Shown: one piece after another, positions 1 through 64,000 of the stretch | How the letters are laid out: the number at the start of each line of letters is the position of its first letter | Position numbering within the stretch: the first letter of the stretch is position 1 | Origin: Amoebophrya sp. A120 | Taxonomy: Eukaryota; Protista; Dinoflagellata | Direction of reading: 5' to 3' | DNA: 64,000 nucleotides | Assembly: GCA_905178155.1 (NCBI GenBank) | Contig: CAJINV010000004.1 | Location: 156,969 to 220,968, forward strand | Position numbers and translations under genes: made by a program | The notes under the pieces: generated by a model | Database searches by the model: none | Seen by the model: the letters and a program-made list of their open reading frames with translations, nothing else | Told to the model about the DNA's origin: nothing

Positions 1-426
1 TGCCCCGGTCTTGCTCGGTGCTGAGACGGGGAGTACAGGATGAGACGGAGCGGCATTCTTGTTGCCTCGTCCCTCCTCTTCCGCCGGCACTTTTGCAACC
101 GCAGTGGCAGGCTTTTCGTGTGAGCTCTCCCGGATAAGCTGGCTTTCGTGCACTCTTCTGGCGTTCTCAGGCGGGATTGCGAGTGGGGCCAAGATCGGAC
201 GTTGAGTCTGCCCCAGGATGATTTGCGCGGCATCGGAACCCGACCGCCAGCACCTCACGATCGGCCACGTCTCGCTCGCCGTCTGCTGCCCCAGAAGGAT
301 GACCAAATGCACACAACTGGATCAAAATAATCATGACAAAAGGTAGCTTCTTCAGCAGCTAACTTTAAAAAAATTTTCGCTTTCGGTTGCAATCGTTTAT
401 TCGATAACGATAACAGATTTTTGTTC

Positions 427-1275
427 GAGAACCTCCAGTCGCTGGGGACATCGAGACGAGTGGAAAAAATGGCTATCATACCGCGACGAACCAAAATGCG
501 ACTTCTACTGCGGCACCCAACGGCATCAATCAAGGGCCACAGCTACTATCCAATGGCGTCGCTAGCGGAAGGGGCACGCCGACCAGTGCCAGAACCAGGT
601 CCGTGCCACTCTTGCTGCGGTTACACAGCTATGCATTCTTGCAAAAGTCATATCGTACTAGTAGAAGTCGCATTTTTTTACAAATATCGCTCAGCATGAA
701 GAGAAATGACAATGGGATTTGTCACACGGCCGCACCTTAAGAAGGGGGTTAGGGTTTGTCATGATGCATGATTGCGATTACTACGAATGCGACGCTTTTG
801 CAGTGCATAACAGCAACCACGAGGCAGAGCTGGAAAAGGAAGCGCGAGCGGCGCTAGTGGCGGAGTTCGGGGACCGGCTGCAATTTGTGGAAAACACGAC
901 TCTATCCACTACAAAAGTCTTTAAAATCGTACTTGCATTTGGGAAGTAGTACGTGCATCGGTTCACAACTACACAACACTTTTTCTTTTTTAGACTGAAG
1001 CAGAATTGTGACTGAAACTGGATTACAATTAGAATTTTTACAATCAAGATTTACAGATTTATTGTTGTATGAGAAGCATGTCCTTGTACGTGATGTACGC
1101 GCATTTTTATATATACTTTTGTATTGCATAGACACCTGGCAGCGGTACCGGAAGAAAGTCATCCTTTTCCAACAAGAACCTGGATGAAACGGCAGGCAGG
1201 CAGGCGGAATTCCCGCCAATGGTGGCTGTGCTGGTACAGGAGCGCAGTTTTGCTTTTTTCCAGACCACAAATTAA
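427..1275 (+). CDS. 3' part of a hypothetical protein gene, interrupted by two TIR introns (630-809, 903-1130); true start not located
   Basis: Removing each element plus 5 nt joins EPPVAGDIETSGKNGYHTATNQNATSTAAPNGINQGPQLLSNGVASGRGTPTSARTRSVPLLLRLHS|NHEAELEKEARAALVAEFGDRLQFVENTT|PGSGTGRKSSFSNKNLDETAGRQAEFPPMVAVLVQERSFAFFQTTN* (TAA 1273-1275). Confidence 0.65.
630..809. mobile_element. TIR introner, family B-like
   Basis: TATGCATTCTTGCAAAAG...CTTTTGCAGTGCATA; direct repeat ACAGC on both sides. Confidence 0.8.
903..1130. mobile_element. TIR introner, degenerate family B-like
   Basis: TATCCACTACAAAAGT...ACTTTTGTATTGCATA; flanks GACTC/GACAC. Confidence 0.7.
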
Positions 1276-1879
1276 TGTAAATATTTTTGGTGCCCAACTT
1301 CTCGGTTTTCGTCTTTTAGAAATAAGTTGAACGTCAACGCTTTTTGAAATTCTCTTTTGCCCCCTACTTCTTCCAAGCAGGATGGATGAGGATCGAACGA
1401 ATTATTTGCGACGATTTTATCGAAGCCTGAGTCTATTCATTTACTTTTACCGGCAACTACCTGATTATATTTTTGTCAACATACTTATATAATTTCTTCT
1501 TCATCTAACTCTACTCAGATCGACAACCGCTTTGGGGAGTGCTTGCCGGCTCCACGTTATCCCGGAGAAAAAAGTGTGTGAGTGTAGGTCTGTTATGCTG
1601 AACATAAACTACATTCTAATGCTATGTATATGTAGTTTGTTCTTACAACACTCTTTGTCATGGTTGCAGATGCGTGTAGTCCTCGGCGATTTTCCTCACA
1701 GCGATCTTTTATTATGTCCACGCAGCACCCGATAGTACGGCTCGTGATCTTGTTCTCTTGCTTCACATCAAGTCTATGTATGTCCTCGACTGAGTACCAG
1801 ATGTGCGAAGAAGTAGGGGTGCTGATGAGCTGTGGGAAGAGGAGGACGATCAAGACGCTAGTAAGTACTACTAACATAG

Positions 1880-4800
1880 CCCAGAGGTCGTCGTCGTGCA
1901 GCTGGTACTTCTTACACTACTAGCACAGTTTTTTTACTGGACACCCGTTGGCCGACGCATAGTTCGTCATCGCTCGCTGCGAGTGGTCATCACCACGCTC
2001 ACCAGCACCATCACCACAATTTCCAGAACTACAACGCTCACGGTGGAGCTGGTGGAGGACATCACCACAATAATAACTACTACACGTCCTCCGGAGGTGG
2101 AGCAGGTGGACCACTACAGCATCTCCACGGTGGAGCAGGTGGCGGTCCTTCACACCACCACGCAACCACCTCGTCGCACTTCTATCACCAGCAACATTAC
2201 CAACAAACCCCTGCGGGCGCGAGTTTGATGAATGGCGCGACGACCACTACAGCTATGATAGGCGCCCCGGCCTCGACCAGCGGGGGCGGCACGAGCGCCG
2301 GTGTGGATACGACGCATGGAGGTGGTGGATCTACTGGAGCATATAATCGTGGTTACCACCACCAACACCACTCGTACTCATATCCTACTTATGAACTGCA
2401 AAAATATCGTACTCGTATAAATGCATTACAAATTTCCTCAGCATGAGAAGCAAAATTTGTAGCGCTAATTTGCCTTAAGAAATGCATTGTTGCAATTACT
2501 ACGAGTGCGATACTTTTGCACAGGATGCTACTTCGGGGACAGCATCATCCACTTCAGGGCACATGTACAACCACGCGCACCAGCACAGCAACTACCATGC
2601 TGGAGCTGCCGGGAATATCAACAGTAACGTCAGGGCCTCGGCTGCCGGGGCAGCAGCTTCAGCGCACTACCACACAGCGGGGAGTGGACACGGAGGACAT
2701 CACCCGCATGTTCAAGAAAATCAGATGCATGACTACCAAGGCAGCAGCTACAACCATTACGCTTATGCATTGCAAATATGTCTGGTTCTGGAAGGTTGTG
2801 ATGCTGTCTTCGGATAATTGTAAAAAAAAAATGTGTACTTAGTTGCATGACCAGGAGTCCAGTTTGTGCTACGCGGGCGGGAGGGCATTTCTTATGCGGA
2901 ATAGGCATCAGGAAGCCCTCTAAAAATCTGTGATGCTGGGTCATGCATTACAGGCGTCATTGGTCGTCGACTCTATGCAAGATATGCATGACATCAAGCC
3001 TGGTCGTAATTATCTTCCAGACTCAGACATGTTTGCACTTGATAATGCCGGGACCACTACAACAGCGACATCACGAGGGGGCGCGTCTGGCCGCGCCGGC
3101 AGCCCCAATTTCGGTGCAGCTTCCGCCGGTGTATCTTCAGGCGGTGTACTAGCAGCAATGAACAACAACCTGATGCACCAGCAGCACAACAGCAGCTTTT
3201 ACAATCATGCTCAGGATCAACAACATCACCAACATGATCCTACAACTTCCCTTTCATCCCAACAGGATCACCAGCTTTCGCAGCACGGCGGAATGCAAAA
3301 CTTGCAGATGAGCCACGCCTTTGGAGGTAATATTAACCCGCCCGGAGGTGGAGGTACTACAGCCAGTAGTGCCGCTACAACAAACTACGATCAGCAGCTC
3401 CACCAGCAGCCCATGGGCGGGGGCGCGCCCACAACTACAACCGGGAACGCCATGTCGACCAACGCAATTGGTGCTGTAGTTGGGAACAACCCGCTGTCGG
3501 GAGCTTCTGCAATTGACGGAGCAGCAGGAGGAAATTACAACAACCAGCACAGCAGCTTGCAGCACCACATGAATGATTTTCAGCACGATCATTACGGAAC
3601 GATGTTGGGAGCCGATCAGACTCAGACAGCAAACACGACCACGGGTAGTACTAGCACCAACGTGGTGCCCCCTGCTGGGACCACGATGAACAGCTTTGTC
3701 GCCCAGCACCAGCAGCCAGACCAGTTTTACAACAATCAGGCAGCTCCGAGTGCAGGTCAAATGGACTACTATGCTGCTCCTGATGGGATGAGTGCAAATG
3801 CCACTGGTGGCTCTACTTTTAGTACTTCTGCAGCTTTCAACACGTCGTCGTTCCAGAGTGCAGGAGCTCCTGGGTCAGCGGGTTCTGCAGCCGCTGCCGC
3901 AATGGCGGGGGGCGCCGCATCTTCCATGATGGGCAATCACCAAAGCGGGGCTCAGGAGAATGTCTACAATGTTGGTGCGGGGGCGGCGCACCAGCCGCAG
4001 CAGATCAGCCAGTACCCACCGCCACCGCCACCCCCGGCGCTGAGTGGCCTGCTAGCAGCAGGAGCGGGTGGAGGAGCTGCAGCTGCCCAAATTGGCATGT
4101 CAACAATTATGTCGAGTAATTCTAACTTCTTTTACCCCACGACGACCAGTAATAGTACAAAGACACCTAATGCGAATGCCGGAGGCGGAGCTGCTGCAAC
4201 GACAGGAAACACCCCCAACCCGGCCGTTGTACAGAGCCGACGAGGGCCGCCCGAAGCCACGACTTCTACCCCTCCTCCCCGGCACCAGCTGCACCAGCAA
4301 GTAGACATGGGTTACAACGCAAATTTTTCGATTTCATCTCTGGCGACGCCAACAAAGCAGAAAAACCAAGACCAGCAACACGCGCATGGCGATGGTCATC
4401 ATGCTGGTGATCAACATACCAGCACGTCGGACCAGTACAACAAGTGGAGCGCCGGTGGTACCAACTTTGATGATCCCGCGCTGACATCCACTGCGGGCTC
4501 GGCTTCCTCGGTCTTGCACAGCAAGTCAAACGGGCGGCGCGTGGGAGCCGCGGAGGGGTCACAGCACATCATGACGCCCAGCACGGCGGGAGGGCCAGGT
4601 GGACGGCGGGGCGACGCAGAGGAAGAGATGATTCTCTCCGGGAAGGACCTTGGGCAACGAGACCGCGACGTGGCTGGTGGTGCACCCCAGGGACGAGGAG
4701 CAGGCCCGGTGGATGCTATTCCTTGGAATAAAACCGTCCCCACCTCGTAGTCAAGATCGATGATCAGAGTTTTGCTACACCAATGGGCGGCTCGCCGTGT

Positions 4801-7800
4801 TGTAAAGATCGTGTTTGCTACGCCTATGTCAAACTCGCATGACCACGAATTTATCGTGTTATCCTAAAGATGATGACAGCGCAACATCAACAAATACGAT
4901 CCAAACTACCAATAGAAAATACTCTTCATCATGGTACTGCGCATGATATGAAGCGTCCTCAAAAAGCATGCAAAGTTGCAACACGAAGCTGGGGACGAGT
5001 GGAGCCGGGGGGACGGTTTTATTACACAGGATAGACGCTTCGCCCTATTCTCCTTCGGACCTAGTCGGTGGATCTCTGGCACAGTCTGGCAGCGGTGGTC
5101 ACTCTTCCTTGCACTCCACGCCATCTGATCTGGAAACCCCACATATAATTGCTGCTTCCTCCGGAGGCGCTGGAATGAGATTCGCTGGAGGCGACGGAGT
5201 ACTTCATTTACTTAGTCGAGAGTCAGTTCTTTTGCTATATTTTTTATCAACATCAACATGCGCTGCAAAAGAAAAAGGATCGTACTCGTAGGGAGGCATG
5301 AAAAATTTGCGCAAAATAAAGAAAAACAAAAACGGGGCTTGTCAACATGCAGATTCCAGGACGGAAGCAGATCTGTCATGCACGCTGGACATGTAGTATA
5401 AATATTACGAGTGCGATGTCTGCTTTGCAGTGATGTGCAAGAACACAAGGAGACGTTAGAAGTCCATGCTCGTGGTCTCGAAAGCTTGTCCACTTTCACA
5501 CGAGGACGATCAAATGATCTCCGTGTTGAATTCTTGATGAAAATCTGCTGTTGAGCGAGGTTCTTGTATGCGTGTATGTTGATGTTCAGATAGGGGATAA
5601 AATCTTAAAAATTTGACTTCACTATATAAAGTGCAAGAACTACTTGTGTAAAACAAATTATTTCCCACTACAGTTTCCGGCTCTGTCTTCGGGACCCCAA
5701 CGAGATCGAGAGGGTGCAACAGCTGCCACAGGAGTATCCTGAGTAAAAACGTACCCACACCAGAGTCAGGATGGGGATTTTGCAACACAAACCTAGGAGT
5801 TTTGTGAGTCACGCATGACAAGTTGCACTCTGCAGTGTAGTGCAGGTGAACAAGTGCAGCCGCATCACAGATTCATCTGCTCATCCTGTTCACAGCATCA
5901 CAAATTTCAAAACACGATTGGAAATGGCTCTCATGGGGGTGCGCATTACAAGTCTTCCTGTCTTTGCAAATCTGCATTACAACTCTGGTGTGGGTACGTT
6001 TTTACTCAGGATAAGGAGCCGAAAAAAGTCTGTTCCCCGGCACGAACAGCACAGGAGCCCCCGCGGCGGAGTCGTTACAACCAGCAAGCGCGGGGGATGG
6101 GAGCATCGGTGCCCACCAGCAGCAGCACCAGAATTTGTACCACGCAGCTGCGACGAGCAGCGAGTTCTTTCCGGCCACTGCTATGAAAGTGCGCAATCGT
6201 CGTGTGTCATCTTTATTCCCCCCTCTCATTTGTCATGCAAAGTAGTACCAAAACCAAAAGCGCTAGACCTAGACATAGGCTAACTGTTCCTCAGATGAAC
6301 TGCTCGCGTGCTGACATCATGCTCCTTCGCAAGCGGAATAGAACAGTAGTTCGTGTGCTGAGTGTTTGTCATGCGAAAGGAGTACCATGATCATTGTGAA
6401 GTAGCGGTTGTGCTACTGATTCTACCTCCGAAGCTGCGTTTTAAATGTGGGGTGCTAGTAGGGGTCGTCGGGGTTGCGCACTCTCATATTTTTAACCGGG
6501 CCGCGCGGTTCCGTCGATATCGGCAGCAGCACCGTTGCCGGTGACAGTTCTAGCATGTTCGGAGGACAACACGGCCAATATCCAGGAAAAAACACCCATC
6601 GATCCCCATCCATTGTTTGCATGACAAGCACGGGAATTTATGCATGTTTTGCATTACAAATTGGATGGGGCTGGGTGTTTTTCCCTGGATAGCCAAATTG
6701 CCACCTCCAGCGCAGTCCACCAGATGCAGATGTTTGGTCCGGCTGGCGGCGCTATCAAATGTAAAAATGTCTGGGTCTGGAAGGTTGGAACTTGTAATGC
6801 TGTTTTTGAATTCCGAAAAAGTCTGTATTGCATGACAAGCAACAGGAGTCCAGTTTGCGTTACGCGGAGAGGGTATTTCTCATGCGGAATAGGCATCAGG
6901 AGGGTCTCTAAAAGCCTGTGATGCTACGGCATGCATCACAGACGTCATGGGTCATGGAAAATATGCATGACAAATCTAGAAATCTTCCAGACCCAGACAT
7001 ATTTGCATTTGATAGGCGCCAAGTCGGCGGCTGCGCGAGCGATCGACAACTGGCTGCGGGGCGAGAGCTTAATCGAGCACCCCGAGATACACCTGCCCTG
7101 GGAGTGGTTCCTGCCCATCACCTATCACATGCAAATATGTAGTCTGGGTCTTCTGGTGGAAAAGTGGTCGTACAAGAACGCTTGCCTTGCGCATTCGTCT
7201 GCACAACGACCCAGGCCCGGGAGGTCTGTGATGTACTACCATGTACTTAGCAGTTGCCCTGGTGGCATCAACACAGATTCATCTTTGAGGGCCGCTTCTA
7301 CAATTATTCAAAGGCAGCATCTTTGCATAGAACAAATTGCAGCACTTTTCCTCTTCCACCAGACCCATTCATCATATTCGCATTTGATATCATCTCCCAG
7401 CGCATGCCCGAGTACGGAGTGTTTCAGCTGCTGGAGGGATGGCGACAGGCCTCCGAGTGGGACACGTTGCTGCAACACACCCTGGCCGAAACGCTGTCGT
7501 GGCCTACCTGCTTAGACGAACTGACGCGGCGGGCCCCGAACTTGCAGGACGGACGCGAGGGCTTTCTGTACTGTGACCCCCTTGCCTTTTATGCAAAGAA
7601 AAAAATGCTTATGCTTTACAGTTTCAGTTACACACATGGATATGGCCATCTAGTAGTATGCAGGTCGTCGAAGAAGACCGCGGACGACAGGTCCTCACCT
7701 CTCATCATGCCGAGGAAAGAAATGCGCAGAAGCCTACTTAGCACGTGTAAGTACATGGTGTCATACGTGATGCTTTCCATCCTTATGGTCTTTACAGAAA

Positions 7801-10132
7801 AAAAAAGAATTTCTCCGCCATGCGGAGAAAATCAAATATTTGTGTTGCTGAAGTTACAATGCCTGCGGAACTGTAAAAAAATTTCCTCGGGATACGTTTT
7901 TTGTGAGTCGCGTGGACGTGGCCATGTACGAATTCAAGCCCGAGCTGAAGGAGCGCACCAGCGTGATGATGTGGGGTCTGTTATCCTGTTGAAAAATGTC
8001 GTCCCCACCGGAGACTTGTCTTTGTTATGCAAATCTGAATGTTGATCTAAACCTAAAGTAAGATGTTTGCTCTGGCGCGCAGCTTCATGGAATAAACGAA
8101 AGAACGCATAATATTTTCTACTGACTTCTTGTGTATTTGAAATTTGCAGCCGAATATATATGAAGGAGGCGATGATGAATTTGCAATGCCAATGCAGCAG
8201 CCCTTGCTATGACCGTGCGAGAGTCGTGGACAAGAAACCTGTCACGCGCAAGATGAACACACACAGCTTGTCGAACATCTGTGTAGCCAAATGACTATGA
8301 CTTTGGGGTCGTCGTTTTTACACCGGATATCTGTTGGCCTGTACCAAGAGCCTCATGGCTTTTCACAACGCTAACGTGTTCATCTCCTACCGGAAGTTCC
8401 GAATAGCGCTGAAGTTGGTGGTATCCAATGCAATTATGTCTGGGTCTCGAAGGATGCAACTTCAACTTGTGATGCCAAGGTATGCATCACCGACCTCATG
8501 GGTTATGCAAAATCTGCATGAGAAACTCCTGCATTCTTCCAGACGACCCAGACATATTTGCAATCCATAGGTGGACGCCATGTGGCTGGAGGACCCCGCT
8601 GTCGCATCCGACCGAGACAGCTTCGTCGAGCTCATCAAGCAGTATGGATTGCAAAAATGTCTGGGTCTGGAAGATTGCAACTTGTCATGCTGTATTTGGA
8701 TTGCAAAAAAAAATCTGTATTGCGTGACCAGCAACAGGAGTCCAGTTTGTGCTACGCGGAGAGGGCATTTCTCATGCGGAATAGGCATTAGGCAGCCCTC
8801 TAAAAATGTGTGCTGCTAGATCATGCCTTACATGCGTCATGGATCATGCAAAATATGCATCACAAATCCCGGAATCTTCCAGACCCAGACATTTTTTACA
8901 TTTGATAAGCAGCGCACGGCGAACATTTTGTACAGCGCAGCTCTGGACCCCCGATTGCGGCCGGCGGCCGAAGCTTTCAAGTACGTCTTTGACGAAAAAG
9001 TGAGCACGCTGCTGCGCGGCGCCAAGTATCAAAAGTAAAAATGTCTGGGTCTGGGAACTTGTGATGCTGGGTGGCGACTCATGCTGAGGCTGCAAATGCT
9101 GACTCAGCATGAGAAGTTTCTCAGCTCCCAGGTGTTGCCTACTCTGCATGACAAACTGCGCTTTTGCATCACAGAAAAGCGGAGCTCTTGGGTAACGTGC
9201 ATGACAGATTTAAGAGTCATGCCAGACAAGCATGACAAACATGAATTTTTCCAGACCCAGACACTTTTACAGTTGATACCAAGGTCAACATGACCACAGG
9301 AGATGAAGGACATCAAGGCGATCACGTCGTATTAGCAGGATCTTCTATCCTATTTAAAAATGTCCCCATATCAGAGTTGTCATGCAGATTTGCCTGTACA
9401 GAAAAATCTGTAATGCGCATGGCGCAAGAGAGGGGTTCGGATCTGTACTCGTGTTTTGGGATTTGTAATGCTGTAAACTGGATATCAAGCAGGCGTCTTC
9501 GGATGCTGCTGTCTTTGCTAGTAAAGAGCTCTGGACTAGTACAGATGGATACAAACTTGTCATGCATAACTCCCAAAATTTGGAGATTTGTGTTGCAGAT
9601 TTACCAACAACTTGACGCATGGGCTCTTGGGGGCGTTTTTATGCAGGATATTTTCAACTAGTGCTCCTTCACATGGTGGACCACCGACGGCAACTGGCGG
9701 AGCCACCTTGGTCGCGCCACCGTCCTCGGGAGCAGGAGGGACTGCTGATGCTCCAGGAGGTGAACACGTAGATGGTGGACACGGACCAGCACTTGACGCT
9801 TATGCATTGCAAATAAAAATGTAGTCTGGGAGGTCTGGAAATAAAGATCTTTTGTGTCATGCAAATAAAATAAAAATGCTGTTTCTTATTCTTATGCGCG
9901 GCACAGCGCATGCATGGGAAGGCATAATTGCGAAAATTTGCCATACTTGGCTCCTGCACTCGACGAAAATTAAAGCATGTTGAATCATTACAATTCGGCA
10001 TCGCAAGTTTCCAGAGCGACACCAGATAAATTTTTTGAATTTGTTGATATTAAAGCTGCTACAAGTAGTACGGCAGACCACCTGGTGGCAGGAGCTCCGA
10101 CGACGACGAGCGCGAGCGACGTGGCTGCATGA
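1880..10132 (+). CDS. Large multi-exon hypothetical protein: long His/Gln/Gly/Thr low-complexity N-terminal region and a globular C-terminal region; start codon uncertain
   Basis: Frame restored across TIR introns 2390-2527, 2764-3044, 4717-5033, 5735-6013, 6182-6488, 6579-6691, 6753-7014, 7123-7389, 7982-8329, 8422-8569, 8643-8907, 9027-9278, 9346-9650, 9801-10049. Example joins: GQHGQ|IATSSAVHQMQMFGPAGGA|KSAAARAIDNWLRGESLIEHPEIHLPWEWFLPI|SQRMPEYGVFQLLEGW and ISYRKFRIALKLV|DAMWLEDPAVASDRDSFVELIKQ|RTANILYSAALDPRL. Stop TGA 10130-10132. Junctions near 5200-5670 and 7560-7900 are unresolved. Confidence 0.8.
2390..2527. mobile_element. TIR introner family B (short)
   Basis: TATGAACTGCAAAAATATCGTACTCGTA...TACGAGTGCGATACTTTTGCACAGGATG; TSD CTACT. 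Confidence 0.9.
5735..6013. mobile_element. TIR introner family F (TATCCTG-AAAAACGT)
   Basis: TATCCTGAGTAAAAACGTACCCACACCAGAGT is a perfect inverted repeat of the right end; TSD AGGAG. Confidence 0.9.
6579..6691. mobile_element. Smallest TIR introner found (113 bp)
   Basis: TATCCAGGAAAAAACACCCA...TGGGTGTTTTTCCCTGGATA; TSD GCCAA. Confidence 0.85.
6753..7014. mobile_element. TIR introner family A (most abundant)
   Basis: TATCAAATGTAAAAATGTCTGGGTCTGGAAG...CTTCCAGACCCAGACATATTTGCATTTGATA; TSD GGCGC. Confidence 0.95.
8643..8907. mobile_element. TIR introner family A
   Basis: TATGGATTGCAAAAATGTCTGGGTCTGGAAG...TTTACATTTGATA; TSD AGCAG. Confidence 0.95.
9027..9278. mobile_element. TIR introner family A (reverse-complement relative of 37361 and 43338)
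   Basis: TSD CCAAG; the body closely matches the reverse complement of 43338-43589. Confidence 0.95.
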
Positions 10133-11825
10133 TCTCCAACTTCGACACGTTGCCCTGCAGGACGCCAAGGTCAAAGACAGGAACAAGTGTCCTCGACGTG
10201 ACAACTCACGACATCTTCGTTTTCTACTTGCTGGTGAGCGTGAGAGCGGGGCCGGGATGAAAAATGCATATTAGAAAGGGCGGAAGGAGATCCGTTCTTT
10301 CCGTTACCGTTTTACAAATGAATATCACTACTTCTACCCGCCGCTTCGGAAACCGGTACCTGTTTGGAACAAGAATGAATGCCGCAACCAAGATTTTAAA
10401 GGCGACTTGTTTACCTCTATTGAGTAGAGTGGCACAAGAACTACAGGATGAATTTTATTTCCCCATGAAGATCGTCGCCCTTTGAATAAATTTTAATTTC
10501 TGTCGAAGCGAGGAAAATAAATAGCGAACACAAACGATCGATATCCAAAACTATTGAAAAAAACCCGTTCTTTTCACGGTGCAGCGTGTGTACTACTTTT
10601 GGACCAGATCATTCTTGTAGTTGCACTTGCACACTAGTTCTTTTTATGTATGTTGTTTTTGTTTTGGAGATAAAGGTTTTGCTTCTTTTAGAATTATGCA
10701 GCTGGGACAGCTGCTCAGCGAACTGATAAAGAATACTTTTCGGCACGGCACGCAGGATATAGTACTCTCACTGAGGGGAAAGACACGTTCATGTACAACC
10801 TAAGAACTTCTATGTGCAGCCATCAACGCAAAAAAAAGGCGATCGAACTACTAAAGAGGCGGACTATCGTCTTTAAGTCGACTATTTAAATACTGAGTAC
10901 TCAAAAACTCGAACTTTCTCCCCTCGAACAGCACCAGTAAATAATAAATATACCAGTTCTGTCCTCCTCTACTAGCATCAGATTGTGTTTGATGTTTCTC
11001 CAGACGAGAAGGCTGGAGATGTGATCTTCACGCTCGAAAAATATGTGTCGAACTTCGTAATAATTTTCTAAAAGAAATCTAAAGAAAAACGATTGACGAC
11101 GAAATAAAAAACCGGGATGAATCTCGTAGCTGTATGTTCTTCGACGCGGGTGCAATATCCTTAAACATAAACATCTGACGAGCAACTCGATATCACCCTT
11201 TACCACCAAAGGATTTACAATCGCTTCGGTATCATGATGTTCAAAAAGACTATCCGCTTATTTGAAGATTCTTTCTCTTGCTGCGAAGATTACAACATGG
11301 AAGATCATCATCAAACGGTGGAAATGAGGAGCAAAGAAGAGCAGGGTGCTAGAATGAGGAGATGTAATTTCTATCGCTGATCATAAAACGGCGAGTAGCG
11401 GCTTTCTTCACACTCTTCGGGCAGTTGGTGCCTCATCAGATCCCGTCGGGCGGTAGAACTATTACACGAGGCACAAGTAGTGCCCTGCAGTGGACCGCTC
11501 TCCGTGTTGACCAGTTAGAAGGTTGCTTCTATTTGTACTTATCCCTGGTGTTCACAAGCCGGAAGCAAGAAAATTTTTAGAAGTAGTTGAACTTCTCATG
11601 ATCAAAACAAAAAACAACCATCACATGAAGCAATCAGATTTTTAAGCAGGAGGATCCACAGTCACAATATGAAGCAGCATGCAATAAATGATCCTGGCAA
11701 GCATCATGCAATGCATGCAATAAATTTTAAAATTTAATTGTTGAGCGTGTTATATGAATCATGGGCGAAAAGAAGGACTACTCGTGCGAATGCTAGTTAG
11801 ATTTCAGCTTGTTGCACATTGTCAT

Positions 11826-12105
11826 GCCCATGCACAACCAGCGGCAGAAAGATTCACAGAAGCGATGTGTGGCTCTGGCACCCGCACCTATCGAAGCAAG
11901 AAGCGTCTACTTGATCCAAAATATGACACATCACTTAGTTTAACGCCGCAGTTTTAAAACCAACAGCCCATGCACAACCAGCGGCAGAAAGATTCACAGA
12001 AGCGATGTGTGGCTCTGGCACCCGCACCTATCGAAGCAAGAACCGTCTACTTGATCCAAAATATGACACATCACTTAGTTTAACGCCGCAGTTTTAAAAC
12101 CAACA
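11826..12105. repeat. 140-bp tandem duplication
   Basis: 11826-11965 and 11966-12105 (GCCCATGCACAACCAGCGGC...AAAACCAACA); one mismatch seen. Confidence 0.9.
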
Positions 12106-13029
12106 CTAAATCTAAATTACAAGATCGTTATTCGCAGAAAGAAAACGTCATGGGTTCAAATTTACTCACGATGGTATACTGCACTTGTTCAAGTGGAAAT
12201 TTTGAAGTGCTGCAACATACACGCACAATCGCATTTTTTGACGCTAAAAAAATGCTAATTTTGTGCAGTGTATCATCGTGAATGCTAATTGTTCACCGAT
12301 GGAATTTTTTGATTAGCTGTTGCTTTGACTACTTCGAAAACGCTTTACAAAGTATTTTTGAACAGTCCGCCCGTGTTCAACTCCACCCAGCAAATTGGTT
12401 TCCTATCACAACTCAGAATGCTTGAGCACGCCTGTGGTCTCGTGTTCTACGGAAAATTTTCTTGTTCCAGGATAAAGAGGATCATTTTCGATGCTGGAAA
12501 GTTTTTGTTGGAAGTAAAATTTTCGGCAGATCGCTATCATGATTGCGGATCACATTTGAAGTATATATAAGCGCCTCTTTCTCTGGCAGCAGGCAATAAG
12601 CGATGCGTTGGCTCTCCTCGCAGTAGGGGCGATGGGTAAATCATTCATTCATTCATATGTGAAATATAGCATGAGAGGATTTGCTAGGGGTGTGCAGGTG
12701 CGTGTAGTTGCAAGAGAAAAAAATCGTCCTTCAACTGGACAGACGTTGAAAATGAAGGTTGTTGCTTTGGATGTCGGCAGGGAGGATGTCGACGGAGCAG
12801 CTGCTAGAAAGTTTTTTAAAAGGAAGACCAATGGAGGAAGGCCGCGGAAACTAAAGGAAAAAGCGTGATACATAGTCAAAGCCGTGGCCCTCTCCTGAAG
12901 CTACAAGTAAGTCCGCCCAAAGGGTATAAAGCCGCCCCGCCCCACCTTTGACTTCGTCGTAGCTATTTGCAGGACGCGCGGCCCAGACCCGGACTATCAA
13001 AGCTGCTCGTCCGACGCTAACCTGCAGAA

Positions 13030-13180
13030 GTATGTATACTTTTTTCTTTTAGGAGTGGTAGATTATGAGAACTTGGGACTCTACTTTTGAATTTGCTGCA
13101 TTCTTTGGGTCGTTCCTGAGCAGGTCAAAAACGAGGTCTTTTTGGAAAAATAAACGAAACTTGATTTATTTTTGTTCCAG
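13030..13180 (+). other. Probable canonical GT-AG intron (second candidate at 12907-12962)
   Basis: GTATGT...TTTTTGTTCCAG and GTAAGT...TCGTAG; no TIR. Confidence 0.45.
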
Positions 13181-14888
13181 GCCGCCACACGAAGAGACCC
13201 GCGAAGCGACGAGCCCAGATTCATCCGGAGAAGAGCACAACGTTATCAAGAGCAAACATGTTTTATTTAGGTCTGGAAGTTGGAAGATTGCAAGGCTGTC
13301 GTGCTGGTCTCAGTCTCACATGACTCTCTTTATTTTAAATATGTAACGCATGAGCAGGAAGATAGCTTCCTAGCTGTGATACAAAACTGCAGTTTGTACT
13401 GCAGAAAGTGAAAGAACAAACGGGAACGCAAAAACTTTACACGCGTAGCTGCGGTTCTTCGCAGTGCGCTCCCTATTTTACTAACGGGAAAAGTTCAAGA
13501 ATAAGAATTTCAACAAAAAAATCATCACTGGCCCTTGAGCAATCCCAGGGGCGGGCGCCCGGTTGCTGGTTCGAGGGCAGGATTGCTGGAAGGCCGAGCG
13601 GCGGCAGGGCACATCAGCAGGCCCTGTCGGTCCAGAAAGCGGAGCACCCCGTCGAGTCCGCAGGCGAGCCTGTTTCTGGTGGCATTTCAGTGAAAACACA
13701 AGAAAAGCCTCTCCGGCGCCCGACGTCTTGCCTCATTCTTTCCTAATGAAGGCACTCCCCTCCACGCACTGAATTAGTTAACTTCGCCCGGTCTACTTGA
13801 GCCAGTCTTTTTAACATGAAGAGCCTTCATCATTCGCACAAAACAGACTTACTTAGGCGCCGGCTTTGGCGCTCTACTTTCTTGTAGGTCTACAGGGGCT
13901 GCTGAATGAAATATAGGACCCGAGGCTGCTGAAATACAGCTCATGAAGGAGTGGCCCCACAAAGATACAGAAAAGGCCTCCGACACAGGTAGCATGTAGC
14001 TTCTGCGCTTTACAACAATGAGACACCAGCCTGGCCGTTATCTAAAATCTCAAGAATACCAACAAGGGGGACCTCCCAAAGGGGGTCCCTAAATCCGTAT
14101 TCTTGAGATTTTAGATTAGTGCCAAATCGAGGGAATCAGGTGCATCTAAAATCTCAAGAATACCAACAAGGGGGTCCGCCCAAGACACCTCCCCGAAGAG
14201 GGGTTTTCGGGGAGGTGTCTTGGTTTGGGGCTCGTTTCGCACCCCCATCCGATCAGCCAAATCGACCGACTCAGGTGCATCTAAAATCTCAAGAATACCA
14301 GAAAAGGGGTCGCCAAGTGGCCAACGCCCGGCCCGCCTTTTGGGGCCCCTTGATTTTGGCCAAATCGACCGACTCAGGTGCATCTAAAATCTCAAGAATA
14401 CCAAAAAGTGGGCAACTTTGGGGCCCGCGCAAAAGTTCGTCGGAATAGGCACAACTTCCAGGCCCCTGCCAAACGTCCGAGATGAACTCCCTTAGTGTGT
14501 GGCGATTAGTGCTCTACTTTGTGGAGGTTAGTACTTTACTGCGTCCGATGTCCCGTTCGGGCGCAGGAAGGCTTCCTCCGCTTCAGTGCCATAGCAGGAC
14601 CTTTCTGAAAGCAGCCCGACCGAATGCGTTGCGCGGCCTTTGCTCCCCGCCCCCTGTTAGTGCGTGTTTTCCGAAAAAGGGGATGAGTGGCGTTTGCAAA
14701 TAAAACAGCACAGCGTAGCTGCGGTTCTTCGCAGTGCGCTCCCTATTTACAAACTTGCATATAGAAGTTTCCAATCTGAGGCAGATTTGCAATGCATACA
14801 CGTACTAGCCCTCGCCCGAGTTGATGCAAGCCACTTGATGCAAGCCGTCCAGCAGATGTTCAGCAACGAAATGGAAATACAGAGTTAG
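13181..14888 (+). CDS. 3' exons of a hypothetical protein; upstream exons unresolved
   Basis: After a GT..AG intron candidate (13030-13180): PPHEETREATSPDSSGEEHNV|LALARVDASHLMQAVQQMFSNEMEIQS*, joined across TIR element 13244-14798. Confidence 0.5.
13244..14798. mobile_element. Family A-like introner enlarged by a ~1.2-kb insert
   Basis: TATCAAGAGCAAAC...GATTTGCAATGCATA; flanks AACGT/CACGT; internal 36-bp direct repeat at 13443-13478 and 14713-14748. Confidence 0.75.
14040..14410. repeat. Interspaced repeat ATCTAAAATCTCAAGAATACC (4 direct copies, 1 inverted)
   Basis: Copies at about 14040, 14144, 14279 and 14382; inverted copy at 14097-14116. Confidence 0.85.
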
Positions 14889-17800
14889 AGGACAAGAAAT
14901 AAAATCCCAATATTTAATATAATTTGTACGATTAACAAGTAGATGAAACATGAAGTATAGGTGCTATAATATTTAACATGTAAGATCAAGATGTAGAAGA
15001 TTTAAAGAAAGGCGGTCGCAAGGGATTAACAAGATATAGCACACCCGATATTGGTAGGGCAGCGGCCGATATAATATCAAGTAGCAGCGCCTGACTGTAT
15101 AGAAACTACAATGATCAAGGTGAAGTACTCAATCTCAATGAAGACCATCTCGAAGGCCACGAGTGTATGTACCTCGTTAAATTTTTGATTGGTGTCAAAC
15201 TGTAGTACAGCTCGCCACCGGACGTCTCTGCCATGTACGTGTACCGAAAGAAAAATTCGTTGTACTTAGTCGTGCGCTCGTGGCCGCTTTTATTGTGTGC
15301 CGCTAGTTAGTACCTGTGCTTAGTATTGCTTGTCGCCATCTAGGAGTACGTAGGGGCGCCAGGGAGCAAGCAGTATTTATAATCCAAGTGGTGCAATAAA
15401 TTCAGTGTTGGAAGTGGATTTGCCTTTCGTGCGTTCTTCATAGCAGATCATTGTTTCATTCTCTCATGTAAGAACACTTTTTGTCGGTTACTGTTTCCTG
15501 CGCTGTTGGTTGTAATTAGAAAAAGAGCTATGTTGCTAGATGCACGCTTCTATGAAAATTTTCGTTGTCGCTGTGAAGTGCATTTGATGTGAGAATACCA
15601 TATTCTCTCTATTAGCACTTCTGCCAGAGCGTGATTATTATCGAAGCAGTAGTGGCTCGGAAATCGTCAGAAAAGAAGTAATGTGCGCTTTATTTTGCAT
15701 GAGGTTCTATTACGCCCTACAACACACTTGGGCGATGGTTCGCAAGGGCGGCTTCCATCACGTTGTGCGGACTAATTCTAGACCGTACAAATAAACTGAA
15801 ATGAGGGTCCTGGGAGGTCGGATAGAGTCGAATGGAACAACAGGACAAGTGCAGTTGTTCGCCAGTAGCGGCGCAACTAAGCAACATCGGACATTGGGTC
15901 TGGGCGTGATAAAACGAGTCCTTCCTGACAGTTTTTGGTCAGGCGTCGTTAAGATTTACTTGCAGCTAAGTAGCTATTAGCGGCGAGTGGCGCCAAATCG
16001 TCACCTTATGGGCCTGTAGAGGAGTTGTCGTAAAGCGACCGCGCGGCCGGCTACGGCCTACGTAGCTGCGGGACACTTTACTTGGTGGGAGGCCGCCTTA
16101 CTTTCCGGCTTGTCCGTCACACTGTGGACATTTGCTCGGGCGGGTAGACGGTGGAAGGAGCTCTGGCCGCTGATTTTTTTTTGAAATTGATGGGGTTTAG
16201 TTTTGCGTCGGTCTGCAGAAGGCCTTCGGATGCTCGCTTTTTTTGTGGGAAGAGTGTTTCGTAGAGCGGCCGCCCCTCGGTATCGTCGGCTGGCCCTGAG
16301 CTGGCTTGTCCGGGGGGGCTGGCCACACGGTTCCAGTTTTTTGTCGGGGCGGTAGAGCGTGCCCCACGTGGGAATGCTCTGTCTATGTGTGAGACAAGGA
16401 TGTGACCCAATGGGGCAGGGCCAGCCAGTGAAGATAATTCGTCCCGCACGATGACAAGGGGGGACACAAGTTGGGCACGCAGTCTAATTCTGACAGCGCT
16501 GGGCCGGACCACCTAGCAAGAGCGAATCTCGGACGCAGAAAAAATCTACAGGTGAATCTGGCCCGACCAAAAGACACGCTTTTATTTGCTATGCAACGGC
16601 GGTGAAGCGTTTCACCTGTGGCCGTATTTTTAAATATTGCGCACATTACCTCGCACGCCCCGGCGCCCCGAACGACGTCCCTTTCCATAATCGTTGGGGA
16701 AGGTTCTTCACTCACAGATGCCGGTTATGACACTGCAGACTCCGACCCGTCCCCCCCCAGATAATAAAAACAGGTTACTCGGAACTGCAACGGAAGCTGC
16801 ATCACGATAAAAATGGAATTAGCATGCAAAGTCGTAAAGTAGAAGCAAGCTATCGCTATGCTCAGCATTTTTGCAGTCTGTCTGTGTGAAGAAAGGAACG
16901 TTGTCACGCACAAATTCCCGAGAGCAGACCCGAGTTGCATACACCTGGGCATAAGTTTGCGAGACACGATAGCGATAGTATTGTATGAAAAAAGTTTTCC
17001 CTGTATAGGATTTTGCAAGTTTTGCATCAGGGTTTTGTTTTGCTTTGTTTTCCATGCGAGTTTCCTAAGAGCACACACACAGCTATTGTTTTGCATGCAT
17101 AGCAACGCAAGTAGTTCTGGGATACACGACCTTCTTTCGATCGGGAGGGTGGTTTCTGCATTCCCATATCTTGCGCCATGACGCCTGCTCCTCGACAGAT
17201 CGCCACAGACGGGCCGGCCTCAGTGCACTGGTGCCAGACAATCATATCCTGTTATCAAATGTAAAATTATGTCTGGGTGATGTGTGGTTATGGACGATGA
17301 GGGTCCTCGTTGCCAGCTACAACGAGGACACCCCTGAAGATGAGCCTTGTGATGCGTGTTGCGGCTGAGCCATGCTGCTGTTGCCTTTTCATTCTTTCAA
17401 AAACGCGGCTTTTTTATTTCATGCGTCTTACGCACCGCACAGCCTTCGAAAATTTGCCACTCTCGGAAAAATCGTGTGCGGGTCAACACCTCAACCTTGT
17501 TTCAACAAGCAGAGAGTTGTACCTACAAATTCACCATAGAGTAGTCATGGTCATCGTCCAGACCACCCACAAGTAGACTACACCTGGATTTGCAATGCAT
17601 ACCCCGCGGAAAACGAAACTTCTCCCCGGCGCCAATCTATCCAGAGTGAAGATGTGATTTTTGTATAACAGTGGAAAAGGACGAGGACGAGGACCAGTTC
17701 CAGTCAGTTTCCTCATTTGTTATGCACAAGTACAAGTCCACCTCCACTCATTGTCTTTTCGCCAGTACTTGCGTGACAGGCTATAGCACTGCAGTCCGTG

Positions 17801-18187
17801 GTGCGTGGACTTTGTCCCGCAAACATGTTGTAACGGTGCCCCTGTTTTGATTTTGTTTTCTCTGTTGCTGCGAGGAAGAGAGCGGAAGTGGTGGTCCGCT
17901 GTAAAAAGTTTGCGCCCCACTGACACTGACAGACACAGAAGCTTTAGCAGCTTAACGAACTCTGCATGGCAAGGAACAAGTGTGAACTACAACGCATTAT
18001 GGGAGTTTTTTTTATCTTGCTTATAACATCTAGGTAGCAACGCAGGAGGCATGATGGCATCTTCACATTTTGCGACAGATCTTTCTAAAGTTGCAACACG
18101 CCGCGCATCACAAAAATCCACGCTGGGTTGGGTTTCATGTTTGTAATACGGGATAAGCGAAGGAGCAGTGCTACTGCTACCCCCAGT

Positions 18188-18360
18188 TATCAAATGCGAA
18201 TATGTCTGGGTCTGGAAGATTCTAAACTTGTGATGCTGCCTCTGGATTCTCAAAAATTTGTATTGCATGACCAGCAAGACGAGGACATGCTAGGGCCCAC
18301 ATCACAGAGATCATGACAAGCCTGGCAATCTTCAAGACCCACACACTTTTGCAATCCATA
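18188..18360. mobile_element. TIR introner family A (internally deleted)
   Basis: TATCAAATGCGAATATGTCTGGGTCTGGAAG...TTTTGCAATCCATA; TSD CCAGT. Confidence 0.9.
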
Positions 18361-19224
18361 CCAGTGCCCGCAAAACGAAAACCTGGCCTCCGCGTGCGTC
18401 GTGCCGTATATCCTGTTGAAGAACGACACCCCCATCCCATAACTTACACTGTTGCGCATGAACTGTTTGGGCCTCTCATTTTGCAGTCGTGTTTTTCTAG
18501 CTAGAAGACTTCTACCCGCGTCGAAAGTCACACACGGTCGTATCCTGATTCTAATATCGAGAGAAACCAGCCACCCCCCGGCGGAGGCCGCCGGGGAGGG
18601 AGGCTGTTCGGGGAAGGTGTACCGGTGGGGAAGGTGGGGACAAGGGTAGCGCGCCGCTGCGCAGCCAAAAAGGCAGTCGAGGCCGCGCCGGCCGCTCTGA
18701 CGGGTTTGGCCCAGAAAGCGCAGCGCACACGCGCACGCAGCGATACCGGCTCGGCCTGCGTTCTTTGTTTCCGAAAAAAGCAGTGCCCGGGGCCGGAGCT
18801 TGGTGGCCTTTCTTGGGGGGGTAGTCTGTTGGAGGCGTGCGCCCTGAACAAGAGGGCGGAGTGCGTCCAAAAAGTAGCGAACTGGAATAAGCTTAGTGGC
18901 GAGCACGCCGCGAGGCGAGCACGTGCATGCGAAATTGTAGACAACGGGCACAGAAAGACTTTCGCTGCTTTGGCTGCCGCACCTGTTGCCCGCGCGCGGG
19001 CGCTGTGTGAAGTTGCGGCCACCCTAGGTGGCTGCCTACGTTAAGGCGTGTCGCCGCGCCCCCCCCGGGGGACGCAGAGCGGCGCATTCACTTTGAACAG
19101 CCGCCCTGGTCTGTAGAGAGTCAAAAGACTTGCAGACCATAAGCTGTAGGCCCCAGCTGGTTTCGCTCCTACTTTAAGACGCAGGTACTGCGCGCAGGCG
19201 GGCGAACTGCACTGGGGGGGGCGG

Positions 19225-19660
19225 TTGCGGTAGAGATTCAGGGAGAGGGTCCGGGAGAGGGTCCCGGAGAGGGTCCGGGAGAGGGTCGGGGAGAGGTTCG
19301 GAGAGGGTCCCGAAGAGGGTCCGGGAGAGGGTCGGAGAGGTCCCGAGAGGGTCCGCCGAGAGGTAAAATAGAGGTTCCCGGAGAGGATCGGGGTAGAGGG
19401 TCACCTAGAGGGTCGCCCTATACTACGCACCCTCTCTGACCCTCTCGACCCTCTCCCCCTACCCTCTATTTGACCTCTGTCCACCCTCTGCCTACCCTCT
19501 TCGGGCGTATAGCGCCGGTATACGGGCCGATATACTGCCCACCCTCTCCCTGCCCTTTCCTTTACCTCTCGCTTTACCTCTCCCCGACCCTCTATTTTTC
19601 CCCGACCCTCTATTTTACCTCTACGACACCTCTCTCCACCCTCTACCGGAACCTCTCCGG
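19225..19660. repeat. ~12-bp minisatellite (CCGGGAGAGGGT) followed by inverted CCCTCT-rich copies
   Basis: Read directly; similar GAGAGG/CCTCTC arrays at 28535-28900. Confidence 0.8.
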
Positions 19661-19819
19661 CCCCAAAGTTTGCCTTATATAAATATAGTAATTGAAGGTG
19701 AAGAAGCTTCAAGGTAGTATTAGGGAGTGCTAACGCTCCTCATGGAGCTGCGCATGAGAGGTAATTGAGGTTTGTAAATTAAAATTTGGCTGACAGCTAT
19801 GGTGTTGGCTCGCTTCTCC

Positions 19820-20132
19820 TATGAATGTGTCAGGTTTGAAATCGTCAAAGTTGAAATAGTTTGTCATGCATAAAACGGATACCAGTTAGACATACAATTT
19901 GTAGTAGGTGCGTGACAAATTTCCCCGGTCCTGGAAGCGAGTCTGTCATGCGGTTTAGGGCAAAAGAGCCGCCTTCTGTCATGCTAGTTAGCAGTCCAAC
20001 TTTTGACCCTTGCCAAGACTATAGCCTGCCTCCTGTGGGTCCTCTGCAATAGAGTCGCTTTTTGTAATTGTATCGCATTTTATGCATTACAAATTGTTTC
20101 AACTTTGACGATTTCAACCTGACGCTTCCATA
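19820..20132. mobile_element. TIR introner family C (TATGGA/TATGAA-GTCAGG-TCAAAGTTGAAA)
   Basis: TATGAATGTGTCAGGTTTGAAATCGTCAAAGTTGAAA...TTTCAACTTTGACGATTTCAACCTGACGCTTCCATA; TSD TCTCC. Confidence 0.9.
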
Positions 20133-20508
20133 TCTCCTCAGGACATCGTAGACAGGCGCGGAAGACGAAGGAGGGGCTGCTGCCAGAGCAGATAGATATG
20201 CGTTGCAGAAAATATGTTTTGGTGGTCGGAAGCACTGCAGATGTTTGCCATGCAGATTCTGCATGAGCAGCAATGTCTAGAGGAACGTAGTTGGACGGAG
20301 CGCTGCAGGTGTAGCAAGGTCTACGAAATGCGTATCCCGTGTGAGCATTTTTGTTCCAGCATAGCCAAAAACTAGCACGACGCATGCAACATTGCGTGCC
20401 CCGTAGGCATACCAGTAAACGTAACAAATATGCGCTTTCCCATTCGACCCAGACCCAGACGCACTGGCCTTTGCGATGCATAAGAAGGCACGGTGAGGAG
20501 CATTCATT

Positions 20509-23500
20509 ATGTGGAGAGTGTGCAGCTCATTCATCCTGTTTGCCACGCCCGCTGTGGCCTCTATCAAATGCAAAAATGTCATCTGGGTCTGGAAGGTTGG
20601 AACTTGTGATGCTGACTTTATTGGACTCTAAAAAAATAAAAACCTGTACTGCATGACCAGCAAGAGGAGCCTAGTTCGTGCTACGCGGGGACGGCGTTTG
20701 TCATGCGGAGTAGGCATCAGGAAGCCCACTAAAAATCTGCGCTATAGGTCGCGCATCACAGACATCCTCGGCCATGCAAAATTTGCATGACAAACCCGGC
20801 ATCAACATTCCAGACCCAGGCATCAACATTCCAGACCCAGTAGTTCTCTTTTATTTTCTTTCTTCATAAAGAACAAGTCGTTCTCTTCCCTGTGCTGTAC
20901 CAAGGTCTTGTTTCCAGACAAAACACCAGACACTTTTGCAGTTCATAGCCTTTTTGGGGGAGCAATATCGCTGGAGTTCGACGCAGATTACAAAGGGCAT
21001 ATCAAGTGTAAAAATGTCTGGGTCTGGAAGAATGCAACTTGTCATGCTAAATCTGAAGCATGCAAAAATCTGTGTTGCATGATATACCAAAAGTCGTCCA
21101 GTTTTGACCAAGTCGGGAGGCAGTTTCTCATGCAGGATAGGCATGAGAAAGATCGCGCAGAATCTGTCATGCTACGTCCTGCATTCCAGACCTCATGGGT
21201 CATGGAAAAGCTGCATGACAAATCGCGCACTCTTCCAGACCCAGACATTTTTATTTTTGATAGGGCAGCGGGCAGTACTATGATGGAGATCAAAACCAGG
21301 ACGTGGGGGAAGGCATATCCTGCAGAAAAGTACACCCGCACCAGAAAAAAACTGGCAAAATTTGTATGTAGAAGTGCGGTCGCGAAAGTTCTATTCTGGC
21401 GATTTTTTTTTTCGATATCCAGACAGCAAAACGACGGCCGGTCTTCAAGCGCCGTCCGGGCGTGTTTTTTCACAAAAGTTTCAAACTATCAAAGGGCTGG
21501 AGCTTTCTTGGCAAACAAGCCCGGTGGACTTCCTCCGCTCGACAAATCGATGCAGGGGCGTGGGCCGGCAAAAGCATCACCGGTCCTCCTGGGGCGCCCG
21601 CCCGCCGTCTTGATTTCTGGCGGCCTGAGACGCACAGGGCGGGGCGCGAAAAAACTAGAGACGGAAAAAAAACAGCCAGCCCGCACACTGTAGGTCTCAG
21701 CCCGGGCTTTTCCGGTACGCGCTGACTGTCTGACGGCCGAAGGTTTTGCCTTTTAAAACAAAGAAAAAAATGGCGCCCTGCCAAAAAGCGCGAGCGGCGC
21801 TATATGCTATTTGCACGACTTCGGGCGCCCAAGCGGCCGGTCTTGCCCTAGTGGAGGCCCAGGCGGGACCTTGGCATACGGCTGGGATTTGTCTTCTCAA
21901 TGCCAGACGGCCGGAAGCTTTGGCCCGCGAAATTTCTCGGCCGTGCATGGCGTTAGGCGCCATGGCATGGCGGCCATAGTTAGAGGCGGCGCCGTCCGTG
22001 TTTTGGCCCCAAGACAAAAAAAACCGCTATGGCCCCACTATGATTGGCAATCGGTGTTGCGCTAAGTTATCCTGGTCTCGCCCTCAGGAAAAAGGCCGCA
22101 AGAGGTGCAGGCCCTGCCAAGCTTATGCGCAAGAGCAAGCGCGACTAGAGATGGATGCATGTTGCCAAAATAGCGAATTGGCCATGCTGGCAACCATTCA
22201 AAAAAACCAGCTTAGTTGTGGCGATGCAACTCACTCCTTGAAAAAATCATTTTGCTTGTGGGTGTGGGTTTGCTTTTGTGTAGGATAGCCGTCCGACCTG
22301 CAGTTGAATTGTACCAAACTTTTCAACGCTGCGCCGAACCACTGGATAGAGCATGGCAACGCCGATGGGGTATCCCTTGTAATAAAAATGCACGCACCCG
22401 TATCGCACGAAAAAGGTGTTACAGTTACACATTTGTTGGAGGTTCTGCATCACAAAGTTGCTCGACATGGAAAAGAAAACATGTGTTGCGCAGACTATAA
22501 AAGGGAAAACACGCTGCATGAAATGAGAGGGGCAAGCACTACTTCCTGCATGACAGAGGGTGTCTGCCTAGCTTGTCTTCCATCAGAGTGTGCAACTGCA
22601 AAACTTTTTTCTTGCGATAGTCCGCCCGACGCACCGCGTTCTGCTTCTTGCAGAAGAGAAACACTATCTCGAGGGCAAGGTACGAACCCAACATGTGCTA
22701 CAAGAGATTTGCTGCAAACTACGCAAAAAGATTTGGCATGACAAATTAACCAACCTTGTGAGTCAGGGATGTATGACAAGTAATGGCAAGAAGAACCCTC
22801 CACAGCATCGCTGCGTTTGTCGAAGATGATTGCACCAAAAATCTATTAGACCATCATAGCAACTGGCTTGTTCTAAACCAGCATAGGCACAATATGCCCC
22901 GTGTGAGATGTCGCCTTTACAACTGAATGAAACTTGTCATATACCAGTGACCTGCTTTAGATCGTTGAAAAGTGTAGAGTGGGTTCATTTGTGCACTGTA
23001 TCAGGGATACCTGCACCCGGCGGTTGGATATCCAGTGCAAAAATCTGCGATCTGGATGAGGAATGTTGTTAAAATCAGCGTTCTGGTCGGCCGCTACAAC
23101 GAACAGGGACAGTAAGGTCCGGGCATCCGCTTCTTCTATGTGATGCTGTGTTATTCGCCATTGCATGACTTTTGTTTTTCGCCACACAACCCACCATGTT
23201 CTTTCCGGTCCACCATATGAAGTGGCAACGAGTGTGCTTACTTACACCTCGCCGTCAGGTGAGCAAGACTTGCGTCAACAGAATGAGTGTAGTTCTATTT
23301 GTGGTTGTGTGTTGCTCGCCGATCTGTTCTTATATGCTCCTTGCAATCTGTGTGATTTATCTGGTAGACCCACATCTAAGATGAAAAGGCACGCTCCTTA
23401 TGCTAGAAAAGAAAAGCGCTGGCGCATTTGTGTAAGAAACACTGCGCGTAGTTGTGCCGGATTCCTGCGCTTCTTCGTCTTCCTCACATGCAAAATTAAT

Positions 23501-26500
23501 TTGCATGGAAATGCATGCGTATAGCCATAGCGTACGAGACGGGAGCCAGAAAAAAATGCTCTGCCCAACGGACAGCGGGCGCATGTTTGTGATGCGAAAA
23601 ATTGTGTATCTACGAATGGTTTTTATTTATGTGTGATATGGTAATGGTATTATGGGTGTATTTATTTTCCGGAGGCGGGTATGAAATGAGCCCACGGGGA
23701 CGATGTTGAGAACGACTCATGCCAGACGCAGATTTACAATGGAGATTCGCAGCAGGCTATGCAAATAAAAAACCCTTCCCATACCACAAAGAAAAACAAG
23801 TGCGGACGTTTGTCACCTGAGTAGATAGGCCCCAAGGTGGGTGGTGGGCGTCGTTTCCAATCAGATTTGGGATGTCGCTTCGTGGTAGCTGTTATTTCTC
23901 TGCACGGGCCAGATAAGAGACCAGCCAGTCGCGCATGCCGGCGGACGGGACCTTTTTGTTTGGCGGAGGTCCTGCCAGCACGTGGGCTGCTTTCGCAGCC
24001 CGTGCTGCCTTTCCCGGCGCCGGCCTCGGCGTAAATTTGCGCACGCCATGCTTGCAGCGGCCTTGGGAAGGCCCCACCGCATGGAGCGTCCCGCGCGTTG
24101 GCGCCCCGTTTGGCCTGGGTAGCGCGCGCCGGCCGCTCCTTTGCGTTTGCAGAGCTGCGGCAGGTTTTGGCCATGGCCAGGTCAAGCGATCTACTGGGCG
24201 GGATCGGTAGATCGCTTGGTCCGGCCCCCCAGCCCTGCCGCGTGCCTGGCCCCGGCGAAAGAATAGCGCAGGAGGCCTGCGCCAGGCGAGGGTGATCCAG
24301 CCCGCCGACCGTGCGTGCCGGGACGGGGGGCTGCGTGCCCCCTCGCTGGATCGTGTGTGCGTGCGTCTTCGCGCGCGGGGCCCACCCGGGGGGGGGGGGG
24401 CGTTCGCATTGGACCCCGCGGCGGTTTTGGCAGACACGACGCACACCTCTAGCCACCTTGCCAGCCGCCCGCCCGGAGGGAGCAGACTTTGGCCCGTGCG
24501 TGCTTCGGCAGGTACTTACCTGCCTAGCGCCTGCTCCCCGGTGGCGTGCTGGTAGGCGCCTGGCGGGCGGGTGCGCGGGGCGGGCGTGCGTGGCGTTCGT
24601 CCGGCCGTAGCAGTCCCCTCGCCCCTGCCCCCGCCCTTTGGTAGTGTGTTGACCACGCTGCATATTTATAACAAAAAAACCCGCAGTAGGTAGTCCGCCA
24701 CCGCAGCCGGCATGGGATGACTGTCGACGCGCCCGTCTCGCCTTCGGTTCGCCTTCTCCTGCTGCACAAGTTCGATCCGGAAAGGGTTTAGTTTGGGTTT
24801 CAGGGTTTAAGACGCATTTATAACAAAAAGACGACGGCAGGCGGCCCTTTCTGCCCTGCTTCTGGGCTTGGCGGGGGGCGCTGTCTGTGGCTGCGTCGCG
24901 GGGCCCTTCTGCTTCTTTTCCCTCTGCCGCTTGGCGGTAGTTGCTTGCGCTCATTGAAATCGCTGGCAGTGGTTCGCAGGGGGTTGGAAAGGCTCGCCCC
25001 GTTCCCGCCTGGCTGCATATTCTCGTCGTACGTTGAGTGCCTCCCGTAGGTCAGCGCCACGCACCGTGGGCCCCAACGAACCGCCGCCATGCATTGGGTG
25101 TTGGCAGGAGGGCAAGCGCCGCAACATCCTCCAGCTAGCGCGCTTTGGTTGAGGGCCGCCCCCCCTTCACAATGAAAGACCCGAGCGCGCGCTCCGTGTC
25201 GCCAATCTATCAGCGCCTCAAATCTAATCGGCTCGCTGGCCCCGCTATAAGTATGGGGAGGAAAAAGTTTGCACCTTGATGGCCGGTTTCCGCGATGATC
25301 AAAATAAGAAGAAGCAGGGAGGGCTGAAACGACTGACGCGGAGCGACTTGACGAACGGCCAATTTAGCGCATTCGGCGTAACTTACCCCAATCGCGACTC
25401 CGCTTTCACGTTCGACGAATGTGTGAGCGCCTGCCTCTTATCAAATGTAAAAATGTCGGGGTCGGGAAGAGTTGGAACTTGTGGCGCAAACGCTGGACCA
25501 CAGATTTTGGGCGCAAACGCTGGACCACAGAGTTGGAACTTGTGGCGCAAGAAGTTGACAGATTTTGGCGCTCATGTGTTGCATGAGCGCCAAAATCTGT
25601 CAACTTCTTGGCACGAAAGTAGGAAGTTTCTCATGCGGGACAGGCATCATGTGGCGTGCGCAGAACCTGTTGCGCTTTTGCCTGCAACATCAGACGCCAT
25701 TTGCGTGATCCGAAATTTGCATGACAAATCTCCAGCCAACCAAATCTCACAATCTTCCAGACCCAGACACTTTTGCATTTGATACCCCTGGGACCTTGAG
25801 GCAAGTGTGGAGCGGGCAGACAAAACGCAGTCGGAGCCGGCCGAGGTCGGCTGCGTATGAATCTGTCAGGATTGAAATCGTCAAAGTTGAAATGGTTTGC
25901 CATGCATAAAATGCAAGGCATGAAGCGCCTGCCTTGCTGGGATGGCAAGCGAGGCAGATTGTGAGCCTTTTTAGGGTTTGGGATAGAGCTGCTACAGGAG
26001 CATGACAAAAGCGCCCTTCTGTGCCCAAACAGCATGACAAATTGGATTTCGGTGCTCCGAAAATTTGTCATGCGCCGCAGTAGCACAGTCTGTTTATGTA
26101 ATGCGCCGCTTAGGAATTGGTCTTCCAACTGGTATCCATTTTATGCATGACAAATTATTTCAACTTTGTCGATTTCAAACCTGGCGCTTCCATACCGCGA
26201 GGGAATAGTGTATGCCAATGGCGGAGACGACGAGGGCCATTGTTGGCTGAAGCGAAAAGCTTGCTGTGAGTCGGAGAATGAGCAGTCGGGTCTTGATCGG
26301 ACGTTTTCCCCTGTGCCCGCCCTCGCCGGCGACCCACTGACCGCATTGCCGCGTATCTCCGTGCGGATCGATGACGAGTGCAAACAGACGCTGCGGGCTG
26401 GCCTGGGGCTATCCTGTGTAATAACGTCCCCACGCCCCCAGACCCAGTTCTCGCTCACTTTTTTTCACATTTTGAAATCTTCCTGTGCTTTACGTTGGTC

Positions 26501-29500
26501 TCTCCCACAACAAAAGAAGGACACATCAGACATCAGACCCAGCGTCAAGATGACAAATTTGCTTACACCAGTCAAAAAGTTTTTAACCTGATGTATTTCT
26601 TGGCCACGCGACCGACGGGCGTGGCGATCCCTGAGGAGCACGACACACATTCCAATTTCAAAAATATAAAACGAGATGGCATCCTCAGAAAACGGCGCTC
26701 ATGGGATTTGTGCATGAGGAACGTTTATTCTGGGGCGCAGATTTGCGTGACATCAACTCTGGGGCGGGGACGTTTTCGCACAGAATGCGCGCCGTTCTTC
26801 ACCCTCGCAAAAAAGGACGACTTTATGCCATCCTACAGCGGACTTTTTCGGCTTTATGTCCCAAAAACGTCGGGGGTGGCGGCTAACAAAGAGTGCACCA
26901 TTATCATGTGTAAAAACCTCTCCACCCCAGAGTCAAGATGGGATTTTTGCTACACAAGTCAGCAAGTTTTGGCTGTTGCGTATGACAAGCTTTGGTCTCT
27001 AGTATAATAGCGCTGCTTGGCTAGTAGAGCCGCATCACAAATCCAGCTCCCTATCCTGATTAGCGCATGACAAAGTACCAGACAGCATGAGAAAGTGCTG
27101 CTCATGGGGTTGCGCATGAGAAACCTTTTAGGCATGCAGATTTGCGTGACAACTTTGGGGGGGACGTTTTTCCTCAGGATAACCATGTACGAGGACGTCG
27201 GGGTAGAACGTAAAATATCCTGTGCAAAAGTATCGCACTCGTACTGCAGTCATGCATTGCAGATGCTTTTCTTAAAGTAAATCCGCATTCACAAACTTAT
27301 TTTCTCATGCTGAAGAAATTTGTATTTGTAATGCATTTCCATTTGTACGAGGAGTGCGATACTTTTGCGGTTCATATAAAACCGCCAGCGACGCCTTTGC
27401 GGTACTTACCGAATGCATATATGTTATCTGGGTCTGGAAGAGTGTAGACTTGTCATGCAGGAGGTTTTCCATGATCCGTGATGTCTGTGATCGTGATGTA
27501 CGCCCTAGCATCACAGAGCTTTTGATGAGGGCTTCTAGATGCCAATCCCGCATGACAAATGCCCTTTTGGCCTAGAAAAAATTGGGCTCCTGTTGCTGCT
27601 CATGCAATGCAGAGTTTTTTACAATCCAAACGCAGGATGATCACAAGTTCCAGCTTTCCAGACCCAGGAGACATATTTGCGTTTGATAGCACTCCCACTT
27701 CCGCAACAGGTGTTCGCATTAAAGGATGCGACGAATTTATCGCCAGAAAAAAACTGTCTCACTGTAAACTTGTAATGCAGATGAAAATACATCTCACTCG
27801 CACAAGTGTTTGTCGTGCTAGACACAATTATCAAGACGGTGAGTTTTTACCTGCGTAGTCTCCGTTTTCCCTTAGGAACCTTGTACGGCAGATTTTCTCT
27901 GTCATGTAGAACGAACTTGCGATGCAAAACCTGCAAAATCCTATACAGTGAAACGCTTTTTTCTCACGATAGAATACAGCGGCTGTCGGGAATTTCATTA
28001 CAACAGCAGAAGGCTGCTTCGAGTGGTGCTTTCGCAGCAGCAAGTGCGTTGCGTTTACGCTTTTACCCAACATATGAGAGTGCACAATTCCCCCTCTTCC
28101 TCATTTGTCATGCAAAACCCCATATGCAAGTGCTTCCCTGTGGCACTGTTTGCATGACAGATTCCGGAAGGAGCCCAAACAGTACTACACTAGGCGCACA
28201 AATTTGTCATGCGCAGGCTCCACCCACGACGTGTGCTGGTGTTTGTAATATGATTGCTGTTCATCTTCATGGAATACAAACGAGGGGAGTTGGGGGAGTT
28301 GTGCACTGTCATGCAACACCTTTGCCGAATATAGCGACAGCGACCCGAAAATTACGGAAGTCTCGTCAGAGCCGTATGCCTGTAGTGTAAGCAGTGAAAT
28401 TTCTGCGTGCGTCCCAGCCACCCTCTATGGCCCTCTCCGCTGCCAGCTTTACTCGTCCTTGAAGCGGTCGTATGGAACTGTCAGAATTGAAAGTAACAAA
28501 GCTAGAATTACTATCTATTATATTCATGCGAAAAAAGAGGTCTACAGAGGGTAGACGAGAGGTGGCCGAGAGGTCAAAAAGAGGTAAAAAGAGGTCGACA
28601 GAGGTGGGGAGGTGGCGCGGGAGGTCGTCAGGGAGGGTGGCCGAGAGGTGGCGCGGGTATAGCCAGCCGAACCGTTCACCCTAAGGCCGCGCCTATAGGG
28701 ACCAGAGGGGGCCGAGACGGTGCAGGGAGGGCAAGCGAGAGGGGGACAGAGGTGCCGAGAGGTTGCGCGAATAAGGGCGAACCTCTCGCGCACCCTCCTG
28801 GCCACCTCTCGGCCACCTCTGTAGACCTCTACCGGCGAGTATAGCCGGATTATTAGCAACACCTCTCGGGAGAGGTGAAAAAGAGGGCCCGCGAGAGGGT
28901 AAAAAAGACCGGAATCCGCCCGGTACAGGGCCGATCTTCTGGGGGGGTTTTGCATCGCGTGGGGCCGCACCCTCTCGCGCCGGCCTCTCGCGCCGCCCTC
29001 CGTCCCGCGCTACCCTCTTGCGCCAACAGTTTCCGCCGAGAATCCATTTGGGCGAGGGCGGAAGGGCGGCCCACAATTGGCAGCGTGGTTCCCGCTCTGC
29101 TTCGGCACCTACGCCCAGGCGGCTACTGTTCGCGCCCAAGCCTCGCTGCAGTTGCTCCCTGCGCATAGCGCCGAAAGGCGCGGGAAGCGCGCAGGAGGCC
29201 CTGCGGGCTGACATGGCGCAAGGCGGCGCCAGAAATTTGGTCGGTCTGTCACAGTGTGGTCCTGAAATTTGGCAGGGCTCTGGTGCTGCGGTCCGATCCG
29301 CAAATAGTTATGCCCCAGCGCAACAGCCTTGCGCCCCGGCGGCAGCCGGGGCATGGCTGGCAATTTCTCATGCATAAAATCTATACCAGTCGGACCCACA
29401 GTTTCCAATCGGCGCATGACAAATTTTCCTGGCCTCTGCAGCAAGTCTTTTTATGCTGTTTAGGGCAAGAGGGCTCCTCCCTGTCATGCTAGTCAGCAGC

Positions 29501-32500
29501 CCAATTCCTGACCGTTGCCAGCGCCATAATCTGCCTCCCGTGCGTCCTTTGCAATAGAGTCAGTCTCTGTGTTGCATTTTATGCATGACAAATCATTTCA
29601 ACTTTGTCGATTTCGAACCTGACACATCCATAGGCGGCCGCAGGAAAAATACGAGTGGGGCGAGAACGGCCCGAAGTATCAAATGCAAATATGTCTGGCT
29701 CTGGAACATTCTAAACTTGTGATGCTGTCTCTGGATTCTAAAAAGATTTGTATTGCATGACCAGCAAGTGGACTCCGGTTTGTGCTACGCGGAGAGGGCA
29801 TTTCTCATGCGGTACAGGTATCGCAAAGCCCTCTAAAAATCTTCTGTGATGCTACGGCACGCATCACAGACATCGCGGCTCATGGAAAATATGCATGACA
29901 AATCTAGAAATCTTGCAGACCCAGACATTCTTGCATTTGATACGACGGGTTCCGTGGGGATGATCTTGGGCGACTCCAATCCTGACAAGACGCTCGCGTC
30001 AAAATGCTATCCTGTGCAAAAGTATCGTACTCGTAGTAATCCCATTCATGCATTACAAATTTTTTTCTCAAGGTAAATCCGCATTACAAATTTCAAGGAT
30101 AGCCATGAGGGAACGCATTGAGTCTACTCATGGCTATTTGCCTCCTTTTTGCATGGGTGGCTCCTGGGGTCTCCTCTTCGCGTCGGTTTGCTTTGTGCCA
30201 AGTTCGGTCGTGGGGCTTCAGAGGAACAAAACTATAACGATCGCACTCGTGGGGACAAATTGCATATGGGGCCGTAGATCAAGTATTTCCACTTAGTGCG
30301 TCTTTATTAATTCCCTCAGGAGCACTGCTGTGTCTATCTCGATTCCCATTGTGCCACTCGTAGGCATTGCTTTCCGCTCAGTTTCATTATCTGCCTTGTC
30401 AGAGCGCAAATAATGGGAGTAGTAGTGCGTCGGGTTGTCCCTGCCAGTTCACGACCCGCCACTGATGCCGCGCTGCGAAGGGAGGGGCAGCGTGCTACTG
30501 TCGGCCCTGCTTGCTACCGCGGAGGGAGCGGCCCAAGTTCCCGCACCCACCGGAAACGCCGAGGGTTCGCGCGAGACCGACAGCCACCCCCTATCCCCGG
30601 GCGGAGCCCCCCCACTCTACCCCCGGAACCCGCCCCCCTATACCGCCACTTCTTTGGAGCCCAGAGATTGTATCATGTTCCCCCCCTTCACCAGGACCGA
30701 GCCCCGATAGCGCCGCGAAGGGGCCGAGCACGCTTTGACGAAGCCGCAAAGGGCCTGGAAGAAATACACCGCAGAGCAAATCCATGGAGCGCCTATGCAT
30801 GTAGAGTTTGCATGGCGGCGCGCTTCCTTGTAGTGGCGACCTTCTATCTTGGCATGGCGACGCATGATGACAGTCAGAAGCAGAAGGCATGCGCGAGCAA
30901 AGGACAAGGGAGATACCACGTTCCAAGATTTGCCGAGCAAATTGCATAACGATGCGGAAAGACAGAGGCTTTTTTTGAAAGAGAGGCCATTCACACCATG
31001 CGAGGCCACCCGCGCGAGTATTCTAAAATAGGGAATACTCCCCAACCGCCCTACGGCCATGGTTGTGAAAAAAAACGGCGCCGCGGGTCCCCGGGTTCGC
31101 ACAGCCACCCAGTTTTTTTACTAACTATTATCCAACAGCAGTCCGTCGAGCAGTCCCAGTACCCCCCGAGTAGCCCCCCCAGCTACCACCTCGAGCCTAT
31201 GGCCCCACCTGCTGCCTCGGCACCAACTGGATCGGCTCACCATCCGCTTCCGGGGGGTGCAAATTGGTATCTAACCGACACTGTGCCAAGAGGAGGGCCC
31301 CCCCGGGACCGCCTGGCGATAGCCTGCCATGGGTTTCGCTGTCTCCGGGCGGCGTAGCGAGTTATCCTGCGAAAGCTTAAAACCTGCAGAAAACGGGCCG
31401 CGGATGCGTTCTTGCTGGACATTGCCAACATTTGCCCACGCAGAGCCGTTGGCTTGCTGGACACACACAGCCAACATTTGTCCAAAACAGCCGAGGGCCA
31501 AGACGACGCCGCGAGGACGACCGCAGGGGGTCTGTCTCCAAGAAGAAGAAGATGGCGAGGGAATGCGTCATGCATTTATACGAGTGCGATACTTTTGCAG
31601 TTCATAAATGCCGCAGGCAGCTGATGAGCGCGGTCATCCGCGCGCAGCCGTAGGGATGTGTCAGGTTTGAATTCGTCAAAGTTGAAATAATCTGCAAACG
31701 CATAAAATGCATGACCCGAGGTGCGTGTGTTGCAGAGCAGGCAAGTGAGGCCGATTGTAAGCCTGTTCGGGGTTACAGCTCGAGCTGCTAAAGTAGCATG
31801 AGAAAATCGAGGCTCTTCTTTGCCTAAACAGCATGACAAACTGGATTTAGGGACCGCCGAAATTTGTCATGCGCCACTTGGCTCAAGGCTTTGCATTGTT
31901 TCCTGAGATCCAACAATCAAATCTAGAACAGGGGGAGCTATGCCGTAGAGTACACACGATAACTCGCAATCATTTTACCACCACTGACACCACGCCGGTA
32001 TCTCCCCCGACCCCCTGAGGAGGAGTTTCGAACGAAGTAGATAAACGCCCGAGCGTGGCGGGTCCGCTGTGCCCCCCTTTGCAGTAGCCTGCTAGATCTC
32101 AGGCCCCCCTTTACAGTAGCCGAGATCTCAGACCCAGCGTTTCGCGTTGCCGAGTGCCCATCCTAAAAGTGACCTCCTTCCCGCCCGGACATGGCGCCTA
32201 AATCCTGCAGCAGTCGTCCACGCGCCATCCTGCGCAGCAGCAAGGTCCTCGCTTAGCCTGACGGGCATGGGCAGCAGCTTCTCCATGTTCGCGGAGTCGC
32301 CGTTTACCGTCCTGCGGGTGTCCACTCCAGAGGAGCGGCACATAGTAGTCGTGCCGTACAACCGCAATCCGGGGAGGCGAGAGTCGGGGCGCGCAATAGG
32401 CTGCGGGTCGTAGTCTCCCACACACAACACCACCAAAGCGAGACAGGCCGCACCACTGCCAAACACGGAGGCACCGACCGCCAGCGCGCGACCAGGGCAG

Positions 32501-35500
32501 GCGTAGGCCCACACTGCGCGGCGCCTAGGTTCACGCGGAGTCCACTCGTGCCGGGCACAGGCGCGGCGCAAGACGCTAGCAAATGCGGCAGGGCTGGAAG
32601 AATTTCAGCAGTAAGCCCAGCAAGAAGCCTACTCCCGTAGCACGCAACAAAAGATGTGTAGGGGCACTCAACAAAAGGTGTGTAGCAGCAAACTCTTCGG
32701 CTCGAAGCATTTGCGTACCGGGGCCGACGAACGCAAGCGGCACGACCACCGAAACGCTCCCAGCCGGGTGAGGTTCCACCATGGGCCCACGTCACATTTT
32801 CACCTCGGGAAGCCCGCTGCCCCCGGTCTTGCATGTTCTGAATAAATTATGTATCAGACTGACGCTTGCATGGCCCCCAAGAAAAGTGTCCCCACCGTCC
32901 TCCCATGTGTTCCCTTGCCGCTGCCCCTTTGTGAAGTCGAAAACGTCGCCCATGATCATTATGGGTATGGTCTAGCCTGTAGCTTCTCCTCCTGGGTTAC
33001 TGGCGGCCTGGTCAGTTTTCGGACAGTGACAGCTGCTCTGCCTGCTCTCCATGGGGCGCGTGTTGTTGTGCGTGCGTCCCTGCTAAGGTATTGCAATAGT
33101 GAATGTGGCAAATAAAAACAGCTGCCAGCTCTCACATTGTGCTGGTGGTCTGTGCTCTGCCAGATAGGAATGTGAAGTGGGTTGGGCCGTTTCCGTCCCC
33201 GTTGCTGGTGCTGGTGCTCCGGGGTGGTTGGCTATGTCCTAGAGTTGTATTGGTGGCGTTTTGTGTGAGGAGTATAGTGGGGAGTGCCAGGTCCATAGGG
33301 CCCGGGGGGGCGGCGTCTTCGGGTTGATCAATTCACCTGATGCACAATGTCCCGCCCGCAGTAGCGCAGTCTGTTTATGTCATGCGCCACTTGGAATAAA
33401 CTAGGCGCCAACTGGTATCCGCTTTATGCATGACAAACTATTTCAACTTTGACGATTTCAATCCTGACGCTTCCATAAGCCGGGCAACAAAAATATGGTG
33501 AAGCTGGATGGCCACTACTTTCAGGGCCTACCGGAGGGTTACGTTTTTCCGCCGGAGCAGTATGATTCGGGGAAGAACTCGTACACGCCTGGGTATTCGA
33601 ACTTATCAAATGCAAAAGTGTCTGGGTCTGGAAGATTGCCAGGCTTGTCATGCACATTTTGCATGACTCCTGATGTCTGTGATGCATGCCCTAGCATCAC
33701 AGATTTTGTGAGGGCTTCCTGATGCCTATACCGCCTGACAAATGCTCTTTCCGTTGAGCAAAACTTGGACTCTCTTTGCTGCTCATGCAGTACAGATTTT
33801 TTTACAATCCAAAATCAGCGTGACAAGTTGCAATCTTCCAGACCCAGACATTTTTACACTTGATAGAACTACGGCCGGTACGACTGCTACACAACGCATC
33901 ACGATATCAATTTTGACGAGTGGCACGGGGCGGCTTCGTACGCATTGCAAATATGATGTCTGGGCTTGGAAATTTATTTGCATTGCTGGAGCTCGCATGA
34001 TCCTCGCCAAGTCGCCGCTCGCAAGGTCGGCAAAACAGCGTGACTATGAACGGACAGAATACAACTCGACCCCAAGAATAGCATATAGCGTCACGAGAAT
34101 GAAACGAGCGACCTAGTACGAGAATGACGCAGCAATGGGGCCCCACCCGCTTCCAACTTTTCCCGCTCTGGACGGTTGAGAAGCTGCACTTTTCAAGGGG
34201 CCTTTGCCCGTTTTTTCGCGCAAAGCTACTTGCTTTACTCGCGGCTTTTCTCCACTCGAGCGGTCGGGTGGAGAAAAGCCGTATTACAAATTCGCAAAAC
34301 CGGCCGGATTTAGATGCGGTTTTTCTCCCCGCAGGAGAAAAGCCGCAGCACAAATTCGCAAACTTCGACGCGATCTTTCTCCCCCCGAGACCTCGGGGTG
34401 GAGAAAGACCGTATCACAAAAGGCCCGAGCTCCGCATTACGGGCTCTCCGCATTACAAATGCGGAAAAAGCTGTTTTTTACATGCGGCTTCCCAGAGCTC
34501 GGGGTTGTGGCTATGGCTAATGCGGAAAGCCCGGAGCTGGAGCTTAGGTTCTCCGCATTACAAAGGCGGAAAAATCCGGGCTCTCCGTACTACAAACCCC
34601 ACCTTTCGCCACAGGCGGCTGCTGCCGCACCGTCGTGCGTAACCTTTTGCGCGATGTTATCATCAAGCTACAAAATGCCCATTCTCCCACACGCGCATCA
34701 ATAGCATCGGGCATTAGGTTATGCTGCATGGTGCCCCTGCGTGAGAACTTCCCTCTCAGCGACACCATGCGGCATTAAATTATGCGCGACCTGTAGCTGT
34801 CTTTTTCTTCGCCGTTAAGCGTTGCGCAGCTTCTTTTCTTTGCTGAAGCTCGCATCCTCCCCAAGTCGACGCGTGCAAGGTCGGCATAACAGCGTGACAA
34901 ATTTTGCGAGGCTAGTGCCTTTTGCTGTTGCAGACAAGGGCTCACGACTGACTCTTAAAAAGCAGGACAAGCAGGCTTCTTCTACTAGCACGAGCACGAC
35001 CAGTCGCATTGATCAACATGCATATTATGATAAGTGGTACAGATCGTGGCCGCGTGGTTCAGATCTCGCATCACAAATCCAGACCCCGATAGTACATTTG
35101 CATTTGTAGTGCATATACTGTTATGGACTGCAAAAGTATCGTACTCGTATAAATGCATTACAAATTTTCTCAGCATGAAAAATAAAATTTGTCATGCTGA
35201 TTTACCTTAAGAAAAGAGACCGGTACGCGCTGAGGCCTAGATTTGTAATCACCATGCTACGATGAGGGTTACTATTTTTGTGTCGCGCATACCATCGGGG
35301 AAAGCAGGGGGCCCCCGCCTCCCGCCCTCTCGGTCGCCCGCTGCGTATCCCGCTTGCAGGGGGCCCCCGCCCTTCCGCCTGCCGCCTCCACAGGGGGCCC
35401 CCGCTCCTCACCGGGGCCGCCCGCCTGGTGAAACAGGGGGCCCCCGCCCCCCGCCCTCTCACCCGCTGCGTATCCCGCCTCCGCAGGGGGCCCCCGCCCT

Positions 35501-38500
35501 TCCACCTCCGCAGGGGGCCCCCGCTCCTTTCCCGGGTCGCCCGCCGGAGGCCACAGGGGGCCTCCGTCCTTCTCCGCGGTAAGTCTCTCTCGCCCGCAGG
35601 GGGCCCCCCACCTCCACCTTTGGTGCCCTAGGGTGTTCGAGGGGCCCCCCACCCTTGGGGCCCCCCGCCCCTCACTCCTGGTGTTCGAGGGGGTCCCCCG
35701 CCTTCCTTTCCCACTCGCAAGGGCTCCTGTCAAGTACATCGCTCCGCGCCCGCAATAGGGGAAACGCAGCGGGGCCCCGCCCCGCATTCACCCCCGTTGC
35801 CGCAGGCCGGGAGCTCGCGCTGGCGCCCTGCCCTCCCAAGAAGTGGCAACACATTCATGGGCCCCGCGCGGCTGAAGTACATAACCAGTAGCGACGCCTA
35901 GGCCTCTACGCGGGGCCAACCGCAAATACGCGGCTGGGCCAACCAGTAGCGCCGCGTGGGCCTCTGCGCGGGGTCAACCGCAAGTACGCGGCTGGAGCAG
36001 GGCAGACGTACGCAAAGGCCCGCGCATAGCGCCTGAACACACGGCGACGGCGACGTGGGACGGCGGGCACAGAGTTGGACAAGCTGACTGTGGCCGCCGA
36101 CGTGGGTACGCACGCTGCCCGCGCGTGCCGAGGTGATCGGCAGGGGCGGCCTGCGCGAGCGGGGGGCCTCTGCAAGAATTAGGGGCAGCAGCCCTGTTGG
36201 GCTGTCACTGGTGTCCATGTTGTTTAGGAAGGCCGCAGGACTTTTGTGCTCGTTGGTTGTCAATGCGCCGCATTGACAACGAACCAGAGCAGTGTGTTGG
36301 GGAATACTGCCCACATGCGCCGGCACACGCACTACGCGCGCGGGAAAATATTGCCCCCAAGCGTTGGCGCCAACATGTGCCAGGGCACGGACGCAGTGCG
36401 CCGAGCAGCCGGAGCCGTGCTGTTAGGGCGTGCGGATTCTGACCCGCGCCGGCAAGGGCCACCACGGAAAAAAGTAGACACGCGCCCGGGCGCGCAACGG
36501 AAATACTGCCCACATGCGCCGCGGTGCGGGCTAGCGCGATGCCAGGCAGCCGCAAGCCTGGCGCGGAGCGTTGCAAGGGGAGGCGCTCCGTGAAACAGGG
36601 CCCACACCGTCGCGACCCCAACGCGCGACGGTCGCGGCAAACCACGGAAACCAACTCCGGACGCTGGCGCCATACCATTGGGGTTCGAGAGAAAGTCGCC
36701 GCGCTTGTTCCGATTTGTGTCACGGCGAGACACATCGTGAAAAAAGGACCCTGCCCTCGTGATTCGGCTGCGCGGCTTTCGCGAAATATCGCGGAAAAGC
36801 AGAAAAAACCAATGCCGCAAACAGGGCCCGTAGCATCGCGATTCGCGACGCAAGCGGTAATTTTTTGCACGATTTTTTGCACGGTGCAAATACTCGTGCA
36901 AAAGAGGCCCTACCATCGCGATTAGCATAGAAAACACAGCAACTTTTGCACGATTTTCACCAGTTTCACGACAAATCCCGGGACTCGGGGAAGTCCCGGG
37001 ATTCCGGAAAGACGTGAGTAAAAGACAAAAGCAAAAACCAGAAGACTCCGAAGGGCCAACCCGCATGGTATGGCGCGCGTAGGCCAATAGAGTCCTTATG
37101 TTTTCGTAATGTAAAAAAAGCCGCTTCACGAGGGCACCACGCCCGGGCATATACGCAAGGTTTGACCCCAATCACGATGCTAGTGCGAATAATTCTAGGC
37201 CTCAGCGCGTACCGTTCTGGAAGAAAATTATTTGTAATGCAAGACCTGCGTTTATTATACGAGTGCGATACTTTTGCACAGGATAACTGTGGTCTCGTCG
37301 TCGGGGCGGTGATGCCAACGATCGGCGTCGGAGCGATGGAAATCGCCGCAGGCACGGGCATATGAAATGTGAAAATGTCTGGGTCTGGAAGAATGCACGT
37401 TTGTCATGCTTGTCTGGCATGACTCTTAAATCTGTCATGCACGTTACCCAACAGCTCCATTTTTCTGTGATGCAGAGACGCAGTTTGTCATGCAGAATAG
37501 GCAATACCTAGAAGCTCAGAAACGAGTCATGCGGAGCCAGCATTTGTGGCCTCATCATGAGACGCCACCCAGCGTCACAAGTTTCCAGACCCAGACACGT
37601 TTGCATTTGATAGGGCACCGCCGTCGTGGGACCTGGGACGATGGGGGTCTCACCAAGGCCGACCTTGGCACCAGCGCCTTCCGCTTGTCGGAGCAGCCCC
37701 TGGGACCGTTGACGCCGGGGAACGTGCGCACAGAGTGCGCCAAAGTGTGCACGCAGCTCGTGCCCCGGTGTGTAGGGTTCACGTACATGGACGCGCAGAA
37801 AGATTACCGGCAACAAGCGGACGTGCAGCCTGAAAGCAAATACGGCCTCTATGGAAGCGCCAGGATTGAAATCGTCAAAGTTGCAAAACTTTTTCATGCA
37901 TAAATTGCAAGGCATGAAGTGCCTCTCTTGCAGGGATGGCAAGTGAGGCCGATTGTCAGCCTGTTTGGGGTCTGAGATAGAGCTACTAAAGCAGCATGAC
38001 AAAAGACGCCTTCTGTTCCGAAGCAGCATAACAGATTGGATTTAGACGCTGTTGAGATTTGTCGCGCACCGCTTAGAAACTGGGCCACAACTTCCATCCA
38101 TTTCAATATGCATTACAAGTTATTTCAACTTTGTCGATTTAAATCCTGACACATCCATAGGCTCCTGGACAACAATAAAATGGCGACGATGGAGGCTATG
38201 CTGGGGGGCACAGAGGATATCAAATGCAAAAGTGTCTGGGTCTGGAAGAGTGTAAACTTGTCACGCAGGTTCTTCATGACCCAGGAGGGCTGGAATGCGG
38301 GGCCTAGCATAACAAACAGAGTCTGAGAGGTCTCTGCCATGCCTATCCTGCGTGAGAAACTTCCTCCAAACTTGGTCGAAACTGGACAGCTTTTGGCACT
38401 CATGCAGCACAGATTTCTGCATGATTCGACTTGAGTGTGACAAGTTCCAACCTTCCAGACCCAGACACTTTTGCATTTGATAGAGGATGGCATGGAAACA

Positions 38501-41500
38501 CATACGGCGCGCCCTGGAACACCTTGCGCGCCGTGCCTTGAAAATCACGCACACACCTGCAAAGAGGGCTGCGAATATCAAAATAATGAAAAATCCTTCC
38601 TTCCCATATCAAGACGGAAATCTGTAATGCGGGATTTGTGTAAGTAGACAGATCCTCTCTGTTTTGCAGTACAGGATGGCAGGCAGATGCGAAGTGTGGG
38701 CAGGCGTGTTCCGGGCTAGGCGCTTAGCACGACAAACGTCCTCCCTGTGGGTCGAACAGCCTCACAAACCGCCTGCGTATTGTGTTGTGGCATACTTCTT
38801 CACTTGCCCTCTTGCAAGACAGACGCGATTTGTGACCACGAAGCAGCATGACAAGTTCGGAGCTGCATGCTGTTTCAATATGGGCGGGAGGGGGGAGATT
38901 TCCCCGCGATAGCGCTAAAATGGGGACCACTTGGACGCACACCGAGTTGCGGGCGCATATGGATTGCAAAAATGTCTGGGTCTGGAAACTTGTAATGCTG
39001 CGTTGGGAATAATGAATGCTCTGTAATGCACAGCCAAGCATGAGAAATATCGTGCGCATCTTTGTGCTGCGTTTTTCTCATGACAAACTGTGTCTTTGCA
39101 TGACAGGCAAGAGGGTCTCTTCTTGGACACGCGTCACAAGCTTTTTGGTCATGCCAGACAAGCATGACGAATCTCGCAATCTTCCAGACCCAGACACTTT
39201 TGCATTTGATAGCGCAAGAAGAAGAGCGACGCGGAACCTACTGCTGCATCGTTATGGATTGCAAAAGTGTCTGGGTCTTGAAGAGTGGAACTTGTAATGC
39301 TGTCTGCGGATTCTAAAGATATCTGTGTTGCATGAGCAGCAAGAGGAGTCAGTTCTTGGCACGCGGAGAGGGCATTTCTCATGCGTAATTAGCATCAAGA
39401 AGCTCTCAAAAAATCTGTGATGCTAGCACCAGCATCACAGACCTCACGGGTCATGCAAAATGTGCATCACAAGTCCCGACTCTTCCAGACCCAGACGCTT
39501 TTGTAGTTGATAATCGTCTATCAGGGCCTAAATCCGGGCAAGATGATATGGAAGTGTCAGGATTGAAATCGACAAAGTTGAGATGATTTGTCATGCATAA
39601 AATGAATGCCAGTTGGAACCCAGTTTCCAAGCGGCGCGCAACAAATTTTGGTGGTGCCTAAATCCAGTTTGTAATGCTGTTTAGTCAATAAAGAAGGCTG
39701 ATAGATTCTCTCACGTTGCTTGAGCAGCTGGAGGTCTAACCCAAAACACGCTTAAGTACAATCGGCCTCACTTGCCTGCTCTGCAACAGCAACGCACGGA
39801 CTTCGCGTCATGCATTTTATGCGTGGCAAGTTAATATTTGAACTCTGACGAGTTCGAAGATCCTGACACTCGCATAGACGAAACTCGAGTCCGAGCGACG
39901 CAGGCACACTAACCCCGAGACGGTATCAAATGTAAAAGTGTCTGGGTCTGGAAGATTGCAAGGTTTGCCATGCACATTTTGCATGGCCCGTGATGTCTGT
40001 GATGTATGCACCAGCATCACAAATTTTTTGCTGGCATCTTGCTGCCTATCCCGCATGAAAAATCCCGTCAACGCGGGGCAAAAAGTGGAGGCCTCTTGTT
40101 GCTCATGCAATACATATTTTTTTGGATTCCAAAAATAGCATCACAAGTTGCATTCTTCCAGACCCAGACGCTTTTGCATTTGATAGACGGGTAGCGGGGA
40201 CGATGGATCTGCGAATCGTCGCCGTGAAGACAAGTGCAGGCGTATCAAAAGGAAAAATCCCCCCTCCCCATATCGAAACGAAGTTTCTGATGCTGGATTT
40301 GCGTACACAGATCATGTCTGTCTTGCTGGAGAGGACAGCAGGCTTATGCCAAGCCTGGGTCGAGAGGTTTTGACGTAGGGGACTAGCATGACAGATGTCG
40401 GCTCTGTAAGCCCAATAGCATCACAAGCCGCCGGCATAATGTGGCGGACTCTCTGGCTTTGCCTTCTTGCAAGACAGACATGTGAGCCAGTAATTACTGA
40501 TACCCCCGTAATATATTTGTATGCCAGTACACGAAGGGCCCTGCCCCTTCCTGTCCTAGAACAAACGCCACATACAAATCGCCAGTGCATATAAAGTGGC
40601 CACTTTGTCTGGCCCCTTCTGGTCCCGCCGGACCCTTCCAGCACTGGCCCGGCCGTCAAGTACGGGGCCCCCAGTAACTACTGGGGGCCCCGTACGCAAC
40701 TGGTCCTAAGATGCCCCTGCGCCCTCGTTTTATATTGCCCTGGTTTTGTCCGACTGCAATACGTGGCTGCGTAGCCAAAACAAAACGGCCACTGAGTGAA
40801 AAACATTGAAAAAAGAGCACCGCCGCGGTCTTCTCCACTTTCAGTAGACTCTGCAGCAAGAGCGCTAAGGAGCGAGAGAATTCTGCTAGCTACCAAAGCG
40901 CGCACGCGAAACACACTCGGCCCTTGTATGTTTTCGAAGCGCCGCCTGCAAGCGTGCCCCCACCGCCTGCTAACAAAATATCGATCCGCAATAGGTCCTC
41001 ACCGCGCGCGCGCCGCTAGTTTTTTTGGTTTAGCGCCCCTTTTCTCCGCTTGTGTTGCTCCTTGTGCGCAGTGCGCGCTCCGCAAGCCTCCCTTTGCGCT
41101 CTTCTGTTGTTCCGCGGAGCGATCTTTTCGCGCGCGGTGGATTGTGGCCTGTTTTGCGTCCGGCAGTGCCACACGACTCCGTTGTATGCGTCCGGCAGTA
41201 CATACAACAACTCCTTTTTTGTACAGTGTATTTCGGTGCTCCTCTCTCCTTTCGTATGTATTCTGGTCCTTTCGTATGTTGTAGGTACCCTTCGCGTACT
41301 GGGTGCCCTTCGTGTACTGGTTCACATGATATGTGACCTCAAATCTGCATCACAAATTTTCAGACGAATGCGTTTTCAATCTGGGGAGGGGGGATATTTG
41401 CTTGCGATAAGGCGGATTAATCGCGAGGCGCCCTACGAGAACGAGGACTGGACCGAGAATCCCGATTTAGAAGGCATAGGCTATCCACCTGAGAGTGCCG

Positions 41501-44500
41501 ACCCCATTCCCTGCAAAGCACCTAGTCGGAGGCGGCAGCACCATATCACAGGAAAAAAGTGTTACAGTTTACGCATTTGTTGTAATTTCAGCATCACAAA
41601 GTTGCTCTGCATGATCAAGGAATACTTTGATGTAATGCGCAGATTATAAGGGAAAACACGAGAGAAATGACGCTGGCAAACACTACCTGCATGACAGAGG
41701 TTGTCTGTCTTGCTTGTCTTGCATCAGAGTGTGTAACTGTAACACTTTTATTTTCTTGTGATACACCAAGTGTTTCCCGTGTCAGGGCTATGAAAGTGCA
41801 CAACTACTCCTCCTCCCCGTCATTTGTCATGCAAGTTCCCAAATCCAGGCTGTGCCTCTCAGCACTGTTTGCATGACAAGTTCTGGTAGCCGAAACAGCA
41901 CTACAATCCAGTGTGAATTTGTCATGCAAAACCGGCGCTCTTCTTCTTGCTGATGCTTGTGCTGCCGTTCATACTAAATAAATGAGGGAGAGAAGGACTT
42001 GTGCACTGTCATAAGGGCACTGGTGGAGTTACCTGCGCGACCTGGACTTCGTTCGAGGCCACATATTGAACCCCGATGAGGTATGGGGGTGCAACCAGGA
42101 TCGAAATTCAGAAAGTTGAAATGATTTGTGACGCATAAAATCGATACCAGTTGGAATCCAGTTTGTAATTGGTGCGTGACAAATTTTGGCAGCATTGAAA
42201 TTCAATTTGTCATGCTGTTTAGGTACAGAACGAAGGCTGCTTTTGTCGTGCTACTTCAGCAGCTTTATGCGAAACCCCAAACAGGGTTACAGTTGGCCTC
42301 TCTCGCAATCCCTGCAAGACAGTCACTTCATGCCTTGCGTTTTGTGCATTACAACTTTGTTGATTTCAATCCTGACACTCCCATATGAGGCGCGGTACGG
42401 GCAGCGGTTTCTGGCGCAGTCCGAGGCGGGGGCGCGGACCGCTACGGATGATCCCAATTTGCAGTTGCCGGCGCGGCCGTACGTGGTGCAGTACGGTACG
42501 TGGGGGTCCTGCGAAGTCTTCACGGACCCCGATTTCGAGTTCCGGAAGATACCTATTCAGGGGAAAAATCCCCCCTCCCCATACCAAAAAGGGACACTGC
42601 TGAATATTTGTATATGCTGATTTGTGGCCACAGATCGTCCCTGTATTGCAAGAGGGCAAAGCCAGAGACTCCGCCGCGTTATTTCGCAGGCACTTTGTAA
42701 CGCTGTACCGCCTACAGAGGACACGCCTGCCTTGCTAGGCGCCTACACCACAACGCCCCTACTCAGGCGCTGCATCTGTCTGCAGTCCTCTGCTGCAAGA
42801 CAGATGGGATTTGTGTACACAAATCCCGTATCGCAGATTTCCGTTTTCATATAATGGGGAGGGGGGATTTTTCACTTTGATAATTCCGAAGACCTTGAGT
42901 CCCAGGCCCGGACTCGTGGAGTCTGTCTATCTATTGTGAGGAAAAATCCCCCCTCCCCATACTAGACCGGGATACTTCTGAAAATTTGCGATGCTGATTT
43001 GCGACCACAATTCGTCGCTGTATTGCAAGAAGGCAAATCCAAAAACTTCGGCGCGTCGTCCTGCAGGCAATTTGTAATGCTGTATGGCCTGCGGAGAATG
43101 TGCCTGCCTTGCTAAGCGCCTACATCAAAACGCCGCTACTCCGGCTGAGCATCTGTCTGCAATCCTTTACTGCAAGACAAAGCCGATATGTGTACACAAA
43201 TCCCGCATCACAGATTTCCATTGCGATATGGGGAGGGGGGATTTTTCCTTTTGATACTATCAGGCTGGCGGCGAGCCGGACAGCGTGGAAGCCGATAAGG
43301 AGTGCGCGCTGCAGTGCTTTCGTGAGGTCGCGTGCAATATCAAGTGTAAAAATGTCTGGGTCTGGAAGAATTCATGTTTGTCATGCTTGTCTGGCATGAC
43401 TCTTAAATCTGTCATGCACGTTACCCAAGAGCTGCGTTTTTCTGTGATGCAGAAGCGCAGTTTGTCATGCAGAATAGGCAACACCTAGGAGCTCAGAAAC
43501 TTGTCATGCTGAGCCAGCATTTGTGGCCTCATCATGAGACGCCACCCAGCAGCACAAGTTTCCAGACCCAGACACTTTTACATTTGATATGCAACGCGTT
43601 CGCGCGGCCCATTGCGGATGTCACATGCTGCGTGCTATTCGTATCAAAAGGAAAAATCCCCCCTCCCCACATCAAAACGAAATTTCGGATGCTGGATTTG
43701 AGTACACAAATCAGGTTTGTATTGCAGGAAAGCATTGCAGTCAGATCCCCAGGCTAGGGGAAGGGCGTATGCGTCTAGTTGTTCAGCATGGCAAGCGGCT
43801 CCCCTTTAGGCCCAACAGCATGACAAATCGCTTCCATAGTGGGGCGGAAGCTTCTGCCCTTGTCTTCTTGCAATACAAATGCGATTTGCGACCTCAAATC
43901 AGCAACACAAATTTTCGGAAACATACCTTTTCGATATGGGGAGGGGGGATTTTTGCTTTTGATAATTCGAGCTCGCCCTTTACGACCCCAGTGGGAAGAG
44001 CAACCAGGTGCTGGGTGAGGATATGGAAGTAGCGTCAGGCTGGAAACTTCTTGCAGACGGCAAATATTTTTACCTATATCATGTAGAAAATTTTTTGCTA
44101 TGCATGTTGGACGTCCTGGGGTGCGACATCCTAGATGGCAGTGCGCTTGTGTGATAAATGCAGATGAGATCATGATGATGATGTTGACAATGACTACGGC
44201 AGAAGTTGTCCCAGTTGCGAGACAGGGGGTGGTGGATTCTAGACCAGTTGAGAGCAGTCCTCGTCAAGAAGGGACATGGAGGCACTGCCTAGCATGACGC
44301 TGACCCACGTCCTTGCCCTAAGTACTTAGTGGTCGGCCCCGATTTATTATTGCGCCAAGTGTACTAGGCAGGAAAACGAAAATTTGATGTCACGACCGTG
44401 CGCCGCCCACCCGAAATAAATTGAGGACCCAAGTTCATCTTCATCTGAAAAGCACGAAAATAAGGGAATGATCGATTATAAATTACAATAAATACATGCA

Positions 44501-47500
44501 TGAGAAATAAAATCGAATTGAGTTTTTAGTAATTGCCACTCAGACCTCGATTTTCAGCCTTGCAACTGCTCGACATGGGAGATTAAACAGCTGAAGGATG
44601 TAGACGGTAACCCCAAAACGGACGCGGGTGGAAATGAGCTAAAAGAGACCGTTACAACAGGCGATGTCGATTTATGGGACTCTCAAACGTTACATTCTCA
44701 ACTGTTATATGAATTACTATCTAAACTGCAGCAGCTGGTCAAAAATGCATGCGAGGGGTATGTTCGGGGGCATGTTCGGGGGTGTGTCAGGGGTATGCAA
44801 ATGGCAGTCAGTCACGACCTGAATACAAATTTTTGGCGAAAAAGCAGAAGGTGGGGTATAAACATACCCCAGACACACCCCAGACACACCCCAGACATAC
44901 CCCAGACAGACCCCCGAACACACCCCAGGCAAAAAGTCCGAACATACCCCAGACACACCCCGGACACACCCCGGGCAGACTTTCGGACACACCCCGGACA
45001 GACTTTCGGACACACCCCGGCCAAACTTTCGGACTTTGTCACGCGAGGTTTGGCCCCGAAGTCCAGTCTGTCACGCGTCGCGAGACGGACCGCGCGGCCA
45101 CGGGGCGAAAGCCCTAGGCCAGCGCGGGGACTTGGTCCCCGCGTCATGGCCTGCAAGTGCTTCCCGGACACCGTGCGGCCACGGGGCGAAAGCCCTAGGC
45201 CAGCGCGGGGACTCGGCCCCCGCGTCATGGCCTAGGGGTCAGCTGCAAGCGCTTCCCGGACACCGTGCGGCCACGGGGCGAAAGCCCTAGGCCAGCGCGG
45301 GGACTCGGTCCCCGCGTCATGGCCTAGGGGTCAGCTGCAAGTGCTTCCCGGACACCGTGCGGCCACGGGGCGAAAGCCCTAGGCCAGCGCGGGGACTCGG
45401 TCCCCGTGCCATGGCCTAGGGGCCAGCAGCAAGTCCTTCCGTTCCCGGACACCGTGCGGCCACGGGGCGAAAGCCCTAGGCCAGCGCGGGGACTCGGTCC
45501 TCGCGTCATGGCCTAGGGGTCAGCTGCAAGTGCTTCCCGGACACCGTGCGGCCACGGGGCGAAAACCCTAGGCCAGCGCGGGGACTCGGTCCCCGCGTCA
45601 TGGCCTAGGGGTCAGCTGCAAGCGCTTCCCGGACACCGTGCGGCCACGGGGCGAATGCCCTAGGCCAGCGCGGGGACCCGGTCCCCGCGTCATGGCTTAG
45701 GGGCTAGCTACGAACACTCTCCGGACACCACGCCCCGCGGTCAAGAAAGCACGGGGCGAAGGAAATCCCTAGGGCAGAAGTGTGGGGATTCTGTCGCCGC
45801 GTCATGACTTGCGGGCCGGCTCGCTCCAGACCCGCACCCGGCGCCAGTTTCTTCTTTTCTTACTTTCAATTATCTTTGCGCGCGGCAGGTGAACGGACCT
45901 AGTGCGCGCAAGCAAGGGAGCCGCGTCCGCAGGCCCGTCGCGGGTCAGTGAATGCAAGGCGCGCCGAGATACCTAGCTGCAGGCGACCTGCCTGCCCAGT
46001 GCCACCGCGCAGGCAGGCAAATGCCGGAAGGTCGCCGCACGGGGACTCTGTCACTGTCCCCGTGCTCGGACCTTGTTTGTAATGCAAGAACCGCAACAGT
46101 CAAAGGGGCAAGCTTGGTGCTTTCGCATCACAGATTTGGCACAGATTTAGATGCTGCCTAGAAGGCCTCCGGAGATTTATTGTCATGCCAAGCAGCTTGA
46201 TGATCTTGCCGCTTACGGTAGTTTTGCATGACAAATGCATGTAACAGTTGAGAATTATGTAACGGTTGAGAACTCCATACGATTTTGTGGATCCGCCTGC
46301 CTTCATCTATGACGACAATCTGGACAAGGTCAGCGGTCCCTTCGCGCTTGCAAATCGCGAGGTTGTTATTGGTATCCTGGGTAAAAGTATTGTACTCGTA
46401 GTTATCGCAATCATGCATTGCAAATTTCCATTCCAAGGTAAAACAGCATAATATATTTACATTTGTCATGCTGGGTGCCCGAATTTGTGATGCGGTTTCT
46501 ACTAGTGCGATGCTTTTGCAATGCATAATTGGCGCACGCTACACCGCCCGGCTTTTTAAATTGGGGTACGAAGATATGAGAGTGCACAACTTCCCCTCCC
46601 CCTCATTTGTGTTGCATGAACAGCAAAACAAGCGCTGGCAGTAAAGATGCAACTTTTGCATGACAAATTCCTCGGTGAACGTAGTGCTCCTGATTTGGCA
46701 GCTTTCGGAATCTGTCATGCAAAGAGTGCTAACAGGCAGAAGGTAGATTTGGGATTTTGCATGACAAATGAGGGGGAGGAGGAGCTGCGCACTGTCATAG
46801 AAGATCTCGGGGGCGTGGAAATGCAGCCGTTCGATCCGAGCTCGGGAATGGTATCCTGTGCAAATAAAGTATCGTATTCGTATATATGCAAGTCTTGCAT
46901 TACAAATTTTTTTCTCAAGGTAAATCCGCATTACAAATTTTAATTCTCACGCTGAGGAAATTTGTCATGCATTTATACGAGTGCGATACTTGTTTTGCAG
47001 TTCATAAATGGTGAATCATCGCGATCTATAAAATGCAAATATGTCTTGGTCTGCAAGAGTGCATTTTGATTTTTGTCAGGCAGGGTTTCCATGGCCCACG
47101 AGGTCTGGCATCATGTGGGACAGAGCGTGACAGATCCTGTGAGAGTAAGTTCTATCATGCCAATCCTGTATGAGAAACTGCCTCTCGTCGTCGATTAGGT
47201 CAAAAGTGGACAGCTTTCGGTAATCATGCAACACAGATTTTTACATGCTTCAGTTGTAGCATGACAAGTTGCTTTGTTCCAGACCCAGACATACTTACAT
47301 CTGATACGATCCTGCTCGGAAGAATTACGACGCCATATCAACAGTCAATTTCCCGTACACGTACAAATGCGGTCTCTGCATGACAAAAATTGGCTTTGGT
47401 CCTAGTTTAGCATGGCAAGTTTTACTCTCGAAATTGGTGAAGTTTGTGATGCATCCTGTACATGTACGGAAAATTTGTATTGTATACGCCAATCACATAT

Positions 47501-50500
47501 ACAACGGCAGTCCCGACATCGGGTGCGTGCGGCTTTCGAACACAGACATTCGGCCGACCCCCATATCAAATGCAAATATGCCACCTAGAGGGTCTGGAAG
47601 ATTGCTAGGTTTGCCATGCAGGCTTTCCATGACCACCCACGAGGGCTGGCATAAGCATGCCCACGCCGCTAGCATGACAGAAGATTCCGTGAGGTCTCTA
47701 CCATCCCTCTTCTGCATGATGAGAAACCGCCTCTAAGCTTGATGTTCTTTCAAAAGGGGGCAACTTTTGGCAATCATGCAACACAAGAATTTTTTTTTCA
47801 CGATCTAGGGTGGTTCCAGGTTCGAGATTTAGCATGACAAGTTACACTCTATTATTCGAGACCCAGATCGATATTTGCAATGCATACCCCGGGATCTCGC
47901 GCCACTTCACCTATGGCAGCGCGCAGGATAAAGCGCTTGACGGTGGAGGTGGCAACGGCAGGCGGCGGTATCACAACCCGATGCAGTATCGTGTGGGCTT
48001 CAATGACCTGCTCTATCCTGTTTAAAAACGTCCCAGCCCGCCCAGAGGTGCCACAGCAAACTTCACGACATGTTATGAACGGACAAAATACAACTTGACG
48101 TTGACCCCAGTTGTAATAGCATATACTGTTACCAGAATGAAACGAGCGACCTACGAGAATGACGCAGCAAACGGGGCGCCACCCGCTTCCAACTTTTCCC
48201 GCTCCGGACGGGGTAGAAGCTGCACTTTTCACGGGGCTTCTGCCCGTTTTTTCGCGCAAAGCTGCTTGCTTTTACACGCGGTTTTTCTCCACTGACTCGA
48301 GCGGTCGGGTGGAGAAAAACCGCATTTCAAATTCGCAAAACCGGCTGGATTTGGATGCGGTTTTTCTCCACGTAGGAGAAAAACCGCATCACAAATTCGC
48401 AAATTTCGATGCGATCTTTCTCCCCCCGAGGTCTCGGGCGGAGAAAGACCGCACTACAAAAGACCCGAGCTCCGGTTGTTCTCCGCATTACAAATGCGGA
48501 AAACCCGGGCTCTCGGCATTACAAATCCCCCTTTCGCCACAAGCGGCTGCTACCGCACCGTCGTGCGTAACCTTTTGCGCGATTCTATCATCAAGCTACA
48601 AAATAATTCACATTCCCCCACACACGTATCGATAGCATCGGGCATTAGGTTATGCTGCATGGTATCGCTGCGTGCGAATTTCCCTTGCAGCCATACCATG
48701 CGGCATTAGGTTATGCGCGAACTGTGGTTGTCTTTTTCTCCCCCGTTGGGCGTTGTGCAGGTTCTTTTCCCCCCCAAACACGACCGGACTGCGGGAAAAG
48801 TTGTGGCTTAGGGTGGAGCCGCAAGTTTTCGATCGTGTAATAGATGAGCCCCGCCCAACTTGTTTCGTCCGCCTGCTTGTGCTTCTCGGATATACAAACC
48901 ACTGCCAGTAGGATGGGATATACAAACCACTGCACGCCCCAGCCCGCTCAGAGTTGCCACAGCAGACTTCAGCTTCGCGACCTGTGGCCACGACATCTAC
49001 CCTGGTAGATTCTTTTCGTGGAGTGATTGGAGGGGGTTCTCCCCCCGTTCTGTTTTGTATATGGGCTGGCAGATCCCTAGAAGCTAATGCCTGGAGTTGT
49101 TGGTCTTCCGCCCCTTAGAGTGGGGCTGTAGAAGAAGTCAACGCGGACGGAGTCCACCGTTTGCGGGATTGGATGGTTTGGGGCTGGATTAACTTCTTTT
49201 CTAGAAGTTTTGTACTAGGTAGACTGCGGTCGTTCATCTTGCGTAGGAATGAATGGTAGCAAGCGTGCTCTGAGTGCACCAGTGCCATTCCGCCTGGAGG
49301 GCGCTTCCCGGCGGGGAAGAGTGTGCTAGGAGGTTTGCGCTAGAATGACTAGCAGCAAGGGCAGTGCTCTGAGTGCACCAGTGCCATTCCGCCTGGAGGG
49401 CGCTTCCCAGCGGGGAAGAAAGTGGTAGGAAGAATTCGGCGGGAAGAATGGCAGCAAGCGTGCTCTGAGTGCGCCTGGGGGTCTGGTTTGTGACCTCCCA
49501 AACTTTCTGTGGTATTTCTTTTTGGCCTTGCGAGAGGTAGTGCGGATCCCTGCAAGTATGTGGGGCCGTGCGGGTAGCGTCCATGCTGCAGCCGGGTTGT
49601 GGCTGGCCTGCCGAGTCCTTACGCACTTCTATTGGGAGTGCTGCTGTATGTTGGGGTCTGGCGTCCGTACCTTTCGAGGCTATCCTGGGGATCAGGACCG
49701 CCCCTTCCTTGTCGCGCTCGCGCAACTCTTAGTTCTTCTACACCAGGGGGGCTCTGCTCTGTCTTCGGTCTCGCCTTGCTTTGGGAACAGGGGTCGTCTG
49801 GCACAGCAAACTTCCGAAGCGCAGGGGTTTCAAAACGTGTGGCGCAGGGGTTTCAAAACGTCCCAGCCCGCCCAGAGTTGCCAAAGCAAACTTCGCGACA
49901 TGTGGCCACGAGGACACAGAGTTGGTTCGGCGACAGCTTCTCTTTTACTTCCATCGAAGTTTCAAACTTTTCCGTGCTTTAATTTGGTCTTTTCGACGTT
50001 GACTTTTCAGCACATAGTTGTAGCGACGCAGAGTTGCATTTACAGAAAAAGTTGTAGTGCTAGTGCGCATCTCCATGATGAGAGCCATCCCTTCTCGTCC
50101 CACTGTGTATCGGTATCTGTAGTGCTGTAGACAGGATAAGCGCATGGCTTTGTGGTGCGTAGTCCTACTTGCTAAACTTGTTAGTACAAAAGGAAAAACT
50201 GTCATGTGTGAATCGCAAAGCTTCTCGATTTGTGTTGCAAAGTGCGCAACTTGACTCTTAGTTGGGGGCGTTTTTACACAGGATATGCTCGAAGATAGTG
50301 CTAACCTTGACGATTGGAAGCGGGCGTCGATCATGGCTGCGGACGTGGGGGCCCACAAAAAGAGAACCATGGACAGCTCGGACACTAATCCGAATTACAA
50401 AACGTCAGCCGACGAAACCGACGTATTTGGAAAGGGGTTGCTGGAAACAGGAGGTTACACAGATACAGGCGACAACGACCAGCTTGTCGAGGCTGCTAAT

Positions 50501-53500
50501 GGCGTCTGCGTCTCGTATCGCATGTGTTTTGCCCTGTGCGCTGCGTTCAAGGACTGCTTCGGCTTCGTGTATGACAGGAACGCCCACATGCCGTATCAAA
50601 AGGAAAAATCCCCCCTCCACATATCAGAACGAAGTTTCTGATGCTGGATTTCGGTACACAAATCTGTCTTGCAGTAGAGAACTGCAGACATATGCCAAGC
50701 CCGATTCGAGAGGTTTTGGCGTAGGCGCCTAGCATGGCAAACGTCTAGGCTGTATCTGTAAGCCCAACAGCATCACAAACCGCCTGCATAACGCGCCGGA
50801 CTCTCTGGGTTCGCCTTCTTGCAACACAGATAGGATTTGTGGTCACAAATCTGCCCCACAAATTTTCAGACGAGTGCGTTTTCCATATGGGGAGGGGGGA
50901 TTTTTCCTCACAATATGCCGGGGGGGCACCCCTATGATTACAAAGGGATCGCCGTCGACGGAAGTGACTTCGACTCCGGAGGGCATATGAAATGCAAAAA
51001 TGTCATCTGGGTCTGGAAGAGTGCCAGACTTGTCATGCAGGTTTTCCATGACCCATGAGGTCTGGCATGTAGGACATAGCATGACAGATCCTGTGAGAGT
51101 TCCATAATCATGCCTATCCTGCATGTGGAACTGCCTCTCGATTAGGTCAAAAGTGGACAGCTTTTGGTAATCATGCAACACAGATCTTCACATGATTCAG
51201 ATTCAGCATGACAAGTTGCTTTGTTCCAGACCCAGACGCTTTTACATTTGATAGGGCAGTATCAAATGCAAAAAGTAATATTATGTCTGGGTCAACATCT
51301 GGAAGAATCACAATCAGCGTGCGTAAGTTTGTCAGGCGGCATCTTCTGCATCTTTTGGATTCCACAGCTGTTTTGGAATGCACCGCGCGAATAAAGCATA
51401 ATAGAAAATATGCTCAGGTCTGTTGATGCCTATCCAGGAACAACAGGAGAAAATCCCTTTTTGCAGTGCAAAAAGAAATGGACAACTTTTGGCGTTTATG
51501 CAACACGAATTTTTGCATTGTCCCGACTTTCCATGACAAGCTCGCATTCTTCTAGAGGACGTAGTAGACTACACATTTGCAATGCATAGGCAGGGGGACC
51601 ACACCATCCCCCCGGCGGAGCTAAATCGCGGAGATGGCAGGGAGGCCCCGAACTTCCGCCCGGAAGACATGCAGACTTACGGAGGCGATCCCATATCAAA
51701 TGCAATTTAGCGAAGATCTGGGTCATCTGGGAGAATGCACTTGTCTGTCATGCACGTTTTTTTGCATGACCACCCGTGACTGAGCGTGATCATGTCATCT
51801 GTGATGCATGCCATAGTACCACCGATTTTCTGAGGACTTCCTGATGCAAATCCCGCCTGAGAAAAAAATTTCTGTCCGCAACGTAAAAAAAACTGGACTC
51901 ATCTTGCTGCTCATGCAATACAGATCCTGTTAGAATCCAAGCGCGGCATTACAGGATGAGATCCTTCCAGACTCAGACATATTTGTTGTGCATAACCCGT
52001 TTGCGGTGGCAACATGGACCATATTACAGTGCACAACTCCCCCTCCCCCTCATTTGTATTGCATGAACGGCAAGACAAACACCCCCACCTGTGCAGCCTG
52101 TGCATAGCAAGTTCATGCGCCTAGTGTGCGTACTGTTTGGGCCGCTTCCGGAATCTGTCACGCAAACAATACCATGCAGCAGCGCTTGGGTTTGGTATTC
52201 TGCATGACAAATGAGGGGGAGGCGGGGGAGTTGTGCACCCTCATAGACAAGGACAAGTTCGGGAATGAGACGCGGAGCTGCTACTTTCTGGGTCAAGAGT
52301 TTTATGAACTGCAAATATGCTTTGGTCTGGAAAAATCTGCAGGACTTGTCATGCAGGTTTTTCATGACCCATGGCATGCGGTCCTCTGGTAGACATGCAT
52401 ACTGGCATTGCAGATTCTGTGTAGTTGACCTCTCTACTAGTATGCCTCTCCTGCATGAGAATAAACTGCCTCGCAACTGAGTCAAAAGTGGACAGCTTTT
52501 GGTACTCAGGCAACTTCTACACAGATTTTGGCGCGAGCATGAGAAGTTGCAACCTCCCCGACCGCCCAAACGTATCTGCAGTTGATAAGTTTGCGGACTA
52601 CACAAACTGGCTATGAATTGCAAAAGTATCGTACTTGTACTAGTAGCAATTGCATTACAAATTGGCTCAGCGCTGGAGATTGAATTTGTAAAGTGCTATA
52701 TTTACCTTGAGAAATAAGAGATTTGTCATGCATATTTCTTTGCGATGAGCACGAGTGCGATACTTTTGCACAGGATATTGGCCGGTCGGCCACGACGATC
52801 AGCGGGAAAGCGACATACCAAAAGGAAAAATCCACCCTCCTCAGATCAAAACGGAAATTTGTGATGCAGGATTTGTGTACACAAATCAAATCTGTCTTGC
52901 TGTAGGGTACTGCACGCAGATCGCAAGCCTAGGCAGGGGCCGTTTGATGTACGTGCTTAGCATGGCAAACGTCGGCCCTGTAGGCCTTACAGCATGACAA
53001 ATCGCCTGCGAAACGTGGCGGAGTCTCTGCGTTTGCCTTCCTGCAAGACAGATGACGGGATCTATGGCGATGGCCACAAATCTGCGTCACAAATTTCAGA
53101 AGGATGCGCTTTCAATTTGGGGAAGGTGGATCTTTCCGTGCAATGCGACAATCTCAGCACGGCGTGCCCTGAAGGTCAACAGACCGACTCAAGCAACCAA
53201 TTCTGCTACGCTTTCAATGAAGCAACCGACTCAAGCGTCGATCCCGATGGCGATCCCGATGCCGATTGCCCCACCTGCAAGTTTAAGGATGACACGGAAT
53301 GGGCCAACGGAAGCGCAGCGCCCTGGAACAACGACCGCGATGACAGGACAAGACTTCAGTTCAAGCACACAGGTAATGATGGGAAGCCCACCTACAAAAG
53401 CGCAACAGCTATGGGGGCGTAATCAGGAACAGGTTCGACAAAGTTGAAATAACTTGCAAGGCGTAAAACAGCTTTCAGTTGGAACGAAGCCCAAGGTCTA

Positions 53501-54486
53501 CGGGGCGCATGAAAAATTTTGGTAGCACCTAAACTGATAGATTCAGTTTGTCATGCTGTTTGGGGAGAGAGAGCATCTTTTGTCATGCTAAATTGAGCGG
53601 CTGTGTCTCTATCTAATCAGTGGTCTCCAACCCACCCAAACAGGCTCACAATGGTCGTCGTTTGCTTGCCCTCATAATCATACGTCCTATATTTATAAAT
53701 GCAATGTCCAGGAGCAGGACATTGGATTTTATGCACGAACAAGACAAGTGCAAGTTAGTAGTCATTTCAACTTTATTTTCAAAATTCCATTTCGACCCTC
53801 ACACTTCCATAAAAGCAGAACCGAGCGACTTCGGTATCAAATGTAAAAATGTCTGGGTCTGGAAGAATGCAGTTTGTCATGCGAAATCTGAAGCATGCAA
53901 AAATCTGTGTTGCATTATTACCAAAACTCGTCCAGTTTTGACCAAGTCGGGAGGCAGTTTCTCATGCAGGATAGGCATGAGAAAGATCGCACAGAATCTG
54001 TCATGCTAGGTCCTGCATTCCAGACCTCACGGGTCATGGAAAATCTGCATGACAAATCGCGCATTCTTCCAGACCCAGACATTTTTACACTTGATATTCG
54101 GCCTCCTGTACCAAAATTACGCGGAGAATTTTGACACCCTGATTATGACCCCAACGTGCCGAATATGACAGTGCACAACTCCCCCTCGGTCTCATTTCTC
54201 ATGCAGAATACCCAACCCACGCTTTGCCTCCTGTCACTATTATGCATGACAAGTTCCGGTAGCCCAAATACCACTATACTTCAGTGCAAATTCGTCATGC
54301 AAAACCGGCATTCTTGCTGATGCTTGCATTGCCGTTCATGCTATACAAATGAGGGGGAGGGGGAGTTGTGCACTGGTATACCGAAACGCGGCCCAGAATC
54401 ACGCCCAGCTCTCGCTTCTGATCGACAAAGTGATAGACGCGAACACCGACGCTACAGGCGTGGTACAGACTACCCTTGCCACCTGA
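20509..54486 (+). CDS. Secreted Cys-rich PAN/Apple-domain protein, ~1,400 aa, 58 exons and 57 TIR introns
   Basis: Signal peptide MWRVCSSFILFATPAVA. PAN-like motifs: FDECVSACL..GCEGIVY..GHCWLK, AEGCFEWCFRSSKCVAFTL, TECAKVCTQLVPRCVGFTY, KECALQCFREVACNAF..CCVLF, MCFALCAAFKDCFGFVY. Ends ..GVVQTTLAT* (TGA 54484-54486). Elements removed, each plus 5 nt (plus 3 nt for 44022): 20562-20947, 21000-21262, 21316-22287, 22401-22619, 22665-23009, 23029-23745, 23758-25281, 25439-25784, 25856-26194, 26410-26787, 26902-27181, 27216-27376, 27407-27688, 27738-27971, 28073-28313, 28471-29632, 29677-29942, 30008-31606, 31651-33477, 33604-33865, 33939-35115, 35122-37285, 37361-37612, 37850-38159, 38218-38482, 38576-38911, 38958-39211, 39253-39512, 39547-39876, 39924-40185, 40243-41409, 41544-41763, 41789-42013, 42082-42385, 42554-42882, 42932-43256, 43338-43589, 43642-43964, 44022-46279, 46373-46527, 46575-46799, 46852-47006, 47027-47306, 47336-47486, 47564-47886, 48014-50285, 50594-50915, 50986-51253, 51260-51588, 51694-51994, 52022-52245, 52303-52587, 52612-52777, 52816-53145, 53410-53811, 53835-54096, 54164-54380. 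A hand count leaves 4,212 nt with no internal stop. Confidence 0.9.
21000..21262. mobile_element. Family A introner, young subfamily (near-identical to 53835-54096 and 56416-56677)
   Basis: TSD GGGCA; shared body AATCTGAAGCATG..CCAGTTTTGACCAAGTCGGGAGG. Confidence 0.95.
23758..25281. mobile_element. Degenerate introner with GC-rich insert (1.5 kb)
   Basis: TATGCAAATAAAAAACCCTTCCCATAC...GTATGGGGAGGAAAAAGTTTGCA; removal restores the frame. Confidence 0.65.
25856..26194. mobile_element. Family C introner beside a PAN cysteine codon
   Basis: Flanks CTGCG/CCGCG; TIR TATGAATCTGTCAGG / CCTGGCGCTTCCATA. Confidence 0.9.
27216..27376. mobile_element. Family B introner
   Basis: TATCCTGTGCAAAAGTATCGCACTC...GAGTGCGATACTTTTGCGGTTCATA; TSD TAAAA. 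Confidence 0.95.
28073..28313. mobile_element. Family E introner (TATGAGAGTGCACAA); also 6182, 41789, 46575, 52022, 54164
   Basis: TATGAGAGTGCACAATTCCCC...GGGGAGTTGTGCACTGTCATG; TSD CAACA. Confidence 0.9.
28471..29632. mobile_element. Family C introner with ~0.85-kb GC-rich insert
   Basis: Family C ends; flanks GGTCG/GGCGG. Confidence 0.8.
30008..31606. mobile_element. Family B introner with ~1.45-kb insert
   Basis: Intact family B ends; perfect TSD AATGC. Confidence 0.9.
31651..33477. mobile_element. Family C introner with ~1.5-kb insert
   Basis: TAGGGATGTGTCAGG...CCTGACGCTTCCATA; perfect TSD AGCCG. Confidence 0.9.
34045..34840. mobile_element. Dispersed ~0.8-kb insert; second copy at 48074-~48770
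   Basis: Both copies begin TATGAACGGACA and are colinear (GAATGAAACGAGCGACCTA, CTCGAGCGGTCGGGTGGAGAAAA, CACAAATTCGCAAA). Confidence 0.85.
35217..37218. mobile_element. 2-kb non-autonomous TIR element nested in family B introner 35122-37285
   Basis: 21-bp perfect inverted repeat CGGTACGCGCTGAGGCCTAGA (35221-35241 / 37194-37214); internal GGGGGCCCCC arrays. Confidence 0.8.
40483..41324. mobile_element. MITE-like element nested in introner 40243-41409
   Basis: TGAGCCAGTA...TACTGGTTCA flanked by CATG on both sides; subterminal CCAGTACACGAAGGG / CCCTTCGTGTACTGG. Confidence 0.75.
41544..41763. mobile_element. Family G introner (TATCACAGGAAAAAAGTG); also 22401, 27738, 60879
   Basis: TATCACAGGAAAAAAGTGTTACAGTT...AACTGTAACACTTTTATTTTCTTGTGATA; TSD CACCA. 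Confidence 0.9.
43642..43964. mobile_element. Family D introner (TATCAAAAGGAAAAATCCCCCCTCCCC); also 38576, 40243, 42554, 42932, 50594, 52816
   Basis: Long TIR; perfect TSD ATTCG. Confidence 0.95.
44860..45030. repeat. ~11-12-bp minisatellite CCC(A/G)GACACAC, with inverted copies at 44755-44795
   Basis: Read directly. Confidence 0.8.
45090..45725. repeat. 92-bp GC-rich tandem repeat, ~7 units, inside introner 44022-46279
   Basis: Unit CCCGGACACCGTGCGGCCACGGGGCGAAAGCCCTAGGCCAGCGCGGGGACTCGGTCCCCGCGTCATGGCCTAGGGGTCAGCTGCAAGTGCTT; period measured 45255 to 45347. Confidence 0.95.
48014..50285. mobile_element. Family F introner with two successive inserts
   Basis: TATCCTGTTTAAAAACG...CGTTTTTACACAGGATA; perfect TSD TGCTC; the subterminal ~50 bp is present three times. 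Confidence 0.9.
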
Positions 54487-55688
54487 GGAGCTAGCACTAC
54501 AACATGAAGATCTCGAACACGACCGGCGCTACAGGCTTGGAACACAGTACTTTTTACCCTTGCGAAGTAGAACGGAGCTAAGACTTCGTTCAACATCTCC
54601 CCGCGACCTTAGGCAAGGGCGACCATGACCGGCATGTGCTCGACTTGTTCTAGTCCACCGCCGAATTATGAATCTCACGAGCGTGGTGCCGCAGAAGTGC
54701 AGTGGTCTCGTATCAAGGTCATGCTGGTGTTCGTCCACCTGCGAACTGCATCGAAGAATCTGCGTCCCGGCTGTCGCGATGGGCTCCGGCTCCGGGCCGA
54801 GAAGAGTATATTTATCTATCAACCGCGAATATGTTCTTTGGGCGGGGAAACAACTTGTAGGCAATGCTATTTCTATGAGTGAAAGTGATGAACGAGAACG
54901 TACGCAGCCAAGCATGAAAATTTTAGGAACAATGTTCTTGTGATGCGTGTTGACACCCATGAGAAACGGGGTGTAGTCGGCATCGCAATAAAGTTACAGT
55001 GCTTGCGTCCCTGAAAATTATGTAGTACACAGCTCAGGAGTATGAAGAGAGTGCAAAACCCTACAAGTCTGGCACTGCTCCAGCCCCATACGCGTTTGCA
55101 TTCGATAGTGCACCGCTGTCCAGGCTGATTACTAGATGTGGCAGTTCAAGATGAGAAAACCTGCGACAGGGAAAGCACAGTGCGCGTGGTCGACTTTGGT
55201 TAGTGATATGCAACAGCAACGACCACAACCTCAAAAACAAAAGCCCACTGTCCATCGGTATCGTTCAGTTCCACCACCACTGTGCCGAAATATTTGATTT
55301 TCGGAAGCTGCGGCCTCTATTTCAGATCCAGTTTCTGCTACAACTCATCCGTCAGTTCAAACAGCGGGAGGTGGCGCCATCTACCTGTTCTTGGGTCGGG
55401 AATTTTTGGGCGGGATCGAAATGTGGACCAGAAAAACGCTACCTAGTTCTGTAATCTATGAAGCTGCTTGGTGAACAAGATTATGCAAAACAAATTATTT
55501 TGCGAGTCAGTTAATTGTTGTTCCATCATCATGTCCAAAATATGAGTTATTTCGATGCACTTTTTGCTGTTCTGGTATGTACATAGAAGAATAGATACTA
55601 CACAACAAGGAGGTTAGTACTAGACGTAGATGATTTATTTTGATTTCGAAGAAAGTGACATCTTAAATTGGTCTAGTTTTGCTGTATC

Positions 55689-57880
55689 TATGCATTGCAA
55701 ATATGTTTGGGTCTGGGACGAGGATGGGGATTCGCCGCGATGGTGCCCATTGACGCTCACACAAAAAAAAATAGCTCTGATGCATAAGAAAGTGGTAAGA
55801 AAAACCCTCTACTTAATATATTTTGGCCACCATGAAGAGGACGTCGACTCGGGACTTCTGCTGCAGAATAGGCATCCTCACTTTCAATTGCGTTCGTAAA
55901 GCTTTTGCAGACTCTAGCAGACTGGGCCGCGCCCTTGTTCACCTTCTACATCTACTTAGACTCCTGCATGAGATGAAACTTCGCCATTTTATTTCCAGAT
56001 CCAGACCTCGACATGTCTGCATTTGATACCTAGAAGCTGCCAGGTATGGATGTGTCAGGATCGAAATCAACAAAATCGAAATAATTCGTGATGCATAAAA
56101 TGGATACCATTACCACTTGAGGCCGCAGCTTCCAAGTGGCGCATGATAAAGTTCGGGAGCACCAAGATCCAGTCTGTCATGCTGTTTGGGCAAAGAAGAC
56201 TGCTCCTCTCATGCTACTCTGTCAGCACATTCCATACCCCAAAACAGGCTTGCAATCGGCCTCATTTGCCTGCTGCCCAACACAGGCCTTCGGTGCCCTA
56301 CATTTTAGGCATTACAAATTTTTCGATTTTGGCGATTTCGATCCTGACACTCTCATACCAGGCTCCGGAAGGACCTGAACAACCTGAACCGGGATTGCAA
56401 TAAACAGTCATGTCGTATCAAATGGAAAAATGTCTGGGTCTGGAAGAATGCAACTTGTCATGCGAAATCTGAAGCATGTAAAAATCTGTGTTGCCTGATT
56501 ACCAAAAGTCGTCCAGTTTTGACCAAGTCGGGAGGGAGTTTCTCCCGCGGGATAGGCATGAGAGAGATCGTACAGAGTCTGTCACTCTAGGTCCTGCATT
56601 CCAGACCTCATGGGTCATGGAAAATCTGCATGAAAAATCGCGCACTCTTCCAGACCCACACATTTTTACACTTGATACGTCGTCAAATTGATACTTTATT
56701 TCCGGCCTGAAACAAACACAAAGCCAACTATCTGGCAGGAAGATAAAAGCGCAGCTTCTACAGTTGCGAATACAAGAATCCAGGCCATGGCTACTTCTGC
56801 AAACCAACTACGTAGTGTTGGTAGGACATTTTCAGGCGCGAGGTGGAAGTATCTCCCGGATCAGGGAAAAAAGGTACATAATACAAAGATGTCCATTTTT
56901 GTGTCTGCGACGCCGTGAGAGTTGTTGTAATGTCACAAGAACTCTGCGATGAGTGTTTACATATAGTCATAGACGACCTGTTGTATAGAAGATATGGAAG
57001 CGGGACCGCCACGATCGAAATCGACAAAGTTGGAAAAATGCGCGATGCACAAAATCGGCATCAGTTGGATGAAGCCCAAGCAATCTCTTTCTCTAAGCTA
57101 GCTGCGCATGAAAATAAACTTCCCGAGCGCCGTTTTTTATGATCCAGTTCTTTGTCATGCTGTTTGGGCAAAAATGAAAAAAACGCTCTCTGTCGTGCTA
57201 CTATAGCAACTTCTCTATCTAGTACTCCACGATTTCCAAACAGGCTTGCAATCGCCTTCACTCGCGTGCCCTCCGATCCAGGTGGTTTGATGTGCAGTGC
57301 TGCATGTCACTCGTCATAGATTATTTCGACTTTGTCGATTTCGATCCTGTAAAACCCTGGCACTTTGCTACTGCAATGAAAAATCGCAGCCAGGCAGCAT
57401 GGCGAGTGCGAGTTTTTCAGCTCCACCTACATACGCGTTGCGCATGATTCCACCGCATGTGTTGCAATAACCTTTTTTCTTTGCACGATGGCTAGAACAT
57501 CAAAGAGGCAAGTTTGGTGGGGTACTAGGTCCCCCTGTTCGTTCTGCGACTTTGCAGGACTGATTTTTTATTTGCAGGAGCGGGACTGCATATCCATTTG
57601 AAACTGCAAAGATGTCTCTCTGGGTCTGAAAGGATTATGCGCACTCGCGACGCGCATTTCGCAACACGCGCAAATCTATGACTATGCACATGCAGCAATA
57701 TTAAATGTTGCCCATCTCCGGACACCACAACTGGGAATTTGTCGTTCGGATTAGGCATTGCTGAACCTGCTCGAAACCTGTGACCCTATGCCAGACTTTC
57801 TGTGTCATCCAAAAGGAGCACGGCAAAATCTGCATTCTTGACCGACCCAGACAAAACACCAGACAAGTTTGCACTGCATA
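55689..57880. mobile_element. Cluster of introners downstream of the PAN gene (55689-56028, 56045-56357, 56416-56677, degenerate 56993-~57350, 57591-57880); host gene unresolved
   Basis: Family A and C ends; flanks CCAGG/CCAGG and TGTCG/CGTCG. Confidence 0.8.
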
Positions 57881-58952
57881 GGCCACTTCAGGGCAGAAGT
57901 TTGGCGACGCCCGTCTCCAGAGTTCAGCTAGACAGACTACGCCCAGCAGTTGCTTCGCGCTGCACGGTTTATCTGCTGCCCTCTGCTGCATCATCAAGCG
58001 GGGAGAGGGTAAAAAAAAGCAGTTTTTCTGCTCCGCGCAGTCTGACTCTGAAAAAAGATAGTGGCGCTTTCGGCTGGGGCCGATGATGTGATGCGTTTGA
58101 TAGCGCAAATTTTGTTTTTGGCAGCCTCCTGTCGGCCGCTCCGGCTTTTTGGAAATTGGAAAAAAGTGCTATTTTTCACAGCCTGCAAGCGGCCGACAAA
58201 ATATAACGATTTCGTGTAGTATGACCCGGAAACTGCTTCGAAAATGAAAAAAGAAAACGAAAAGCGTTGCACTTTTCGCAGCGTGGAAGCGGCCGACAGA
58301 AGGTAGGAGTTCATTTGTCCGGGGCGCAAAAGCTGCAACTGCTCGAAAGTTGGGTCTTTTTTTTGAAAAAGCAGAAATCACTTAAAAATTGCCGCTACAA
58401 AGAGGCTTTCAAATTTGACCGGAGGCGGAGGTGTGTCACACGGGCAGCACGGTTTTCTTCCTGTAAAGGGGCCACAACTGCGACCTTCTCCCCGCTTGGA
58501 AGTGCTCGACTTTGGCGGCCCAAGGGGGCTGCCAGAAATGAGGAAAATTGCGCACCACTAAACTTTTTGGAATTTGTGTATTTTTCTGGGCCCGCGAGCC
58601 CTCGTGCATAACGTTCTGCGGGACGGAGCGCTGCTCGGGAAAAAGCGCAGCCTTTTGCGCGCCCTTGCTTTCTGGTTCGAATATTAGGGCGCGACCCGAA
58701 GCGGGCTGCAGTGTTGGACCGCGGCCCTGCGACACCAACAGGTCTACAAGTAGACAGACCGCGACCAGCTGCCTTCTGCTGCATCGTAACAAGGCGCTCT
58801 ATTTCAATTGGCGATCGATCCTTGCATCAGGTGAGCAGGCCGTGACTCGTGTTGCTTCGCTTGTGTTTCTTTCCGTGTATTTCTATTTCACATTCTTCAC
58901 TGGAGCCGTTAATTTTTGTTCTCGCGTACAAACGAAACCGATTTCAATTCCC

Positions 58953-59455
58953 GATGGCCGAGGAGCTCCTGGCCATCGCTTTTGCGTGCCTCGGCCGGAG
59001 AGTGATGTTTTGCCCGAACGAAAGGCGATGGCCAAAAGTGATGGCCAAGGAGCTCGCGGCCACTACTCTTGCCCGAACCGATCGGAAAGTGATGGCCGAG
59101 GAGCTTTTGCCAACCACTTTTGCCCGACCGGAAATAACTGATGGCCGCCGAAAGTGGTGGCCAAGGAGCTCCTGGCCATCACTTTGCTTGGTTGGTTGCC
59201 CGTCGGCCCGTCCGAGCGAAAAGCGATGGCCGGGGAGCCATTGGCCATCAATCACTTTTGCCCGAGCAGAGTGATGGCCAAGGGGCTCTTGGCCATCACT
59301 TTCGCCCGACGGACCGGAAACACTTTTGCCCGGGCGAAAAGCGGACCGGAAACATTTTTGCTCGACCGGGAAGCCGGCCGGAAAGTGATAGTCAAGCAGG
59401 ATCTTTTGGCCATCACTTTTGCCTAACCCGACCGGAGAGTGATGGCCCAGGAGTT
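58953..59455. repeat. Array of ~8 palindromic units GTGATGGCC-n-GGCCATCAC
   Basis: Read directly; flanked by a ~68-bp direct repeat at 58886-58953 and 59699-59766. Confidence 0.85.
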
Positions 59456-60071
59456 CGCGGCAGGGTTTTTGGTCCCCGCGATGCCATGAAATGCGTGGCA
59501 TCTCTGTGCGCCATACCATGCGGAGTAATATTCTGCGCGATGGTATGGCGAACAGGAAAAATGGAAAGGCCCAATCTGTTACACATTGCCTCGAGACGGA
59601 ACCTTCTAAGCACATTTGTTTAGAATTATTTTTCTAAGCGCCTCCTATACATTATAGCAAAGGGGGAGGCAAAACTCGCTTCACTATTATTATAATTTTT
59701 TCACATTCTTGACTGGAGCCCCTAACTTTTGTTCTCGCGTACAAACGAAACCGATTTCAATTCCCGGTGGAAAGTCTCGCACTCCAAGTTCCGAAGTCTA
59801 ATATGCCTGACACAGTAAAAACTGGAGCAAAAAATTCTGGAAATAATTCGTGCAAAGACAAAGAGGTTTCTTTTATCGTAATCCAGATCCACGATTGGCT
59901 TTGCGTTTCTTGCGTCTCTGCTCCCCAGGTTTTCCCCAAATGAGTAAAATTCTCGTATTCAAGAACAGTGAGTAAGGTTGCAACTACAGCTGAGTGACTC
60001 TTGTAACATCACCTGAGGGAGGTGCATTTCTATTTGATGCGTCGCTGCCTATCTGGTGGGCTGCAAGGAAG

Positions 60072-61402
60072 ATGGCCGCCACCATGCCCGCCCGGCATCC
60101 GCTTCTACTCGTCTTTTTTGCTACTGCAGCCGAAGTACTACCGCGGCCGGCTGTTGGAATGGGGTCCTACAGCTTTACGCATTGCAAATGTTTTTGTTCT
60201 GTCTGCGTCTGGGTGTGAAGCATTGCACGACTTGTCATGTACGTTTATGAATATGATTATTTTATGTCTGTGATAGTGATTTTGATGTGTGCCCTAGAAG
60301 CACCACAGACTCGCTGATTGCTTCTTGATGCCAATCCCGCATGAGGAATACCACTTCCGAGGAAGAAGAAAACTGAACACCTCTACTGGATTTTTTTAGA
60401 ATCCAAAACCAGCATAACAAGTTACACCCTTTCAGACCGAGACCTATTTGCAACGCATAGTCTTTCCCGAGGTCGAAATCACGATAATATGGAAGCGTCA
60501 GAATCGAAATGCTAAAATTGAAAATAAAAATAGACGTCGGTGAGTTCGTAGCTACTATGGCACTCTTCGCGTTGATGTGCATGGTGCAAAGGCATGATCT
60601 AGTGCAATTTCATTGGTTACTAGATAGTTAGCTCGCTCAAACGTGCGCTCGCGGACGATGCGTGCGGGCGTGTTTTATAAATATGATTCAAATACCTGCT
60701 CAGTTTGCGACGCGCGTTCTCTATAAAACGCCCTGCCACCTCCACTAGGGGGCGGCATGGTCTGTTTTCATGCAAATTTCTTGCATGCAAATTCAAAAAA
60801 GATTTTACAACTTCGAGAATTTCGATCCTGCCAGCCCCATTCGAAGAGAGCGGCCCGTATTACAAAAGAGAATCTGGCTATCACAGGAAAAAAGTGTACA
60901 GGAGTTACACATTTGCTATAATTTCAGCATCACAATGAAGTCAAAGTTGCAGCTCTGCATGCCAAAGAAAACTTGTAATGCGTAGACTACAACAAGGGAA
61001 AACACGCATGAAATGAGGCTGGCGAGCATTTCCTGCATGACAGAGGTTGTCTGTCTTGTTTGTCTTGCATCAGAGTGTCGTGTAACTGTAAAACATTTTT
61101 CATACGATACTGGCCAGTCGGACACGTTCGTGGACGGCAACCAGCTGAACCGAACCTGCACGAAGCTCATTCATGTACGCAATGCAAAAGTGTTGAAAGC
61201 AAAGTATCGCAATTGCATCATAAATTTCCTTAGCGTGACAGATGGAATTTGTAGTGCTGTTTTGGGTCAGGTGGAAGGCGATTTGTTTTTTATGCATATC
61301 TGCAATTACTAGCACGAGTGCGATAGAAGTACTTTTGCAATGCATATCATGCTGCTCCGAACCATTGGTATGCGGACTCCGACCCTCCCGCGGCCCCGGG
61401 TC
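60072..61402 (+). CDS. 5' exons of a paralog of the secreted PAN/Apple protein; gene continues beyond the window
   Basis: MAATMPARHPLLLVFFATAAEVLPRPAVGMGSYSF|PEVEITI|KSGPYYKRESG|QSDTFVDGNQLNRTCTKLIH|AAPNHWYADSDPPAAPG after removing 60176-60459, 60488-60841, 60879-61109 and 61176-61346. Aligns with QITKGSGQYY...LNCTKLFNAAPNHW of the 20509 gene. Confidence 0.8.
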
Positions 61403-64000
61403 TATGACTTGCAAATATGTCTGGGCCAGGACGAAAGGCAAGCGAATTCTGCATAGTGTCCATGTAGAACATGCGTGCACTCCGCGTCCGCCAGAGGGGG
61501 ATGGGAAAACGAACAAGGGGAGGAACTGTAGGGGCCACAGAATTTATAACGCATTGAAGCACAAAACAAGCGTCGAGAAGCGGACGGCGCAACGAAAAGG
61601 CGCGAAATTGTACTGCCGGGCCACATTCACAGGAGGCAGGGACCGGCAGGGTCGCTGCGCCAACCCGCCATGGGCTGGGTGCTCTTTTCGGGCTCTTTGA
61701 GGCCAATTGTCACTCCTGCTACGGCGAAGAAGTGGCGCAAAGAAGGCAATGTGTGTTTTCCCAAGAGGAGGCGATCGCGGCCGAACAGCCAAGCCCGACG
61801 CTGTCGGCGCGATTACACATCACAGCAGTTCCAACCTTCAGGCCCATACTTTTCCCTTCTTCGTCTTTCCGGGCGTTAAAAGTGGAACCAGAGGCCGCAA
61901 ATCCATCGCGGGCGTCTGAGTAAATCCATCCGAACCACATCAGGGGCCTCCGACTTCGGAGCGGCCTGCTGGCTCTCGCGCGGCGTGGCCCGTGAATGTT
62001 TCAAAGCAGGGACCGCTACTGGGCCGATTGTCTTCGCCCAGATTGCTGCTTCCATGTCCCCGCGCCACCTGGCTGCGACATACGGCAAGAGGGATGGGTC
62101 TGCGGCGTTGTGTTTTCAAATGAGGGCTGGCTGGGGAGGGATGGTCGGAGAGGGTTGGTCGGAGAGGGTTGGTTGGAGAGGGTTGGCAGATATTTTTTTT
62201 TCAAGCTTTTGGCAGTATTCAAACGACGTCAGAATCACGCACGTGATTTGTGTACAGTAGATTTAATCTGCATGGTATGGTCAATTGGATGCTGCTCCTA
62301 TACGCCACTTTCTAAAAGAAAAACGGCGTACAGGAGCATGCTTCGCTTCACCATACCATGCGGGAAAAATCTACTGTACAGAAACAAGTCGCGTGTTTTC
62401 GGCGGTCTGAAAGCTAGAAGTCGAGCCCTGCAAAAAATTTTTGCAGACCTCGCGAGCATTTTTTTCGCAAGAAAATGTCGCGGCTTTTTCCCGCTGGCAA
62501 CGATCTGCGTGTCGGAGATCTCGCCGCGCGGGTTGTGAAGCTGATCAGCCCAAGGGAGAAACTGCCTCCGTGCGTGAACGCTACAAAAGGCCAAAACTAG
62601 CCAGCGCATCGAGTTGGAAACTAGGTCTGCCAGCTTGCCCAAATGCATTAGCGGCTGCTTTCAAAAAGTCGAGAACCAAATCAAACACAGCCGCCCACTG
62701 ACTAGTCTCTCACCCAAAACAAAACTGCCTAATTTCGTCAATCGGCCGGGCAGGCTCATTGTTGTATCCTCCTCGGTGTATCTCCTGTCGCATGTCCCCG
62801 CCCAGAAATGCGCGCAATGCGGCGCAGGGTCGGCACAGTTAGACGCCCCTGTCCCGAAATTTAATAGCGATGCATGTTGTGCCGCGGTCGTTATGAGTCG
62901 AGGGAGGGGGCGACAGGCGAAGGCTTTCCGGGAAGAATGTTAAAGACGCTAGCTGGTTAGAGAAAGCTACTGCAGCGCCGTGAGTCCGGATCTCACTAGC
63001 AATACCATGCCGGGTAGATGTATTCAGTCGGCAGCACCCGAGAAAGCTGCAGCCTTTTTTTTTTCGAAGCCGCGTTTCTTTTCAATTTTGCATGACAAAC
63101 AATGGCGATTTGTACGAGTGCAGGAAATTTACTATGGATACCTTCTACGGCGAGGAAGTGGCGCAAAGAAGGCAGGGCACAATGCGAAAGGGAGCGCCAG
63201 TAGAAGCACGCAAGGGGTGGCCGGGGCCTGTGGGGTCATTCAAACAAAGAAAGCAACGGCCCCGCCCGGCTAGCCACACTCCAGCTTGGCCACAGCCACC
63301 CGAGGGCACAAGGAGGGGAAGGCGCCGTGGGTGGCGACGTGCCACGCAGAGGAAGTAAGGCCCCGGGGGAAAATGCGAACCCCCCCGGGCCTTGCAGACC
63401 AGACCTTGTCGGAAGGCAGCGACCACAGAAGATGGGACAAATTTCAAAGATATGGCTTTTCCCGGCCCCGCCAACCGGGAGAGAAGGGGCGGGGGCAAAT
63501 TAGAAGGGCGCCAAGCCTGCCACCTCCGGCGCGCTGCTTCCGTGCGCCCGGCCCCCTCGCCGGCTACTAGTAAGGTGCCACGCTCGGCGAACTAGCCCCG
63601 CGCGGTCTTTTTTGCTAGCAACATGAGCGCCGCGCGGGCTTCTGTGGCTAAGTACGCTAGTCGCGGCCGTTGCCATCGTTGGGCGCTTTTTGCTAGTCGT
63701 TGCCACCAATGGCAAACACACCTCAGATTCTGTTTTTGGTTAGTCCCGTCGGTAGCCACTTTGTGCGCCCGCTGTCTACTCATAGTCAAGATCTTCAACC
63801 TCAAGCCCACTCGCTGACTAGTTCAGCCCTACTGCGCTCCGATCCCATTTTCTCAACTTTTTCACCCCCATCGCTGCCCAGTACCAGGCCGGCTGCCTGT
63901 GTCCGCAAAAACTGATTAGTCACTTTTTTTGACTTGTAAAGAAGGCGAGCGGTTCTGCATAGTTCACGACACATCAAAAATCTGTGTTGAGCCCGAAAAG
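61403..64000. mobile_element. Family A-like introner with ~2.5-kb insert; right end outside the window
   Basis: TATGACTTGCAAATATGTCTGGG at 61403; AAGGC.AGCG..TTCTGCATAGT recurs at about 61435 and 63942. Confidence 0.6.

What the first reader, a model, noticed from the sequence alone, without database searches (positions are those of the whole stretch)
6753..7014. A ~10-bp motif (TTTGT[C/G/A]ATGC / GCAT[G/C/T]ACAAA) shared by all otherwise unrelated families, arranged as inverted pairs
Seen: families A-G differ in TIR and body but all carry several copies. In family A they occur as pairs with 7-8 nt spacers (CTGTGATGC-tacggcat-GCATCACAG; TTGTCATGC-acatttt-GCATGAC at about 33646), giving several small arms inside the closing TIR stem. 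Even the 113-bp element at 6579 keeps two copies. Inference: a common binding site for one transposase or excision factor, or a conserved multibranch RNA fold marking the intron.
Basis: partly seen in the sequence, partly recalled or inferred. Interest (0 to 1): 0.8.

Follow-up and report, generated by a model that had tools for sequence, protein, structure and literature searches.

The report
Helix-phased docking sites in jumping introns
Small mobile DNA pieces that are missing from what are likely this plankton parasite's transcripts nearly all carry several copies of one conserved 11-letter word, mostly 31-33 letters apart on one strand; it likely marks where the enzyme that copies them grips the DNA, rather than an RNA fold that marks the intron.

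Summary
The motif is real: 86 matches against 0.64 expected. The elements are TAT…ATA, 5-bp-duplication mini-transposons that fit the published Amoebophrya A120 introners (PMC7789003). In 383 elements (51 window, 332 related loci) the refined motif GCA(T/A)(G/C/T)ACAAAT occurs in all 12 families, and 373 have two or more sites. 'Inverted pairs' is the minor arrangement (116 of 383); same-strand pairs 31-33 bp apart dominate (247 of 383), and end-pointing sites start 40-42 or 49-52 bp from an end. Some families are related. The RNA-fold reading fails: no covariation, the quoted arm has pairing probability 0.00, and likely-RNA contigs lack all 15 elements of the host gene, including one without any site and two with opposite-strand arrays. 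Sites are conserved on internal branches and decay in old copies. Best reading (0.6): subterminal transposase-binding sites on double-stranded DNA, as in hAT elements. No binding or transposase was shown here. I found no paper describing the motif; this scan noted it before on other DNA of this genome.

The parts
6753..7014 (.).
   Evidence: joint 6747|7015 skips 267 = 262+5 in X3, X4, X6
6748..6752 (+). 5-bp target duplication GGCGC, left copy
7015..7019 (+). 5-bp target duplication GGCGC, right copy
6753..6786 (+). left terminal inverted repeat
   Evidence: I21, 91% complementary
6981..7014 (-). right terminal inverted repeat
   Evidence: I21
6790..6800 (-). motif site, end-proximal on the left, ACAAG pointing to the end (first G 48 bp in)
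   Evidence: score 15.5
6821..6831 (-). motif site, same strand, 31 bp further in
   Evidence: score 12.5
6830..6840 (+). motif site
   Evidence: score 15.7
6875..6885 (-). motif site (GCATGAGAAAT variant)
   Evidence: score 15.2
   Evidence: score 13.8
   Evidence: score 15.1
6965..6975 (+). motif site, best match (the only strict 10-mer), first G 50 bp from the right end
   Evidence: score 18.3
6579..6691 (.). 113-bp element (family 7) with two same-strand sites at 6619 and 6651, 32 bp apart
   Evidence: joint 6573|6692
4717..5033 (.). control: element with no motif site (best score 5.3) that is still absent from the likely-RNA contig
5735..6013 (.). control: family 3 element with six sites, all GCAT-first on the sense strand; removed
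9346..9650 (.). control: family 3 element in the opposite orientation with five sites, all on the antisense strand; removed
1946..11511 (+). host gene: 15 elements and one GT-AG intron (5199-5673) removed give a 1266-codon open stretch; no motif site in 5180 exonic bases

Best explanation
The motif is a conserved, repeated word inside these non-coding mini-transposons and is likely an array of subterminal binding sites for the transposase that copies them, read on double-stranded DNA. Shown: the elements have TAT...ATA ends and 5-bp duplications; they carry about four sites each; the first end-pointing site lies 40-42 or 49-52 bp from an end and the next usually 31-33 bp further on the same strand; the central base is free; sites are conserved while elements multiply and decay in old copies. 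Inferred: these distances (about one and three helical turns) would put the sites on one face of the helix, where several DNA-binding domains of an oligomeric transposase, supplied in trans, would load next to each end, as BED fingers do on Hermes ends; short elements would be deletion derivatives that kept the ends and these arrays. Removal from the RNA is likely a separate process set by the ends (cut one base before TAT and four after ATA) that does not need the motif.
For: Universality: 12 of 12 families, 373 of 383 elements with 2 or more sites, 1657 sites against 6 in shuffled elements. Geometry: same-strand 31-33 bp, family-weighted 16.8 against 2.2 +/- 1.5 in 2000 random layouts (p 0.0005, 32 family units); end-pointing sites absent at 25-39 bp, peaks at 40-42 and 49-52. 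Constraint: core columns 0.88-0.98 conserved against 0.63-0.85 for other interior columns in 12 of 12 families. Timing: core changes are 0.28 of the interior rate on internal branches and 0.52 on terminal branches, the free position 1.07 and 0.97; site density falls from 2.04 per 100 bp (49 youngest) to 0.91 (15 oldest), rho 0.43 over 376 elements. Related families 4/6 and 2/11 keep site positions while the sequence between them diverged. Long elements keep sites near their ends. Not needed for RNA removal. Precedent: Hermes BED domains bind phased subterminal repeats (PMC10368747, passages); Lemi1 binds subterminal motifs of the Emigrant MITE (PMC1636448, abstract); 5-bp duplications occur in hAT5 (PMC12730594, passage).
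Against: No transposase in 135 of 305 long ORFs scanned against Pfam, and no binding was shown. Farhat et al. found no transposase in A120 and argued against general transposase-mediated mobilisation (PMC7789003 section 16). A host DNA-binding protein would give the same geometry. 119 sites lie outside masked elements against 6 expected; some are in decayed elements, some in an unrelated repeat. The spacing windows were chosen after seeing the maps, families are not independent, and family 0 is 184 of 383 because its end was the search pattern. Families 1, 10 and 11 have their end-nearest sites pointing away from the end (35-46 bp), family 8 lacks the 31-33 bp spacing, and an 18-bp spacing was not enriched. 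Parsimony counts on a small sample of thousands of copies blur terminal and internal branches.
Confidence: 0.6

Rival explanations
1. A host double-stranded-DNA-binding protein (a bending or chromatin factor, or a transcription factor) reads the motif, and elements that recruit it are copied more often or tolerated better; the transposase reads only the ends.
For: Same phased geometry and the same decay pattern expected; motif shared across different inverted repeats; 119 residual sites against 6 expected outside masked elements, and a same-strand run of sites in a repeat without its own TAT...ATA ends at about 34100-34900 and 48130-48700.
Against: 44-fold enrichment in elements; fixed distance from the cut ends; positions 4-13 of some ends resemble the motif itself (families 1 and 10); 5 of 14 distant residual window sites lie in or next to elements recognised by other calls (19, 27, 37).
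Confidence: 0.22
2. The motif is a relic of common descent from one ancestral transposon and has no present function.
For: All families share the end rule; some share site maps; 4 of 383 elements have no site.
Against: Core columns are conserved well above neighbouring columns in every family, with a free central position, and most strongly on internal branches; 3-7 copies per family consensus sit at phased positions.
Confidence: 0.08
3. The motif is an RNA-level signal: either small hairpin arms of a conserved multibranch fold or a site for a splicing factor that marks the non-canonical intron.
For: Elements fold stably (z -8.87 for this one; consensus interiors z from -11.7 to +0.8 with a crude shuffle); local arms have probability above 0.5 in 13 (forward) and 16 (reverse) of 40 sampled pairs out of 80; 1 of 8 covariation tests gave p 0.005 (39 against 36.6); 14 of 15 removed elements keep at least one site; contigs cannot measure splicing efficiency.
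Against: No covariation at the variable position (46 of 99 against 43.4; 16 of 50 against 16.6); 267 of 383 elements have no close inverted pair and 58 have one orientation only; 5735 (six sense sites) and 9346 (five antisense sites) are both removed, and so is 4717 with none; sites decay in old copies.
Confidence: 0.1

Closest known systems
Introner elements (IEs) of Amoebophrya sp. A120 (Farhat et al. 2021, PMC7789003; Gozashti et al. 2025, PMC12130899)
   Same: TAT start, seven variable bases, A-run; inverted repeats; 3-5 nt direct repeats; non-GT-AG removal; many families; intron starts GT/CT/AT/TT in Table S4 fit the N-TAT cut seen here.
   Different: The parts I read describe no internal motif, spacing or end distance; the 2021 paper argues against transposase mobilisation, and the 20 (+2) of 58 A120 rows that I saw in the 2025 table mostly say 'TIR DNA, Unknown'.
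hAT subterminal repeats (Hermes BED sites, PMC10368747); hAT5 group with 5-bp duplications (as cited in PMC12730594)
   Same: Several short sites near the ends, both orientations, asymmetric between ends, exact phasing relative to the end matters, quasi-palindromic pairs.
   Different: Here the site is about 11 bp (Hermes 4 bp), starts about 40 bp in, repeats at 31-33 bp and is shared by families with different inverted repeats of about 30 bp; no transposase was seen here.
Emigrant MITE / Lemi1 (pogo-like), PMC1636448
   Same: A MITE whose internal repeated motifs are bound cooperatively by a transposase in trans.
   Different: Different superfamily, one family, not an intron former.
IS3EU/GingerRoot transposons (PMC10045372, PMC12730594)
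   Same: TA..TA (TAYGG..CCRTA) termini.
   Different: Usually 6-bp duplications, here 5; the passages read say nothing of subterminal arrays.

Membership tests
Amoebophrya A120-type introner elements | Inverted repeat starting TAT, seven variable bases, three or more A | tested here: met
   112 ends: A at 11-15 in 86, 97, 97, 79, 68; TAT itself was a detection criterion
Amoebophrya A120-type introner elements | Short direct repeat at the boundaries | tested here: met
   5 of 5 in 309 and 4 of 5 in 67 of 376 short elements (at least 4 of 5 was required); 0 false calls in 237,550 shuffled bases
Amoebophrya A120-type introner elements | Removed from transcripts without GT-AG | tested here: met
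   15 of 15 elements of one gene skipped as length + 5 in contigs of runs guessed to be RNA (3 runs, 2 samples, 1 study), which also skip a GT-AG intron
Amoebophrya A120-type introner elements | Host organism is Amoebophrya | not tested
   Inferred from the element features only; no protein phylogeny was run
hAT / hAT5 subterminal repeats | Repeated short sites near the ends at fixed phase | tested here: met
hAT / hAT5 subterminal repeats | 5-bp target duplication (hAT5) | tested here: met
   hAT5 feature from PMC12730594
hAT / hAT5 subterminal repeats | Cognate hAT transposase with a BED-type domain in an element with the same ends | tested here: inconclusive
   None in 135 of 305 ORFs; no gene-bearing long element among those found in window or loci; other notes of the scan claim candidates elsewhere, unchecked by me
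hAT / hAT5 subterminal repeats | Transposase binds the sites and needs them | not testable with these tools
   needs binding and transposition assays
IS3EU/GingerRoot | TA..TA termini | tested here: met
   PMC10045372
IS3EU/GingerRoot | 6-bp target duplication | tested here: not met
   5 bp; RNA skips are element + 5 in 15 of 15
Conserved structured RNA element | Compensatory covariation in the proposed arms | tested here: not met
   7 of 8 tests null, including both at the variable position
Conserved structured RNA element | Arms present in all families and needed for removal | tested here: not met
   no close inverted pair in 6 of 12 families; removal without sites

The most novel reading that the evidence does not exclude
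One protein reads a shared, helix-phased internal code (sites 31-33 bp apart on one strand, with an inverted site half-way in some families, a 16-bp alternating lattice) and so mobilises many introner families whose terminal repeats differ: recognition has moved from the family-specific ends to an internal array, while the ends double as the splice signal. The motif is then a direct bait for the missing engine of the Amoebophrya intron invasion.
Probability: 0.35. Interest if true: 0.75.

Novelty: new variant of a known kind. Interest (0 to 1): 0.5.

Why it matters
How tens of thousands of non-canonical introns spread in this parasite is an open question: the genome paper found no transposase in A120 and argued against transposase-driven spread. 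A motif shared by all families, phased like a protein footprint and constrained while elements multiply, points to one DNA-binding machine, separates mobility (internal sites) from splicing (ends), and gives a concrete probe for pull-down, binding and mutation tests. The elements themselves and the idea of subterminal transposase sites are both known, which caps the surprise.

Tried and rejected
No whole genome is held for the window and the metagenome records could not be searched as genomes, so all counts rest on 64 kb plus 440 kb of loci. Transposase search: 135 of 305 ORFs of 170 aa or more scanned against Pfam gave host enzymes only; the other 170 were not scanned; profile-evading or intron-split transposases would be missed. 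Long TAT...ATA elements of 0.6-2.3 kb proved to be short elements with foreign inserts or repeats; four were checked for reading frames, longest 238 codons. Viral contigs: 0 matches to the family 0 end; 29 matches to a spaced motif pair were isolated pairs or short tandem runs, mostly 33 bp apart, with no element context examined beyond site maps, read as chance or coding repeats. No holder on record as RNA was listed; raw RNA run X11 laid only 66 reads, 63 of them at 90-95% identity, and gave no information. An 18-bp same-strand spacing seen in three consensus maps was not enriched (1.7 against 2.6). The only GT-AG intron seen holds two sites and a remnant of a family 1 end, so it is no clean test of 'general splice signal'. 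A resemblance to the Sox2-Oct4 composite site and to branch-point consensus was recalled from memory, not tested by any search, and dropped. Candidate 17253-18360 was dropped as overlapping a better call; L009:6849-8326 is probably a false call and was left in the 383.

Full report
Observation. TTTGTVATGC occurs 86 times in the window; 100 dinucleotide shuffles give 0.64 on average and at most 3. The quoted examples are present: 6916-6941, 33645-33667, and two sites in the 113-bp element. 52 of the 86 matches lie in the 53 elements first catalogued; many of the other 34 lie in degenerate or interrupted elements.

What the elements are. They start with TAT(C/G), end with (C/G)ATA, have an A-run at positions 11-15 and a 5-bp target duplication. 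This matches the description of Amoebophrya A120 introner elements: TAT, seven variable bases, three or more A, direct repeats of 3-5 nt (PMC7789003; abstract, passages, sections 12 and 16 and supplement passages read; its figures are not held). The organism is inferred from this match alone. In run X1, whose long contigs match the window with no difference and which may be its source, element bins reach summed depths near 1e5 against about 45 for unique DNA, and contigs run through several elements.

More data. No whole genome is held. A metagenome scan with the family 0 end gave 173 loci, 440,190 non-redundant bases. A fixed rule called 383 elements (51 window, 332 loci) and none in 237,550 shuffled bases. 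They form 12 families of 3 or more (357 elements; family 0 has 184 because it was the bait) and 26 elements in smaller groups. GCATGACA is the only 8-mer common to 12 of 12 families; 366 of 383 elements have the 8-mer core, 287 the strict 10-mer. A family-weighted matrix, GCA(T/A)(G/C/T)ACA(A/G)(A/G)(T/C), finds 1657 sites against 6 in shuffled elements; 4 elements have none, 6 have one. After masking all similarity to elements, density is 13.96 per kb inside and 0.32 outside; the 119 outside sites still exceed the 6 expected. 5180 exonic bases of one gene have none.

Arrangement. Same-strand pairs 31-33 bp apart occur in 247 of 383 elements and 11 of 12 families; close inverted pairs in 116 of 383 and in 6 of 12 families (in one of them 1 of 19 members); 58 elements have one orientation only. 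Against 2000 random layouts over 32 family units: same-strand 31-33 bp 16.8 against 2.2 (p 0.0005), tail-to-tail 7-9 bp 5.6 against 1.4 (p 0.0025), head-to-head 23-25 bp 4.5 against 1.5 (p 0.017), tail-to-tail 39-41 bp 5.0 against 1.0 (p 0.003), same-strand 17-19 bp not enriched. These windows were picked after seeing the consensus maps and the units are partly related. Since 8 + 24 = 32, the inverted pairs fit the same lattice, with an inverted site half-way (inference). Sites pointing to the near end are absent at 25-39 bp and peak at 40-42 and 49-52 bp, with smaller counts at 44 and 54. Families 1, 10 and 11 have their end-nearest sites the other way round, and in 1 and 10 bases 4-13 of one end resemble the motif. 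Families 4 and 6 (sites 261/259, 177/177, 145/145, 52/50 from one end) and 2 and 11 (46, 64, 88, 130-131, 139) share site maps, so 'otherwise unrelated' is too strong.

Constraint and timing. Core columns are more conserved than other interior columns in 12 of 12 families. On trees of nine families, core changes run at 0.28 of the interior rate on internal branches and 0.52 on terminal branches; the free central base runs at 1.07 and 0.97; inverted-repeat positions 11-30 behave like the core. Site density falls from 2.04 per 100 bp in the 49 elements with the closest relatives to 0.91 in the 15 with none (rho 0.43, 376 elements under 400 bp). This is what a signal needed for copying, and not afterwards, would give; the sample is a small part of thousands of copies, so terminal branches mix both phases.

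RNA test. Contigs of X3, X4 and X6 (guessed to be RNA; 2 samples, 1 study) skip 15 of 15 elements and one GT-AG intron of the gene at 1946-11511, each element as its length + 5; the finding's element is skipped at 6747|7015. Joining gives a 1266-codon open stretch on the + strand. Element 4717-5033 has no site (best score 5.3), 4 of 15 lack the exact core, 7 of 15 lack the 10-mer; 5735-6013 has six sites all in sense and its relative 9346-9650 five all in antisense; family 0 is removed in both orientations. Contigs do not measure efficiency, so a modulating role is not excluded. Covariation: at the variable position 46 of 99 tail-to-tail pairs match (43.4 expected) and 16 of 50 head-to-head pairs (16.6); 1 of 8 tests reached p 0.005. 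The element folds as one long rod; the quoted arm has probability 0.00, and 13 and 16 of 40 sampled arms (of 80) exceed 0.5 on the two strands. Stable folding follows from the inverted repeats and does not show a conserved multibranch fold.

Mechanism. Most likely (0.6) the sites are subterminal transposase-binding sites on double-stranded DNA. Hermes is the closest working model: several BED domains bind short subterminal repeats whose phase relative to the end is critical (PMC10368747, passages); Lemi1 binds subterminal motifs of a MITE (PMC1636448, abstract); hAT5 makes 5-bp duplications (PMC12730594, passages). IS3EU/GingerRoot has TA..TA ends but usually 6-bp duplications (PMC10045372, passages). 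I found no transposase in 135 of 305 ORFs nor in long elements, so superfamily membership is open. A host DNA-binding protein (0.22) cannot be told apart by sequence. Other notes of this scan report 10-26 kb TAT...ATA elements with a likely hAT-type gene; I could not check them, they gave me the hAT lead, and they are no support.

Novelty. The elements are published. The motif is not in the parts of PMC7789003, PMC12130899 (passages; supplement rows, 22 of 58 A120 rows; files 13-14 not searched) or PMC11282704 (passages) that I read; 'GCAT' has 0 hits in the first paper's supplement text; searches listed no paper on it. Figures and subscription journals, such as Roy et al. 2023, were not seen. 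This scan noted the same motif and spacing on other pieces of this genome; my first reading was recorded before I saw those notes. Verdict: real, partly mis-described, a new variant of a known kind; interest 0.5.

Noticed in passing
window 6180|6493 and 9799|10054; all 15 joints in 2384-10054: Where the two duplication copies differ, the cut is fixed: one base before TAT and four bases after ATA in 2 joints, compatible in 15 of 15. The intron thus starts N-U-A-U-(G/C), which fits the GT/CT/AT/TT starts in the paper's Table S4. Other notes of the scan report the same.
   Followed up: partly
window 30008-31606, 35122-37285, 40243-41409, 44673-46279, 48014-50285; L027:505-1608; L075:3862-4492: Short elements split by foreign inserts of 0.35-2 kb; several break points lie at or beside a motif site, and L075 has a 13-bp duplication that overlaps the motif. 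Too few to test.
   Followed up: partly
window about 34100-34900 and 48130-48700: Two 86%-identical copies of a repeat with same-strand GCATTACAAA sites (spacings 105; 99 and 31) and many small palindromes; the second lies inside element 48014-50285.
   Followed up: partly
window about 28500-29632 and L027:505-1608: An about 1.1-kb family 6 derivative with the same G+C-rich insert at two loci (87% over 538 bp), so the enlarged form likely moved as a unit.
   Followed up: partly
window 5199-5673: The one GT-AG intron seen holds a remnant of a family 1 end and two motif sites.
   Followed up: partly
window 45069-45800, 44862-45011, 14040-14401, 19244-19660, 58971-59421: Tandem or palindromic arrays (92-bp, 11-bp and others) unrelated to the motif.
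   Followed up: no
element ends, positions 4-10: These positions change as fast as free interior sequence (ratios 1.23 and 1.00) and often differ between the two ends, e.g. 8643-8907, which is still removed.
   Followed up: partly
L015:690-4790: ORF with DNA repair metallo-beta-lactamase and DNA ligase N-terminal domains, next to a ligase catalytic ORF.
   Followed up: no

Follow-up and report, generated by a model that had tools for sequence, protein, structure and literature searches.

A single excision register accounts for 57 transposon-like introns in one gene of Amoebophrya sp. A120

What fixes the borders of introns that lack canonical splice sites, and what removes such introns, are the questions raised by a gene in a 64,000-nucleotide stretch (the window) of contig CAJINV010000004.1 of Amoebophrya sp. 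A120. In the portions of Farhat et al. 2021 (BMC Biol, PMC7789003) cited here and below, this genome is reported to carry 29,850 copies of "introner elements" (17% of the genome), with inverted repeats of 8-20 nt that start with TAT followed by ~7 nt and then AAA, direct repeats of 3-5 nt and no splice-site signature; a sequence-only reading of the window had already referred to such reported introns. The intron class, its TAT-type ends, the direct repeats, the missing U1 and the gene model are all public already, and the idea of alternate splicing of A120 introners was put forward in the same paper.

The gene model comes from that project, whose A120 assembly has 115.5 Mb. When the largest exon was used as query the deposited protein was retrieved at 100% identity, and when this protein was mapped back on 20509-54486 it fell into 55 exact blocks plus a micro-exon. 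The features of the gene and its neighbour are as follows.

20509-54486 (+): the gene, ATG to stop, GSA120T00015471001 = CAD7943987.1, 1412 aa, "unnamed protein product [Amoebophrya sp. A120]"
50290-50592 (+): largest exon, 303 nt, best PAN_4 match; search query (given as 50291-50593)
23750-23756 (+): micro-exon, 7 nt, cagcagg, codes QQ of ...GGWQQGF...
35120 (+): 1-nt exon that separates elements 20 and 21 under the fixed register; deposited as one 3351-nt intron, mRNA identical
51258 (+): 1-nt exon that separates elements 48 and 49 under the fixed register; deposited as one 607-nt intron, mRNA identical
60072-64000 (+): start of the tandem paralog GSA120T00015472001 (CAD7943988.1, 1600 aa), which runs 50.7 kb past the window

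Two of the 55 annotated introns each contain two abutting elements, 1 nt apart (33939-35115 and 35122-37285; 50986-51253 and 51260-51588), and the gene therefore contains 57 elements, the number counted in the sequence-only reading, and 58 exons. Introns make up 29,739 of the 33,978 nt of the gene (87.5%) and the coding sequence is 4239 nt, or 74.4 coding nt per element, in good agreement with the ~88% and one insertion per 74 nt estimated earlier. The intron density of about 13 per kb of coding sequence compares with a published genome mean of 1.42.

The protein is probably PAN-like and secreted. Its N-terminus is hydrophobic; where five PAN-like modules had been proposed, Pfam gives marginal matches to PAN_4 (27.1 bits, cut-off 27) and PAN_2 (22.3 bits, cut-off 21.1), and a CxxxC...CxGF motif is present in four clear copies, kept in both tandem paralogs. 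Over 1307 colinear residues the paralogs share 54% identity and keep the Cys motifs. The second gene has at least 47 introns of like kind in the same register, at positions different from the 57 described here.

The introns had been described as TAT...ATA elements throughout, each flanked by a 5-bp duplication. Both ends are exact in 47 of the 57 and the other ten deviate: the 5' end is TAT in 53 (TAC in three, TAG in one) and the 3' end is ATA in 50 (ATG in four; ATC, AGA and ACA in one each). The direct repeat is exact in 34 elements, has at most one mismatch in 47 and is essentially gone in a few, such as 21316-22287 (AGGCA/GCCGT); it shows no base preference, and the earlier remark that the duplications lack a consensus holds. 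In the list of elements the strand is '.' throughout, the sign after the family is relative orientation, three-letter pairs are ends, five-letter pairs are flanks, TSD is an exact duplication, and m is the register discussed below.

element 1, 20562-20947: family A (+), TAT/ATA, GCCTC/GCCTT
element 2, 21000-21262: family A (+), TSD GGGCA
element 3, 21316-22287: singleton, repeat lost; m=3-4 only
element 4, 22371-23002: composite, nested element 22401-22619, TAT/ATC, TGGGG/AGGGA
element 5, 23029-23745: singleton, TAT/AGA, TTGGA/TTCGC; m=4 uniquely
element 6, 23758-25281: composite, TAT/ATG, CAGGC/GCCGG
element 7, 25439-25784: singleton, CCTCT/CCCCT
element 8, 25856-26194: family B (+), CTGCG/CCGCG
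element 9, 26410-26787: singleton, TAT/ATG, GGGGC/CGCGC
element 10, 26902-27181: singleton, TSD ACCAT
element 11, 27216-27376: family D (+), TSD TAAAA; sliding gives no canonical ends; fold z = -6.4
element 12, 27407-27688: family A (-), TAC/ATA, GTACT/GCACT
element 13, 27738-27971: singleton, GAATT/GAATA; m=5 excluded
element 14, 28073-28313: family E (+), TAT/ATG, TSD CAACA
element 15, 28471-29632: family B (-), GGTCG/GGCGG; m=4-5 only
element 16, 29677-29942: family A (+), CGAAG/CGACG; m=4-5 only
element 17, 30008-31606: family D (+), 1599 nt including inserts, TSD AATGC
element 18, 31651-33477: family B (+), TAG/ATA, TSD AGCCG
element 19, 33604-33865: family A (-), TSD GAACT
element 20, 33939-35115: singleton, TAC/ATA; adjoins element 21
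element 21, 35122-37285: family D (-), TSD ACTGT
element 22, 37361-37612: family A (+), TSD GGGCA
element 23, 37850-38159: family B (+), GCCTC/GGCTC
element 24, 38218-38482: family A (-), perfect 31-bp TIR, TSD GAGGA; at least 2712 first-look candidates genome-wide
element 25, 38576-38911: family C (+), GCGAA/GCGCT; m=4 uniquely; end 38911 predicted from RNA contig spacing
element 26, 38958-39211: family A (-), TSD GCGCA
element 27, 39253-39512: family A (+), TSD ATCGT
element 28, 39547-39876: family B (-), GATGA/GACGA
element 29, 39924-40185: family A (-), TSD GACGG
element 30, 40243-41409: family C (+), 1167 nt, TSD AGGCG
element 31, 41544-41763: family F, TSD CACCA
element 32, 41789-42013: family E (+), TSD AGGGC
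element 33, 42082-42385: family B (-), TSD TGAGG; the gene's only GT-AG intron in true register
element 34, 42554-42882: family C (-), ATACC/ATTCC
element 35, 42932-43256: family C (-), TSD CTATC; sliding gives no canonical ends; fold z = -7.2
element 36, 43338-43589: family A (+), TSD TGCAA; junction peptide EVACN/AFAR
element 37, 43642-43964: family C (+), TSD ATTCG
element 38, 44022-44575: singleton, degenerate 3' end (ACA), GAGGA/TGGGA
element 39, 44673-46279: singleton, 1607 nt, TSD CGATT
element 40, 46373-46527: family D (+), TSD ATTGG
element 41, 46575-46799: family E (-), TSD GAAGA
element 42, 46852-47006: family D (+), TSD AATGG
element 43, 47027-47306: family A (-), TSD CGATC
element 44, 47336-47486: singleton, 151 nt, TSD CGCCA
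element 45, 47564-47886: family A (-), CCCCA/CCCCG; m=5 excluded
element 46, 48014-50285: singleton, 2272 nt, TSD TGCTC
element 47, 50594-50915: family C (+), TSD TGCCG
element 48, 50986-51253: family A (-), TSD GGGCA; adjoins element 49
element 49, 51260-51588: singleton, TSD GGCAG
element 50, 51694-51994: family A (-), TCCCA/ACCCG; terminal pairing weak
element 51, 52022-52245: family E (-), GACCA/GACAA; m=4-5 only
element 52, 52303-52587: family A (-), TSD AGTTT
element 53, 52612-52777: family D (-), CTGGC/TTGGC
element 54, 52816-53145: family C (+), TAC/ATG, TSD CGACA
element 55, 53410-53811: family B (-), ACAGC/AAAGC; terminal pairing weak
element 56, 53835-54096: family A (+), TSD TTCGG
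element 57, 54164-54380: family E (+), TSD CCGAA

By blastn the 57 elements form families of 17, 7, 7, 6, 5 and 2 members plus 13 singletons, hence at least seven families, as previously stated; the five large ones each occur in both orientations. The terminal consensus, from 81 elements, is TAT[CG]NA[AG]TG[CG]AAAA with its complement at the other end. A median of 16 of the first 20 positions pair between the ends (100% at positions 1-3, 80-93% at 8-13), with a median duplex energy of -31 kcal/mol, and the RNA folds of elements 11 and 35 have the strongly negative z scores listed above. Terminal complementarity is weak in about six of the 57, composite introns whose two ends derive from different elements (for example 22371-23002, 23758-25281, 51694-51994, 53410-53811 and 44022-44575). 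Forty of the genome-wide family A candidates were scored and are 86-91% identical. Terminal inverted repeats, duplications of fixed length without consensus and many dispersed copies are the traits of non-autonomous cut-and-paste TIR transposons, and the properties given for introners by Farhat et al. 2021 (organism, non-canonical ends with RNA support, terminal inverted repeats, TAT start, direct repeats, dispersed families) are all found here. These MITE-like, non-autonomous introner elements, whose insertion duplicates 5 bp of target, have entered the coding sequence 57 times. The one copy with family D ends to carry an integrase (L022:248-8599, TSD GACGA) proved to be a Copia-like LTR retrotransposon (LTRs 348-571 and 8320-8541, ORF with rve and RVT_2) nested in a 158-nt element.

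The borders follow one rule: every intron consists of 1 nt, the element (TAT...ATA) and 4 nt. Deletion from TAT-1 to ATA+4 at all 57 elements gives an ORF of 4239 nt whose translation is the deposited protein with 0 differences. The prediction that removal of element plus 5 nt leaves a stop-free product is thereby borne out for the full 1412 aa, and the single junction said to need +3 was not reproduced, since all 57 fit +5 nt. With registers 0, 1, 2, 3 and 5 the translation departs from the deposited one at 18, 15, 11, 5 and 9 residues; in the paralog there are 0 differences with register 4 and 8-35 with the others. Among 101 junctions 53 are informative, and register 4 is excluded by none of them, register 3 by 16 and register 5 by 17, a pattern with a probability of ~1e-16 under random register. 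Of each duplication, the mRNA thus retains the first four positions of the upstream copy and the fifth of the downstream copy. The peptide EVACNAFAR, across the junction of element 36, is present in the deposited CAD7943987.1. A contig of 2513 nt from the probable RNA run X5 matches the gene in three pieces, 38482-38574, 41410-41538 and 42385-42551, which are separated in the contig by 196 and 82 letters; the pieces are exactly model mRNA positions 1815-1907, 2104-2232 and 2315-2481, across nine junctions, and the piece ends agree with register 4 at 38574|38916. The register is read from one deposited annotation together with a single contig, which probably derives from RNA data of the same project.

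It is the conserved ends of the element itself that determine where the cut falls; these ends usually pair into a hairpin, and the place of the cut does not depend on flanking sequence, direct repeat, family or orientation. Neither the cut sites nor the duplication show a base preference, introns begin and end with any base, and the first exon base (A19, C21, G27, T14) has no purine bias. In the paralog only 10 of 46 duplications are exact, yet its introns are spliced in register. GT-AG ends occur in true register in 1 of 55 introns here and in 2 of 103 with the paralog, against ~1.6 expected by chance, and sliding the junction at TAAAA (27216) or CTATC (42932) does indeed, as had been noted, yield no GT-AG, GC-AG or AT-AC. 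Assignment to the U2-type GT-AG / GC-AG class was rejected for the chance level of canonical ends, and to the U12-type class for the consensus TAT[CG]NA, with TATCCT only in some families and a free base before TAT.

The passages of Farhat et al. 2021 cited here treat introns of 40-1000 nt and describe the border relative to the hairpin as one that "remains unknown" or varies, whereas here imperfect duplications fix 1+4 at 101 of 101 junctions, and the same rule holds for elements as long as 2.3 kb, for abutting pairs and for composites. This uniform register, which reproduces the deposited protein in the gene and its tandem paralog where other registers fail, is what is new. Gozashti et al. 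2025 (PNAS, PMC12130899) report an A120 gene in which diverse introners have produced tens of introns (Fig. 2D); the cited part of that paper focuses on transposon classification and does not address the splice register. The introners of Micromonas and Aureococcus (Huff et al. 2016, via the relevant part of PMC11282704) are also non-autonomous DNA elements with TIRs and TSDs, spliced out with one copy of the duplication so that the frame is restored, but they carry or co-opt a canonical GT / AG, found here only by chance.

What, then, removes the elements? The most likely machine would be the cell's own remodelled U2-type spliceosome, a reading to which we lean tentatively, without granting it quite an even chance. 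It would recognise N|UAU(C/G) as its 5' site and find the 3' cut by measuring from the ...AUA end, and the terminal helix may help by drawing the intron ends together. U6 is canonical, at least eight copies having both the ACAGAGA box and the AGC triad intact, and the ends decay asymmetrically: UA is kept at the 5' end in 102 of 103 introns, while the 3' end allows ATG, ATC, AGA and ACA. Even composites whose ends complement each other poorly are removed in register. The cited portions of Farhat et al. 2021 report 83 of 89 spliceosomal proteins in A120 and a repeat organisation like that of introners in 15% of its GT-AG introns; there U1 was not detected, U2 was present, and U12 and U6atac were absent. 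Our own searches for U1, U2, U5, U12 and U6atac gave no match and were uninformative, as the published U2 was missed too. The MITE-derived non-canonical introns of Fritillaria borealis (Henriet et al. 2019, via parts of PMC7789003 and PMC11282704), which an evolved major spliceosome removes, provide a precedent; they keep preferred terminal dinucleotides, whereas the A120 introns have free terminal bases and are conserved at +2 to +4 and at -7 to -5. This freedom of the first and last intron bases argues against a spliceosome. In known spliceosomes the second catalytic step needs G+1/G-1 or A+1/C-1. A 3' cut fixed 4 nt from the helix end without AG looks more like the work of a ruler-type nuclease, and in Euglena, the closest analogue, nonconventional introns leave circles that are not lariats (PMC11282704, in the part cited).

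A dedicated nuclease-ligase system outside the spliceosome is a possible, somewhat less probable alternative. An endonuclease would read the closed hairpin end (UAU/AUA plus conserved 15-nt termini) and cut the single strands on either side, 1 nt from the hairpin's 5' end and 4 nt from its 3' end, and an RtcB- or Trl1-type RNA ligase would join the exons, as in tRNA, HAC1/XBP1 and archaeal bulge-helix-bulge splicing. Such a system would suit strong hairpins, orientation-independent removal, GT-AG at chance frequency and a fixed, asymmetric register measured from the element ends, with neither cut needing a base. It would also have a counterpart in the nonconventional introns of euglenids, which share the absence of GT-AG, terminal pairing, TSD-like border repeats and a suspected MITE origin (Milanowski 2014/2016; Guminska 2018; Nomura 2025, PMC12501133) and whose splice sites lie at fixed, unequal distances from a paired motif (N3-CDG ... 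CHG-N5-6|R). The euglenid motif is CAG/CTG with spacers of 3 and 5-6 nt, against TAT/ATA with spacers of 1 and 4 nt in Amoebophrya; if the two outer A-U pairs were counted as spacer, the latter would become 3 and 6 nt. Circular intron products have been shown in Euglena only, a purine is preferred there at the first exon base, the lineages are unrelated, and membership in the euglenid class was rejected on the ends (N1-TAT ... ATA-N4) and the lack of purine bias, although the logic is alike. Against the nuclease-ligase system stand the composites that remain in register despite weak terminal complementarity, the asymmetry of tolerated mutations, which is unexpected if the helix alone is recognised, the existence of a nearly complete spliceosome with canonical U6, and the occurrence of the same repeats on canonical introns. 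The sequence-only reading had inferred a dedicated, precise machinery; removal is precise and proceeds without GT-AG, GC-AG or AT-AC ends, but a machinery distinct from the spliceosome is not supported.

All these readings place removal in RNA. The elements sit in genomic DNA and are absent from mRNA: unique intron DNA has depth 0 in X5, where the unique interior of element 30 has 0 against ~180 or more in the DNA run X1. Some element-containing pieces in X5 carry the flanks of other loci, consistent with unspliced precursors. Paramecium IESs are TA-bounded, TIR-bearing, transposon-derived insertions in coding sequence, exactly removed from the DNA of the somatic nucleus by a domesticated transposase; in A120 the elements stay in the DNA and are missing from the RNA. 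Programmed elimination of this kind from transcribed copies, with an mRNA colinear with the rearranged template, is very improbable. The elements resemble IESs in ends and precision, and X1 contains many short tail-to-head joints of element ends, but these joints link repeated termini with no more than 24-29 nt on either side, as assembly-graph artefacts would. All 57 elements are in the assembled genome, X1 contigs cross exon/element borders at single-copy depth (~42-49), the X5 pieces with foreign flanks fit unspliced precursors, and Amoebophrya is not known to have a germline/soma split. That the exon chain is an annotation artefact of a dead, transposon-riddled gene, as the extreme element load and the zero coverage in RNA raw-read runs X10 and X11 might suggest, is hardly credible given a frame open through 57 deletions, a colinear paralog and an RNA contig with exactly the predicted exon spacing.

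Returning to the remodelled spliceosome, exact removal would make insertion into an exon close to neutral, which would explain the intron load of this gene. The earlier claim that such insertion is nearly harmless stands in that it is evidently tolerated, 57 times here and at least 47 times at other positions in the paralog.

The locus adds no new kind of thing to the A120 introners, which are among the strangest intron systems known, ~45% of A120 introns being transposon copies without canonical splice signal. It is a compact natural test bed, with 57 elements of at least seven families, both orientations, pairs, composites and decayed ends in one transcript, complemented by the independent insertions of the paralog. 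The 1+4 register replaces borders described as unknown or variable with a precise, falsifiable rule that predicts every junction, the sequence of a circular or lariat product, and the point mutations that should shift or abolish removal. We think it conceivable, on balance unlikely, that this register is a sequence-blind "splicing code" that measures from the ends, cutting 1 nt ahead of a UAU/AUA-closed terminal motif and 4 nt behind it, and is of mechanistically the same kind as that of Euglena. If true, it would represent a second route of nuclear mRNA splicing, non-spliceosomal or radically re-wired, which arose or survived twice in unrelated protist lineages and which turns exons into safe landing sites for transposons.

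The gene at 20509-54486 (+) was matched to its deposited product through the exon 50291-50593 (101 codons). Among protein representatives this exon identified a 1412-aa protein (100% identity) and a 1600-aa protein (52%), which are CAD7943987.1 and CAD7943988.1, adjacent 'unnamed protein products' (GSA120T00015471001 and GSA120T00015472001) of the 115.5-Mb A120 assembly, where the window occupies G000:C4:156969-220968. The 1412-aa protein maps exactly onto the gene in 55 blocks containing 1408 residues, the residues left over being split codons. Single-intron solutions were obtained at 53 of the 54 block junctions and the remaining junction requires a 7-nt micro-exon (23750-23756). Two of the 55 annotated introns are abutting pairs of elements with 1 nt between them, which gives the 57 elements counted in the sequence-only reading. 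Its other estimates also agree with the deposited model: a protein of ~1,400 aa, one insertion per ~74 coding nt (74.4 from the 4239-nt CDS) and an element share of ~88% (introns occupy 87.5% of the gene). The elements have a median length of 304 nt (range 151-2272) and were grouped by blastn into families of 17, 7, 7, 6, 5 and 2 members plus 13 singletons, in keeping with the proposed minimum of seven families.

Features ascribed to every element are common to most of them. TAT and ATA are both exact in 47 of the 57 elements, and the 5-bp duplication is exact in 34 and within one mismatch in 47, so that neither is universal. No junction of the kind said to need '+3' was found. Pfam support for the proposed PAN-like modules is marginal; four CxxxC...CxGF motifs are conserved across both paralogs. 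In the fixed register described below, insertion phases show an apparent, mild excess of phase 0 (27 elements, against 19 in phase 1 and 11 in phase 2). When an exact 5-bp repeat and at least 15/24 terminal inverted repeat matches are required, the entire window yields 38 elements. The same families, with exact 5-bp duplications, also flank the gene at window 5735-9278, 18188-20132 and 56045-56357, presumably in neighbouring genes or intergenic DNA. Another element lies at 60879. Exon chaining from sequence, using TAT/ATA ends, inverted repeat score and duplication match and demanding an open frame, was right only over 39218-44154 (11 junctions) and 46287-51394 (9 junctions). Elsewhere it took spurious paths, because ends of the same family cross-pair, some ends and repeats are degenerate, and there are a micro-exon and 1-nt exons; it was replaced by mapping of the deposited protein.

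Where the two 5-bp flanks of an element differ, the protein shows which copy survives. We compared 101 junctions in this way, 55 from this gene and 46 from its paralog (mapped over 50.7 kb), and 53 were informative. Register 4, in which four flank bases are kept upstream and one downstream, is excluded by none of these, while the adjoining registers are ruled out by 16 and 17 junctions. When each of the 57 elements is deleted together with the 1 nt preceding TAT and the 4 nt following ATA, the translation is identical to CAD7943987.1; registers 0, 1, 2, 3 and 5 produce 18, 15, 11, 5 and 9 residue differences. For the paralog, register 4 gives no differences and the other registers 8-35. The register holds in the paralog despite its largely decayed duplications, in both orientations of all five large families, at decayed ends (TAC, TAG, ATG, ATC, AGA, ACA) and in composite introns that take their two ends from unrelated elements. 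Piece ends at 38574|38916 in a contig from sequencing run X5, labelled 'RNA?', are likewise consistent with it; this contig is probably from the annotation project's own RNA data. On the basis of the deposited annotation and this one contig, removal is exact and is set by the element ends, with polarity-specific offsets of 1 and 4 nt.

No base preference was seen at the cuts or in the duplication at the junctions of both genes, and GT-AG occurs in register in 2 of 103 introns, which is the chance rate. The terminal 15 nt conform to TAT[CG]NA[AG]TG[CG]AAAA, a motif common to otherwise unrelated families. Pairing between the termini reaches 100% at positions 1-3, falls to about 60% at positions 4-7 and rises again to 80-93% at positions 8-13, and whole elements fold much better than shuffled sequences.

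As to how the elements are removed, we slightly and tentatively prefer a remodelled spliceosome over a separate nuclease-ligase system. This preference is based on a canonical U6 snRNA with intact ACAGAGA box and AGC triad, present in at least eight copies (G000:C1:322202-322307 and at least 7 further loci, all scoring 106 bits), and on the reported presence of nearly all spliceosomal proteins. The 5' end N|UAU(C/G) is also similar to a /GUAUG site over positions +2 to +5, the element ends decay asymmetrically, and poorly pairing composites are still spliced. U1, U2, U5, U12 and U6atac were unmatched among ~45 scored of thousands of candidates, a search that missed even the published U2 and is thus uninformative. 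A nuclease-ligase system, as the sequence-only reading proposed, is a possible but less favoured agent. Free terminal intron bases and a ruler-like 3' cut would suit it, and there is a parallel with the code of Euglena nonconventional introns, N3-CDG...CHG-N5-6 (PMC12501133), which are released as non-lariat circles (PMC11282704); the U6 copies and the spliced composites weigh on the other side.

The elements are removed at the RNA level, as seen from contigs and depth over 38180-44170. The 2513-nt X5 contig matches three pieces, 38482-38574, 41410-41538 and 42385-42551, which are separated in the contig by 196 and 82 letters. The spliced model puts the same pieces at mRNA 1815-1907, 2104-2232 and 2315-2481, leaving gaps of exactly 196 and 82. 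This spacing spans nine junctions, the intervening exons (20-63 nt) being too short to appear as separate matches. From contig spacing alone the element at 38576 was predicted to end at 38911, where the sequence reads ...GCGATA. X5 has a depth of 0 over unique intron DNA. Excision from the DNA would also give uninterrupted transcripts, but is unlikely, since contigs of run X1 (about 42-49x) span exon/element borders; X1, whose contigs reach 95 kb, is evidently genomic. Two raw-read RNA runs, X10 (6 reads over the examined stretch) and X11 (0 reads), leave the gene uncovered. That the exon chain is an annotation artefact is unlikely too, given a colinear paralog of 54% identity and a 4239-nt frame left open by all 57 deletions.

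Two further observations concern the sequencing runs. In many short X1 contigs an element's end is joined to a second element's start, each side measuring 24-29 nt:

Window 38482 to 38958, 39547, 39924, 40243 and 43338: end-to-start joints in DNA contigs

These joints most probably reflect routes of the assembly graph across repeated termini, although they may represent tandem or circular element DNA. Of the words sampled from the stretch, about 5% are present in X9, an environmental DNA run (estuary metagenome, 2025), probably as element copies from this Amoebophrya strain or a related one.

The tandem paralog CAD7943988.1 (1600 aa) extends over 50.7 kb from window 60072 to G000:C4:267765 (loci L005, L008, L006, L009 and L007) and is 54% identical to this gene over 1307 aligned residues. 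It has at least 47 introner introns, and essentially none of them shares its position with an intron of the first gene. Agreement to within one residue is seen for 6 of 54 intron positions, against about 4.8 by chance, and because this is near chance the two genes were loaded independently after duplication. Flanks are still exact repeats at 10 of 46 paralog junctions; this greater decay suggests that its insertions are older. A paralog micro-exon in a 7.7-kb gap has 469 possible placements, and that junction was excluded from the counts. This gene has about 13 introns per kb CDS, compared with a published genome mean of 1.42 in A120. An 8405-nt paralog intron (L005:1899-10000 plus L008:1-298) holds long ORFs, possibly from a nested gene or a large element; no transposase domain was found in them:

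L005:7346-9676: ORF of 776 aa, without Pfam match
L005:5334-6506: ORF of 390 aa, CCCH zinc finger

No autonomous mobiliser was identified among the 15 matches to the Pfam rve profile in the genome, five loci of which were examined. Only one of the five, L022, has introner-type ends around an integrase, and it was rejected as an autonomous element: a 158-nt family D introner is interrupted there by a Copia-like LTR retrotransposon:

L022:248-8599 (G000:C1:15330547-15338898): retrotransposon; TSD GACGA; LTRs 348-571 and 8320-8541; ORF with rve and RVT_2

Inverted repeats around an 'integrase element' of this genome can therefore reflect nesting and need not mark an autonomous DNA transposon.

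According to Farhat et al. (2021, PMC7789003), more than 60% of A120 introns are non-canonical, without a terminal signature, and repeated introns number 29,850 (17% of the genome). The introners are described there as having inverted repeats of 8-20 nt, TAT followed after about 7 nt by AAA, and direct repeats of 3-5 nt. The same paper reports U1 and minor-spliceosome snRNAs as undetectable and suggests an alternate splicing mechanism; a figure legend calls the location of the borders with respect to the hairpin unknown or variable. Single A120 genes with tens of introners are noted by Gozashti et al. (2025, PMC12130899). Our literature search found no paper establishing the removal mechanism. 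The observation analyzed here is real and accurately counted, and the phenomenon and the gene model were already published. The analysis adds the uniform 1+4 splice register and a locus that would be well suited to mechanistic tests.
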